63,866 nt of DNA, filler included, from Guillardia theta CCMP2712 (GCF_000315625.1; 5 parts of 5 records of this genome joined end to end with filler, not necessarily neighbours in it), one strand, 5' to 3'. Positions 1 to 63,866 are shown, counted from the whole stretch's first letter. The notes: generated from the letters alone by a model not told the origin. A program made the numbers and translations.

Positions 1-48
1 TCAAAACCATTAATAACTTAAGGTGGATCATCGAATCCTGATGTGCCA

Positions 49-630
49 ATGGCACCAGCAGGAGGCAGTCAGTTCAGCATGATTGGTTCTGCATTTTCCG
101 CCCCACTCGACTTGGACTCGATCAACGTCCAGGCCTACCTTGGAGCCAAGTTAGAGACCAAGACACCCGAAAAGAGGGAAGAGATCAAAACATTGCTTAA
201 AATGACAGAGAAATACAACGAAATCAAGGAGCGTATGATCAAAAAAACGATTACCATGCTAGAGAATGCATATGAAACTACTATAACCCCAACCACGAAG
301 AAAATGATAGCTTTGATCAAAGGTCTACTTCTATTCAATAAGACCATCCGTGTCCGTGGCAATACAAACACATCCCTTGCCAAGGCACTGAAGGCAGCCG
401 CGAAGAACCCGACCGGGGAGAAGAAGGAGAAGAAACAAGCCAATACAGCAAACACCCCGTCGCACAAGCTCGCCAAAGAGCGCGGTGTAATACCCCCGGG
501 CAGTAACAAAACAAAGAAGGGGAAAGGGAAGGGGAAAGGGAAAGGGAATGGAAACGGTAAGGGAAAAGGGAAAGGGAATGGAAAGGGAAAAGGGAAAGGG
601 AATCAGAGAGGTCAGGCAGCCAAGAAATAA
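49..630 (+). CDS. Hypothetical basic protein with C-terminal (KG)n tail, possibly nucleic-acid binding
   Basis: Open frame from ATG 49 to TAA 630; Lys-rich, ends KGKGKGKGKGNGNGKGKG...; near the window edge. Confidence 0.6.
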   Translation: MAPAGGSQFSMIGSAFSAPLDLDSINVQAYLGAKLETKTPEKREEIKTLLKMTEKYNEIKERMIKKTITMLENAYETTITPTTKKMIALIKGLLLFNKTIRVRGNTNTSLAKALKAAAKNPTGEKKEKKQANTANTPSHKLAKERGVIPPGSNKTKKGKGKGKGKGNGNGKGKGKGNGKGKGKGNQRGQAAKK

Positions 631-662
631 TGGGAAGAATGGCACGCCCACTCTTTTGGTCC

Positions 663-672
663 GTATTTAAAG
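663..672 (+). promoter_or_regulatory. TATT-type promoter box GTATTTAAAG
   Basis: TATT starts 49 nt before ATG 713; GTATTTAAAGCCATGGGG is nearly identical to GTATTTAAAGCGATGGGG at 27691. Confidence 0.65.
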
Positions 673-712
673 CCATGGGGAGCGGTATCGGAAGAGCTGG
701 GAGTGACAAGCC

Positions 713-1489
713 ATGCCCACCTACTCCAAGCAAGATGGCAAGATCTACAAAGGCAGCTGGAACAAGGAGAACATGCATTACCAGACCTTCAAGAAGGCCC
801 TGGCGGACCACCAAATCGACCACTCCAAGATCATCTTCAAGGCAGACGGGTCGGTGATGGCCCAGGAGCTCGACGCATTGCCTATCTGGAGGAGTGACCG
901 GGTCGATGTCCTGGCAAACATGCACGATGGTGACTACCTGTACCTCCATATGGTGAACATCAACAACATGAACGCCGACAAGAAGTACGTCCACTTCTAC
1001 ATCCTGAAGAGCAACGCGGAGGTGGAGCTCGGCAAGGCCGGCATCACCGAGGAGCAGAAGGCCATATGGACCAAGCGTAAAGCATACGACGAGAGGATGA
1101 TGAACGAGGCCAAGGCACTCGCCATGCAAGGCAAGCTTTTAAAATGGCAGACAAGATTGTACAGCAAGCCCATCGATCCCAAAGACATACAGGAAGGTGA
1201 CTTTGATGAAGTTTCCATGTGGAATGCAGCCACGGTCATGCCAACGCGCTACAACCTGGATTATTGGATCATACTCTGCAACGAGAACAAAGCCAAGAAG
1301 GTGTCCACCCCCAAGTTGAAGCAGCTCAAGCAAGAGAAGAAGGCAAAAGAGGCCATGAACGCCAACCCACAAGCCATGGTGACGGGAGCGTCGCAGTTCA
1401 ACGGCGGCATGGATTCGGACTTGGAGCTTTCGGAGGACGACGACATCTCGGGCGCGCTGAACTCGGCGGCCCGCAACCTCTACATGTAG
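713..1489 (+). CDS. Hypothetical viral protein (258 aa)
   Basis: GCCATG start, strong G/C third-position bias, upstream TATT box, AT-rich spacer after the stop. Confidence 0.85.
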   Translation: MPTYSKQDGKIYKGSWNKENMHYQTFKKALADHQIDHSKIIFKADGSVMAQELDALPIWRSDRVDVLANMHDGDYLYLHMVNINNMNADKKYVHFYILKSNAEVELGKAGITEEQKAIWTKRKAYDERMMNEAKALAMQGKLLKWQTRLYSKPIDPKDIQEGDFDEVSMWNAATVMPTRYNLDYWIILCNENKAKKVSTPKLKQLKQEKKAKEAMNANPQAMVTGASQFNGGMDSDLELSEDDDISGALNSAARNLYM

Positions 1490-1561
1490 ATTCCCATATC
1501 ATATTATCATCATAAACGTTACGAATTTTACTCTCATGTTAGTTTAGAAAGACTTAGAAAC

Positions 1562-3008
1562 TCAGAACGAGTCGGCGTCCTCCACGCTGGGCGCGGCCCT
1601 CTTGCGGCAGGTCTTGGCCTCCTGGGCGGCGTTCCCCATCCCGGGGACGGAGGGGGCGCGGGAGGAGGAGAGGTTGAGCTGCATGCAGAGGTAGTTGGGG
1701 ACGGCCTGCATGTCGAGGTCCACGGCGTAGCCCTCCGGGTTGAGCTTGGGTCCGAGGTCGATGTGGACGCGGCAGCACTTGGGGACGGGGTAGGACGCGT
1801 GGTAGGGCTGCCAGTCCATGGACACCGATGGGTCGACCGGGAGCTCCTTGGAAGGGTCCGACAGGATGCGGAGGTCGAGCCGGACGATGATCTCCCGCTT
1901 GAGCTCCTTGCCGTCCTCCTCGAAGTTGAAGAAGCGGTGGGTCTCGTGGACGAGGCAGCGCCGCACCGCGTCGAAGCTGATCTTGGCGTTGCCGTCCTTG
2001 CGGATCACGACGGTGCTGTCCCGGGTCTGGGGGGCGTGGAGGAGGAAGCGGAGCACGTCGTCGTCCGTGCCGGCAGAGACGTCGATGCCGAGCAGACGGA
2101 GGAAGTCGATGATAGGGGCGGCGCGGTAAACGAGCCTTTTCTTCCACGTGTCTTCATCAACCTTGTAGGAGACCCAGGATTTGACGACCATCAGTTGCAG
2201 GCAACCGCAACTCGCGGCGACCTCGAGCAGCTGGCACGCGCGCTTCACGGTNNNNNNNNNNNNNNNNNNNNNNNNNNNNNNNNNNNNNNNNNNNNNNNNN
2301 NNNNNNNNNNNNNNNNNNNNNNNNNNNNNNNNNNNNNNNNNNNNNNNNNNNCGTGACGCCGGCGCCGTCCTCATCGACGGAGGCCCGGAGGAGGCTGGAG
2401 ACGCTCCTCAGGAGCATCACCTCCCCGCCGTTGCTGAAGAGGTAGTTGGAGCAGGGGCGGCAGCCCTCGGGGGCGTAGGTCTTGCACACCTCCGTGATGG
2501 TCTTCTGCTCCTCGAAGGTGGCGGGGAAATCACCCATCGCGGGTACGAAGGAGTACAGCGTGAGCGGGATGATCTCGNNNNNNNNNNNNNNNNNNNNNNN
2601 NNNNNNNNNNNNNNNNNNNNNNNNNNNNNNNNNNNNNNNNNNNNNNNNNNNNNNNNNNNNNNNNNNNNNNNNNNNNNNNNNNNNNNNNNNNNNNNNNNNN
2701 NNNNNNNNNNNNNNNNNNNNNNNNNNNNNNNNNNNNNNNNNNNNNNNNNNNNNNNNNNNNNNNNNNNNNNNNNNNNNNNNNNNNNNNNNNNNNNNNCTTA
2801 CGGCGCCCTTGTACTGCTGGTTGCTCTCGTGCTTGTCGAAGGAGTAGATCATCAGGCCGCGCCTCCCGTCCGCATCGACATGGATCTCACTCAGGAACTC
2901 GGCGTTCTTGAGCGGCTTGTCCTCCAGCGGCGCCTTGCCCCAGCCCGCGGAGAAGGGCGCCAGCACCACAAAGTGGCTCGGCAGCGACCTGGAATCGCCG
3001 CCCGACAT
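1562..3008 (-). CDS. Hypothetical viral protein interrupted by assembly gaps
   Basis: Three GC3-biased coding segments (MSGGDSRSLPSHFVVL..., EIIPLTLYSF..., TVKRACQLLEV...DADSF*) separated by N runs; true start may lie in the 3020-3360 gap. Confidence 0.7.
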
Positions 3009-3360
3009 CGTCTTCGCCTNNNNNNNNNNNNNNNNNNNNNNNNNNNNNNNNNNNNNNNNNNNNNNNNNNNNNNNNNNNNNNNNNNNNNNNNNNNNNNNNN
3101 NNNNNNNNNNNNNNNNNNNNNNNNNNNNNNNNNNNNNNNNNNNNNNNNNNNNNNNNNNNNNNNNNNNNNNNNNNNNNNNNNNNNNNNNNNNNNNNNNNNN
3201 NNNNNNNNNNNNNNNNNNNNNNNNNNNNNNNNNNNNNNNNNNNNNNNNNNNNNNNNNNNNNNNNNNNNNNNNNNNNNNNNNNNNNNNNNNNNNNNNNNNN
3301 NNNNNNNNNNNNNNNNNNNNNNNNNNNNNNNNNNNNNNNNNNNNNNNNNNNNNNNNNNNN

Positions 3361-3370
3361 GTATTTAAAA
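3361..3370 (+). promoter_or_regulatory. TATT-type promoter box GTATTTAAAA
   Basis: 67 nt before ATG 3429; directly abuts an N gap. Confidence 0.5.
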
Positions 3371-3428
3371 AAAAATAAAAAAAAACAGGAAAAAAAAATC
3401 TAGGGGCGGGCTTCACTCCCCACACAGC

Positions 3429-3617
3429 ATGGTGATGGAGCAAGAGGAGAAGGAGAAGCGAATCCGCTCCCTCGCGCTCTCCATCGAGCTCATCAAGAAC
3501 AACACAACCTACACACGCACCGACGGTATCCAGCAGAGCTTCAACTACCGGGTGTCTGTCAACTCCCCCTCGGGGTCTTTCTTGGGAGTCACGCAAACCA
3601 ATGACCCGATATTGTAA
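3429..3617 (+). CDS. Small hypothetical protein (62 aa)
   Basis: ATG ORF with coding-like codon usage downstream of a TATT box. Confidence 0.55.
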   Translation: MVMEQEEKEKRIRSLALSIELIKNNTTYTRTDGIQQSFNYRVSVNSPSGSFLGVTQTNDPIL

Positions 3618-3637
3618 TTGAAGGATCAAGCTTCGTT

Positions 3638-4306
3638 TTAGGTCTTGTCTGGTTGTTTAAGAGCGAACATCATGATGAAATGAAAATGATATCCTGAAGT
3701 ATGCTGCTGTATGTTATCCAAAAAGTTGCTGTAATGAAATTTTATTCCGAATCTTTTGTTGATCTCTTTTTCCATATCTTTCATTTCACGTATTATTTTA
3801 TCGAGATGAGACAATCTGTACTTCATTATCATATATGGGTCATTCAATGAATGGATATACAACAAAGCACCTATATGATTCTCTATGCTGATTGAAGTTA
3901 CGTTCAATATATCATTCTTTCGTTTCTGTACGATATCAAAAAGTTTTCCACGTTCGTTCAATTCTTCGTAATAAGCATACAAGGATTTAGTCAAATAACT
4001 AAGGGTTCGATTCAATGATCCATTTGTAACGAAATTCGCATTTCTGAATTTAAGTATTTTATCAATGATCTCATCAAGATTATTCGCATACTGTTCAATG
4101 TTCATAATGTCATTGTCCAGATTATCAATGATTGAATTTAAAACTTGATTTATCTTTACTAGATCCACTTGCAAAATTTGTTTTAGATCATCTTGCATTT
4201 CTTTCATCATTTTCTGGTACAGATCATGAGCAGTTTCCAACTTTTCATAGATGTCATTCTCGCTGAGCATCATTCCCATGTGCTTCTTGCACTCCGCGTA
4301 ATCCAT
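3638..4306 (-). CDS. AT-rich helical/coiled-coil hypothetical protein (222 aa)
   Basis: ATG at 4306 (MDYAECKK); TATATAAAA on the minus strand at 4355-4363; much lower GC than its neighbours. Confidence 0.75.
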   Translation of the reverse strand: MDYAECKKHMGMMLSENDIYEKLETAHDLYQKMMKEMQDDLKQILQVDLVKINQVLNSIIDNLDNDIMNIEQYANNLDEIIDKILKFRNANFVTNGSLNRTLSYLTKSLYAYYEELNERGKLFDIVQKRKNDILNVTSISIENHIGALLYIHSLNDPYMIMKYRLSHLDKIIREMKDMEKEINKRFGIKFHYSNFLDNIQQHTSGYHFHFIMMFALKQPDKT

Positions 4307-4344
4307 CTCTCTCTCTCTCCACACACACACACACACACACACAC
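4306..4344. repeat. (TC)n(CA)n compound microsatellite
   Basis: Seen directly, between the TATA box and the ATG of the 3638-4306 gene. Confidence 0.9.
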
Positions 4345-4434
4345 TCACTCACCGTTTTATATAGTGATGATCACCCTGTGATGGGCAGCATGCAGTGGGT
4401 ACAGGTCTGATTTAGCCAGTACCCCTACAGAGAC

Positions 4435-4869
4435 TGACATTCAAGGGTGGGGTACTCTGTGGTACTAAATTGAGTAATTTTATAATTACTAATAAAGCCC
4501 AGGCCCCCAGGGAAGGCCCCCCCCTGGCCAGAATCTGAAAACCGTTAAACCGTTAAACCGTTGAAAACCGTTAAAATTTATATTTTGCATATATTTCTTG
4601 CATTAGTAAAAAAGTAGGACAGGTAGTAGTAGTAGTAGTAGTAGTATAGTAGTAGTAGAGTAGTAGATAGTAGTAGAAGTAGAGTAGAGTAGAGTAGAGT
4701 AGAGTAGAAGTGTCCTACCATTGTCCTACTCTTAACGGTTTAACGGTTTAACGGTTTAACGGTTTTCAGATTCTGGCCAAGGGGGGGCCTTCCCTGGGGG
4801 CCTGGGCTCTATTAGTAATTATAAAATTACTCAATCTAGTACCATAAATCACCCCACCCCTGAATATCA
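4435..4869. repeat. Long imperfect inverted repeat (arms ~4435-4574 and ~4732-4869) with four AAACCGTT units per arm and an AT-rich/(AGT)n/(AGAGT)n spacer
   Basis: The reverse complement of the right arm aligns with the left arm with only scattered mismatches and small indels. Confidence 0.92.
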
Positions 4870-4907
4870 CCCAACGTGGAGGGTGGGGTACCGTGTCCTA
4901 CCGCGTC

Positions 4908-6279
4908 CTACCATCGTCCTATCCTCTCCTGAACCGCGTCTAGGATGCGGTCGAGGACGGGGACGAGCCTTGGGGTGAGGTGGCGGTTTGCGGCGGAGGT
5001 GATGAACCATGCGAAAAGGTAGGACAGTGCGGCGAAGAGGGTGGCGACGCGTCCAAGGCGGAGGAGGCGCATGAGTGCGGCGAGGAGGGCGGCGACCGGG
5101 TACTGGTAGACGAGGCCGAGCCTGGCGATGGGGAGGTGCTCGGAGAGCCACCTTGGGAGGTCTGCGGCGGCGGCGGCCTGGTGGAGGGAGCAGAGGAGGA
5201 TGAAACCTGCGGGGACGGCGCGGGAGACGACCGGGGTCGAAGTGGGTCATGCAGGGGGCTCCGAGGGCGATCCTTGCGCAGAGGGCGTCGTCGGTGGGCT
5301 GGGTCTGGTCGATCTGCGAGACCCACACGAGGAAGTGGAGGAAGAGGACGTGCCTCCCAGTAGCGGATGGCGCGGATGCCTGCCCCAGTGGAAGACGCCC
5401 GCGGGTGGTCCTGCGGCTGATGTAGATGTAGCAGACGCAGCCGAGGGTGTACTCCGAGAAGCGGGTGAGGAGGAAGCGGAAGGAGTAGTAGAAGTGGTTG
5501 TCGCGCATGTTGACCGAGGTCATGACGCACGAGACGGTGATCTGGAAGAAGATGTTGGCCATGTTGACGTACTCGTGCCTCTCGGGGAAGTTCCTGACGG
5601 TGGTGGCGATGGCGAGGCGGACGAGCGGGAAGGCCGTCCTGCAGAGGAGGAGGGTCATGAGGATGGAGGTCGACTCGTTGAAGAGCCTGTAGTGGGCCTG
5701 CTGCTGGGTCTCCATGAAGGGCGAGAGGTAGAGGAGCGAGCCGAGGTTGATGGCCCAGGTCATCGGGCTGGACCACAGGCCTTGCGCCATCATGCCGAAA
5801 GGGATGAGGAGGAGGTTCACCAGGGCGAGGTGCGGGTAGACCTCCGCGTTGACGTCGTAGAGCACGCGCAGGGGCTTGGCGTCTTCACTCCAGTAGTGGT
5901 GGGAGTCGGCGCAGCCCGTGAGGATGAAGAGGACGGTGACGGCGTCGACGGTGATGCTCTCCATGGTCTGCAGGACGCAGAAGATGTTGCTCTGTTTTCT
6001 GTCGTCGTCGTCGGCCCTGGAGAGCACCAGGGAGGTGTAGAACGCGAAGGTGACGATGAGGCAGAGCGACTGGGAGGCGCGGACGAGGATGAAGGTCGTG
6101 TCGAGGTCCAGGTCGTCGTCGTCGGTGTAGTCGCCCGGTGGGATGCTTGGGTCGTTGGCGGTGTCCCTGCTCGGTGGGTAGACGAAGGCGTCCCTCTCTC
6201 CCTCCTCGCATGCCTCGTGCAGGTTCATGGGTTCCTTCTTGGGGTCGTCCTTGGTATCCTGGTTGTGGACTTCCTTCAT
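4908..6279 (-). pseudogene. Frameshifted multi-pass membrane protein, acyltransferase-3 (OafA/AT3)-like
   Basis: Motifs in AT3 order: AVTVLFILTG, EVYPHL, FN...AFPLV, RFSEYTLG. One extra base near 5233-5236; removing it restores a hydrophobic C-terminus (...GLVYQYPVAALLAALM...IGRW*) ending at TAG 4908-4910. Confidence 0.6.
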
Positions 6280-6414
6280 TCCTCCCTCTGGCCTTCCCGT
6301 GGTCCTCCCGCGTTTATGTAGCGCCGGGGCGCGGCGGGGTGAAACCTGCCTTGTGGGGAACGGCGCGGAGATTATATAAGCGCGCGGCTGGGGCTGGATG
6401 GTACTGATTCTATC

Positions 6415-7098
6415 ATGGGTCGTAAAAAGCAGAAGATATGGAAACCTATGCAAATGCTGACTGAGAGAGACAAGGAGGAAATCTTAAACATACCCAACTT
6501 GTATCCAATGCTGAATGCCATGCGGCAGCATTTAGAAGATACGAATGTCAAGCAGAGCGTTGAAAAAAAGGAGGATATGGTCGTGCTCGATAAGAAAGCA
6601 CGGGAGGACGATATTGCATTTGCACATAAAAACTTATGCGAATGGGTTGATAAGGTAAAGGATCCCAATGATATCGATGACGTCAAGGGATTCATTGAAG
6701 ATGTTACCAAGGAACTCGACAGCCTTGTACACTTCGCAAAGTTTCGAGTCAAGACGAAATCCAAGCCCGATACCATGGATTATGCATTGCTCGAGTTCTG
6801 GGAGTCGGGCCTGACCGATCTCTCTGGCTTTGACGGCCTGTGCACCATCGACGATGCGAGGAAGGTGAAGATCCAGACCATGGCCAACACGCTGAAGCTG
6901 CACGATGGCGTCACTGAGAAGGAGTCCGCAGATTCGGAGAAGATGGAGGTAATCTATATTTCCGATGAGTCCGATGCCCGTGAAGAGAAGGGAACCAAGA
7001 TCAACACGGAGGATTCCAAGCCCCTCAGCGAGGAAGAAGAGGACTGGGGGGAAATGGAGGAAGTATCCGACGATGAAGAATGGGAGGAATTGAGTTGA
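6415..7098 (+). CDS. Hypothetical protein (227 aa) with basic N-terminus and acidic C-terminal WEEL (LIR/AIM-like) motif
   Basis: MGRKKQK...EEEEDWGEMEEVSDDEEWEELS*; TATATAAG at 6373-6380. Confidence 0.85.
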   Translation: MGRKKQKIWKPMQMLTERDKEEILNIPNLYPMLNAMRQHLEDTNVKQSVEKKEDMVVLDKKAREDDIAFAHKNLCEWVDKVKDPNDIDDVKGFIEDVTKELDSLVHFAKFRVKTKSKPDTMDYALLEFWESGLTDLSGFDGLCTIDDARKVKIQTMANTLKLHDGVTEKESADSEKMEVIYISDESDAREEKGTKINTEDSKPLSEEEEDWGEMEEVSDDEEWEELS

Positions 7099-7260
7099 GC
7101 ATGCGTAGAAGAGTAGGCAAACCCTTCTTTTCCCTCTCCCGCTCTCACTTGCGTAAGGAATTAAAGTACGAAACGATATCCCCTAGTATCCCCGGGTCGC
7201 GGCAGGGTGAAACCTGCCTATATAAGCGCGCGGTTGGGCCTGCATGGTACTGATTCTATC

Positions 7261-7632
7261 ATGGGTCCTAAAAAGCAGAAGATGTACGAACGCAAGCAGT
7301 CGCTGGCTGAGATCATATCCGAAAGCCAAGAGACAGGCGACTTGGATAAAGCATTGGATGCCGTGCGTCAATTTATCAAAAAGACATCTACCGATCCTTT
7401 CAAGGACAAATTTGATACTTTCAAGGATCCTTTCAAGGACAATTTTGATCCTTTCAAGGATCCTTTCAAGGACAAATTTGATACTTTCAAGGATCCTTTC
7501 AAGGCCAGCGCGAAGAGTGTCAAGGCCAGCGTGAAGAATACCAATTTAAACGCCAATGATCTTGCCTTTACCAAGACTGCCTACGACAAGCTCTCCAGTG
7601 ATGATGATGGAGAATGGGAGGAATTGAGTTGA
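7261..7632 (+). CDS. Paralogue (123 aa) with DPFK/FxDxF repeats and C-terminal WEEL motif
   Basis: MGPKKQK...SSDDDGEWEELS*; TATATAAG at 7219-7226; ATG 7261 is homologous to ATG 6415. Confidence 0.8.
   Translation: MGPKKQKMYERKQSLAEIISESQETGDLDKALDAVRQFIKKTSTDPFKDKFDTFKDPFKDNFDPFKDPFKDKFDTFKDPFKASAKSVKASVKNTNLNANDLAFTKTAYDKLSSDDDGEWEELS
7393..7503 (+). repeat. Coding 33-bp tandem repeat (~3.4 copies), DPFKDKFDTFK
   Basis: Unit GATCCTTTCAAGGACAAATTTGATACTTTCAAG. Confidence 0.9.
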
Positions 7633-7760
7633 GCATGCGTAGAAGAGTAGGCAAACCCTTCTTTCCCTCCCGCTCCCACTTGCGTAGTGAATTAAAGTAC
7701 GAAACAATATCCCCTCGTGGTCTTGTTGAAGCCTGTCCCGTGGTGAACGGCGCGGGCATT

Positions 7761-7768
7761 GTATTTAG
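7761..7768 (+). promoter_or_regulatory. TATT-type box GTATTTAG upstream of the giant ORF
   Basis: 56 nt before ATG 7818; lies in a diverged third copy of the duplicated promoter (TGAAGCCTGTCCCGTGGTGAACGGCGCGGGCATTGTATTTAG vs TGAAACCTGCCTTGTGGGGAACGGCGCGGAGATTATATAAG). Confidence 0.55.
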
Positions 7769-7817
7769 GACTTATGTGGTGGGTTTGGGCGATTGGGGGC
7801 TGCGCGTTGGGTGCGGC

Positions 7818-10800
7818 ATGTATATTCTTTTGTTCGTGGCGGGGTTGGTCCTCGTGCTGGTGGTAGAGCGGGTGGTTCACTCTGTGCTGTCGCTGGTGGT
7901 GGACCGCTCGATGCGCCCTACCAAGAGGTATGCCTCCATGTCTCTCGTGGGCACGTTCTTCCAGAACCTCTTCGCCTACTTTTTCTTCGCATTCAACGTC
8001 CTGGCGATGACGCTGGGCTTCATCGCGCGGAACCTTCTCTGGTTTGGGTTCCTGGTGCTGGTCATGGCAGTGCTCAGCATGGTGCTGGACTTTGCTCCCG
8101 GGTTGGTTGCCGAGTATGTGTACGTTTACAACGCCGGGCTGGGGACCTACATTCACTTCTTCATCGTCCTACCGGTTCAGTTAGTGGAGCTGCTGTTTAG
8201 CCATGTCACCGCGCTGTATAACTGCATCATGTGGATCGTGAATGGGGTGTTCCTGTCAGTGCTGGCCCCGTCCTTCCTTGCGGACAACGTGAATGTCGGG
8301 TGGCTCCCTAGGTTCGGCACGTCTTTCTTCAAGTTCTCGGGTGAGGTGGTCCTGTCGATCTCGTCGTACCTTGTCAATGTGATGGCGTGCGCGACGAACC
8401 CCCTCGGCGGGGTGCCCAGGGGTGGCACCGGGAGCTTCCTGATCCTGAACGCGACGGGTTCGGTGGAGTGCTTCGAGCCCGGCATGATCAACCTCGACCT
8501 TATAACTCCTGCGGGCAGCTTCCGCGATATGTGTCTCTACATGGCAAGGTTCGTGGTGTTCTCCTGCCCCGCTGCGAATGCGGTCATTGATTTACTAACA
8601 TTCCCGCTGAGCGATATGAACCTGTACAAGGGCATCCATTGTATCGTGAACGCGCTTTTGGGTCTGTTCGTGCAGCTCCCCTTCGTGACCCTGCACCGCT
8701 GCCGGTTCGGTGCGACGCTGCCGATGCTCGGCGTGCACCAGCGCATCCTGTGCGCCCCGGACTTCCGCCCGGCGATGGACCTTTCGGTAGCTGGGGCTAG
8801 GTACCTGGGTAGGACCGTCGACAACTGGTTGGACTCTTCGCTGGTGATCCTGGAGACGCTCTTCACCGGCTCCGCACCGCAGTGCGACCCGGTCCCGATC
8901 CCCCTGAGCTACAGCGACGATGACTCCCGGGCGCTTTTCGGGGGCAACTTCCGCGCGGTGGTGGGGCTGACTCCGGGGATGTACGCGGTGACGGATGGGA
9001 TCAGCACGGAGTACAACATCTTCTACAAGCAAGTGACAAGGGAGATTGCTTACAGGAACTGGCCCTTTCCTGTCGAACCGGCGTACGGCATCGCGGCGGT
9101 CAAGTACGGGGAGCTGCCCGAGGGGGACGTGGCGGGAGACCTGACGACTGGGATGCTGGGGTGCGAGTGCCTGGACGTCCCCGGCGTAGGGGCGCAGATC
9201 ACCTGTGCGATCGTCCCGTACCTCTCCGGGAGCAACATGCCCTCCACCACGGGTTCCGTGGCTTCGATGATCCAGGACTACCTCAAATCGAACAGCATAC
9301 AGCAGGCGGTCAACTCGAGCAACGCGACGCAGCGCATCCCGGTGACCTTCTCCGTGCCCTCGTCGAGCCAGTACGCGACCTGCAAGAGGCTGAAGATCCA
9401 GGTGGAGTCGCTCCGGTGGCCCGCGACGAGGGTGTCTGCAACGAGCACCAGCCCCGGTGCTTGGAACCAGATGGGTGCCGCGGCCCAGGTGAATATCCTG
9501 GATGTGGCCAGGGAGGTGAGGGCGGACGCTGCCATCTACGTCATGCCGCAGTGCCCCTTCTCGGCGGTCCCCGACCCTTCTTGCATACCCGGCTTTGAAG
9601 GGTTCAGCTGCTACCCCTTCTGTGTGGGCCTGCACCTCACGGGGACGATCAACCAGGGGATTGTGCTGTACGGGGCCAACGACTGGAGGGACTCGGTGCA
9701 GTACCTCCTCCGGGACTGCGGGGTGGGGCAGGGCGCCGTCGGGTCGATATCCCCTTCTGCTCTGAGCCTTTCCCCGCTTGCATTCGGCCCTCCTGTCCGG
9801 TACACCGTCCCAAAGGGCGTGGTGTACAACGCGGCGGCGCAGAGCGCCTGGGACCCGGCGACGCAGAGCTGTGTCTCCAGCGCGGATGTTAATTCAAGGG
9901 TTTCTGTGAACCTTACTACGGTGTATGCCTTCCCTCCCGACCAGAGCGAGCCGACGATCCGGGAGAAGTTCCAGCCCTTCGTCTTTGCGAGCGATGTGGT
10001 GCTCACGGCGTACCAGGACGGTCTGGGGAAGTGGAGCGTCAAGGTCTCTAGGATCTTCGGGGAGGATGCGCTGTCCTTCAGGCTGGTGGATCTCCCCGGG
10101 TTGATCCCCGCGAACGACATCTGCCTGGGCTCTCCGTCCTGTGAAGAGCCGTTCCAGCCCAGTCTTATTGGGATACCGTACGCGTACCAGGACTACCCGC
10201 AGCTGTACAACCCCTCCACAACGAGCCAGTGGGCGGTGTTCTACGCGACGAACCCGAACCCGGAGGTGTACGAGGCGTATTCGCGGTACTGCGCGGGCCT
10301 CCCCACGAAGTTCGGCATCGTGATGGACTCCAGCTACGGGCAGGTGAGGGTGTGGAAGTTCAACGCCTTCGCGCTGGACCAGTCTGAGACGTCGGGGGCG
10401 GCGGTGATGACCTGGACCTTCGAGGGCTTCAACCGGGTGCAGGAGGTGAGCAACTGCGGGGCTCTGTACAACATGTCGGTGGTCAGGCTGGAGTACATCA
10501 ATGAATACAACGTCGCCGTCACGGTCCTGCAGGCCTCTATGCAGAGCTTCGATGTTGTGACGAGGATGCCGCGCCCCGGATTCGATGGCTTTGATTACGT
10601 GGTCTACTTCATTAACCCCACGACCAACGAAGGGCCTTCCGAGAGCATGTTCAGTGAGCTCGTCCCGCAGTCTCTCCTGAGCGAGGGCCTGCTGTGCCCT
10701 AGCCAGCGCCGCATGCCCGAGGTCGGCTCGAGCCTGGCGGAGGCCTGGGCCGGTGTGTTGTACTTCATGCGGCTGCCGCTCAACGCGGTGGTGCTCTTCC

Positions 10801-13800
10801 CTGCTATCTTCAGCGGTGGGGACTGGCCGCGCTTCACCGAGTGCTCAGCGGTGGCTCTGGGGCATTCTTTGCTGTTGGGGTGCGGGAAGGGGATCCTGAA
10901 CGTCGACAATGCCTTCGAGGCTTGGCACCGTGCGTCGTTCCTGTTCTATCACTCCTTCGTGAAAATCGCCACCTTTGGTCAGAGCCTGAGCCCCTCGAAT
11001 CCCATCCTCCTGTACACCAGGCAGGCCGTCGTAGGCTCCACCGTCGCGGCAACCTACCTGACCAACGGTGCGCCTGCCTTCATGGCGAAATTGCTAGGAT
11101 CTGTGAATTTTAACCGTCCATTTGCGGATATGTCCCGCGCGATGTTGTTCGGGCTGCCCTCCTGGATCCGGATTTTTGGGCGCGTGGTCCGGTTCTCCTC
11201 GACGAGCTTTCAGATGTTCCTTCGCTTCCTGGAGCGGCTGATCATGGAGTATGTGCTCAAGCTGGCCTCCGGGCAGGGGGTGGACTCTGGGATCTTCTAC
11301 ATCCTGACGGCGATGAGGGACGACGTCGACCAGCTCATGGTTCAGCCTGCCAGGGAGATCTGCGGCGGGGTGAGCCTCATCTTCGGGTACACGAACCCCC
11401 CCGCGACGGCGATGCGTTTCTTCTGCACGGTCGGGGCGGAGACGGCGCTGGGGCTCTTTGACTTTATGAACGTGTTCCTGATTGATTTCCCTGTTGTCGA
11501 CTGCGTGTGCCGCGGCGGGCAGGGGACGGTGTTCCGCGACCACCTCGAGCAGCAGTGCTACAAGTGGGCGCCCGTGGGCTACCGCCCGCTTCTTAATGCG
11601 ATGCTGGAGCAGTCGGCGGGAGATCGGCGGCTCATGTGTAGTATGCTGGTGGAGAGGACGAACGGGAACTTGTCAACGGCCTTTGATGGGGTCTTCACGG
11701 CGCTGTACGAAGGATACCAAAGCATCGGTTCCATGTTTGACTACTTCCTTGTATTCATCGATTCTTCGAGTGGGACCTGCAGCAATTATTACTCCTCGGA
11801 CTACGTCATGGCGATCCTCCCCGAGCCGATCGACTACTTCACGATGTGCTACCGGACGAGGCTGTGCGAGCTGGCCTGCGGGGAGCAGTACGACGCCTTC
11901 CACACGGCGCTGGCGCAGGTGGCGGGGGGCAAGCCGCTCGTGTACAGCATGAATCAGACCGTCTCGGTCGAGAGCCGCTTCTTCAGCTCGGGGGGTGAGT
12001 TCTACGGCACGGACCGGCTGCCCTTCGATGTCATGGCCCTGGTGGAGATGTCGGGCTGCAACCGCGTTTGCTACGGGGACGTGGGGATTTCTGGCCCCCC
12101 CTCGCAGCCGGACCGCTGTGTCTCGATCGCGGGGATCGATAGTCACTTGAAGATTGCGGTCAAGGCCTACTGCCTCCCCTCCAGCCTGAAGACCGGGATC
12201 CGCCCGTCCGCCAAGATCCTGGACGGCTCCTTCCGGGGCACGGCGATCGACTATGAGGTGGACGGCAGCGAGGCGTGGTCGGCGGGCATCGCGAGGCTGC
12301 AGTACGCGAGCGTGGACCTCGTCGACTCGATTGGCAGGAGCAACATCCTGGTCGTGACGACGGAGCAGGAGGTGAGCCTTGTCAGTGACCAGAGACAGAG
12401 CTACACCCTGCTGAAGACCATCCCTTCTTCCCAGAAAGCGGTGCTTGTCACGGACATATACAGCATCGAGGAGGTGGTGTCCTTCCCGAGTGACGACATC
12501 GCTGACATCTTCGTGAGGGCGACGACGACGGACTGGAGCGTCCCGCACGAGCCATCGACGGGCCCGGTGTGCCTGCATGTCAGGCTCGACACCCAGCGCT
12601 TCGCGACGGAGGCGATCCTGAAGACCTCCGCTTTCACGATCAAGAGATGCGCCGGCGCCGTGAATGTGTTCTCCACGATCAGGACCCCGTACGTGACGTG
12701 CCTGGGCCCTTCCTGCTCCGGCGTGGCGCTGTTCCCGACGGAGGATGGGGCGGAGGTGAAGGTGTGCGACCGGAGCGAGGGGGCGCTGACCTGCGTGGCC
12801 GTGCCGAGCGGTGGCCACCTGGCGTCCGACCTGGGGCTGAGCTCTAAGAATCTGCCGCAAGTATCCATGACACAGGACAAGCGGTTCATCCGGAGGGTGC
12901 CGCGCGTGGCGCAGAGCTCCCTGACGGGCTGGAACGGGGCGGGGCAGCAGAGCTCCATGACGGTCTTTGCCGTGGCCGGGCAGAAGGTCACCACGACCTG
13001 GCTCTCGGACATCCGCTTGAGGGTGGATGGCGGGGTGTGGGCCGGGACGCGGTCATATTCCAGCACATACCAGATGCTGACGACTCTGAAGAAGAACTGC
13101 AGTGTGGCCGACTGCACGGGATGCATGGGCTACCCGACACTGCAGAGGCTCTGCTACGCCGCGTCGCAGTGTGCGGTTGCCAGGTGCATCGGCACAGAGG
13201 TCAACTTCCAGCGCCCGCTCTGTGCCATCGGGTCGGTGGTGTCGAAGCTGATGCGGCAGGCACTGCTGACGATGCAGAACGTCTACCTCATCTTCTCGCA
13301 GAGCGTGGCGCTCATTGTCGATGCCTCTACCGGGCAGATCACCAACCGCGTGGTGATCGAGTGGCCGGACCAGGTGTTCTTCTCCGCCATGTGCGACATG
13401 AAGGACATCACCGTCTCTTCCGTGGGGGTTTTGATGTCCCTAGTGAACGGGATCACCATGAAAGCCCAGGCGATCCTCAGTTCTACCGAGGTCGGCCTTG
13501 TCCCTACAGACCCAAGTTTCAACGCCAAGGCGACACTCTCCATGGCCAGCATGACAAACCTATTCTCTCAGATCCTCCTCCTCCCTCTGTACGTTTTCAT
13601 CGCCGCGCAGAAGACCTTTGTCTGCACGACCAACAGCATGACGGCGATCCTGAATTCGGACCTCCTGGGCAATTTCCAGTTGGTGATTGGAGACCCGAGC
13701 ATCCAGGCCGTGAGTGGGGACGTGGCGGGCATCTGCCTCACGCAGGTGTTTGAGCAGGACGTGCAGGCCCAAGCGCTGGGTGGATCCGACTTCATTGGGG

Positions 13801-16800
13801 GGGCGGCGGCGCAGGTGACCGACCGCCTGATCGACGCCGGGATGACGCTGCAGCTTGCCCCCGCCTACCACTTGACGGATGCTGTGCTGGCCTATGCCTC
13901 GGGTGTCACGTACGGCTTCATGGATGTCCTGCAGACCATCGACCAGAAGCACTGCAGGCTCCCCGATGTCACCACGGAGACCATCTACCGCTGCGCCTGC
14001 GGGGACCTTGCCCACAGGGTGTCCCCCGAGCGGCGCCAGGAGGGCATCCGGGAGCAGGCCTTCTGGTGCGTCGGGTCGCTGCAGCTGCTGGGGCCGGACG
14101 GGAAGCCGAGGCTCGTCTACAACCCTTACACCTTCGAGGAGCTGGTGACGGCCTCGAGGACAAAGATGAGCACCTATCTCACCTGCGTAGGGAGGGGGCA
14201 GGGGGATTGCAGCCGGCATCTCCCCACCCTCCCTCTGCTCGCAAGGCAGGACGTGGATCCCGGGACTGTGCTCACCAGGTGCCGTTCCAACTATGTGAAC
14301 AAGGTGTGGGACGCGGGGGCGGCCTACCTCACGGGGTTTCGAAACTACCCCGACCTAGCCAAGGTGGGGTACATCATACAGCAGAGCTACCAGCCCTCCC
14401 TGATCCCTTCCTCCGTGGTTACGTGCCTGGAGCAAACGCTCCGGCTCGGGACTGGGAATGACGCGTGCCTGCTAGGGTGGCTGACGCTCACGAACCGCAC
14501 CCGCGAGAACTACTTCCGTTACGAGGTGGCCGGCTTCGTGTCGGACAATTCCGATTTCGCGGATGTGGACGGGTGCGAGGTCTTCACCGGGCCCTCCAGC
14601 AACCCGGACCCAGCCAAGGCGTACCAGTTCGAGCAGTGCCTGAACACCTCGAACGCGGCGCAGTGCCAGCTCCCGCAGTACATCTGGTCGGGGAGGACGA
14701 CCAACCGCGTGCCGGTGGCTTCGCTCCATTCGGTGAGCTACCCGCCGGGTTCGACCCAGCTGTACGATGCCGCGAGGGAGGAGCACCTGAAGATCAAGAA
14801 GGAGGCCACGGAGTACTTCACGGAGGCACTCTTGCAGTGGGAGAATCCGGAGCTGGAGGCGAGCTTCTTCTCCGTGGAGGGGGACATATTGCACCAGCTC
14901 TTCGACTGCTACTTCATGGGACCCTTCGCCTCTGCCGAGCTGTGGCCGTCGGGGGGCACGCGCTCGGTCAGGTCCATGCTGTACTACCGGAACAGCCCTT
15001 CTGATCGCACCTTTATGGTCCCATCCGCGAACTGCAAGCCCGGCGTGGACGCCTGCTGTCCCCAGCAGTCCCCCTTCTCGTGCGGTGGCCCTGCGAGGAA
15101 CGCCATCATCCATGGCTTCATCGAGAAGCTCAAGAACAGCCCCGGGGGGCCAACAAACGAGGTGCTGGCCAGGGCGGTGCAGGACGGTGTCAAGGCCAAG
15201 CTAAGGGAGTTCAAGAGCATCTTCACCAACGTCAACAGCTTCGGCTGCCCCTGTCCGGGCGGGGCCAACAGCGTGGAGTGTTGCTCCAAGGACAACCCGG
15301 GTGTCTGGGCCTCCAAGGAGATGCAGGCGATCGACTACTCCGTCCTTGAGAGCCAGAGCGTGCTGGATGTTATCTTCGATCTCGCGGCAGAGTACATCGA
15401 GACGGAGGTCTACTTCAACCGCACTCTCTTTGAAGCCTTCGCCGAGCCCCTCACTGACTCCCAGCGCGCCCAGCTCCGCGATGAGTCGATGTTCGACCCT
15501 TCCAGCCCTGTCTCGGGGTATGACGAGAGCGAGGTCCTGGAAGCAGGCAGCAAGAACCGCTCCCTGTGGGATCTGTGCGTGGACCTCGTCTCCCAGATCT
15601 TCGCGACGCTGCCTCTCGATGCGGAAAGGGCTTCCTTCGGTGCCTCCTCCTACGCATATGAGCACGACCCTACCCGGAGCCCTTCCTCCTCCCGCTTCGC
15701 AGACAGCATCGAGGAGACCGTCAGCTACATCCTTGGGAGGGCCAAGGAAGACTCCCCCTTTTACTGGGGGACAGGGGGTGGCGACCTGAGATATATGCCA
15801 TCCAAGAGCGCAAGGTGCAGGACACGCGGGAGTTTGGTGAGGCCTGTGACCAATGGTACTTTGAACCCGCTGGACGGTGCCTATATTCCTCTGGGGATCG
15901 ATGACACGGGAGTCGGGGTCAGGTACACCGTGGCGGGGAGGCTGGCGGGTCTTCAGCTCCCAAAGTACGGCGTGCTGGGCCAGAACGCCTCTGGCTTCAC
16001 CCAGCGCTGCTATTGCGGTTGGACTACCCCAAATGGGATGCTCTGTAGAGTTGATCCGTTGGTCTGCGCGACGGCGAGGTTGGCGAGCCTGACCTCCCTC
16101 CCGGGGGGTGCGGTGGAGGATTTCCAGGCGATCTGCCAGGCTGGGAGCTATTCCACGTTCGGGGAGTGGGTGAGCGTGTACAGGGTGGCCGAGGCGGCGT
16201 GGGACGCTTCCTGGAGCTGCCCAGATATGCAGCTGTCGGATGTGTGGGGCGTGGTGAATGACCTTCAGTTGGACTACTGGATGGCGAATATCGATGATAG
16301 CTTTGTGGACTACAACTATAACCTCCAGGATGTCCTCCACCTCGGCACGGCGGGACTCCGCCTCTCGAACATGGAGTGGCTGCAGCGCAACTCGCATCTC
16401 TTCCTCCGCCCGGCCGCGAGGAGGTACAAGCTTTACAACCCAGACACCGATATCTCCGTTGCGCTGGAGGACTGCGTGGACGAAACCATCGATTCCAACG
16501 CTGCGAATGGCTTCCAGTCCTACGTCGGGAGCCTGTCCAGCGTCTACAGCCACTTCAAGGACCGACTGATGCCCGTCCTCAGGTCGACGCACACCTCCGG
16601 CTCGGAGGCCTTCTGCACCCGCTTCGTGCTGGAGCTGGCGAGGTTGGAGGCACTGGTGTACGTTGACCAGGCCGTCGGGGCACAGGAGCCCAACCCGGAG
16701 ATCTCGGTTCAGAGGGTTGCGGTGGACCTCTGGCGCACGCGCTGCATGACGCAGGTCCGGATGGTTGGGCTGTGCAACCTGCACGGTGTCTTTGACCGGG

Positions 16801-19800
16801 TCCCTCCCAATCATAGCATTCAAGGGAGCCACTGCCCCTTTACGATCACCGGGACTTGCGGGAAGATGTACCTGACATCCGACTGCATTGTGTACTGCGA
16901 TGGCGTTTTCTCCGAGCCCTGCTCCTGTGCGGAGGCCGCCGGGGTTCCGTGCTCTGGTTATGCGTGGGACGTTTCTCTGAATGCTACCTGCCCCCTTGCC
17001 TTCGACCCGCGTGGCATTTCCGACATGGATATTGAGCGCTCGACGCTGTACGCCCCAACCGTGTTCCCGGAGGAGGAGCTGCTGGCATCGGGATTGAGCC
17101 CAGAGGAGAATCTGGCTCTTGCGGAGAGGATACTGGCGCACGAGGAGCAGTATATCACCACGTTCATCCCCAAAGCATCCGACAAGTCGTTGATGGAAGA
17201 TGCTCTGATCACTGGCAGCAAGGCGGGAGAAGGTGTCGCCTTCGGCAAGCCTCTGGGCAACCGGGAATACTGCGACGCGGTGGCGGACTACTGGCCGGAG
17301 GGGTGGATCCACCCGAGCGGCTACCACGTCACGGTGGGGTGCCGGCACGAGGAGACGGCCTTCCGTGGCTTCGACACCTGGATGTCTGTGGAGTACGACT
17401 CCGTGAGGGGAGAGAAGTACCTTCAGCTGGATGCGAGGAGGCTGAGGAACGAGACGCTGCTGAAGAACTACTTCGGTTCCGCCGCCTCCTGCTCCGCCGC
17501 CTCTTACGGCATGCCCATGTTCGAGACAAACAACGCCAGGCTGCAGGCCCGCTGGAAGGACGGGCAGAGGTACGACCCTACCCAGCCCATCGGGCGCTTC
17601 GTCCCGGGAGATACTACGGATTACATTCAGACGGGGGTTGCCGGTGGCTGGGACCAGGTCCCGACGCAAGGGAGGATTGGGAAGCACACCCGCCCGTCAT
17701 CGGGCCTTCTGCACCACTGGATCCCGGAGATGGCAACGGGGGCGACGGCGACGGCGGTTTGGCCTGCGAGTGGACAAACGTTTGGAAGGTACGAGCTCCC
17801 GGAGGGGACGGTGCCGGAGTGGGGTCCTGGCTGCGGGCAGCTACCACTCAGGACTTGTCGCAACGACACAGACTGCCCTGCCCTGCACGGCGCGGCCGTG
17901 CGCTGCCTGAGGTCGTGGTCCGAGTCCCGCGGGGAGGAGAGGGACGGGGTTTGCGCCGTGCAGGGCTCGGCGCCGCTGCAGTGCTACCAGAACCATCATT
18001 GCAGGGACTCCGGGCAGGTCTGCTCCGCATGGGGCAGGTGCGTGGATGGCTATGTCCTGATGCGGAACAAGGTGGGCTACCCTGTGGAGATGCACTCCCA
18101 CTCGGAGAAGTGCGGTGAAGAATCGCTCGGGTACTCCCCCTGGCAGGTCGTCCCGGACTTCCTCCCGCGCCACGGCATGTGCGGGTTCCGAGAGTGGTTC
18201 GAGTACGAGACGATGCGGGCGAGGGCGACGGGGGCGGCGAGCCCCGGCACGCTGGCGGCGGTGAACCCGGATGTGCTCTGGTACAGCACAAGCCCCTATG
18301 TGACGGACGCGGTGGTGAAGCAGGGTCTGTTCGAGAGGGGTATCCTGAAGGTACACCCTCACACCTGCGACAGGGACTATGCTTATTCCTTCCCTTCCTG
18401 CGCTGGAAACCCTTCCTCCGTCTTCAACGAGGTTGGGGGAGCTGTGGATCAACCCGGGGAGGGCAGGACCATGCGGACGTACCGGAGGGCTGCCGCGGGC
18501 TGGGAGTTGGACCTCTGCTCTGTAGACCACATGGAAAGGCAGAGGACGGGTTTCCTGTACCCTTTCTCCGGTGTGGCCGGGGAGGACAGCTTCGCGGGCG
18601 TCCAGAACTCGCTCAGCCTCTGCTCGAATCTTCAGCTCTGTTCTCTTCAGGAGTTCTATGTACAGGGCTACCATACGCTCGGGCGCAAGATCAACCGGGT
18701 GCAGAAGGATGGGAGCTGCATCGATTCCGGGAATTGCCTGGCGACCCCCTACCAACTGCAGGACGGCCTATTCTGCGGTGCTGCGGGATATCTGAAGGCC
18801 CTGGACCCTTCGGACGTGGCGAGGAGGTACGACCCGATATGCAGGGTGGACCCCCTGGTCACTCCCCTGGTGAGGATGTTCTGCACCGCCGATAGGGCGT
18901 CCATATCGAGTGCCTGTGACCTCGACCCGAGCTATGCCACCGTGTCCAACGTCCAGGAGCTCTGCAGACTCTGGGACGAGGACTACAACTACCAGTCGCT
19001 GCCCAACATCGACCGCGCGCTCAACCGGGCGCTTCTCCGCTTCTTCAAGCGCGGTTTCACGACCTGGGACGAGTACCAGAGGCGGGCGACCTGCGCGGCG
19101 ACGGTGTTCAACCTGATGGGGGTGTACGCGGGGCAGCAGACGCAGGGCACGGGCGGCACGCAGTGGTACTCCGTCGAGCTCGAGCCGGGGGTACCTACCT
19201 ATTTTCCTCCCTATGCTTCGCTGTACGTCTTCCGCGACGCTTCCCAGATGGAGATCCCGGCGGCGTGGTGGGTGCAGTGCGTGCTGCTGGACTCTTCCGT
19301 GAACGTGGAGCTCCTTGAAAGTGCATCCACCGACCAGGTGCCGTGCCGCGGGTGGGAGAACGCCAAGACCGCGGGGTACCAGCCGCAGACGGTGCGTGAC
19401 TTCCTCCTTAGCTCCCCGAGGGTGTACCTGGAATCCGGGATGAACTCGCCTACCAATGAGACGCAGATCGCGCTGAGCATCTACGACAACCTCTTCGAGC
19501 AGGTGTCCCTGGCAAGGCACACCGTGCAGGGCGCCATGGGGGGAGGGGAGCATCGGCTTTCCTATGTGTATTATCGCACCTTGAAGGACCTGTATCTCAC
19601 CGACGAGGACTACAATGAATTCGCGAATGCGGTCGACAGTGGTGGCAACAGCAACAACGATAAGGTGTTCAAGACCAATGCCGTACCCCGGGATGACGGG
19701 ACATACCCCTTCTACGACGATTCCGACATCCCCGGCATATTCCAGCAGGTGGTGAACTACATGATGAGCGGGAGTGTCAGGGATGGCTACTTCCCCCCCG

Positions 19801-22800
19801 GGTCGGGTGTGAACCGCCTGTCCAAGGCGATGGGATCGTTCACGAAGACGTCGCTCTCGGACGGCTTCCTCGATCTCGGCCCTGCGTACTTCGACCCATC
19901 CCTGGGCGTGCTGCAGTACACCCTGCCGACCCTGGCGCCTTCGTTCTTCGAGGCGGAGTTGGACAGGATCCTTGCGGGAGTGCTGAAGCAGGAGGATGAC
20001 CTGCAAGATTGGAAAGATATCGGGCTCGAGTATGAGTACGATGCCTTCAAGGACTATGCCACCCTTGCCGACCTTTCCACAGGGACTATGCGCATGACCA
20101 AGTGCCTCAATGTCAACTTCAATACCTCCGAGCCCGGGGTGAATCAGAACTTCATCAGGCCATTCGTGAGGCTGCTGGATCAGAACGCCGGGGGTGAGGA
20201 CATATATGTCTGTGACAGCGATGTGGGCTACGACAGGCGCACCGGGCAGAGCTGTGGGCTGATGCATGACTCGTTAGATGACAATTGCTCCACTCGATTC
20301 GTCTATCTCCGCGAGTACAACAACGGGGAGGGCATCGTGGTGCAGACGCATTGCAAGCAACCCCTCTTTGTGCGGGATCTGGTGGAAGACGACAAGCGTA
20401 AGATCGCGGACCTCTCCCGCCTCGACCTTGACACGGCAAACCCCGCGGGGGCCATCTGCCTCCGCACGGATTCCACGTGCTTGCAGGGCGGTGGGTTGGA
20501 GGGGAGTTCGGTAGGAGTGGTGTCCGTCGTTCCCACCTTGGGTGTGGAGGTGCAGACATTCTACCGCGAGATGCAGAGCGGTGACCCCAACTCCGACAAG
20601 TTCTACGGGCCGCTGTACCAGAAGGCTTCCACCCGCTGGTACCCAGCGTGGGTGGACTGCTACGGTGTCCCGGGGGTGAACAAGAGCAACCTCCAGGCCT
20701 GGACGGGCTGGGATAGGGCGCGCGTGGAGCAGGCAAGGGAGATTCTGCTTGCTAGAGAGAATGCGGAGGGCTCGAGCCCCAACCTACAGGTCCTGGACCT
20801 AGAGGCGATCTGGAATAGCAGCAGCACCCGCCCGGTGAGCTTCTCCGTCCGCTGCAACGTCTCCTCGTGCACCACCAGCACCGGGGTTTCGTTCGATTGC
20901 GGCAGCGACGGCCAGTGCAACGTCCGGATGGATAACATGGCCGTCCATGCCATGTCCCTGCGCCTGACCGAGCCCTCCGTGTACTTCTGCGCGTCCAGCG
21001 AGGCGCAGGCGAGGGAGCGGTGCCCGGCGCGGAGGACGAACGACAGCGTCCTGGTGGAGATCAGGAACAACCTCTGGTACTGCAAGGCCGACTGCGTGAG
21101 GAAGACGCTCCTGAAGTACGTCGGGAAGCACTCCATCAAGTACCGCGGACTCAGGGAGGACGTGCTGGGCTTCACCCCCTCGGACAGGAGCGCAATCGGG
21201 CTGAGCGATACGAGCAACGCCCGGGACGGCTATTCGCAGAAGGACAGCTTCCGGCTGGTGCACCACCTGATGAGGAAGCAGATCTTTGGCTCGGGTAACG
21301 CGCTCCCTGGCTCCATCTACAACAGCGTCTGGATGAAGCCCAGCGCGCTGAGTGCCTCCTTCATGGACCGCCACTCGCTCTACCCCTTCCAGGCCCTCAC
21401 CCTGTACGATTACGTGAATTACGTCGAGCAGGCCGACACGATGCGGAAGCAGCCGCTGGACACCTGCATCAACCAGGCGGTCGACGTCACCGAGTGCTCG
21501 AAGGACCAGATCACGGGGCAGCGCGTCCATCGCAGCAGCCTGGAGCAGTGCGCCTCGGAGCTGAAGCGGAGGTCTTCCTTGGTTGCCAATCCGGGCTACG
21601 CTGTGCTTGTGAAGCTGAGGGGAGAGGAGCTCACCTCTTCGCATCTGCTTCATTGGGCGGCGGCATCGCGCCCGGAGAGGGACCGTTTCGTCGACTGGGT
21701 GACGAGCGCCGGCCGTTGCTCGGAGACGCGCCAGTCCGAGGCGGTGTGCTACCTGACCGGGGACGGGAATGTGTTCACCATCAACCCCTGGCTGGGCGGC
21801 GGGTTCAATATCCACGAGGCCTGCGACACCGTGCCGCTGCCGGAGCAGCTCACCCGGGTGATCAGCGCGGACTGCTTCCCCCAGGGGTCCGGGACTTGCA
21901 GGAATTACACCGCCCTGGTCTATACCCCCTGTGTCTCCAAGAACAATCAGCCCCCGAGCAGGACGGACATCTTCACCTCCGCCTCCAACAATCTGTGTGA
22001 GAAGGCGCCGCGCCCCAACTCAACCTGCCTGCAGAGGCAGGGTCTGTACGGGGGCGGGGAGGGGGAGGGCATGACCGATCTGTACACTCGGCCTTTGTAT
22101 TCCATGCCCTACTCGGGGATCTTCGGCATGGAGCCCAACCCTTCCTACCATTCCAGGACTCCGTCCAATGGCATTCTAAGGCAGTCCTTCATGGATCTGG
22201 GGGGTGGTTTCTTCGTCGCGGACCTTCAGACCCTGGAGGATGGGATGACCGACAACCTGCTGCCGGCCTGCATGCCGCTCTGGTACCCCACCAAGGCAGA
22301 CGGCTCCCCCGACCTTGCGGGCAGGGACCCGTGCTCGAACAACAGCATGGACTGGCTCTCCTCTTACTCCGTCGATTCCCGCGTCGACTACGACCTTAAC
22401 CGGGTGGATCTCGGGAACACCGTGGCGGAGGGCCAGCTGCCGCCGTGGGACTGCCCCGTCCGGGAGATGCACTTCTGGGGCGGGGGCGACGCCTCCTTCC
22501 GGCCCAGGGCGCCATACGGGCCGAGGGCAGGGGTGATGTTCTTCGAGGCGAGCAACATGGGGGGGAGTGCCGGAAACGGGATGTCGAATCCGGTGCAGCC
22601 CTATGGGGTGGAGATGCCCGGCCTGCAAAGGCCGTACTTTGCATCGGAGATCTGCAGCTGCTCCTCTGCGGGGGACTGTTCGTTCCAGGTCGTTTCCAAG
22701 GAGAGCTGTTCTATCCTTTCAACGGTTGATTTCCTCTCGGGGGAGAAGTGGTACACCCAGCAGGCGCACGCCGGGGCGGCGGGCTGCCGGACCTCTACTG

Positions 22801-25800
22801 ACTGGCCGCACTCGGGGGGCATGCTAAGGGACGGGACTTACCTGACCGCCTCTGCTCAGGACTGTCCCGTCCACGACCGCCTGCGCGAGTTCCAGCTGCG
22901 CTACATCCCTGTGCAAGTCACAGCGGATGCCGGGAGGACCACCCTGGACGAAGGCGGGGAATGCCACATGGGGAGGATGGTCAGCGTGCCTTCCACCGTC
23001 CCGCTCGGGGGGCAGTGCCACCGCTACAACTACTCCCACCTCGAGTGCTCGGTGACGGCTATCTCCGGGGGAGAGGGTGCAGTGACGGAGGTTAGCTACC
23101 ACCACCTGGATGTTCCTAGGTCGACCATGTACCTGGAACAGCTGTCACGGAACTTCCGCAGGCGCTGCGGGCAGTGCCAGGCTCCCCCCAAGACGGAGAA
23201 GTTCGTCAACAGGGCTGATCGGAGCATCCATGGCGTCAGCTACCTCGCCGACGGCCGCTTCACGAGCTTCGGCGTGCCCGTCAGGCTGTCCCTCGCCCGC
23301 ATGCTGGCCCGGGACATACGGCAGCAGGTATGCGGGAATCAGGCGCAGTGTTCCCTGCTGGACTCCGTGGCGAACACGAACGAATGGACGATCGACAACT
23401 TCATGGGGAAGTACCTCCGTGACATCGCCGGGCTCTTCACCTCGGGAGGGGCTGCGGGGAGCATCACCCCGCCTGCTCCCAGCCTGGTGGACGACACGAT
23501 GTTCTGGGGGCGCAACTGGACCTTCTGCACGGAGACGGAGCGCAACCTGACGACCGGGCAGTACCGACGGGAGTGCTTCGGGAGCATACCGAAGGACACC
23601 TGGATGCATCCCTCGCTGCGCAGCCCTTCCTGCAAGTCCGCGATGCTGTCCAGCACCCCCACCCGGGCGGCGATGATCCCTGTGAGGATCTGCACCCTCG
23701 ATGCCACGATGAACGACCTCTGCATCCGCATCGGTGACTTCATCCAGCGCATCCAGGCGGCCAACTGCAAGGCAGCGGGGGTGTGCAGCGACCAGAAGTT
23801 CCTATACAACCCGGCGGCTTACAGCATCTCGAACCAGCAGTTCATCACGGAGACGGTCCTGGACTTTTACGAGTCGGTGTCCGCCGGGGTCTGCGCGGCG
23901 TCCTACACCACGGGGATGGTGGCCGAGGTCATCGCGCAGAACAATGTCATGAGGGGCAAGTGCCCGGCCCAGATGCTCGTCCCGGTGCAGACCACCATCT
24001 CCCAGCTGCGCCAGGTCGTACAGACGCTCGTGAAGCTGGCGTATTACGTTGCAATGATCGTGATAAATTTCCTCAGGCTGGTCACCGGACAGTCTTCCGA
24101 GCAGGTGATGCCAGACGTCTTCCGGTGGCTCGATCTGTTCATCAATGAGGCCAAAGTTCTCTTCGACCAGCTGGGAAACATGCTCTTCGGGATCATCCAG
24201 GCGACACCCTTCGGAGAGCAGCTAATGATCATCATCCGGATTATCTGCACACTCTTGAATTGGTTCATCATGTACTTTTGGCTCCCTGTCATGTGTCCCA
24301 TTCTTCAGGGTGTGGGTCATGTCTCCCTCTTTATCGCTAACATCCTTAAGGGAATTGCGGAGATATGCATCCTTGGTATATGCCCTTTTGAGTGGATCAC
24401 ATACCAGATCCCGTTAAAGGTCGGTGAGACGCTCGTGGGTATGGACTGCACCCCACGAGAGGTATTGGACTGCAACATCGGGGATAACTACCAGCCCAGC
24501 GCCGGGGACGGGACGCTCCCCACCCCGACGCGCTGCTGGGCCAGCTACTTGAGCAGCGTGGCCGATTCCGGGAAGTTGTCGTGCTCTGGTGCGGACACCT
24601 GCGCCAGGGGGTTGACCTCGGACAATGCCGATACGGTAGTGTGCGATGCGTGCCCCTTCGGTGCCGACGTCACCGTCACGAACCGTTTCGGCTGCGACCC
24701 CATCCGCAAGCAGTGCTCCTGCAATGTCCAGCAGATCTCGCAGACACCCTGCATGACGCACGAGCAGTGCATCAACCAGGCGGGAGCTACCTGCGTGTTC
24801 ATGAATAGCCGCGTGGAGCAGACGTTTGGGAACATACCCTGTGGTCAGTGCACCAGCCAGCCCATGTGTGTGATCCAGCCTGGGCAGACCTACGGGTCTT
24901 GCTCTTGCTTCTTGACGAAGGTGGTACCGGAGTCTTGCTCTGTGAGTGAGGTAGGGATGAATGTTCAGTACAAGCTATCCGGGCTGTGCCTGGCGCAGGT
25001 TTCAGGTAGCATGGGCGGCTTCACCGCCGAGACGAGCTCTACCTACACAATTAGCTACAACAACCTCCTTGCAACGCCGTGCTACAACGCGGATTCTTCC
25101 AGGATCTATTGCTACAGCGTCTACAGCTCGGCCTTCAGCTACGCTCCCATGCTCGTCTCCCTGGGTGTCAGCGGGCTCTCCGGTTCCGGCTCCCAGTCCC
25201 CCTACGGCAGGCGCTTGCTCGGCATCGAAGGCGCTCCTGACTTTTTCAGCCACGACGAGCTCTGCATGGACGCCTGGGACGACTTTCTCGCCACCAACCG
25301 CAGCACGAGGGTGATGGCCGGTTGTGTCACCCGGTTTGCCGCGACCTACGACGTCGTGTCGGCGCACGGGCTGCTGGACTACATCCCCCCGAACATGTTT
25401 GTGAGCTGGGCGGACTTCCTGACCACCGTGGGTGACAGGCCGGACTCCCTCCTGGTCCTCCTGTACTCCCCTGGCCTCGCCTTCGAGCTCCTCCTCCGCA
25501 CCCCCCTGTACCACCGCCTGGTCAGGCACTACCGAGCCTGGACGGCCGCGCTGACGGAGCTTTACCTCGACGTGACGGTGCACCGCAGCATCCAGCCCAA
25601 CGGCGGGCTGCACTATGAGGTGGACGCAGAGGGCGGCGTGTTCATCCATGGGCACAACATTAGCGAGTTTACACTCATTCTCCTCAATCTGCTCCACAGG
25701 TTTAATCTGAGCTCGAATACATTGTACCCTGGTAACGTATCCCTTGCCATCCGCAACCAGGAGTCTGTCCGAAAGTTGCTGTCTATGACAGCCACCTCGC

Positions 25801-27053
25801 CATTCGCCACGGAGCTGCTCTACAACGGGACAGGGATACAGCAGAGACTTTCACGCAGGCATCTCCTCATGTTTACATCGTGGAAGACCCGCATGGAGGA
25901 GGTCCAGCGCTTTACGGGCACTGTCGCCTTGAACGACGGGGTCCCGATGGCCGTGGGAAGAGAGACGGCGGCGGACTGGGTCGACAGCCCGTTTGCCTGG
26001 CCGCTCCAGTTCGACTTTGGTGGGACGATCTTCGAGTGCCCGCTCCTCGCCAGGACGTTTGAGTTGACACGCGATGCATTTACCAACACATCGCTGTACT
26101 ACGCCAACGGGCACACCCTTAAAGCAACCCCCCGCAGCATCGTCTCGGGCAGCTGGCCCTTCAGCAACCTCCCCTACCGCGGTCCGGTGCCTCCCTTGAA
26201 GGAGCCCACCCGTCAGACCTTCCTGAACATGCTGGTGTTCCAGGCATTGAAATGGATCGACCAGACCCCCTTCAACCGGCAGTTCTTCTACGACCTCTTC
26301 AGTGCCTTACCCGGCATGCTCAGGGATTTTGCCCGCTGTGACCGCCAGGCGGTGATGCTCTGCAGTCGCCACCACTACACGCTCCTCGTCTCGGGCTTCG
26401 TAATCGCCGTGGTGTGGTCTGGAGTGTCGCTCGTGGCGTCTTCCTTCCGCATCCCGTACCTGACCACATTCCTCTGGACCTCCTACCCCCTCGTTGTGAT
26501 TTACTACGCCTTTGGAGTGTCGCCCCTCTGCCTCCCAATGGTTCCCACCTGCATCTTCCAGGACTTCGTCGAGGTCCTCAACTTCTTCTTCCCCGCCACA
26601 CTCCGCTTCCCCGACAGTCTGCAGAAGAGCCCCGGCTGTCTGGACGCAGCCCCGAATGCCACGGCCAGGGAGGACTGCCTGCTCTCCTGCTCCCTCCAGC
26701 CCTTCGAGTACGTCTCCTGGGAGTCCGAGGTGGCGTGGTGGACTTGCTTCGCCTCTACCGGCCTGTGTCGGTCCGTCGATGGCGTGGTGACGAGCATGCC
26801 CCTCCTCAACAAGCTGACCTCTCTCCACCGCGATCTCGTCGTCAAGGCCGCCATCGTGGAGGGCGAAAACGCGGACATGATCCTCGCCCAGTCCGTCTGC
26901 GCCGCGCTCAACGTATGGAGGGTCATACCCATCGTGATCCTACTCTTCATCGTCATGTACGCCTTCAGCGTCATCGCCACCTTCCCCTTCTTCGTGGTCA
27001 ACGAGTTCGTCCGGCTCGCGATACAGGGCGTCATCATGAGCCACACGGACTGA
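7818..27053 (+). CDS. Giant (~6,411 aa) cysteine-rich multi-pass membrane glycoprotein of unknown function
   Basis: Uninterrupted 19.2-kb frame with GC3 bias. Hydrophobic N-terminus from ATG 7818 (MYILLFVAGLVLVLVV). Hydrophobic helical clusters near 7.8-8.3, 10.7-11.5, 13.2-13.6, 24.0-24.4 and 26.4-27.0 kb. Abundant Cys and NxS/T sequons; RRLL, RKLL and RHLL near the C-terminus. Confidence 0.93.
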   Translation: MYILLFVAGLVLVLVVERVVHSVLSLVVDRSMRPTKRYASMSLVGTFFQNLFAYFFFAFNVLAMTLGFIARNLLWFGFLVLVMAVLSMVLDFAPGLVAEYVYVYNAGLGTYIHFFIVLPVQLVELLFSHVTALYNCIMWIVNGVFLSVLAPSFLADNVNVGWLPRFGTSFFKFSGEVVLSISSYLVNVMACATNPLGGVPRGGTGSFLILNATGSVECFEPGMINLDLITPAGSFRDMCLYMARFVVFSCPAANAVIDLLTFPLSDMNLYKGIHCIVNALLGLFVQLPFVTLHRCRFGATLPMLGVHQRILCAPDFRPAMDLSVAGARYLGRTVDNWLDSSLVILETLFTGSAPQCDPVPIPLSYSDDDSRALFGGNFRAVVGLTPGMYAVTDGISTEYNIFYKQVTREIAYRNWPFPVEPAYGIAAVKYGELPEGDVAGDLTTGMLGCECLDVPGVGAQITCAIVPYLSGSNMPSTTGSVASMIQDYLKSNSIQQAVNSSNATQRIPVTFSVPSSSQYATCKRLKIQVESLRWPATRVSATSTSPGAWNQMGAAAQVNILDVAREVRADAAIYVMPQCPFSAVPDPSCIPGFEGFSCYPFCVGLHLTGTINQGIVLYGANDWRDSVQYLLRDCGVGQGAVGSISPSALSLSPLAFGPPVRYTVPKGVVYNAAAQSAWDPATQSCVSSADVNSRVSVNLTTVYAFPPDQSEPTIREKFQPFVFASDVVLTAYQDGLGKWSVKVSRIFGEDALSFRLVDLPGLIPANDICLGSPSCEEPFQPSLIGIPYAYQDYPQLYNPSTTSQWAVFYATNPNPEVYEAYSRYCAGLPTKFGIVMDSSYGQVRVWKFNAFALDQSETSGAAVMTWTFEGFNRVQEVSNCGALYNMSVVRLEYINEYNVAVTVLQASMQSFDVVTRMPRPGFDGFDYVVYFINPTTNEGPSESMFSELVPQSLLSEGLLCPSQRRMPEVGSSLAEAWAGVLYFMRLPLNAVVLFPAIFSGGDWPRFTECSAVALGHSLLLGCGKGILNVDNAFEAWHRASFLFYHSFVKIATFGQSLSPSNPILLYTRQAVVGSTVAATYLTNGAPAFMAKLLGSVNFNRPFADMSRAMLFGLPSWIRIFGRVVRFSSTSFQMFLRFLERLIMEYVLKLASGQGVDSGIFYILTAMRDDVDQLMVQPAREICGGVSLIFGYTNPPATAMRFFCTVGAETALGLFDFMNVFLIDFPVVDCVCRGGQGTVFRDHLEQQCYKWAPVGYRPLLNAMLEQSAGDRRLMCSMLVERTNGNLSTAFDGVFTALYEGYQSIGSMFDYFLVFIDSSSGTCSNYYSSDYVMAILPEPIDYFTMCYRTRLCELACGEQYDAFHTALAQVAGGKPLVYSMNQTVSVESRFFSSGGEFYGTDRLPFDVMALVEMSGCNRVCYGDVGISGPPSQPDRCVSIAGIDSHLKIAVKAYCLPSSLKTGIRPSAKILDGSFRGTAIDYEVDGSEAWSAGIARLQYASVDLVDSIGRSNILVVTTEQEVSLVSDQRQSYTLLKTIPSSQKAVLVTDIYSIEEVVSFPSDDIADIFVRATTTDWSVPHEPSTGPVCLHVRLDTQRFATEAILKTSAFTIKRCAGAVNVFSTIRTPYVTCLGPSCSGVALFPTEDGAEVKVCDRSEGALTCVAVPSGGHLASDLGLSSKNLPQVSMTQDKRFIRRVPRVAQSSLTGWNGAGQQSSMTVFAVAGQKVTTTWLSDIRLRVDGGVWAGTRSYSSTYQMLTTLKKNCSVADCTGCMGYPTLQRLCYAASQCAVARCIGTEVNFQRPLCAIGSVVSKLMRQALLTMQNVYLIFSQSVALIVDASTGQITNRVVIEWPDQVFFSAMCDMKDITVSSVGVLMSLVNGITMKAQAILSSTEVGLVPTDPSFNAKATLSMASMTNLFSQILLLPLYVFIAAQKTFVCTTNSMTAILNSDLLGNFQLVIGDPSIQAVSGDVAGICLTQVFEQDVQAQALGGSDFIGGAAAQVTDRLIDAGMTLQLAPAYHLTDAVLAYASGVTYGFMDVLQTIDQKHCRLPDVTTETIYRCACGDLAHRVSPERRQEGIREQAFWCVGSLQLLGPDGKPRLVYNPYTFEELVTASRTKMSTYLTCVGRGQGDCSRHLPTLPLLARQDVDPGTVLTRCRSNYVNKVWDAGAAYLTGFRNYPDLAKVGYIIQQSYQPSLIPSSVVTCLEQTLRLGTGNDACLLGWLTLTNRTRENYFRYEVAGFVSDNSDFADVDGCEVFTGPSSNPDPAKAYQFEQCLNTSNAAQCQLPQYIWSGRTTNRVPVASLHSVSYPPGSTQLYDAAREEHLKIKKEATEYFTEALLQWENPELEASFFSVEGDILHQLFDCYFMGPFASAELWPSGGTRSVRSMLYYRNSPSDRTFMVPSANCKPGVDACCPQQSPFSCGGPARNAIIHGFIEKLKNSPGGPTNEVLARAVQDGVKAKLREFKSIFTNVNSFGCPCPGGANSVECCSKDNPGVWASKEMQAIDYSVLESQSVLDVIFDLAAEYIETEVYFNRTLFEAFAEPLTDSQRAQLRDESMFDPSSPVSGYDESEVLEAGSKNRSLWDLCVDLVSQIFATLPLDAERASFGASSYAYEHDPTRSPSSSRFADSIEETVSYILGRAKEDSPFYWGTGGGDLRYMPSKSARCRTRGSLVRPVTNGTLNPLDGAYIPLGIDDTGVGVRYTVAGRLAGLQLPKYGVLGQNASGFTQRCYCGWTTPNGMLCRVDPLVCATARLASLTSLPGGAVEDFQAICQAGSYSTFGEWVSVYRVAEAAWDASWSCPDMQLSDVWGVVNDLQLDYWMANIDDSFVDYNYNLQDVLHLGTAGLRLSNMEWLQRNSHLFLRPAARRYKLYNPDTDISVALEDCVDETIDSNAANGFQSYVGSLSSVYSHFKDRLMPVLRSTHTSGSEAFCTRFVLELARLEALVYVDQAVGAQEPNPEISVQRVAVDLWRTRCMTQVRMVGLCNLHGVFDRVPPNHSIQGSHCPFTITGTCGKMYLTSDCIVYCDGVFSEPCSCAEAAGVPCSGYAWDVSLNATCPLAFDPRGISDMDIERSTLYAPTVFPEEELLASGLSPEENLALAERILAHEEQYITTFIPKASDKSLMEDALITGSKAGEGVAFGKPLGNREYCDAVADYWPEGWIHPSGYHVTVGCRHEETAFRGFDTWMSVEYDSVRGEKYLQLDARRLRNETLLKNYFGSAASCSAASYGMPMFETNNARLQARWKDGQRYDPTQPIGRFVPGDTTDYIQTGVAGGWDQVPTQGRIGKHTRPSSGLLHHWIPEMATGATATAVWPASGQTFGRYELPEGTVPEWGPGCGQLPLRTCRNDTDCPALHGAAVRCLRSWSESRGEERDGVCAVQGSAPLQCYQNHHCRDSGQVCSAWGRCVDGYVLMRNKVGYPVEMHSHSEKCGEESLGYSPWQVVPDFLPRHGMCGFREWFEYETMRARATGAASPGTLAAVNPDVLWYSTSPYVTDAVVKQGLFERGILKVHPHTCDRDYAYSFPSCAGNPSSVFNEVGGAVDQPGEGRTMRTYRRAAAGWELDLCSVDHMERQRTGFLYPFSGVAGEDSFAGVQNSLSLCSNLQLCSLQEFYVQGYHTLGRKINRVQKDGSCIDSGNCLATPYQLQDGLFCGAAGYLKALDPSDVARRYDPICRVDPLVTPLVRMFCTADRASISSACDLDPSYATVSNVQELCRLWDEDYNYQSLPNIDRALNRALLRFFKRGFTTWDEYQRRATCAATVFNLMGVYAGQQTQGTGGTQWYSVELEPGVPTYFPPYASLYVFRDASQMEIPAAWWVQCVLLDSSVNVELLESASTDQVPCRGWENAKTAGYQPQTVRDFLLSSPRVYLESGMNSPTNETQIALSIYDNLFEQVSLARHTVQGAMGGGEHRLSYVYYRTLKDLYLTDEDYNEFANAVDSGGNSNNDKVFKTNAVPRDDGTYPFYDDSDIPGIFQQVVNYMMSGSVRDGYFPPGSGVNRLSKAMGSFTKTSLSDGFLDLGPAYFDPSLGVLQYTLPTLAPSFFEAELDRILAGVLKQEDDLQDWKDIGLEYEYDAFKDYATLADLSTGTMRMTKCLNVNFNTSEPGVNQNFIRPFVRLLDQNAGGEDIYVCDSDVGYDRRTGQSCGLMHDSLDDNCSTRFVYLREYNNGEGIVVQTHCKQPLFVRDLVEDDKRKIADLSRLDLDTANPAGAICLRTDSTCLQGGGLEGSSVGVVSVVPTLGVEVQTFYREMQSGDPNSDKFYGPLYQKASTRWYPAWVDCYGVPGVNKSNLQAWTGWDRARVEQAREILLARENAEGSSPNLQVLDLEAIWNSSSTRPVSFSVRCNVSSCTTSTGVSFDCGSDGQCNVRMDNMAVHAMSLRLTEPSVYFCASSEAQARERCPARRTNDSVLVEIRNNLWYCKADCVRKTLLKYVGKHSIKYRGLREDVLGFTPSDRSAIGLSDTSNARDGYSQKDSFRLVHHLMRKQIFGSGNALPGSIYNSVWMKPSALSASFMDRHSLYPFQALTLYDYVNYVEQADTMRKQPLDTCINQAVDVTECSKDQITGQRVHRSSLEQCASELKRRSSLVANPGYAVLVKLRGEELTSSHLLHWAAASRPERDRFVDWVTSAGRCSETRQSEAVCYLTGDGNVFTINPWLGGGFNIHEACDTVPLPEQLTRVISADCFPQGSGTCRNYTALVYTPCVSKNNQPPSRTDIFTSASNNLCEKAPRPNSTCLQRQGLYGGGEGEGMTDLYTRPLYSMPYSGIFGMEPNPSYHSRTPSNGILRQSFMDLGGGFFVADLQTLEDGMTDNLLPACMPLWYPTKADGSPDLAGRDPCSNNSMDWLSSYSVDSRVDYDLNRVDLGNTVAEGQLPPWDCPVREMHFWGGGDASFRPRAPYGPRAGVMFFEASNMGGSAGNGMSNPVQPYGVEMPGLQRPYFASEICSCSSAGDCSFQVVSKESCSILSTVDFLSGEKWYTQQAHAGAAGCRTSTDWPHSGGMLRDGTYLTASAQDCPVHDRLREFQLRYIPVQVTADAGRTTLDEGGECHMGRMVSVPSTVPLGGQCHRYNYSHLECSVTAISGGEGAVTEVSYHHLDVPRSTMYLEQLSRNFRRRCGQCQAPPKTEKFVNRADRSIHGVSYLADGRFTSFGVPVRLSLARMLARDIRQQVCGNQAQCSLLDSVANTNEWTIDNFMGKYLRDIAGLFTSGGAAGSITPPAPSLVDDTMFWGRNWTFCTETERNLTTGQYRRECFGSIPKDTWMHPSLRSPSCKSAMLSSTPTRAAMIPVRICTLDATMNDLCIRIGDFIQRIQAANCKAAGVCSDQKFLYNPAAYSISNQQFITETVLDFYESVSAGVCAASYTTGMVAEVIAQNNVMRGKCPAQMLVPVQTTISQLRQVVQTLVKLAYYVAMIVINFLRLVTGQSSEQVMPDVFRWLDLFINEAKVLFDQLGNMLFGIIQATPFGEQLMIIIRIICTLLNWFIMYFWLPVMCPILQGVGHVSLFIANILKGIAEICILGICPFEWITYQIPLKVGETLVGMDCTPREVLDCNIGDNYQPSAGDGTLPTPTRCWASYLSSVADSGKLSCSGADTCARGLTSDNADTVVCDACPFGADVTVTNRFGCDPIRKQCSCNVQQISQTPCMTHEQCINQAGATCVFMNSRVEQTFGNIPCGQCTSQPMCVIQPGQTYGSCSCFLTKVVPESCSVSEVGMNVQYKLSGLCLAQVSGSMGGFTAETSSTYTISYNNLLATPCYNADSSRIYCYSVYSSAFSYAPMLVSLGVSGLSGSGSQSPYGRRLLGIEGAPDFFSHDELCMDAWDDFLATNRSTRVMAGCVTRFAATYDVVSAHGLLDYIPPNMFVSWADFLTTVGDRPDSLLVLLYSPGLAFELLLRTPLYHRLVRHYRAWTAALTELYLDVTVHRSIQPNGGLHYEVDAEGGVFIHGHNISEFTLILLNLLHRFNLSSNTLYPGNVSLAIRNQESVRKLLSMTATSPFATELLYNGTGIQQRLSRRHLLMFTSWKTRMEEVQRFTGTVALNDGVPMAVGRETAADWVDSPFAWPLQFDFGGTIFECPLLARTFELTRDAFTNTSLYYANGHTLKATPRSIVSGSWPFSNLPYRGPVPPLKEPTRQTFLNMLVFQALKWIDQTPFNRQFFYDLFSALPGMLRDFARCDRQAVMLCSRHHYTLLVSGFVIAVVWSGVSLVASSFRIPYLTTFLWTSYPLVVIYYAFGVSPLCLPMVPTCIFQDFVEVLNFFFPATLRFPDSLQKSPGCLDAAPNATAREDCLLSCSLQPFEYVSWESEVAWWTCFASTGLCRSVDGVVTSMPLLNKLTSLHRDLVVKAAIVEGENADMILAQSVCAALNVWRVIPIVILLFIVMYAFSVIATFPFFVVNEFVRLAIQGVIMSHTD

Positions 27054-27065
27054 AGGGGACGGGTT

Positions 27066-27075
27066 GTATTTAAAC
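27066..27075 (+). promoter_or_regulatory. TATT-type promoter box GTATTTAAAC
   Basis: 45 nt before ATG 27112. Confidence 0.65.
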
Positions 27076-27111
27076 GAGTTGTGATGGGTATGTTTGTCGT
27101 ACTGAAGAGGA

Positions 27112-27591
27112 ATGCATATTAATCACAAAATATACGCTACTTTGATTGCTTCTCGCGAGCGCGATGATGCCATAATGCGTATGGTAGAGACGTTAATATC
27201 CACCCTTGCTTCCGAGCCCCGTGTTTCCAGGCCCTTCGATTCCAGGGGTCGTACTCGCAAGGAGGCAAAGCTGGCCACTCTCGAGATAAATGATAAAGTC
27301 TACTTAGAGCGCATCGAGGAGGTTCAGGAGTTCATCGACAAGAAGAACAACGGCGACGAGACGCCATGGAGTAAATGCCCATGTTTCTACAGTATCAAGT
27401 ATCATACCAAGAAGGAGGTGTCTTTCGAGTCTTGTCAGGAGTACATCAGCATTATGTCATCCAAGATCATTGCCAATCAGCAGGAAATCATCAACTCCAC
27501 TGTGTTTGAGTCACGCAACCCCATCCGCTTTGTGGTTAAGAGCCACGACACCAAGCGTCGCAAGCTCAATGTGTTCGAGACCGAGGATTAA
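27112..27591 (+). CDS. Hypothetical protein (159 aa) with C-terminal KRRK NLS-like motif
   Basis: ATG ORF, upstream TATT box, AATAAA at ~27632. Confidence 0.8.
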   Translation: MHINHKIYATLIASRERDDAIMRMVETLISTLASEPRVSRPFDSRGRTRKEAKLATLEINDKVYLERIEEVQEFIDKKNNGDETPWSKCPCFYSIKYHTKKEVSFESCQEYISIMSSKIIANQQEIINSTVFESRNPIRFVVKSHDTKRRKLNVFETED

Positions 27592-27690
27592 GGTGTCATG
27601 CGAGAGGCAGTAGCCGTAGTGACTAAACTGCAATAAATGTTCAAAAATAACCTGTCTCACATGAACTGCTAAGATACACGCAGATTGCAC

Positions 27691-27700
27691 GTATTTAAAG
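27691..27700 (+). promoter_or_regulatory. TATT-type promoter box GTATTTAAAG
   Basis: 44 nt before ATG 27736. Confidence 0.65.
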
Positions 27701-27735
27701 CGATGGGGTGGATATGAGTGTCTTTCCAAAGAAGA

Positions 27736-27987
27736 ATGCTCTCCGCACCGACTCAACGCACTACCGCACTCACCGACCGTCAGGTCGATCACGACAAGAT
27801 CGACAGAGAGGTTGATTACAACAAGCAGAGGATCAAGTTCTTGAAAGAAGAACTGGGCAAGGCACAAAGGAATCTGCACACCATGCATGGAGACGACTAT
27901 CTCCACTACGTTGCCTTCATCGAGTTCTGCAAGAGGTAGATCGCTTTTCACAAGAACAAGATCAACGAGCTGCTCACCCCGAAGTAG
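27736..27987 (+). pseudogene. Small coiled-coil protein with a probable premature TAG at 27937-27939
   Basis: Frame continues FCKR*IAFHKNKINELLTPK* with coding-like codons to TAG 27985-27987, then AATAAA at 28019. Confidence 0.5.
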
Positions 27988-28049
27988 AAAGCGTGTAGTG
28001 TAGTGTGTACTAAAGCACAATAAACGTTCAGAAAAATCACGCTACATCT

Positions 28050-28616
28050 TCACTCGAGGATTGGATGGAACAGGAGGTAGTCCGGGGTGATGGGGTGCTT
28101 GTAGGGGAGGAAGGGCATACCGAGCTTCATCCGGATCTGTGAAATGACGTTGTACATGTCCGTGTAGGCGTGGAGCATGTCCCCTTTGTCGTGCATGATA
28201 AGGCTTACAATCTGTTCCTTGTCCAATACTTTCTGTTTCCTGTGTATTATGTCCTGCACAAGCTCCCATGTATTCTGATCCACGTTGTACAGGGCGGTGA
28301 ACAGGGGTGCGAGCTTCGCCTTCCTCTCCTGCATATCACGGATGAAGTTTCGGAACATGTCGCGCTGCTCGACGAATTTCTCCACCTCGTGCTGCACAAT
28401 CATGATGGTCTCCCTCGGGTACCTGGTGTGTATATGCTCCGTGCTGTTGTCCTTGATCAGGAGGACGATGTCGCCGTACTTGAAATCGCCCTTGCTGATC
28501 ACCTTGATCATGTACATGCGCGAATCCCACATGTAGTCGAGCGCGATATGCAGGTCTAGCTCCGATGTCATTTCTTCAGAATCCGGTCCATCCAATTCAG
28601 TCCCTCCCCGTAGCAT
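28050..28616 (-). CDS. Hypothetical viral protein (~188 aa)
   Basis: GC3-biased frame; first ATG at 28616 (alternative ATG at 28571). Confidence 0.8.
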   Translation of the reverse strand: MLRGGTELDGPDSEEMTSELDLHIALDYMWDSRMYMIKVISKGDFKYGDIVLLIKDNSTEHIHTRYPRETIMIVQHEVEKFVEQRDMFRNFIRDMQERKAKLAPLFTALYNVDQNTWELVQDIIHRKQKVLDKEQIVSLIMHDKGDMLHAYTDMYNVISQIRMKLGMPFLPYKHPITPDYLLFHPILE

Positions 28617-28714
28617 GGCAACGCGCCAAATAAGAAAAAAAAGAAGCTTCTTTTTGGTCACTGGGGCTCGGATGGGAGGACCTGGAAAAGAGGAATGGTC
28701 AGCGGGGGACGGTT

Positions 28715-29698
28715 ATGACAAAGCCCTGCGAGCAATGCTTTGTCTGCAAGCGCTGCAAGCAGCTCAAGGCGCGGAAGCCTGGCTGCACCACCTGCCGCAA
28801 GTGCCCGGATTGCTGGGACACGAGGGTGAGGTGCTGGAGGGCGGTAAGCGACCCTTTCGTGGTTCCGAAGGGGTTGGCGGGACACCAATGCCGCTGGCAG
28901 TGCATCGACTTCGACCTGGCGGGGTGCACCGAGTGCGGGGCGATCCACCGCTGCGACGCGGCGACCTGCCCGGTGTTCGAGGAGGAGGACAGCCACGTCT
29001 GCACCATCACGGGGAACTGCGTGCGGCTGAAGCGCTTCACCCACGACGAGTTTATGGACAACGTGGTCATCTCCGACCTCCCAGGGCCAGTGGAGCGGGA
29101 GATGCGGCTGCTGACGGATGAGCGGGAGGTCAGGGAGAACGTGGAGTGGCTCCTTTCCTCCCGCACGGCGCGGCAGAGCTTCGAGCAGGAGCGCGGCCGC
29201 ATGGAGCAGAAGCACCGGCACCTCCTTTGGAAGCTGCTGCGGGAGATCAAGCTCCGGGGCGGCATACCGAACCTCTGCCAGGTCATGACGCAGATCCTGC
29301 ACGCCACCAACAAGATCCGAGTGTGCAACACCAGCTTCCAACCCGAGCTGAGGCAGGAGGTCGTCGGGCGCTGCGTGTACAGCATCGTGCGCTTCCTGAA
29401 CCTCATGGGCCAGCGCTTCCGCTCCGCGCTCGGCGCGCTCAAGACCTCCACCCTCGTGGTCGGCACGCTGTACCTGATGCGGATGGGGATCTCCATGCAC
29501 AACATCACCCTGCTGCCCCGCATGCCGCAGCTCCAGCTCATCCTCCCGATGGAGACCCACCTCAAGACCTTCTTCCAGATCAAGTGCAAGAGCATCACCG
29601 AGGTCGAGAACCTCATCAAGATGTGCCTGCGTGGCCTGAGCCCCGCCGAGCTTGAGAAGATGGGATTCACCATGGCGGAGGAGGTGCTTGGGATGTAA
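28715..29698 (+). CDS. Zinc-binding protein resembling herpesvirus UL92/ORF31/BDLF4 late-transcription factor (327 aa)
   Basis: CTECGAIHRCDAATC-x8-HVCTITGNC (~28925-29020) fits the CxxCxxxHxCD...C...VCxxTG pattern I recall for the UL92 family; extra N-terminal CxxC repeats and a helical C-terminus. Confidence 0.65.
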   Translation: MTKPCEQCFVCKRCKQLKARKPGCTTCRKCPDCWDTRVRCWRAVSDPFVVPKGLAGHQCRWQCIDFDLAGCTECGAIHRCDAATCPVFEEEDSHVCTITGNCVRLKRFTHDEFMDNVVISDLPGPVEREMRLLTDEREVRENVEWLLSSRTARQSFEQERGRMEQKHRHLLWKLLREIKLRGGIPNLCQVMTQILHATNKIRVCNTSFQPELRQEVVGRCVYSIVRFLNLMGQRFRSALGALKTSTLVVGTLYLMRMGISMHNITLLPRMPQLQLILPMETHLKTFFQIKCKSITEVENLIKMCLRGLSPAELEKMGFTMAEEVLGM

Positions 29699-29755
29699 AA
29701 AAAAACGAGTGTTTTGGCGCAGAGAATGTCAAATGATGTTCCAAGGCTACAATAA

Positions 29756-29941
29756 ATGAGGGCGTGGAGGTACTTCAAGGTCAAGATCATTCCCATCACG
29801 CGGAAGTGTGCCTTCTGCCCGCTCCCCAGGGCGCTGAGGCCGTGGGAGCTGTGCCCCTGTCCCTACCTCAACACTCGCAGGTGCATCTTCGAGAGTGAAT
29901 TAAAGAAAAATGAAAAACGCATGCAGTGTGAAGGGAAGTAA
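29756..29941 (+). CDS. Small Cys-containing hypothetical protein (61 aa)
   Basis: ATG ORF filling the intergenic space, CxxC...CPC. Confidence 0.4.
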   Translation: MRAWRYFKVKIIPITRKCAFCPLPRALRPWELCPCPYLNTRRCIFESELKKNEKRMQCEGK

Positions 29942-29955
29942 ATAATTGAAGTTTA

Positions 29956-30327
29956 TCAGAAAAACCCCCAATGCCTCTTCCTCTTGACCCTGATCACATC
30001 CACCTCCGTCATCGTCACGGGCGCGGTGGACTGCAGCACCTTGACGTGCACGGAGATCCGCTTCCCCTCCACGGGGGCGACGCCGACGTTCTGCACCCGC
30101 ACCGGGTTCGCGTCGCGGATGAGCTGCAGGTCCGTCAGCCCCACCATGGGGCTCGCCGTCTTTGCCAGGATCACAAAGCCGTCCTTGGCCGTCCGCACCT
30201 CGTAGTCCACGAAGCACAGGTCCCTGGAAAGCCCCTGCATCACCGCCAGCACGTTCTCGATCACTGCGCGGTCGTCCGCCTTGATGCCCGACAGCATGCC
30301 GTCGATCGGCAGGATCGAGCTCGACAT
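29956..30327 (-). CDS. Hypothetical protein (123 aa) with C-terminal KRKR NLS-like motif
   Basis: Strong GC3 bias; GTATTTGAAG box 44 nt upstream on the minus strand. Confidence 0.85.
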   Translation of the reverse strand: MSSSILPIDGMLSGIKADDRAVIENVLAVMQGLSRDLCFVDYEVRTAKDGFVILAKTASPMVGLTDLQLIRDANPVRVQNVGVAPVEGKRISVHVKVLQSTAPVTMTEVDVIRVKRKRHWGFF

Positions 30328-30362
30328 ACCGGGGTGTCAATGCGTGTGGGAGGGAAGTCGGG

Positions 30363-30372
30363 CTTCAAATAC
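30363..30372 (-). promoter_or_regulatory. TATT-type box variant GTATTTGAAG
   Basis: Reverse complement of CTTCAAATAC; same 44-nt spacing as the 27691 box. Confidence 0.55.
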
Positions 30373-30621
30373 ATCTCAGGGCACGGCACACAGAAAACAG
30401 AGGTCTTAATATTCGAACGGGTTTTAATGTATCGGTACGCTACACCTACGTTACGTCTACTCAGAAAATCCAGTATAAGTAGACGGCCACGATGATCTGT
30501 ATGCCATACAAGATTCTTACGGCTGATCCGCCTTGTTTAGTCTTGAAAATATCGATATATTTAGGATTCATGTGGCACACCTTTCCATGTGACGGAGGAA
30601 TCGTTTTTAACTCCACCCCAT

Positions 30622-30721
30622 NNNNNNNNNNNNNNNNNNNNNNNNNNNNNNNNNNNNNNNNNNNNTTAATTAATTAANNNNNNNNNNNNNNNNNNNNNNN
30701 NNNNNNNNNNNNNNNNNNNNN
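30622..30721. other. Artificial contig-joining linker (N44-TTAATTAATTAA-N44)
   Basis: Six-frame stop 12-mer at 30666-30677 centred in Ns; recurs identically three more times. Confidence 0.97.
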
Positions 30722-30799
30722 TTAGCCCGCCCGTCCCCCTCCCCCCCCCCTCCTCCCCCCTCCACATCTAGCTCAGCACTGACGCCACTACCAACCTGA

Positions 30800-32960
30800 G
30801 TTACTTCATGAGGACTCGTTTGCCGCTCCTGTACATCATCACATCAGCATCTCTGACCCTTGAAGCAGCTCAGGTTCTCAACGGACCTTGCGGAGGATCT
30901 CGAACAAGAAATCGATGCTCGAAGTCTCCAACTGCAGACAGGAACGTCTCACTGACCCACTACAACACCCCAGACTCCTCCGTCTAACCTTGAGGAAGTG
31001 CATCTTCCCACCAAACACACTGCAGGAGGACAAAGATAGAACGTGTCACGGACTGCAAGGTTGACCCAACATATCGAGACCCAAGAGAATCGGAGAAGTA
31101 CAGCCTCTCGTCTTCACTCCCAACCCTTCCCTCCTGTCATCAGCACATCACAGACGTGACTCGAGCAAGTTCATGTCAACACAACCGAAGTCTGGAAGTA
31201 CTGTCTGAGCCTGTGCGCTTGCTCTGACTTCGGGCCTTGAGCCAGGAGTCCTGGCAGAAACACAATCAGCTCTGTTGGACATTGCAAGCTCGAATTTGTC
31301 AATCTCAAAACGTCCGTCCAGCCCTCCCAAACATATCAGAACTTGCTCATGAACATGGGCACAACAATTCTACAAGCCCATTCTTGCATCTCAACACCAC
31401 AGACCGTTCGAACCTGGCTCCCTGAAGACAATCTTTGCCAGTGTTCCTCCTTCCATGATCATCAAACAGAGTCAACATGGCGGAGAAGGGAAGTGACCGA
31501 TGTCTATCCCGAACAACATCCCTTCGGGAAGAAAGCTGAGTGCAGATCCGTCAGTCAGGTTGTTTCCTGTACATCGTTCCATCTTACCTGTTCCGACCAC
31601 ACGATGGAGAGGACGTTCTTGGAAGCAACTCGGCTCTGATATCATCCAAAGATCTTTTCCCCACAGCCGTCAACAGCACAAACAAACAGTCATCAACAAG
31701 TACCTTGAACGCGACCTCCTCCCATCTCTGGTGCAAGACAAAGGAAGGGCCAGTCAGACAACTCAAGTTCGTCGGGGCAAGAGACGGGCTCACCTCCGGT
31801 ACAGCTTCAGCCGCGCATCGTTATCGTTGTCTTCGTCTAGGCCCCTCATCTTCACTCTACAGTCAGCTCCGTGCCACGGCTCTCGTTCCCTCCTCCCACT
31901 CACCTCCAGGCCGTTCAACGCCTCCTGCGAGTTCGATCGCGAGGCACTGTTACCATCTGCCAACAACCCCGTCACATGACCACAGCGCTCAATGGCAACA
32001 ACAAGGATCGGATCATGTCACAGAGGAGAGAAAGGAGGCAGGAAGGAGGAAAGGATTGATCTCACGAGGAGGAGACGAGGAAACGAATCATGTTTCACCA
32101 GGAGGAGAAGACGAATGTTCAGTATCAACTCACCAGCCTCGCCGTTCTTGAACGCGCAGTTGCTCTTCGCAGCACTGGATCGCAGCTCATCCTCCCATCG
32201 CACACAAGGACTCGTCCTCTTTACCCGCGTTGCTCCTTGAACGCTTTCTCGTCGTTGACGTGTTGCATGCTCTCCAAGCTTGAAAGAGGAGGACTTGCGC
32301 CGTCGCCACTGCTCAGCATGATCCAGGTCATTCCTCAACCTGGCAAGACATGCAACAATGGAAATCTCACATGTCACAACAATTAGCAAGCAAGATCAGC
32401 CAGAGAAATGCATCCCTGCGAAAAAATTTCACAGATCCATCGCAATCGCAGCAGGATCCCACCGTCTTCGCGTTCTGCCACAACCTCTCGAAAGCCCCAA
32501 AAGCTTTCCTGTTGCGCTCTTGTAGAACAATATCTTTCAATTCCTGCAAGCTGCCCGAAGTGTCATCCCTTGACAGCAGCATTTAAATGGTCAAGTGTGA
32601 AAAGTTTAGGTCGGAAGCTGAAAACATCTTTGGGCTGATCGAGGTGCCACCATGCAAAACATACAGTAGCAACGGGAATTCCATTAGACATTGAGTCTGC
32701 TCCTACAACCAATTTGGAAGTGTGAACGTAATAGAGTGATCCTAGCACATCCTGTGTTGAATCATTCCATCCTGCCGCACTATCTATTGCTCTTCCATCC
32801 CATTAGTGACACACTCCTGCTCCTGCTCCTGCTGCAGCTCCTGCTGCTGCTCTCGCTCCTGCTGCTGCTCTCGCTCCTGCTGCAGCTACTGCTCTCGCTC
32901 CTGCTGCAGCTACTGCTCTCGCTCCTGCTGCAGCTACTGCTCTCGCTCCTGCTGCAGCTA

Positions 32961-32992
<32 letters not shown>

Positions 32993-33030
32993 CCTGCTCC
33001 TGAATGAAACCATTCGGTGCGCATCAACGC
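30800..33030 (-). CDS. Multi-exon host gene of unknown function (exon structure not resolved)
   Basis: Series of short minus-strand coding-like segments separated by ~50-nt GT-AG intron-like gaps. Confidence 0.35.
32815..33000. repeat. CTG/CTC-based minisatellite (24-bp CTCTCGCTCCTGCTGCAGCTACTG units)
   Basis: Seen directly. Confidence 0.85.
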
Positions 33031-33759
33031 AACAAAAACATTTTATCACACCCCTCATTTTGCTATCTAAGTGACTTCACCGGTCATCAATTTTAGTACC
33101 AGGAAATTGATATGTTCGGGTCGTGTTAATATTGTCAAAGATTATTTGAATATTTCAATATTTAGAACATAATTATAAAATATTTGTGGAAATCATTTAA
33201 ATCTTTCCTTCGTTCGACCTAGCTGTTCCATGATTCCACCACCCCACCACCACCCCTTCTCTGATGTAAATGTACCCCGTAGGTTGAATTCAGTACCCCC
33301 ACCCCCTATCTTTACATGATAGCACCCCTGCACTGCCCATAACCTAGACCCTACCTTCAGGTCAATTCCATGACCCCATCACATCCTCATGGTACCCCAA
33401 ATATCAGAGGAAAATAATATACAAGTACCGGTATATCGTATGACCCCTACCCTGTACTTACTACCCCCTACCCACCATGATTGTTCCCCCACCAGCCGTC
33501 AGCACTGCTGTCAGCAGAGGGGCTGTATGAGTGGAAGAAGGACCTAAATCAAGGGTAGTAAAGGTATGAAATGTTCTAATTGAGCTCTTAGGAAATAAAC
33601 ATTATGGTATTACCCCATTGCTATGAGAGGAGAGGAGTGCTGAATGAGGGATGTGATACTGTATGAGGGATTTCGTACTGTATGAGGGGTGCAGCGTCGT
33701 AAAAGGATCAAGAAAAATGCCGCGAAAATGCCTTCAATGCGAGGTGAGCTGGATGGAAG

Positions 33760-33930
33760 AGGAGGATGGGGAGGAGGAGTAGGAGTAGGACGAGGAGTAG
33801 GACGAGAACGAGGACGAGGAGGACGAGGAGGACGAGGAGGACGAGGAGGACGAGGAGGAGGACGAGGAGGACGAGGAGGACGAGGACGAGGAGGACAAGG
33901 AGGACGAGGAGGACGAGGAGGACTAGGAGC
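33760..33930. repeat. (GAGGAC/GAGGAG)n simple repeat
   Basis: Seen directly. Confidence 0.9.
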
Positions 33931-35392
33931 AGGAGGATGGGGAGGTTGGTGACGACGACGAGGACTAAAAGGGACGAGAAGGAGGATGAGGAGGAAGAAG
34001 GAACGGAACGGAACAGAACGGAGGGAGGAGAGACTAGCATGGATGAGACGAGGGAAGGCGGGGGTTCGAGATGGGACGGGAGCCACCTACAGGTCCAGCT
34101 GGTGTGTTACGATCTGCACCCCCTTGGATCAAGTAGGGCGCGAGGCTTCCTGCTTCCTTACGCATCATGAGCATCTCCTCCTCTCTTCTATCCATTACTA
34201 TGATCTCCTCCTTCCTCCACGAATCGCTCCTCGCGACCTCCATCGCTCCTCCCCACCCCTCCATAGTTTGCTGCCCTATATTGAGCCGGAGCGCTCGGTA
34301 GGTGCTGTTGTTGTTGGGTTGACGTTCCGATGCGAGCAGGTGGCGATAGAACCAGGAGTAACAGACAAGCGGAAGTGTGTAAGTTGGATGCCTTGCAGTC
34401 TCCTCCCTTCCCGCTGAGATCTGTTGCAGACGGTGCGTTGCTCCTCTAAGACTTCACATGTCCCCCCCTGAAACCGCCTTGCGGCATGGGAGGGGTTCCT
34501 GTCTACTCTCAGTGACGTCGTCGTCGTCAGGCGGTCAGTTGAGTTGGTGTTGGTGACTGTGACTGAAGGAGAACGATGCAGGGGGTAAGAACAGAGTGTA
34601 CAAGGAGTCTCTGATGTCTGACTGTCCCCTTCCCGGCCTGACTATCTTGCCCTGCGATCACATGTGCAGCTGGTGGGTTTTGTTCCTCTGTTGTTGAGGT
34701 CACGTTTGACGTCCTTGCGGCAGAATGTACGTCTGAATCCACCTGCTGCTGTCTTGCTGACTGGAACCTTCCTCGATCCCTGTCAACCTTGCGTGCTCGG
34801 GCGACTGGTCATGGCAGAAGGTGGGCTTGTAGCTACTACCAGTGACCTCTGACACTTCTGTGCTTGACATGCAGGAGGTATCCTATCTCATCTTAACAAG
34901 TCCATCTCTGAGTGATCTGCCGGGACTTGCTCTAACAACCCGATGCATCGACGTCTGCGTCGACAGAAGGTGGTCAATTGTTCAAGCCCTATGGTGTAGT
35001 CTTTTCACTGACTAAGAGCAAACTTGCATGTTTCCTTCATGTTATATCAGCTGGCAAGTCCTGTCATGCTCTTCTGAGTGTTCTTCACCTGACTCCGCGT
35101 CTTGTCGCATCGAACTTCTGGACCAACACCAACAGTGCTGCGTGAGCGCAGGATTGAGTTACTGTGACATGTTTGCCTGACGTTTCTTGTTTGCTAGAAC
35201 GTGATTGAGCTTATCACCTTTGCGACATGTCCTGATGTTTGCTTTCTGCACTCCTGCTCTTCACTCGATCTCGACTTCAGTGTGTAAGACCTGCTTCTTC
35301 TCTCTCCTTACACGTTGAGCTCCACCCGGCAGGCCAAGAGTCGAGGTTGGAACGGCTTCCACCAGGTTCTCCTTGTCTCCCGTCACGATTGA

Positions 35393-37897
35393 GTGTTGAG
35401 AAACGCGGCAAAGCTCGCCTGCCTGCGATGCAGATCCCTCAAGTCGGAGCAGCGGGGTCAGGAGCAGACGCTGGATCAGGATCAGACGCAGGAGCAGGGG
35501 CAGACGCTGGATCAGGAGCAGGAGGGGAGAGGGAGGCTCGAAGGAGAAGGGAAGGAGCAGGATTGTCAAGTATTTCCTGAAGAATGTCATCGGCAGGTTG
35601 ATGGGGAAATTTATGAGGAGAATGGATTCACTTCCTTTCAGGTCGGAGGAGGCGACAGTCAAGGAGAGCCGGCGGCGAGTCGCGGGGTCGTGAGAAACGT
35701 GAGGCTGATAGACTAGGTGTGGAGACTGATGGGAGGGCAGGAGGAGGGGAGGGGAGCAGACGAGGAGCAGGGGGAGCACGGGCAGGGCGCACCGGGGGAG
35801 GGGCCCGTGTCGACGAGAGCCGCTGCGTCTCCTGACAGGATCGAGGGGACACCCCCGACGCGGAGCAGGAGAAGCTCGGGGGTGTCCAGCTCAGCTGAGA
35901 AATCAACGGGTCGGGCGAAGAAGAGTCCAGCTACACCCGGTCTGTCACCGGATGGGGGTCTGGATGAGATACGACAGGGGCTGGCCAAGGCGGAGCTGAA
36001 GGAGAAGGAGGTAGAGGAAGTGATAGAGAAGATGAAGAGCCTTGGGGTGAGGGGAAAGAAAGACATCAAGTTTGTGCGGGAGCTTATCGATATCAAAACG
36101 CTCGACCTTACGGAGATGTCCAAGTTAAGGGTTGAAAAGTATCTAAAGAGGTTTGCCAGGAAGAAGAAGGTACTTTCCCTTGCTACCGCCCTCTCCTAAC
36201 CCCTGACCTCTCTGCCAACAGCCTGCCAGCCCTGGGGAAGAAGAGAGCTTGTTTCGAAGGTCGCTGAAGCAATTTGACGTCCATTTGAACGTGCAGTCTT
36301 GCATGTTCAGTTCACGGATGGCGGAGGACTTTCCAGGGTGGAACTTGCAGGAGGAAAAGAGCATTGAGGATCGGCAAAGAACTTCTGTCAACGAACTCTA
36401 TGAGAGGCTGAAATCTTGTGACGACAATCTAGAGGTTGACTTTCTCTACCTCCTCACAGTGTCATGGTGTCTCTCACGTTGCGATCCTGTGAGAATGTTT
36501 GCTTCTCCTGTTTCAACGTGTATTATTCGAATGCCAATGTTTCCGATTCCTATCTTGACATGTACAACTCCACTCATTTGCTTGTCCAACAATCATATTT
36601 CCTTCCTTCTTCCTCCTCCTCCCCTCCCTCCTCCCCTCCTCCTTCTCCTCCTCCTCCTCCTAACTCCACGTGGGACACCCCTCTTCCTCACACCCTGTCG
36701 CAGGTGCTTGGCTTCAACGAGTTCCCCTACACCTGCGGAGGAAGTTTGAAGAGGGAGGAGTGGAGGATCGAGCGAGAGGTGTGGTTCCTGCTGCGAGCTA
36801 CGAGCGAGGGCGTCCCTCCCACGTACATAGTCTTCCACCTCCTCTTCGCAGGCATGTGGAGGGAGAGCAGGGAGGAAAGAGACTGCTCGGTCGTTGGCAA
36901 GGTCCGAATGCGGAGCTCAACTAAGGTGAGAAGCAAGAAGCACTATGTCAAGTGCACCGATACCACCAAGTGGGACAGTGCTGGGGGCGGGCTGGACCTG
37001 CGCAGCAGCTCCATGGCAAGATGGAGGTGGAGAGAGGGAGCGGAAGGGGAGGAGAGCATGGCCAAGGTCCGCGGCTGGCTGGTGCGGGCGGAGCAGGAGG
37101 CACCCTTTGCGCAAGCAGTGACCGTTGGCCCATGTTGGAACCTCGCGGGGACGAGGAGGAGAGCAGCTCTGATAGTCTGCAACCAAGCCTACCGCAGGGC
37201 AAGGTGCTTCCCCGAGCTGTACAACCCCGTCCCTGATGGGCGACAGCTGGGGGAGGTACTGGAGGAGCTAGGATGGAAGGTGGAGTTCAGGGTCGACCTG
37301 AACCTTGAGGAGCTGGTCGGTGCCGTCCGCTGCTTCCGGGACGCGATCGGAGACAACGAGAGCGCTGCTATGCTCGCGTTCGTGGGTCATGGAGTGGAGG
37401 TGCACGGAAAGCTGTTCCTCCTCCCCACCGACATCCAGCTCGAAGTCGACAACTACTTCCAGAGGGAAAAAGACCTTGCGGCCGACCTTGCTCGCTGCTC
37501 CCTCTCCTTCGATGCTGTTCAGTCGGAGCTCCGGGGCCGCAACGGGACCTGCCCGACCCTCTTCGTGCTGGACTGCTGCCGGAGCAGCAACAACAGCCGG
37601 TCCCCCATCTTCCAACCCTCGACGACAGTTCAGAACCTTGAGCTGAAAAACTCCTGTATCATCTACTCAACCCAGTCGGGCCAGGTGGCGCTGGAGGGGG
37701 CGCCGGGGGACGGGGGCCCGTTCATGTCGGCGTTTGCGGGTGAGCTGAGAAAGGAGGAGGCGGAGCTGAACCAGGTCTTGATCGAGACTAGAAAGATCGT
37801 TATGAACAGCACAGGGGGAGCGCAGATGGCGCCGAATCAGTCGCTGCTCCTAGAGCAGTTCTTCTTCTGCCCTCCGGAGATAGCCGCCTGCCTCTGA
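35393..37897 (+). CDS. Multi-exon gene ending in a peptidase C14 (caspase/paracaspase-like) domain
   Basis: Last exon: RAALIVCNQAY...L.NPV.DG..L...LEELGW, catalytic GHG (His codon 37388) and LDCCR (Cys codon 37577), YSTQSGQVA, GPF. Upstream exons (~35717-36169, ~36222-36433) are inferred from GT-AG sites and are less certain. Confidence 0.8.
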
Positions 37898-38555
37898 AGG
37901 GGGGGGGGAGGGAGTCGCCGCCTCGTCCACCGTCACGGCCCGGTGAAGCCTCGGACCGTGGGCTTGAAGTCTCAGTGTGACTATGAGATTTTTTAAGTTT
38001 TACACAACTTCGCGGCAGTGGGAGGCAAAGCGTATATATGATAGCCATGATACTAATAATCGTGACACTACTGAGTGTATGAGCCCGGGCCGTCATTATG
38101 TGACCGGGGACTTCGGAACTTCGGACTTAGTAAGTTAGCCTAGTAGACTGGTGACGGCCCGATCATCACGATGACTCCGGCGGCAACCCAGTGGTCTCAC
38201 GGCCCAGTGTGAGTCAAGGGCTGGGCCCCCGCGAGCGAGATGATCTCGGAGCTGAGTAGCACCAATAAGGAAGGCAAACCGGAGCAAACAAAGGAGGACG
38301 AGGATAGGAGGCGAGGGTCCCCATCCTGCCAGTGCCACCGCCTCCCGAGCGCATCCATCGCACTCCGCTGTCAGCGTAGCTCCATGGTGATCCGCCAGGT
38401 ACCAGAGACTGAGAAGACCATCCGTACCTGCAGTGAAGGGAAGAAACGAATGGAATTAGGGGGGATGAGGGCACAATTAACGGCAGCAACTTGGCCATGC
38501 AAGGCAAATTTCCTCGGATGCAGAGCAGAGGGGGAGGGGGAGAGGGGAGGAAGAG

Positions 38556-38622
38556 GAGCAGAGCAGAGCAGAGCAGAGCAGAGCAGAGCAGAGCAGAGCA
38601 GAGCAGAGCAGAGCAGAGCAGA
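38556..38622. repeat. (AGAGC)n pentanucleotide microsatellite
   Basis: Seen directly; same family at ~48503-48695. Confidence 0.9.
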
Positions 38623-40237
38623 GGAGGAGAGGAAGGGCAGACCACTGCCCAGGTGTGATGCAGGTGGACTCGGGAAGCGAAGAATGTTGGGACTAGGATA
38701 AGAGACGAAAGGGGAGGGAGGCAGTGGATTAGACGACAAGGAGAACAGGCAGGAAAGAATGCAGAACGATTCGAAGTATACAGAGAGAGAAAGAGGGAGG
38801 AAGTGGGAGAGAGGGAGGGAGAGCGAGGGAAGGAGAGGGAGGGGGGGAGGGGGAGAGAGAGAGATAGGGAGGGAAGGAGGGAGAGACATGAAGGATCGCA
38901 GGTAGAGGGCAAGAGGATGTTTCGAGAGGAAGGAGCGAGAGTACTTCATCTTATCAGCACCTCTGACGCTTCTCCAACTCTCAGCCTTGTTGCTGCTTCC
39001 CAGCCAGCGCATCAATCTTCTCCTCCCTCAAACAACGTTGATCAACAGCAACTCGTGTCGTTCTAGAGGAGGAGGAGAAGGAGGAGAGGGAGGAGGAGGA
39101 GCTGGGATTAACCAAGAGGTGGAACAAACTATCTTGTAGCATGGCAGCTCGACACGGAGCGGGGGAGGAGGAGAATGTTCTGCCGACGTTCCATGTGGCG
39201 ATAGCAGGGTGGGACCCCTTGTCTAAGTCAGGGAGAGGCATCGAAAGAGCACTGGAGGAAGCGCAGGAAAGGATGTCAGGAGCGAACTCGAGACAGAGGG
39301 CCATGGAAGAATCGGAAAGGAGATGGAAGGTTGTTTTGACTCAAGCTCAGTCCTCAACTGACTTGATCGCTCTTCCTTCTTTCTTTCCTTGCGACGCCTT
39401 CTCCTTCTCCTCCTCCTGCTCCTCCTGCTCTTTCTACTGCTCCTTCTGCTCCTTCTGCTCCTCCTGCTCTCCTTCCTTCTTGCTGTGCTGTGTCCCTACC
39501 TTCCCGTCTCTCTCTCCTGTTCTTCCTTTTTTCTCTCCTTCCCCCTCCCCACCCCACTTCACCCCTGTCTTCTCCCCTCCTCCCTCCCTCCCTCCCTCCC
39601 TCCCTCCCCTTCCCCCTTCCCTCCCTCCCCCTCCCCTTCCCTTCCCCTCCCCCTTCCCCCTCCCCTCCCCTCCCCCCCTCCCCCCCCCTCCCCTCCCTCC
39701 CCTCCCCTCCCTCTTTCGTCTTCTTCACCTTCTCCTGCTGACTGCCCCCCCCTTCTCTCCCCCCCATCCCTCCTCCCCCCAACGCCCCTCCTCTTATCCT
39801 TTTTCCTCCTGTCTCACCCGCAACAAGGCTGACGTACGGACCCGATGTCCGACCCGAGGGGCGATGTGCTCGCCTATGAGGCGATACTCCTCGGGATAGC
39901 ACCACTCCCCCTCTGCTCAACAGCGTGAAAGACAGCCACAGCTTTCATGATGCTGGTGTGAGCGATGGGGGTGACAAGGATAAAGAGGACAAGGGAGAAT
40001 GGAGGACGAGGATAAAGAGGTGGAGGCGGAGGAGAGAGGACAGAGGTGAAGAGGTGGAGAAGGAGGAGGGGGAAGAGATACATGAAATGCAGCCTATGTC
40101 AACACTATACATTCATCACATGTTGCTTGACTGATGTGAAATACAACGATGTGTGGTTTAAGTTGCACTTCACAATGACAAGCCAAGAGAGATCGATCAA
40201 ACACCCATCAGATTGAACGTAATCGGATTAAACACCA

Positions 40238-40687
40238 TCATGCAAGTGTACCTCCACAAGTTCCACATCCACAACCAACAACTCTACACCTCCCACCAAC
40301 TTTCAGCTCACCCAACATATCGGAAGTATTCATCGGCTGAGTCGGTTGCGCATCCGCTGCCGTACCCGACAGGTCACAGTTCTGCGGTCCTGATCCGAAT
40401 GCTCGAAAGAAGTCTCCTGCTTCCTCCGCCGTCATCGCACTCTCTGATATCCCTCCTGCCCCTGGCGAGTTGAAGATTGACCCTCCTCTCAGCCGCATCA
40501 GGAGCTCAGGGGGGCTCCGTTGAACGAGGGCTGGAGGAGGAGGAGGAGGAGAGAAAGGAGGAGGGAGCAAGAAAGAAGCAGCCACTAGCGACTCTCTGCC
40601 TCCTGTTGACGCCAGCATCGCGCTCATCATGACGATCATCGCTAGCTTCCCACGCGCCATGGCCGGTCGCTTTTGGACACCCATCAT
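40238..40687 (-). CDS. 5' part of a gene with a signal peptide, an ASF motif and an RLRGG motif
   Basis: Hydrophobic leader, VAASFLLPPP, then LMRLRGG at 40481-40501; downstream exons unresolved. Confidence 0.5.
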   Translation of the reverse strand: MMGVQKRPAMARGKLAMIVMMSAMLASTGGRESLVAASFLLPPPFSPPPPPPALVQRSPPELLMRLRGGSIFNSPGAGGISESAMTAEEAGDFFRAFGSGPQNCDLSGTAADAQPTQPMNTSDMLGELKVGGRCRVVGCGCGTCGGTLA

Positions 40688-41015
40688 GTGCGGTTACCTT
40701 ATTCACCTGGGCACGTAGTACGCGGCCCGGGGGCCCGGGCCCGGCCGGGGCCGCCCGGCAGTCTGTGACTCAAAAGTAGTAAGTGAAAATTACGATCTTA
40801 ACCACGGGTACCTGCACCCATTAAAAAGGCTCCAGTGTAGGGGTACTACCTCTTGGGGAATAGCCGCACCCCGGTTGCCGGGGACGGTCTACACTACGAG
40901 GACCACCCGTACCTACAAGCTTATCTTTTGGGGTTCTAAGACCACCAGGAGTCCTCGCGGTAGGGTGGGACGCTGGTGGGAAACAGGGGACTGCCGGGTG
41001 CTTTCACGTAGAACA

Positions 41016-42439
41016 ATGCCTTCGCCAGCTGGACAATGTCTGAGTTGGTTCGCCATGCTGGCAGCCTGCGCGGTGACGTATGCGAGCACGAGTGCTCCTG
41101 AGCAGCTTCCTGAGGGAGGGAGAGCGAGTTGGCTCGTCACAAGAAGCATGCCTTCTGGATCTACGGGAAGAAGCTCGCATGAAAAGCAGGTGTGTTTGTG
41201 CATGTACAACTAGTCCACTGACCCCGCGCGCGTTTGCGATCTGTTTTCTGCATGTTTGCAAGTCATCGATTGCTACTTGATGATCGTGCCTTGATCTATC
41301 CTACATTTGACTGCTTATCTTCACTCCTTCCTGCACCATCTGACACCTCCTCTGTCCAGTCCTTGCGCTACCTGGTACAAGGCTCTTGCAACCAGACGTG
41401 CGGAGCCAACGCTGGCACCTGCTGGTGCGACGAAGTTTGCCATAATTTCGGAGACTGTTGTCCGGACAAGTGCCTTTACTGCTTCAACCCCCTGTGCTCA
41501 AACTCCTCCTCCCCTTCCGCCATGGAAAACTCGACTCGTCCTCCGACCGTTCCAGTATGCGGAGACGGTGTAATCTCCGGCTCTGAAGTGTGCGACGACG
41601 GCAACACTGTCGACGGAGACGCGTGCTCTGCTGACTGCTCTGCTGCAAACAACATCATCTACGACTGCTCCGACCCCATCTTCTCCGGCATACAGCTCGA
41701 CTACTCCGTCGACAATCTCCGCAATTGTGAACTCTGCTTCGACGTCGTGTACGGTCAAGGCAACGACGACGCCGACGTCGAGCGGTGCAAGAGCAGAGAG
41801 TACCTTGTGCTTGCTGCCATGCCTCCTGGGCAGTCCTCCAACGTGAGCGGAAGCAATCTAACTGTACTGACGCTCGCCGCCATCTTCAGATCCAGCAACT
41901 TCAACAAGACCACCAGCTACTACGAGGCGGCAGGACCAGAGTTCGGAACGTGGAGGTACTGGGTGGAAGGATGGAGCATGGGCTTTGCTCCATCCAGTCA
42001 GATCTGGTTGAACTCAGCAGACACTTGGGACTCCAATCTTCATCCCGTCAACAAGTCTGAGTCTGACTGCCAGTACAGGCTGAGCTGGCACTGGAAACAA
42101 GGCGGCTGGCGGGCAGGATGTACCACATGGCTCAACGGTGACGAGCAATGGCGCAAGCAGATGTACTCTTGCCCGCAGTCTTGGTCCTGCACGCCGAGGA
42201 AGGAGAAGTGTGTCATGACGGCGACATGGGACGAGATTGTGCATGAGCTCACGACCAGTACGGGCAGATTCGTAGCAGGAGGGCTCGGGCACTTGATGGA
42301 GCAAGGAGTGAGAGAAACGTGGCTGTGCCAGTATGGACACGAGTGTGCTCCTAAGGGAGATGCCATGTGCTTCATGTACAACGAGGAGACGAAGAGCTTC
42401 GAGGTGTGGGACCTCCTCTCCGTGTTGAAGCTTTTGTGA
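41016..42439 (+). CDS. Secreted Cys-rich protein with a somatomedin-B domain and a CGDG (myxococcal-type/DUF4215) Cys-rich repeat
   Basis: Exon 1 41016-41189 (signal peptide), phase-0 GT-AG intron 41190-41359, exon 2 with SCNQTCG...CWCDEVCHNFGDCCPD and VCGDGVISGSEVCDDGNTVDGDACSADC. Confidence 0.8.
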
Positions 42440-43629
42440 TGACCGCGCGGAAGTGAAGGTCATGTTTGTCTTCCCGTCTTGTTGGTTCTGGTGACTTTGT
42501 ATGTGTGCTTTTGTGTGTGTAAAACCGATCGGCTTTGCTGTAGGAGAATTTCCTGTTGATGATATTGACATTTCTGATCCTTGGATTTTGTGATCAAGAT
42601 TGCAAACTAATACAAATATCAAACAAACTTGACTTACACATTTTCAAAGAACACTTGGGAAACTGATTTTCATGGACAGAATATGTTGATTCAGCATAGA
42701 TTCCCAAAACGAATAAAATACACTTCCACGAGTTTCATTCCAAGTGTGTGACAAAATGAATCAAATAGATTGTCATGGAGATTTATTCCAAATGGTGTTA
42801 CAAGATGATATCTTCAGTACTAAAGTACATAGAAATACATGCTCGCACGGAGCTGAACATCAATATGTGAGTGTATTTTACAGTTGTTCCATCTCGCCAG
42901 TTGCGCTGACGTATGTTTGTTTGTTCATGATCATCTGCATAGCAGACTGCAAGCATCTCAGCTGCTTCTCCCTTGATGGGTATGCACACGAGTGCTCGTT
43001 TCTGAGCCGGGCACAGATTTCGAGATCGTTCAAGTCCTTGGAAATGCAGGAGATGCCTCGGACTTGCTTATTTGGGTGGTTCGCCATGTCGGGAGGAGAG
43101 GATGGGAATCAGAGTAGAACGGAGCAGATGGTCTTTGACGTCACGACCTTGTTCGAGGAGGGGGGCGCTGGGGAGGGAGAGCGTGAGGAAGGGAGGCAAT
43201 GAGGGAACAATTGAAGGAGATGCCGGCTTTGTAGGGAGTGGACTGACCGTGACATATTTCGAAAAAGCTTCTTTTCGAAAGAAAGTGATTTATTTGACCA
43301 CTTTGACCGGTAACCCCTTGATAAAATTACCGAAAGGATGTCTTTTGAAATTGCTCAGGGACGTAGCTCCAATATGAAATCGGATTTTATCGTGTTTGCA
43401 CGGGCAGTCGCATCAGGAGTCAAAAGGTGTCGCGCCACGTCCTTGGGTCTACCTCGAACATCTCTTAAGTCTGGCACTAATTGAAGACGTGGATGCTGGT
43501 ACCCTTGTGCTTGCGACCCTCGGGCACTGATACACTTCGATCAGACTGTCTTTACTCAAGCTTTATGGCGAGCAACAACACTTGACTGACATTCGCACGG
43601 TACAACTTGGTACCGATTAATTTCACTCA

Positions 43630-44470
43630 ATATCACCGCCCGGCCGTCGCTGAGCTCAGCGGCTGTGACGGTACATGGCCGCCCGGCCGGCCGGCCCATG
43701 GCAACCCGGGCCCCGAGTGACTAGGAGTTTTAGTAGTGAAGTTCAATCTGGCACGGTCAGGGTCAAGCTTGTACTCTTTACTCAAAATTAAGTTAAAGAT
43801 GAGTACGAGGACAATCAGGAGACTCCCGCTCCCTAGTCTTTTACTAGGTACGGTCTTTTACTAGCCTCAGGCGTACCGTGACGGCCGATTCAGTCGGAGG
43901 CTAGGCGCCCTCGGCCGCTTGTCACCGCCGTTACGACGCGGGGTACGGCCGTACCGGGAACTTCGGAAGTTCCGGAATTCAGTCACTGTCACAGGACTAC
44001 GGTACCGTGACACTGATTTTTGACTTAACTTTTGTTCAGTAAAGACCGTGTTTACTACTATAATCACCCTGGGCCGCCGGCCGGGCCGGCCGCCGCCGGG
44101 CAAGTCCGGTCACTGGCACGCCATGACGGTAGAGCCTGCAGTGCCCGGCCCCGGGCCGCGGCCGCCCGGCTGGGCCGTTCAACAACCCGGTGACCGTTGA
44201 ACATGCCGGGCAACCCGGCGTAATCGCGGCGCGGCGGGCGGCCGCGCCCGCGCCGCCGCGCCGGGCGCCGCCCGGCCGTCCGATCGGCCCGAGTCAGACT
44301 CGAGATCAGATCCCGGCCCGGTCGGACCCGAGTACTAGCCCGGCGCTGAGCGGCCGCCCGGCCCCCGGCCGGCATTACTATGATGGGCCTGTGTCACACT
44401 GGCACAGTAGTATCATGATCGACGGTACAGGCTACATTACTCTGATGTGACCGGCTACTTGAAAAGCCTT
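43630..44470. repeat. GC-rich, short-palindrome-dense intergenic DNA with a ~40-bp dispersed subrepeat
   Basis: TTTACTCAAA(A/G)TTAAGT(T/C)AAAGAT at ~43777 and ~44499, inverted copy with an insertion at ~44012-44045; similar texture at 37920-38240, 40720-40770 and 49900-50685. Confidence 0.6.
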
Positions 44471-44699
44471 TCAACACAGTGCTCAGTCCAAACTGACTTT
44501 TACTCAAAGTTAAGTCAAAGATCAGCACGAGGACGATATAGAGGAAGAGTAGGCCCGGTAAAACTTGTTTTCGGAGGGTAAAACAAAGTGACGGTTTTGA
44601 AAACCGTTTCAACGGCTGTCAAATCCGGCAGCGAGTTTCGTTCGGGTCATTGAGGACGGCAACTTCAGGATGTGGCTGGGAGACTGGCAACGTGGCACC

Positions 44700-44995
44700 A
44701 GCGGAGTACCTTAACGTACGGTCTTAGTTGAACTCCCTTCTTACAGTGACTAGCCGCGGACTCGTACATTAGCTGAGCGTCTTACTTGAGCTCCCTTCTT
44801 ACCGTACAGTGACTAGCGGAGTACCTTAACGTACGGTCTTCAAGTACTTGAACTCCCTTCTTACTGAGTGACTAGCGGAGGGCCTTAGCGTCTTACTTGA
44901 GCTCCCTTCCGATTACAGTGACTAACGGAGTACCTTAGCGTCTTACTTGCAGGGAGCTCCCTTCTTACAGTGACTAGCTGAGGTCCTTTACCGTC
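44700..44995. repeat. 47-bp minisatellite, 5 full copies plus a partial sixth
   Basis: Consensus AGCGGAGTACCTTAGCGTCTTACTTGAGCTCCCTTCTTACAGTGACT with 2-5 nt insertions in individual copies. Confidence 0.9.
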
Positions 44996-45223
44996 GGTCT
45001 ACCTGCACGGATACCCCGATGCTCTGGCAGTGATCGGCATGATGGCCCTTTAGGGTTCGGCTTTCATCGGCTTTCATGAACTTTCAGTGGAAGAGTGGGA
45101 TCCGATAGCAGCTTTGTACAAGCAGTTTGCTGAGAGCCTGTTAAGAGAGGGAGGTGGTTCCACACCCAGGAGGCCGACAGGAGGGGAAAGGAGAGAAGGA
45201 GTAAGGAAGAAACTTGGAAAAGA

Positions 45224-45301
<78 letters not shown>
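45224..45301. repeat. (GGCA)n microsatellite, probably intronic
   Basis: Seen directly, follows a GTAAGG donor-like site. Confidence 0.9.
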
Positions 45302-47224
45302 AACATTCTACTGTTGGGTGGTACAGTGACTCTGAGCCTCAGATCGAGGAGGAGGCAGTGAGGGAGGGGCGGGGATTGAAAGTTTTTGTCAGGGTGATGA
45401 CAGTGTGAGAAACCAACGAACATCCAGTCTCGAGCATCTGCCGCGGTACTTCGCAGTCCATGGCGAAGAAGAAAAGTTTGCACCGAGCACACCAGCAGCA
45501 GCGGTCAAACGCCAAGGAAAGCCTTGCAAGGGATGGGAGCGCATTGCTGAGGTGGTTTGCAGGCTGACAAGAAGCAGGACAAGCTGAAGCTACATGTCAA
45601 GGCAGCTGGTGCTGCCGTGCTGAAGAAGAGCGGGGCACAAGGGGCAAGAGAGACTGAGCAGAGTGAGCACGATGAAGAAGGAAAGGCCGACCCCCCCGCC
45701 AAGTCTCCTACTTCAAGAGTGATCCTCCTCCTCCTCCTCCTCCTCCTCCTCCTTCTCGTCCTCCTCCTCGTCCTCCTCCTCCACCACCACCTCCTCGTCC
45801 TCCTCGTCCTCCTCGTCCTCCTCTTCACCGCCTCCACCACCACAGCAACCACCCCCACCACCAACTCCTCCTCCTCCTCCAATGTCTCTGAGGGTGTGCC
45901 AGGGCCTGGGCTGGTTCTCAAGACATCCTGTCTTCGCGCCCAACGGCCTCATCGCTGGTCCTGTCGGCACCTCAGGGCGGGTCACGTGACTGACATGGGA
46001 CGGCAGCCGTTGAGTCAGCGAAGCTCCGCTCGATCCATGCGCACAAGAACAAAGTCGGAGCATTTCAAGTCCCCAGCACGACCAGAGCTGACGAGCATGC
46101 CAGGTTTCTCAGCTCCCACCTGAGAAGCTGGTGGAGATCGAGAACCTCAAGGTTTACTACCAGGATCTCTCCCTCATCCACGAGCAGGTACGAAGCGTAC
46201 TTGCCTGCTCCCTTGCTGCCCCGGGTCATCCTCCGCATCTCATCAGACATTTCGGCGGAAGAGCTCCACTATCCTACCAGCGGGCATGGTAAGAGACCTG
46301 GCGGTCAGGGACCGTTCCCGATATCTTTTGACGGTTTATTCTTGTCAAAGGAGAATCAAGAAATCTTAACGGCCGTCAAATCTGAGGCCCAGGAATCAAT
46401 CTTCGAGAAGGCCATGAGGGAGTACGAGGAGGCGAACAGGAAGCTCAATCATCTGCGAGTGAGGTAAAAGAAAATTTCTCCTCGCTCCTCGCTCCCTCTT
46501 TCAGCTTCCTTCCTTGGACGTGATTGGCAAATGTTCCAGCCTCGTTAACCGCCCTCCCCATCGCGTCTGCTCCGTCGTCACCAACAGGCAGTCTATCCCT
46601 CCCGACTTGTGCCGCAGCGGTTGATGTTGTTCTTGTGCAGGCTGGGAGCTGATCTTGAGTCTGTAAGCTACAGGAGGAGAGGAGGAGGAGGAGGAGGAGG
46701 AGGAGGAGGAGGAGGAGCCAAGAGACGGTGAGAAGCTGAGAATTTGGAAGGTCAAGACTCTGTACAACAAAGCCAGGAGCGAGGCTTGTCGAGGTGAACT
46801 GACCAGCTCGTCCCCACCTGAGCCATGGCACGTGACCTTGTCATCGTAGATGTCATCGAGTCTCTTGGGCTACGGAGCTTACAGGTTCAAGGAAGCGACA
46901 CGACTTCCTCCCCTCCCAACTCCCTCTCGCCATGTCCTGATGCCGCTTGCAGGAGCATGAAGCTGAGCCCCAGGGCCTGGACGTCGCTGCCCCCTCGTCC
47001 ACCCTTAGCTCTACAGCCCCTGCCTATGGATGACTGTACATGAAGACCCCCTCACTCGATCTTGAACGTAACCTTTCTCCTCTCGCGAGTCTCGACGGCC
47101 TCCTGGCCGCCCTTAGCCAGGTCCTTCGCCAGCACGGGCTCAGAAGCGGAAGGGCGAGCAGCGGAGAGGGGTGTACCCCGCGATCTTCCTTCCTTGGAGA
47201 GGGCTGGAGGGTCAAGAATCACTG

Positions 47225-47815
47225 TCAGAGACGACAATGAGGAGGAGGATGTGCATGGTAGAGGCATTGTACCGCACCTGTCTGAACTGAGTCCGGGATC
47301 AAGGAGGAGAGGGTCTTGGGGATCAGCTCTTCAATGTTTGCCAGCTGCTGTTGCGCCAACTTCTCCCATCCAACATCCCCGGCCTCCTTCCTGTGAGGTT
47401 GTCCGGAAGCGATCCTGATGGAGCTCAACCAGCTGTCTGCCTCCAACAGGATCCGCCTGGGATCCTTGATGGAGCTCTTGGACATGTGCTTCCAAGAACC
47501 GTTCATCCGAAGCTTCGCAAACCTGTGCGCTGGCTCTGACTTGTTCGTCGTGACCGACCCTGGAGAGTCCAGCATGCCTGGCATGGTAAGAGACTCTTTG
47601 CCGCTGGTACTGAGAGAGATGTCGCCGGCAGAGTGTATCCGGTTCAATCTCGGAGCTCTCTCTGCTGACTTGTTGCGATCTACCCTCTCCATGTTGTCGA
47701 CTGAGTTCTTACGGCTCAGCTTGATGATATTGTCTGCTGAATTGATCCGGCTCATCCTTGATAGCTGGTCGGCAGAGAGGACTCGTGACTCCCTTGGAGA
47801 TCGCGGGGATTCCAT
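47225..47815 (-). CDS. Exon of a hypothetical Ser/Arg-rich host protein
   Basis: ~200-codon non-repetitive frame with repeated RxxS motifs; other exons unresolved. Confidence 0.5.
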   Translation of the reverse strand: MESPRSPRESRVLSADQLSRMSRINSADNIIKLSRKNSVDNMERVDRNKSAERAPRLNRIHSAGDISLSTSGKESLTMPGMLDSPGSVTTNKSEPAHRFAKLRMNGSWKHMSKSSIKDPRRILLEADSWLSSIRIASGQPHRKEAGDVGWEKLAQQQLANIEELIPKTLSSLIPDSVQTGAVQCLYHAHPPPHCRL

Positions 47816-48799
47816 GGTTTCACACACAAGTGCTCGTGTACAATCTCATACACTCTGTTGCGAATGGAGATGCTCTTGTACGAGGAGGTCAGCAGAGCGT
47901 TCTAACAGGAAGGAGATTCTTTATCCTCACTGTCTCGCCTTCTCCTAGCATGTTCCAACCTCACCGTCATCAGTACCTGCGTCAATGATCACAATCTTCG
48001 CCTAGCCCATGGACTCTCCGCCACAATCTTAGGAGGGATGTGAGACAATCCTGACATGATCGGTCTGAAGACACTCTAAGAGCTCACGATTTATATGAGA
48101 TGAAGGAAAGTAAACAAGGTGCAGCCACTGGCAGAAAAGAGAACAGACACACGTTGTAGTAACGATAAGACTGATGTGATGGTCTCAGAGAGTTTAGCCG
48201 AGGATTTCAATATCATCATCTGCATCATCAATTTCTTCTTTCTATTCGTTCTCCTGCTGCCCATTGCACTAAAAGTTTTCACCCTTGCTATATATCTCGT
48301 AAACAGGCAAGAACAACAAGGCATGGAGGAGTTTGCAGAGGATCGAGACATGTAGTCAAATAAAAAACAAGGAGACTGGGGCTGCAAAAGGAGAGGGGAG
48401 GCGAGGATCGCAGAGCAGAGCAGAGGACTGATAGGAGAGAAGAGCTGAAGAGAGAAGGACACTGAGAAGTTGTGAGGAGAGGAGGGAGGGGAGAGGAGAG
48501 ATGAGCAGAGCAGAGCAGAGCAGAGCAGAGCAGAGCAGAGCAGAGCAGAGCAGAGCAGAGCAGAGCAGGGCAGGGCAGGGCAGAGCAGGGCAGAGGATAT
48601 GAGAGCAGAGGACATGAGAGCAGAGCAGAGCAGAGCAGAGCAGAGCTGAGCTGAGCTGAGAACATGAGAGCAGTTTAGAGCAGAGCAGAGCAGAAGCAAG
48701 GAGAGGAGAAGGAGAGGAGAGGAGAGGAGAGGAGAGGAGAGGAGATCATCGGATGAACGGGTAAGAGCAGGAAGAGCAGAAAGGGTTTTCGAGGCAAGA

Positions 48800-49900
48800 A
48801 GTTTTTGTGGGGTCCTACTCACAGTTTGCAGGCCCGGGGACGGGGGTGGGGTGGCATTTGCTGATATTGTACCGTACCCTGGGAAAGGTGGGTGGGGTAG
48901 CACAATTTTGCCAATCCTATTACAGGAGACCGTGCGGTAGTCTGAAAGGAGGGGGTGATCAATGTGAAATGGAGGGGTGCAATCTCAAGTCCGAAGTGAG
49001 TCGGATCGATTGTAAGGGGTAGGGTTACTGTACTGTCACGTGGAGGGGGTGTGCAAAGAGGGTACACGGTACCGTACCCCTCGCTTTCGCCCCGTTTGCA
49101 GGTACTTGGGGTGGTACACTGTGACACCCAGGGGGTGGGGTAGGCTGTCTCAACTTCGAACAAGTCGTTCCGAGGGACTTTATTCTAGTAGGCCCGGAAT
49201 TGCCGCGAGGGGAGGGGTGGGTGGGGTGGGGTAGAGGGTGGAGGGGGTACTAGAGTCGCATCGCCGGGTTTGTTTGGGAGGGGTACACTGATGCTCCCCT
49301 GCTTGCAGTAAAGTACCAGTCAATGACTACGGGTGGTCGAATGAGTGTCTGATCTCGGCATCCGAGACTCCTGTGAAAGGGAAAGCTGGGGGTGGGTGGT
49401 CCGGGTCTGACTGACCCCCAGGATTTTAGGGTGAGGTCATCATTCAGTACCCCTCCCTCCTTTCCCACAAGCTCAAGGCCCCCGTGTACTCAAGGAGAGG
49501 GTGGTGAGGGTACGGTAGTTCCGATTGTCGACATGAAGTGACCACCGGTGGTCCTCACTGCCAGTGTGGTACAGATCAGTAAAGTTGTAGGGGAGGGGTG
49601 GACCGGTCCTGAAAAAAAGGTTATAAATAATAATTCGTATTTGTTGGCCCGGCCTCCAAGGTGCTTTCAGGGTGCAAGTACCCGGGTCCTTCGGGCATCT
49701 CTTGAATTCGGTGAGGGGTGGGGTGGGTGGGGTGGGTCCGAAGTTCGAACTGGCGGGATCGGATGCCTCTTCATTGTGAAAGGAAATGGTCAGGTGAACT
49801 CCACCACCCCTACCACCCCTTTTTATTCCGGGATAGGGTTAACAGCTGAGGGGGTGGGTATCTCTTCAAGGCTTATTTTTCGTGACTCTCGGTAATGGCT
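48800..49900. repeat. GGGGTGGGGT/GGTAC-rich non-coding tract, probably a dispersed host repeat family
   Basis: Same texture in the opposite orientation at ~33230-33500 and ~63420-63610. Confidence 0.5.
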
Positions 49901-51699
49901 CAGGGCGGATGACCGTACTGTGGACTCGGCGGGGCGGGCCTGGCGAAACTTGGCCCGTTCCGAGGGTCTCAATCTGAGTCACCGTGGCCGGGCCGGGCCG
50001 CCAGTACGGTGAGTGACTTGCCAATCTGGCATCCGATGATCACTCCGGCGCCGGGAGTCAGGAGTCGCCGGGGCGGCCGGATCCGATCATCGGAGATCTC
50101 AGGCACTGAGTGTCTGGCCGGGCCGGCGCCGGCGGCCGCCGGCCAGCCCGGGACTGCCCGGGCCGGACTCCGGGAACTTGTGACGAGTCCCGCGCTTCGT
50201 CGGAAGTTCGCCGGGCTCAAGCCTGTAAGAACTCAGTAGCCTGTTACTGACTACTAGTAGTCACGTAGTGACGGCGGTTCTGCCATGATGCCCGGCCACT
50301 GAAACCGGGACTCATCATATCGAAATCCGACACGCTCGGACTCACCGTTCTCAGCAGCCCGGCCAATGATGATGAACTTCCGAAACCGTGTCAGGCTTCC
50401 TGGACTCACTGAGTCACGCCCGGATCCGGGAGTCAGCCGCGCCGCATGCGGTTCAGTTCTCCGAGTGCCCGCACGCGGCGGCGTGACTGTCACTGCCACG
50501 GACCGTGTGACTCACTCCGCGGCTGGCAATTACTCAGCCGGGCATCAGTACTTCAAGCCCAGGTCGCCGCCCGGGGCCCATAGGGTGGGAGTCGGGACTC
50601 ACTCAGTCCGATCAGTGATCGCCGATCGGACTGAGTCACACGGTCCCGCGGCGCCGGGCCGGGCCTGCCAGCCGCCGGCGGCAACNNNNNNNNNNNNNNN
50701 NNNNNNNNNNNNNNNNNNNNNNNNNNNNNNNNNNNNNNNNNNNNNNNNNNNNNNNNNNNNNNNNNNNNNNNNNNNNNNNNNNNNNTGCTTCTTCCTCCGT
50801 CTCCCAATCCTTGCCCTCCCTTCACCTACCTTCTTCCTTCTTCCACTCCCTCTCCCCCTCCCGCTACTTCCTGCCACTCCCCCCAACTTCCCTCCCCGTC
50901 CCTCAAGAGTATGCTAGAATCCATCCCTTTCCACCTACCCGCTGCAGCCTCTGTTCCTTCTTGTCATGCTCATGTTGACGGGCAGGCATGGGCTCGGCTT
51001 CGTCCCTTCAGCGGGAGCGATGATGCCAAGCAGTAGGCAAACTCAGATCCAACATTGCCATGCTGACCCATCTTTCTCCTCTTTCTCCTCTTCCTCTTTC
51101 TCCTCCTCTTCCTACTCTTCCTCCTCTTCCTCCTCTTCCTCCTCTTCTTCCTCCTCTCTCTCCTCCTTGTCCTTGTCCTTGTCCTTGTCCTTGTCCTTGT
51201 CCTTGTCCTTGTCCATGTCCTCTTCATCTGTCGCTTCGCTCTCCCCTAATCCATCCATCCACCCATCCTCCTTCATTCCCTCATCCTGCTCCATTCTCTG
51301 CCTCCTTCCCGCTCCCCTCCCTTCCTCCTCCCCTCTCTCCCTCTTTGCAGCCGTCAGCAGGCAGAGGACCAGCACGGAAGGGGCGGGACCATGATCTCGC
51401 AGACGCCTGCGACGGAGAGGCTGGAAACAGCGCAGGTCAAGGAGGTAAGAAGTGACTGGTCACTTCAACATCCGTGATCGGAGGAGCAGGCGGAAGGAAA
51501 AGCAGGCACCCTGATCATCTGGGGCGATGGGTGGGAGGAGGAGGAAGACTGTGAGTTGCCGAAGTTCTTCCAGAGGATGACGAAGGATGTGAGTAGCGGA
51601 AGGTGACAGGGGTCCAGCTGAAGTTGGAGCTGGGCAGGTCGAGGAGCTGAAGGACATCAGGCTCGAGGAGGAGGAGGAGGAGGAGAAGGACGGAGAGGG

Positions 51700-52108
51700 G
51701 GGGAGAGCTCAGCACCGCGGCGCCCCAACCCGCTGTTCCTCCCGAGGATCGCCAAGGACTGCGAAGGGAGGAAGCTGCTCAACGTAAGCGGAGGGTTCGG
51801 GCAGATCGTAGTGATCACGGAGGAGGGGACGATCTTGCACAGTGGGAGGAGCAACCTTGGTGTTTCTGCGGTGACTTCCAAAGACATCTGCTGCGTCATC
51901 GAGCTGAGAAGCGTCACAGGTACAGCTGGAAGAGAGGATCCAGCAGGTGGCCAGTGGAAGCCAGCACACCCTCCTTCTCTCCTCGGAGGGAGTGCTCTTG
52001 TCAGGGGGGCAGAACACCTACGGGCAGCTCGGTACATGCTGGGCCCGTAGATGACAACCTCACGTTGTGGCAGGGTATCCGGGGGAAGCGGGAGCGGGAG
52101 CGGGAGCG

Positions 52109-52175
<67 letters not shown>

Positions 52176-52416
52176 CCGGGGTTCCACGGGTGATCCCTTC
52201 CCTGAGGGACAGGAGAGTGACCATGATGGCGTGCGGGGAGTATCACTCCGTGTGCCTGACGGAGGAAGGCGACATGTACGCGTGGGGAAGGGGATCCGAC
52301 GGTCAGCTGGGGCTGGGGAGGATGGAGAGCTCTCCTGTGCCAAGGTAGGAGGAGGAGGAGGAGGAGGAGGAGGAGGAGGAGGAGGAGGAGGAGGAGGAGG
52401 AGGAGGAGGATACTAA

Positions 52417-52492
<76 letters not shown>

Positions 52493-54267
52493 GGTGGTGA
52501 TGATGATGATGATGATGATGAGAGGGGAGAGGGAGAGGGGAAGTGGAGGAGAAGGACTGCTACCAGGACGAGGATGGTAGAGGGAAGAGTTCGGAGGGGG
52601 GTTGGGAGGTAAAGGGGAAAGGGGAGGAGCAAGAGGAGGAAGAGGGGGAGCAGACAGGAGAAGGAGGGGAGGGAGCTGGGGAGGAAGGAGATTGAAGAGC
52701 AGGAGGAGGGAGGGAGATGAGAAGCTCTCGAGCCCTTGACGTCTGCCGTAGGTTCGTGAGCAGTCTCGGGAAGCAGAGGATCAAGTGGGTATCAGCTGGA
52801 TGGAACTTCACGGGGGCAGTCACTGAGGAGGGGAGGCTGTACATGTGGGGTGACAACTCCCTGCTCCAGCTGGGACTGGGCAGGGCAGCTCCTCGCCAGC
52901 TGAGCCCGACAAGGATCATGTTCGATCCGCACGAGGGAGCTGGGGAGGAGCTGGAGATCGAGGGGGTGGCGTGCGGGTTCGGACACGCCTGCTGCTGGAC
53001 GAGGGAGGGAGGAGGATGGAGCTGGGGGTTCGGGGTGCGGGGCCAGCTCGGGCATGGCGACCTGCTCAGTCAGAGCATCCCTAAGTGGATCAAGGGAGAG
53101 CTGGAGGAGGAGAGAGTGAGAAGGATGCTGTGTGGGGGCCAGTTCACTGTGGCACTGACCGAGGGGGGGAGGGTGTACGCGTGGGGGAGCGGGAGCAAGA
53201 GGAGAATGGGGAGCGGGAGGGAGGAGGACGTGCTGGTACCGACTCTGGTGGACTTGAAGGGATGCGAGGCCAGGCAGGTAGCGGTGTGCGAGGACAGGAT
53301 GGTCGCGTTCGCTCCGGCTACCATCTTCAAGCTCGAGCCGGACTGCGGCCCAGTCGGAGGAGGGACGCAGGTGCGGGTGAGGGGGAACGGGTTCTTTCAG
53401 ACCGACAGGATCAGGATATCACTCTCCTTCCCGCTTCCTGCGACGAAGGGAGAGGAGGAAGAGGGGGGAGAGAGGAAGGCCAGGGAGGAGGTCTTCTTGT
53501 GCAGGGGAGTTTTCGATCCGTCCTGCGGGCTCATTGTTTTCGATACCCCCCGCATGTCGCGCACTGCAACCTGCAGGGTTGAAGTCTCGATGGACGACGG
53601 CAACAACTTCACCTCCTCCTCCTCCTCCTCCTCCTCCTTCTCCTTCTACTCCCTCCCCCTCCTCTCCTCCGTCGACCCTGCGATGCGTCTCGCCGACGGC
53701 AACCTGCCGCTGCTGTTGCGAGGCCAGGGGCTCCGACCCGCCTCCTCCTCCTTCGCCAAGGTCCGAATGATCAACAGCCAGAGCAAGCAGGTGGTTACGG
53801 TGGAGGGCAAGTGGAGGGAGGAGGAGGAGGCGATAGAGTTCCTCTCCCCCAGCATGCTGCCAGGAGCGGCGACGATCGAGCTCGCGCTCAACGGCCAGCA
53901 GTACGTTACTTCCCAGCTTGCCGTCACCTACTACCTTATGCCGGAGGTGCTGGACCTGGTCCCGGACTGCTGCCCTTCAGCTGGGGGGAGCTAAGGGTAC
54001 ACCTGAAGAACCCCCACCCCCACCTCCTCGTCCGCCTCCGCCTGCCCTCCAAGAAGGAGCTTCTCCTCCAGATCCAGCAGCTGGAAGTCTCCCAGGACGA
54101 CCCCAGCAGGGGTCAGCAGTGGTCAAGATCCCCCAGGTGGAGGAGGAGGGGCCGGTCGAGCTGGCAGTGTCAGTGGACGGCTCCTCCTTCGCAGCTGCTC
54201 GGAACAGCGTCATCCTCTTCAAGCCCCTCCAGCCCTCCCTCCCCATCTCCTCTTGCTCCCTCGCCGG
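51700..54267 (+). CDS. RCC1-repeat plus IPT/TIG domain protein, multi-exon, 3'-truncated
   Basis: MACGEYHSVCLTEEGDMYAWGRGSDGQLGLG and further RCC1 repeats, then KLEPDCGPVGGGTQVRVRGNGF (IPT/TIG); apparent frameshifts after ~53990 near the contig end. Confidence 0.85.
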
Positions 54268-54367
54268 NNNNNNNNNNNNNNNNNNNNNNNNNNNNNNNNN
54301 NNNNNNNNNNNTTAATTAATTAANNNNNNNNNNNNNNNNNNNNNNNNNNNNNNNNNNNNNNNNNNNN
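54268..54367. other. Artificial contig-joining linker
   Basis: TTAATTAATTAA at 54312-54323 within Ns. Confidence 0.97.
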
Positions 54368-54577
54368 TCTCTTCTCTCAACCCTCCTCTTTCAACAGGAT
54401 TTTTCTTGCTTCAAAATTCTTAGCATTCCTTCAAAATGGCTCATCCTCCTCTCCTCACTCTTCGAACCTCCTCCGTCCGCGCGCGCCGCCTCGAGCGCCT
54501 TCAGCTCACTGTCACTTCACTCGGACACATCAGCATCAGCATCAGCATCAGCATCAGCATCAGCATCAGCATCAGCA

Positions 54578-54578
54578 T

Positions 54579-54621
<43 letters not shown>

Positions 54622-54622
54622 T

Positions 54623-54665
<43 letters not shown>

Positions 54666-55420
54666 TCAGCAGCAGCTCTCACCGTAGCGTATGCCCTGTG
54701 CTCCCGGCCCTCCTCGCCCCACGTGCGGGCCTGCGGCAATGTCAGATCATACCACACCCCTTCGCCCATACCTGGCATACCCGCAGACCCTGCTCCTGCT
54801 CCTGCTCCTGCTAGTACTCCTCCTTCTCCTGCTCTCGCTCCACCGTCCTGTCTGTCCAGCGGTCTAGCGGGGGTGACCGTGCTTCGGACACGAGGACGGG
54901 AGCTCCCACGGGCAGCCATGGAGCGCTGGTTGTACCCGTCGATCGGACCAGCAGGGTGAAGAGCTCCGACATAGCTGGGGGGCTCCTGGAAGTGCATGGG
55001 GTCAGCCCCCAGCTGGTGAGGAGCTGTTGGGCCACCAGCCACGGCCTTCATCCTCATGAGACCCCGAGTTGCTTCCTGATGATCTACCGCCACCTGCTGC
55101 GGCTGATATGGCAGCCCTTGCTGGAAGTGCTGCTGCTGCTGAAAGTGCTGCTGCTGGTGCTGCTGCTGTAGCTGCTGGTGCTGCAGCTGGTGTAGCTGTT
55201 GCATCTGGTGCTGCTGCTGGTAGTGCTGTGGCTGCTGGTAGTGCTGCTGAACTTGCGGGTGCTGTTGGTAGATCTGACGAGTCTGATTCTGAGGGTGGTT
55301 CTGGAATGCACCTTGTTGATACCCAAGGTGCTGCTGGGAATGCTGCTGGACATTCTGCTGAAAGTGCAGCTGGTGCTGGTGCTGGTGCTGGTGCTGGTGT
55401 GAATGGTGCTGCTGCTGTTG

Positions 55421-55456
<36 letters not shown>

Positions 55457-55544
55457 ATAGTGTTGCTGCTTAGGGTGATGTTGGGCGTTGCTTTGATTTT
55501 CCCGCCTCTGCCTCTGCATCTGCTGCGAATTAATATTCATCATG

Positions 55545-55584
<40 letters not shown>

Positions 55585-55617
55585 TGTGGTGCAGTTGTTG
55601 AAGTTGCTGTTGACGGA

Positions 55618-55657
<40 letters not shown>

Positions 55658-58178
55658 AGCGCGCTGCTGTTGTTGAAAGCTCATGTACTGCTGCTGGTGC
55701 TGTCTAGAAGATGCTGCGAAACCGGACCTGGCAGTCTCGGCCTGACCTCGCTGCTCACCTTGACTTGGATGCCTTGGCTGAGGACGGGCTGACCTGTTCC
55801 CCTCAGGTACCGGGGGACCCCTCCTCACCTGAGGAGAGGCAAACTTTCCTCGACCTCTCGTCACTGCAGCAGCAGCGGCGGCGGCGAGAGCGTCAGTGTC
55901 GTGGTCAGGTAAGAGCTCCGCTCCCTTGGGGGTCTTGTGACATAACCTGCGCGCACGTCAGCGGCTTCATCAAGAGGAGGAGAGTGTCAACTCACTTGCG
56001 GAAGTCTCCCGTCCGACTCATCACCTCGTGGGCCCGGAGGAACTCAACTTTGACTGTCTTGACGGATCGATCGGTCAGGGATCGCGCGACGTTGTCCTTA
56101 GGGTCGAACGGATCTTCGATGCACATGTGCGGGGGATGTTTGTGCTTGAACTGAGACTTGTCCGCATCCTTCAAGTTTCCCTCGCGCACACAGACGCAGT
56201 GCTTGTCAAGATCGAGCTTCACAGCAATGAAGTGCAAGAACTGAACAAGGAGCTGCTCCACCGAGCTGGTGTTGGCCTCACCATACCCGACCAGATGGGC
56301 GATGTCGTCATGATCGGGTCCATTACAGCCGTGGTAACGGATTTCCAGGTTGTCAACCACAGCGACTGGCTCTGGGATCTCGTACCGGTTGCCCTTGAAC
56401 TCGATCACTGCACTCTGAAGGTTGGGGAAGACTGGGGGCGAGCAGACCTGGAGGAACTGGATGATCAGCAGCGTGTACCCGAAGGAGTTGAGAGTGTGAG
56501 CAGCCGCATCATTGATCGCCCTCGCCTTCGCCCAGGTCTTGACAAGCGCCACGAGCTTCTGGAAGCGACTGTCGATCTTGACGTAGGAGCGAAGCAAAGC
56601 ATCCTTGTACAGGCTGAGGTCGTTCTGCATCGAGATGTCGCAGTGGACGCCCGACGTCTGGTCTGAGATCTTCACGATCGGAACTCTCGAGTGGATCACG
56701 GCCCAGACCGAGAGGTTCTTGGAGTTCTCCCGTCGAAGTTTCTTGCTGAATTCCAGGAGGATGGTCTTCTTGTCGATGACCTGGCCAGGCTCTTCGTCGT
56801 CGTCATCCACGTGGCCGTCATGATCTACGATAACGTCATCGTCGTTGTCGTCTGCTTCCTGCTCTCCATCACTACGATTGTTCTCCATCGCAGGTGTGCC
56901 GTTCCCCTCGGTGCTCTCGGGCCCTCCTTCCTCTTTGGTCTTGTTGGGGCACTGCTCCGCCGTGTGCCCGCTGGCCTTGCATCGGCTGCAAACAGGCTTG
57001 TCCGATCCCTTCCTGGGCTTCAGCATGTACTCATGCGGGATTTCTCCGTGGATTCTCAGTGTCAAGTCCATGTCGGAGTTGGGAGTGTCAAGATTGGCTG
57101 AGATGGAGCCGAACTTGAGAAGTTCAACAGGCCCGAAGTTCTTCTTCTTGAAGAACGACTGGGCGAACTCTGACAGGAAGGACAGCACTCGGTTCCTGTC
57201 CTCCTTCACACCGGGCGGCACCGCCAGCCTCTGTAGGTAAGGCTTGATCGTCTGCCGCAAGACCTCCAAGTTCGGCTCTGAAACAGTCTCACCGGTAGAC
57301 CAGACCGGCGGATCCTCAAACGACGGCTGGAAGTTCTTCTCCCACTCGTACACCTTGACCAGCATGTCGAGGACCGGCAGGATGGGCTTGTCTCCGAACG
57401 GCTCACTCTGCAGGAGAAGCATGCCCAGCGCATCTCGCAGCAGCTTGCTGATCTGTTGGCACTCAAGACAGAGCTCCACAGCCACCTTCTCGTCGAGAGC
57501 GGCACTCTGCCCTCCGTCCTGGTCCTCTTTCGCTGAACCATCGTCATGCTCGCGCTCAAGTCCTGCCTTGATCATCTGAGCAATCTTCTCCTCGATCGTC
57601 GGCTCTGCCTGCACAAAGAAGGCCTTGATGTGCTCGAACAACTTCCTTGTGTTGACAGCCTGCTTGGAACCCTCCTCGCGGCGCATCGTCTCAACGAGCA
57701 TACTGCGGGTTCGTTCGAACATTGAGACCTCCTTTGCCTTGGGCTTCTGAGCAGAGCTATTAGGATCCGGTCTCTTAGCTGGCGACTCCTTGAGCAGCGA
57801 GAGTTTCACAGTAGCCTTCCCGTCCTCGTCCACAGTGATCTTTACCTCTGCTAACTTGCCCGAGGCTGCAGAGACTGACAGGCTTGAAGCCTCGCCATCG
57901 TTAAGCTGGCGGGCCATGTCCTCTCCTCTCCCTTTCCTTCCTTTTGTGGGGGCTACAGCCCTTTGCTCGCTCTGTTCGTTCCTCCCCGGTGGATGTTGAA
58001 ATTTACCCCGTCCCCCTCGGAATCCCCCCCTCCCTCTCTTGACCTGATCTGAAACATTCTTAGGTGCTTGCATGACGATTCTGCTTGACACCCTTGGATT
58101 TCTAGTCGTCGATTGATCCTGGCTGACCAGATCTCCAGCTTTCCTCTCCCCTTCAGCTTTGTTCACACCACCTTTCAC
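54578..58178 (-). CDS. Cid1/GLD-2/TUTase-family terminal nucleotidyltransferase with a CCHC knuckle and a spliced C-terminal Q/H-rich domain
   Basis: FGS...SDMDL, RVPIVKI, CDIS, KTWAK...LNSFGYTLLIIQFLQ and IEDPF.....NVAR motifs; CSRCKASGHTAEQC knuckle. A 49-nt GTGAGT...CTGAC...CAG intron (55947-55995) joins in frame to the polyQ ORF. 5' exon(s) are off-contig and the 3' end is approximate. Confidence 0.88.
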
Positions 58179-58221
58179 CTACGGTTGATTGCTTGTCCAC
58201 CACAGCCACCTCGTTTCTTCT

Positions 58222-58321
58222 NNNNNNNNNNNNNNNNNNNNNNNNNNNNNNNNNNNNNNNNNNNNTTAATTAATTAANNNNNNNNNNNNNNNNNNNNNNN
58301 NNNNNNNNNNNNNNNNNNNNN
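58222..58321. other. Artificial contig-joining linker
   Basis: TTAATTAATTAA at 58266-58277 within Ns. Confidence 0.97.
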
Positions 58322-58495
58322 TGATAAGGACAATGTATGAGACTTGCGCAGAAGAATGTGCAAACACTTCCACACGACGGTGAGTGTGCACGATTCCACA
58401 TACACAAGAATGCTGCGCAGAAGTATCTACCAATTTCTTGTTTAACCACTCTTTTGATGAATGAGGATCAAGATCGGGGGACTAGATGATAAGCA

Positions 58496-61400
58496 CTCCG
58501 GACACTTAGCCTCCTGGCGGGCCTCCAGGGGGTCTGAGGCGGGGCTGAAGGCTGCAGTCGGTCTACTGACCGGCCCGGCCGGCAGGATCCGTCGAGAAAC
58601 AGGGGGGTCAAGGGAGGTTTTCTTCCCCCTGGGAGAAATGTCCTATGGGTTTTTGGATCTGCGATATAAAAAAGTCTTGTCTCGGTCACGTGATGTGTCA
58701 CGTGACCGGTCAGGTGAGCCTGTCAGCCGGGTCACGGCCCCTGTCAGCCGGCTGACATGTCACGGGCCTGCTGACACGGTCCGCTGACCGGTCACGGCCG
58801 CCCGGAGAGATCAGGCCCCCGGCCAATCTCCGGACACTTAGCCTCCTGGCGGGCCTCCAGGGGGTCTGAGGCGGGGCTGAAGGCTGCAGTCGGTCTACTG
58901 ACGGGCCCGGCCGGCAGGATCCGTCGAGAAACAGGGGGGTCAAGGGAGGTTTTCTTCCCCCTGGGAGAAATGTCCTATGGGTTTTTGGATCTGCGATATA
59001 AAAAAGTCTTGTCTCGGTCACGTGATGTGTCACGTGACCGGTCAGGTGAGCCTGTCAGCCGGGTCACGGACCCTGTCAGCCGGCTGACATGTCACGGGCC
59101 TGCTGACACGGTCCGCTGACCGGTCACGGCCGCCCGGAGAGATCACATTCTGGGGTCAAACCGCGTTGGTCTTTATTAACGCAAAAGAGGAATGCGTATG
59201 CTGTTCTCATAGGATACCGGTGGTAGTGTACCCCATGGTTTTTGAGGGGTGTTGCTCGGTAATATGAGTGGTAGGGGTGCTTCAAATTTTGAACTGGCGT
59301 GTCCATTTGTTTTAACGGCAATGAATTGTTTATTCGAATCCGTGGTACAAACAGTTGTACTGAGTAACGGTTCATAACTGCTGATTTGTACCATCTAAAA
59401 CAATTTTGATGACCCACCCTATCAATGATGGTGGGGAAACGCTCTCCATCATTCCCATCGTCTAATCGCACTCCGAGCCGTCATGCTGAGCCGCCGGCGA
59501 GCACAGCAGCAAGGTCAGCGAGCTGCNNNNNNNNNNNNNNNNNNNNNNNNNNNNNNNNNNNNNNNNNNNNNNNNNNNNNNNNNNNNNNNNNNNNNNNNNN
59601 NNNNNNNNNNNNNNNNNNNNNNNNNNATCAAGAATCCAGCACATATTCTGACATGGTGATCTTGTAGAAGTGGATCAAGGCTGCATGAGTTCGTCATCCT
59701 ACATTTCCAACGACTAAGTCAATCGTATCATCAATTTTCTCTTCAAGACTTCTGGGCTCTCAGAGTAATGTACTTTATCTGAAAAGTGAACTGAATAAAA
59801 TAATCTGTAAGATAATGACGAGTCCGCTTAATTAAGGTGCAATCACATCTCACTTGACTCCCTCCTCGGCACGGCAAATCTTCTGTACGCTTCGATACAT
59901 CGTTGCTTCACATCATCAGAACAACTTTGATGACTTCTGATTCTTTGAAATATGCCAATTACTTGACTCTCACGACGCTCTTGTTGATTCTTCCCTCCTC
60001 TCTTTAAACTCTCCTCATTCAGGTTATTTGCATGTTTGCATATTTGCTGAAATACATCAACTTTGCTTTGCTTCCCTAATCCAATTAAGCCTCAGATCAT
60101 ATCAGGGATCAAGACTCAAGCTTGTAAGCGGGCATGCAAGAATCCATTGTGCGTTGCAACCAGACTGACATTAATGTAGAATCAAGGTTGGAGGTGATAT
60201 CTGATTTGACATTTATTATTCATTCGAAGCGTTTATCTCAGGATGTCGAACTATCAGCAAATTGACACGGACTCCCAGACAATGATAATGACAACCACAA
60301 TGTCATATGGAACTTCTCCAACTGCGCGCACAACAGAATGGAAGCACATGCTGTACGTGCACTGCCATCCAACACCGTGCGGTTGAGTTTGCTGTCTTGA
60401 AGAGGATTCAATCTTGTTTGTCACAAAGAGGCAAGGCTTTGAGCATGTGGACATGGATATATACAAGACTATGCATCTTCACAAAGTGTTTTTAAGTCAT
60501 GCAACAAGAGATGCATCATTCAAAGGCGGAGAAGTTCAAACATGATCTGAACAAGTCATGTGGCACAGTGAAGCATCTCTCATAAATATGATATTCCATC
60601 CAGCACATGAAGATGAAAGTCTGCATGGAATAAAGGTCTTGGACTTTTGTAATACGCTTCAGCTACAAGCATGCAGAATCTAGTTCTCAACATCGCCAGG
60701 CTTTTGCTACCTGTGCACAACGATTAGAAAATGAACAATCCACAGAAGAACTCCATACCTGTGTGATGGAACGAGTTTATTTGCACCTTCTCCTCTCACA
60801 AAATACTTTGGAGTCTCTTCATGCTCGTGTGTGTTCGTGGTTTACTCGTCCCCTTCCATTGATGCGTTCAAAAATATGATCCAGACTTTGAAACAGATTA
60901 TGGCATAATAACATTTTCACCAACCGACGCAGAGGGTTTGACGAAGAGAGATGTTGATGAGAGTCACCTGCTGCGAGTCACTGCAACTTGGGCTAACATG
61001 CTCGCACAAAACTCAGACACTGAAGACAAGGATCCGCAGAGAAGAGCTTCGCGATATGAGAGAAGAATGGCGAGGGAAGACGCACTGGGGTAGTTGGTGA
61101 AGGCGTGTAGAATTAAAACATTTTAGAAGGTACCAGGAAACGATAAGCTAAACATCCAAAATTACTTTTAATCACAGTTTTGAACATGGTTTGAATTTCA
61201 ACAGTACAGAATTTCAACCTGCGCGAATCACACGCCGTGTACCCCCATTTTCCCATGCACCACCCCCTTGAAAATATGGGACGAGAACCAACGCGGTTTG
61301 ACCCCAGAATGTCAGGCCCCCGGCCAATCTCCGGACACTTAGCCTCCTGGCGGGCCTCCAGGGGGTCTGAGGCGGGGCTGAAGGCTGCAGTCGGTCTACT

Positions 61401-61762
61401 GACCGGCCCGGCCGGCAGGATCCGTCGAGAAACAGGGGGGTCAAGGGAGGTTTTCTTCCCCCTGGGAGAAATGTCCTATGGGTTTTTGGATCTGCGATAT
61501 AAAAAAGTCTTGTCTCGGTCACGTGATGTGTCACGTGACCGGTCAGGTGAGCCTGTCAGCCGGGTCACGGACCCTGTCAGCCGGCTGACATGTCACGGGC
61601 CTGCTGACACGGTCCGCTGACCGGTCACGGCCGCCCGGAGAGATCAGGCCCCCGGCCAATCTCCGGACACTTAGCCTCCTGGCGGGCCTCCAGGGGGTCT
61701 GAGGCGGGGCTGAAGGCTGCAGTCGGTCTACTGACGGGCCCGGCCGGCAGGATCCGTCGAGA
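58496..61762. repeat. ~332-bp tandem satellite (~3.3 near-identical copies) interrupted by a transposon
   Basis: Unit starts CTCCGGACACTTAGCC at 58496, 58828, 61329 and 61661. Confidence 0.93.
59146..61311. mobile_element. Non-autonomous or decayed cut-and-paste DNA transposon, 25-bp perfect TIRs, 3-bp TSD TCA
   Basis: CATTCTGGGGTCAAACCGCGTTGGT (59146-59170) and its reverse complement (61287-61311); TCA at 59143-59145 and 61312-61314; the empty site GAGATCAGGCCCC is present in uninterrupted satellite copies. Confidence 0.9.
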
Positions 61763-62421
61763 GCGTTGCTTTTCCGGCCGGGCGCTCATAGGAAAAATTG
61801 GCAATATTTTTTTTTTTTCGAAGGACCTGAGGGGTCCCTTCATTCCATGCCAATTGGGAGTACCCTCCTTTGAGAAGTCATGTGGGAGGGTAGTCGCTCT
61901 CATGAAAATCGTTGCTGTGCAGGGCCAAAGAGGGGTAGGGTGATTTGAATTTGGTGGCGTGGACACCTCACCACGCCAAACCAATGTAAAAGTACGCATT
62001 TTAGGAGTATCTGTGGTACCAACTTAAAATTGCAGCTCTTACATGGTACAAAATGAGGGCCAAACTGGTCGGAACTTCGACTTCCGAGAACCCCTCCATT
62101 TGACTGTTGTTGGGGGGTGGGGTAGGCATGGAGCACCCTCAACCACCCACCTTTGAAAGAATTTGAAACTGCGTAATAGGGGGTGGGGGGTAGCCCCCTT
62201 TTCTCATTCCCCAAGCCCCCTCTCCCTGGACGAGCAAGAGGCGATGAAATGGTGCCTTCCTGACTCGCGAGGATGAACCTTGATATTGAGAGACTTCGAA
62301 TCCAACCCAACTGAGCTAGCCATGAGATGAAGATCTCATATCACATCTGTAAGAGATGATCGAGCTTCTTTCTCAACTCTGCAGGTTGGGCCAAGGTTTG
62401 ATCATCCAGCGTGTAATGTAA

Positions 62422-62521
62422 NNNNNNNNNNNNNNNNNNNNNNNNNNNNNNNNNNNNNNNNNNNNTTAATTAATTAANNNNNNNNNNNNNNNNNNNNNNN
62501 NNNNNNNNNNNNNNNNNNNNN
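62422..62521. other. Artificial contig-joining linker
   Basis: TTAATTAATTAA at 62466-62477 within Ns. Confidence 0.97.
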
Positions 62522-62863
62522 GGCCATGGCATTGCTGATGCGGTTCTGTCAATATACTCCAAGGGATTGGTCTGTCAAAACAAGATGGCAGAGCAGGCAG
62601 CCCGGGGATGCTGAAGATGAAGACGACGATNNNNNNNNNNNNNNNNNNNNNNNNNNNNNNNNNNNNNNNNNNNNNNNNNNNNNNNNNNNNNNNNNNNNNN
62701 NNNNNNNNNNNNNNNNNNNNNNNNNNNNNNNNNNNNNNNNNNNNNNNNNNNNNNNNNNNNNNNNNNNNNNNNNNNNNNNNNNNNNGTAGGCGAGCTGTAG
62801 TAGCGTTGTAGGCATGGGGGAGATGTGATTTGCTTTTATTATAGTACATGCCTATGCCAGCTC

Positions 62864-63244
62864 CTACTCCCTCATGCACGCCCCTACCCGCTTGGCCTTG
62901 AACGTCTGCCCGAAGCTCGGCTGCAGCATCTTCCGTCGGTCGAAGCCTCCGCTCGTGTAGCCGCAAGCCGGCGGGTCGGCCGCTGCAGGCCTGGCAGAGT
63001 CGGGCTGCGGCCTCGTCGCCTCCTCCAGGTCGTCGGCGAGGACGAGCTGCACCAGCGCCGCCGCCAGCACCAGCACCACGAAGCCGAGGTGACCGAGACG
63101 GCTGAGGGAGACAGACAGGACGTGGAGGGAGGAGACCGAGAGGGAGGAGGAAGCAGGGGCAGCGGACTCGAGGGCGAGGAGGAGATCAGCGGGGAGGGGA
63201 GAGAGAGGACGCCAGTCGTGGGAGGTAGGGCAGGCAGCCGTCAT
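62864..63244 (-). CDS. Possible exon of a membrane or secreted host protein
   Basis: Hydrophobic segment LGFVVLVLAAALVQLVLA followed by a soluble stretch; fragmentary. Confidence 0.3.
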   Translation of the reverse strand: MTAACPTSHDWRPLSPLPADLLLALESAAPASSSLSVSSLHVLSVSLSRLGHLGFVVLVLAAALVQLVLADDLEEATRPQPDSARPAAADPPACGYTSGGFDRRKMLQPSFGQTFKAKRVGACMRE

Positions 63245-63866
63245 GTCGAGAAGAAGAAGAGTAGTGCGATGGGTTGGAGGAGAGGCAGGAGACAGGACCT
63301 TGTAGGCGATACGGGCAGTAGAGCTGAGCAGACAGAGCAGGTAGAGGAGGGAGGGAGATGTAGGGGCGGAGAGGGAACGTCAAGGTGTTATACAGCAAGC
63401 GAGAGCAGGGTGGAGAGTCAAAAGTACCACCCCTCCCCGCTGACGGTTGAATAAGGCTTTATTACGTTCCCTTGACCCGTACTGATCCATGTGTGAGAAA
63501 AGTACCGGTAGTAATCTGTTCTCTACTACCCTACCCACGGATTGAAAGGTCTCAAAATCCGTGTCACTGCAGTAGTAAACGCTTATCATACACCCCTACC
63601 CCCTCGTTCAATTCGTTTTCCCTGTCTTTCAGAGGCGAATGGAAAACGGAGGCCGGGAAGCGTTGAGGTCTTGAGGTCAAGGATTGGAATCGATGTGTTC
63701 TTTTTGTTCTTGGCCCAACAATCTTGAGATCGGAGGCCAGAAAGCGGTGCGTTCTTGAGGCGGCTAATTCTCGGAGTCCAGACCAGCCCGACTAGGGGGC
63801 TTATGGGCTGACCTAACCTTGACCTTGACCTTAGCCCTCTGGTACAAATGCTTTAGTTAATAAATG

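Follow-up and report, generated by a model that had tools for sequence, protein, structure and literature searches.

A viral stretch, very likely from a mirusvirus, in the genome assembly of the cryptophyte Guillardia theta

Positions 1 to 30,621 of the window, by which we mean the whole 63,866-nt stretch of DNA analysed (five parts of records of Guillardia theta CCMP2712, GCF_000315625.1, joined end to end with filler, which is counted), are confirmed to be viral and very likely belong to a mirusvirus, one of the herpesvirus relatives that infect plankton. Precisely, we considered this stretch as part of a mirusvirus genome, probably of clade E03, likely integrated in the G. theta nuclear genome as one copy among several that differ in age, and we assign to this reading a probability of about 0.65. 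The initial annotation had proposed Mirusviricota as first candidate; this is supported by a UL92 core gene, which is absent from nucleocytoviruses, and by the gene block around it, which on a related metagenome contig (L001) adjoins a gene for a capsid of predicted herpes type. Since the 30.6 kb yielded no virion-module gene (capsid, portal and terminase genes were sought in 1-30621), the assignment to the phylum rests on one core gene and on neighbours located on other contigs.

Extent, composition and gene content of the stretch

The stretch had been described as a 30-kb contig. This has to be corrected on the left, where the boundary is the window edge and no contig end: the first ORF runs further upstream in a 376-aa paralogue, to which it is 100% identical over 201 aa, starting at position 25. 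On the right, as had been stated, the viral scaffold ends at an artificial linker (30622..30721, no strand; N44-TTAATTAATTAA-N44). A contig of 67,094 bp on record carries five of the proteins of the stretch, which is probably the final 30.6 kb of this 67-kb scaffold, truncated at the window edge. No virus-host junction is visible either at the window edge or at the linker.

The high density of ORFs was confirmed, the gene list covering 93% of the non-N bases; for the large gene-dense dsDNA genome typical of mirusviruses, the values are 93% coding over 30.6 kb, a scaffold of probably 67 kb and sister contigs of up to 260 kb. Microsatellites occupy 0.5% of the stretch vs 3.7% of the remaining window. 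The claim that the genes are intronless holds for the giant ORF, the UL92 gene and the 123-aa ORF near the right end, which have end-to-end homologues, while the gene at 1562-3008, with three N gaps, is not judgeable. The claimed difference from the host pieces is clear, by tetranucleotide comparison, for 7.8-30.6 kb (r of 0.80-0.82 to the viral locus L001 vs 0.35-0.69 to host pieces) and weak for 1-7800 (0.65 vs 0.53-0.66). The neighbouring scaffolds of the window differ, carrying RCC1, TUTase and caspase-domain genes and abundant microsatellites. As for the NLS-like termini, the basic ends MGRKKQK, KRRKL and KRKRHW are present in the translations.

Most ORFs of the stretch are orphans. From the left, the first (1..630, +) is the 3′ part of a gene starting upstream of the window, with an in-frame ATG at 49, a Lys/Gly-repeat basic tail and a frame break near 23 relative to its 376-aa paralogue. 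It is followed by a GTATTTAAA box (663..671, +), a TATT-type TATA variant 50 nt upstream of the ORF of a 258-aa orphan (713..1489, +), which has two paralogues in G. theta at 95% identity (GUITHDRAFT_117647 and 120179). A high-GC3 gene without family match (1562..3008, -) includes assembly gaps at 2252-2351 and 2578-2796, with another just upstream (3020-3360); a 62-aa ORF (3429..3617, +), also without family match, has a GTATTTAAA box 68 nt upstream. The AT-rich 222-aa orphan at 3638..4306 (-; GC 0.32, GC3 0.39; TATATAA box at -57) is possibly a recent acquisition. Beyond a 435-bp inverted repeat (4435..4869, no strand) and a multi-pass membrane protein gene (4908..6279, -) there is a tandem pair, composed of a 227-aa acidic orphan (6415..7098, +) and a 123-aa orphan with a 33-bp internal repeat (7261..7632, +), in which the TATATAA promoter and the 3′ end are both duplicated.

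The membrane protein gene contains a frameshift near 5235, as had been noted: third-position GC passes between frames there, and another contig, L003, has a relative of 468 aa in one frame (pairwise E 2e-6; 24% over 129 aa). For 5235, the possibility of a programmed -1 frameshift was rejected, no slippery heptamer being seen by eye and the L003 relative being single-frame. The second frame break, near 23, was judged against the 376-aa paralogue, and both breaks could be assembly errors. A further sign of decay or error had been seen in the TAG at 27937-27939, inside a small ORF (27736..27987, +; GTATTTAAA at -45). This stop is present and is followed by 15 more open codons, of which 13 have G/C in the last position, but its being premature is only plausible because no intact homologue was retrieved.

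The inverted repeat at 4435..4869, a hairpin, has arms of 131 nt that are 92% complementary, each with four copies of AACCGTT, and a (GTA/GTAGA)n centre; it was not equalled in shuffled sequences (z -26.7, 0/100 shuffles). We considered it as a candidate origin-like element or foldback insertion; for a MITE, no target-site duplication was seen by eye, and a 27-nt pattern of the hairpin had no match in IMG/VR viral contigs.

The 19-kb open frame is real and intact (7614-27053). Its product probably starts at the Met at 7818 (7818..27053, +; GTATTT box at -57), because homologues align from that Met, and so would have 6,411 aa instead of 6,479. Both ends of the protein carry hydrophobic segments; it contains 3.4% Cys, 38 sequons for N-glycosylation and the motifs RRLL (residue 5798) and RRHLL (residue 6013), and motifs of the RRLL type recur at aligned positions in 9/9 distinct clusters. 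It is a member of a family, so far unnamed, of Cys-rich predicted membrane proteins of 5.5-6.6k aa in which two RRLL-like motifs are conserved. No internal repeats were found in 32 profile windows. Since there was no match in Pfam, in the PDB by sequence or, for the first 2,000 aa, in the ESM Atlas, its role is judged from composition: it would be a glycoprotein of the secretory pathway, with an anchor at each end and cleavage at the two RRLL-like sites, and most likely the precursor of a protein of the virion envelope or the host surface.

To its right, a 159-aa orphan with the KRRKL tail (27112..27591, +; GTATTTAAA at -46; paralogue GUITHDRAFT_117653 99% identical), the small ORF with the TAG and a 188-aa orphan (28050..28616, -) precede the UL92-family gene (28715..29698, +), which is followed by a 61-aa Cys-rich ORF (29756..29941, +) and a conserved 123-aa ORF with the KRKRHW tail (29956..30327, -; GTATTT at -45). 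The gene model GUITHDRAFT_148843 was rejected as a real spliced gene, since it fuses three ORFs or antisense pieces that are separate in the stretch.

The Pol II-type signals of the initial annotation were found as TATA-type boxes: of the 13 starts examined, 9 have such a box at a distance of 42-68 nt upstream (six GTATTT, three TATATAA). TATT-type boxes are enriched in the stretch (6/13 genes; 0/5000 shuffles), for a motif picked after inspection. Among the listed genes of the related contigs, the GTATTT box precedes 1/11 on L001 and 1/18 on L003, and the capsid gene of L001 has TATATAA and no TATT-type box. The viral genes would be transcribed from these TATA/TATT boxes by an RNA polymerase II-type machine.

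The UL92-family gene and the linked putative capsid

A herpes-related gene had been claimed, and ORF 28715-29698 does match the UL92 family (PF03048, E 4.4e-7, above the cut-off). Its 327-aa product combines a Cys/His-rich N-terminal domain, spanned by this match, with a predicted cyclin/TFIIB-like helical domain. The gene (UL92/ORF31-like) is listed among the core genes of mirusviruses: by the source data of PMC10132985, 66.7% of mirusvirus MAGs have it, as against 0% of NCLDVs. Its orthogroup was found in 313 genomes (PMC12768974 supplement). A UL92-like gene in mirusviruses is not new, because it is present in these two papers' supplements, although the mirusvirus main texts searched do not mention it. 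In a tree built without herpesvirus or nucleocytovirus references, the copy of the stretch clusters with G. theta, Hanusia and L001 sequences (support 100/99).

The UL92 model matched a TFIIB-like fold at a Z of only about 6, tied with cyclins. The model had no BFVD match at E<=0.001, the ESM Atlas gave leads only, all under 0.9, and relatives were absent from the IMG/VR viral contigs searched; matches to PDB sequences were designed helical repeats and were rejected. The protein would serve as a TFIIB-like viral transcription factor. UL92 was the only factor of the herpesvirus late complex detected in the stretch, with none of TBP-like UL87, UL79, UL95, UL49 and UL91.

Contig L001 carries UL92 (61%), the 61-aa ORF (73% over 37 aa) and the 123-aa ORF (64%; 96-100% for environmental copies) in the same order and orientation as in the stretch, so that the 61-aa ORF is kept downstream of UL92. 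It also carries heliorhodopsin and, 6 kb from the three-gene block, a 1,230-aa capsid-like protein with 663 relatives among 5,114 candidates. The model of this protein is of middling quality (mean pLDDT 63.7), and herpesvirus capsid entries take all of the top 29 places among its structure matches (349 aligned for the best, with Z 10.0 and rmsd 5.1), the next unrelated match having a Z of 4.0. In BFVD, the ranid and sturgeon herpesvirus MCPs rank 2 and 3; Foldseek gave no PDB match at E<=0.001, and identity to herpesvirus MCPs is only 6-9%. We considered the protein to model as a herpes-type major capsid. Its relatives include none in IMG/VR viral contigs; GUITHDRAFT_118897, on another contig of G. 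theta, is 62% identical to it, a divergence about as for UL92. Membership of clade E03 is probable from the common host and the closeness of this G. theta capsid.

Related copies, probable integration and alternative readings

Paralogues occur, at 45-100% identity, on G. theta contigs of 243,622, 259,815, 100,616, 84,586, 40,583, 35,237 and 21,253 bp, the first of which has GUITHDRAFT_117646, 117647, 117653 and 117656 in the order of the stretch. A related truncated UL92 lies near an integrase fragment on another contig (L002), and environmental contigs carry close relatives with 92-96% aa identity. As for the host, a unicellular eukaryote is indicated by paralogues on record for G. theta and for Hanusia phi and by eukaryotic genes on the neighbouring scaffolds, the link of the viral stretch to it being one of co-assembly and not of infection. 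The animal hosts of Herpesvirales do not fit with this cryptophyte context.

Both an endogenous element and a persistent nuclear virus had been proposed, and the evidence tilts to the former. Integration is favoured because there are multiple diverged copies, on at least seven other contigs, and two frameshifts, near 23 and 5235, seen in the assembly only. The virus would have reached the host nucleus and been retained there, in a copy young enough to keep an intact 19-kb frame, yet with decay begun.

Reads were taken from runs other than X1, X2, X4 and X5, which were excluded as possibly the source of the assembly. A 2021 run of a second study (X3) contains multi-kb pieces with 0 differences from the stretch and 0 records over its ends. 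As a rough guide, obtained on the viral side only, the depth of these pieces (126-143) is about twice that of the diverged copies (58-79). Of the 764 M letters of an RNA run (X11), 20 reads fell on the stretch, scattered and in either orientation. Since depth and RNA were both taken on the viral side only, 'low copy' and 'silent' are weak descriptions.

The same data bear on the possibility that the mirusvirus is a non-integrated episome or a persistent co-cultured infection, with several viral genotypes assembled as separate scaffolds, which we considered somewhat unlikely. It would account for the lack of a visible junction, the intact 19-kb ORF and the sister contigs of 190-260 kb, about the size of a whole mirusvirus genome, which could be free or episomal; the environmental relatives, together with a freshwater metagenome (X6) that covers 30/30 bins of the stretch at 85-99%, also agree with it, and episomes are known in other protists (PMC12606086, PMC10827195). 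Against it are the two frame breaks with the possible premature stop, the relatives on the other G. theta contigs, the near-absence of RNA reads and a depth only about twice that of the diverged copies, the last two on the viral side only.

Whether integrated or not, the stretch could in principle belong to a giant endogenous element derived from a nucleocytovirus, or to another large DNA virus with an acquired UL92-like gene. An NCLDV-like VLTF3 marker is listed for G. theta in Table 1 of PMC5294986, and no duplodnavirus hallmark gene was found inside the stretch. However, this reading is very improbable: UL92-like genes are found in no NCLDVs, Pfam models on 100 UL92-family members matched Herpes_UL92 in 47 and VLTF3 in 0, and the syntenic L001 bears both the herpes-type capsid candidate and heliorhodopsin. 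Over the 18 translated pieces of the 30.6 kb, Pfam matched UL92 only, with no double-jelly-roll capsid, A32 ATPase, PolB or VLTF3; Rfam gave 0 matches, and the PHROGs matches, weak and of coiled-coil type only, were rejected.

That the stretch is a host gene island or the DNA of a contaminating cellular organism is hardly credible, for although the left 7.8 kb do not differ clearly from the host in tetranucleotides and most ORFs are orphans, the 18 pieces gave no cellular family, the neighbouring scaffolds look different, the homologues are cryptophyte models of like elements or, on metagenome contigs, single ORFs without interruption (those of UL92 and the giant protein that are named being G. 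theta or Hanusia gene models, listed without cellular function names bar one terminal kinase domain), and the capsid-linked synteny on L001 largely refutes it.

Comparison with known systems

Mirusvirus DNA in G. theta has already been published; for the giant mirusvirus membrane protein, the TATT-like promoter boxes and the 435-bp hairpin we found no earlier description in a literature search of thin coverage. Zhao et al. 2024 (PMC10827195) reported clade E03 capsids in Cryptophyta assemblies including G. theta, and their table gives for this assembly MCP, triplex 2 and protease, with no portal or triplex 1. Our stretch most likely shares with these signals the host species and the viral family, the G. 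theta capsid being 62% identical to that of L001; it differs in that the accessible part of their paper gives markers and scaffold statistics, and not the genes of this scaffold.

In beta- and gamma-herpesviruses, UL92/ORF31/BDLF4 is a late transcription factor and part of a complex of six proteins, which acts on late promoters of the TATT type (PMC4893493, PMC12197705). Like it, the protein of the stretch has a predicted two-domain fold, in which the cyclin/TFIIB-like half fits the modelled TFIIB position of UL92; unlike it, the protein has 327 aa instead of about 200-230. Likewise, TATT-type boxes stand before 6/13 genes of the stretch, as in the late promoters, but are rare before the listed genes of its relatives. 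Through the UL92 gene and these boxes, a connection with late transcription in herpesviruses can be put to the test.

The RRLL sites of protease-processed viral envelope glycoprotein precursors, such as arenavirus GPC, are targets of SKI-1/S1P. The giant protein resembles these precursors in its signal or membrane segments, its Cys-rich predicted glycosylated ectodomain and its RRLL-type motifs; it differs in being about ten times longer, in having no solved-structure or Pfam match and in being known from sequence alone. As a conserved membrane protein of 5.5-6.6k aa, it would be a candidate component of the mirusvirus envelope or entry machinery.

A bolder combination of these elements, which we considered improbable, is a near-intact inducible G. 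theta mirusvirus, with kin (92-96% protein identity) still circulating in nature, a herpes-type UL92/TATT switch and an envelope from a glycoprotein precursor of 6,400 residues, not described before, with two conserved RRLL cleavage sites. If true, the switch would trace beta/gamma-herpesvirus late transcription to a protist-virus ancestor.

According to PMC10827195, no mirusvirus had been isolated; the later culture system is a thraustochytrid, Aurantiochytrium limacinum, in which AurliV-1 is an episome and AurliV-2 a chromosomal integrant (PMC12606086). AurliV-1 is described as expressed and making virions, while the G. theta stretch has almost no RNA reads in one run. Unlike AurliV, the stretch has a cryptophyte and not a thraustochytrid as host, and many diverged copies with frame breaks. 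As with AurliV-1 and AurliV-2, a mirusvirus genome appears to be kept in a cultured protist, either state being possible for the stretch, and a multi-copy recent element in a cultured and sequenced cryptophyte, with environmental kin, would allow a practical test of integration, persistence and inducibility.

Identity of the stretch

The ORF at 28715-29698 matched the Pfam family Herpes_UL92 (E 4.4e-7), the sole above-cut-off match among 18 pieces. The UL92 profile had 534 relatives at 50% clustering and, among 100 aligned relatives, 47 matched the UL92 model and none the VLTF3 models. PMC10132985 (source data for Figure 3) has the 'UL92/ORF31-like protein' as a core cluster, present in 66.7% of mirusviruses but in 0% of nucleocytoviruses, and a supplement of PMC12768974 places the UL92 protein in an orthogroup of 313 genomes. 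In a metagenome scan, 4 of 98 candidate stretches were confirmed. In a UL92 tree (44 rows, without outside references) the window's UL92 fell in an 11-row clade (support 100/99), which also takes in sequences of G. theta, Hanusia and the metagenome contig L001.

On L001 the relatives of UL92 (61%), of the 61-aa ORF at 29756-29941 (73% over 37 aa) and of the 123-aa ORF at 29956-30327 (64%) follow one another as they do in the window, except that a heliorhodopsin gene sits between them. Upstream, at a distance of 6 kb, is a 1,230-aa gene, which had 663 relatives among 5,114 candidates, Hanusia and Rhodomonas records included. We modelled 1,200 residues of its product (pLDDT 63.7). Foldseek gave no match at E<=0.001 against the PDB, where the best (0.058) were herpes capsids; in BFVD the top entries were an unnamed one and two fish/frog herpesvirus MCPs (E 2e-4 to 1.5e-3). 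When the entries were re-aligned, herpes capsids filled the first 29 places, from Z 10.0 (rmsd 5.1, 349 aligned) to 5.7, and the following row fell to Z 4.0. The G. theta protein GUITHDRAFT_118897 showed 62% identity with this capsid across 1,250 aa, and Zhao et al. (PMC10827195) list clade E03 capsids in three cryptophyte assemblies, G. theta among them. L001 is an intron-poor mirusvirus near to the G. theta element; its region 116-13386 holds the intronless capsid gene, a 309-aa gene (possibly structural), UL92, the heliorhodopsin gene and the 123-aa ORF in 14.8 kb.

No virion genes were found within the 30.6-kb stretch itself. Because of the UL92 core gene and its clade, the synteny and capsid on L001, the G. 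theta capsid and the E03 report, we considered positions 1-30621 as mirusvirus DNA with a probability of about 0.92, jointly over the integrated and episomal readings, in agreement with the initial annotation, which had Mirusviricota as first candidate.

Extent, copies and physical state

The dense ORFs noted initially were borne out, the gene list covering 93% of the non-N bases in 1-30621, and microsatellites made up 0.5% of these positions vs 3.7% in the remainder of the window. The window consists of separate scaffolds with N-TTAATTAATTAA-N linkers between them, of which the first occupies 30622-30721, and the other scaffolds carry RCC1, TUTase-like, caspase-domain and DUF4215 genes. On these we observed a caspase-domain (Peptidase_C14) ORF of 477 open codons at 36464-37897, in the host scaffold that follows; a host ORF at 40238-40687 whose N-terminus is signal-like and which has an LRLRGG motif, typical of cryptophyte targeting sequences; an intronless 693-aa Cid1/TUTase-like nucleotidyltransferase at 55992-58073 on a small scaffold; and two near-identical 332-bp tandem copies at 58496-59145 on a 4-kb scaffold.

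The stretch is not a whole 30-kb contig, as had been assumed: since five of its proteins are recorded from a 67,094-bp contig and its first ORF extends further upstream in a 376-aa paralogue, it probably represents the last part of a 67-kb scaffold. The gene model GUITHDRAFT_148843, likewise from a contig of 67,094 bp, was assembled from pieces of the stretch, pointing to Guillardia theta. On a 243,622-bp contig, the ORFs at 49, 713, 27112 and 28715 have counterparts at 95-100% in GUITHDRAFT_117646, 117647, 117653 and 117656, with the order conserved. More relatives were on contigs of 100,616 bp (95%), 40,583 bp (63%) and 259,815 bp (55%), and at 45-53% on contigs of 84,586, 35,237 and 21,253 bp. 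The earlier account therefore needs correcting on extent and copy number, the element being, judging from these matches, multi-copy.

An apparent frameshift near 5235 has two lines of support: third-position GC switches between frames there, and a relative on the metagenome contig L003 is single-frame (E 2e-6 for 129 aa at the N-terminus; the resemblance at the C-terminus was judged by eye). The TAG at 27937, also read as decay or error, is present and followed by 15 open codons, 13 of them G/C-ending, but no intact homologue was seen.

No virus-host junction is visible in the stretch. Sequencing runs were compared with 11000-30621, covering the viral side only, and depth is not to be read as copy number. 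In a DNA run of a second study, multi-kb pieces with 0 differences had a depth of 126-143, whereas that of diverged copies was 58-79. In a freshwater metagenome short contigs covered 30/30 bins (93/663 at 99% or more), and another run gave thin cover in 15/30 bins. In one RNA run, of which 764 M letters (6%) were covered, 20 reads matched, and they lay in both orientations. On the metagenome contig L002 (77-5139), a truncated UL92 relative (174 aa) and an integrase core fragment are some 4 kb apart, suggesting that a retroelement invaded a related element within the genome of a wild host. The many diverged copies, the apparent frame breaks, the near-silence in RNA and this integrase neighbour make it probable that the element is integrated in the host genome. 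The genome-sized sister contigs and the intact 19-kb ORF speak for a persistent episome, which we consider the less likely state.

Positions 4435-4869 form a 435-bp hairpin (z -26.7) in which AACCGTT boxes are repeated, possibly an origin-like site, possibly a foldback insertion. Its motifs GGGTGGGG and GTCCTAC are found again immediately beyond the right arm (4881-4911). The AT-rich gene at 3638-4306 (GC 0.32), with a (CA)n/(GA)n leader before it, lies within a 60% GC element and may be a recent acquisition. At 6318-7718 promoter and 3' flank are tandemly duplicated around two acidic ORFs that have only their ends in common (MGxKKQK, EWEELS).

The giant protein

The 19-kb ORF is open over 7614-27053 as annotated, but its start is probably Met 7818, from which the homologues align, giving 6,411 aa. 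Nine relatives were found among 4,364 candidates; the full-length ones (5.5-6.6k aa) align along the whole length at 22-55%. The protein has hydrophobic segments at the N and C ends, 3.4% Cys, mostly conserved, and 38 sequons. Two RRLL-like motifs were aligned in all 14 rows covering the region, representing 9 distinct clusters; SKI-1/S1P-type proteases cleave RRLL sites. From sequence alone, we propose that it would be a processed envelope or surface glycoprotein. Its link to mirusviruses is through a single element, the G. theta stretch. In two paralogous G. theta gene models (P0163, P0172) the annotation includes a protein kinase domain as well, probably because the model was joined to that of an adjacent viral kinase.

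Promoters and the UL92 protein

TATA-type boxes were 42-68 nt upstream of 9 of the 13 starts, GTATTT in six cases and TATATAA in three. Six GTATTT compare with a mean of 0.09 in base-composition shuffles (0/5,000 reached six), for a motif picked after inspection. The UL92 model was confident (pLDDT 88.1), and its C-terminal half matched TFIIB and cyclins, tied at a middling Z of about 6. A UL92 relative on L003 (5543-14094) is accompanied by a decapping-like gene of the DcpS/HIT type, a 3'-5' exonuclease gene and a weak cyclin-fold gene that may encode a second TFIIB-like factor.

TATT late boxes are described in PMC4893493, and in PMC12197705 herpes UL92 is predicted in TFIIB's place in the complex on TATT promoters. 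Because of this prediction and the match of the modelled C-terminal half to TFIIB, a TFIIB-like role for the UL92 protein is likely. A herpes-type late transcription switch is no more than a lead, because among the listed genes GTATTT stands before 1/11 on L001 and 1/18 on L003, and the L001 capsid gene is preceded by TATATAA. Mirusvirus DNA in G. theta and UL92 as a mirusvirus gene are already in print; the points of interest in this element are its giant membrane protein, its promoter pattern and its close relatives in the environment.
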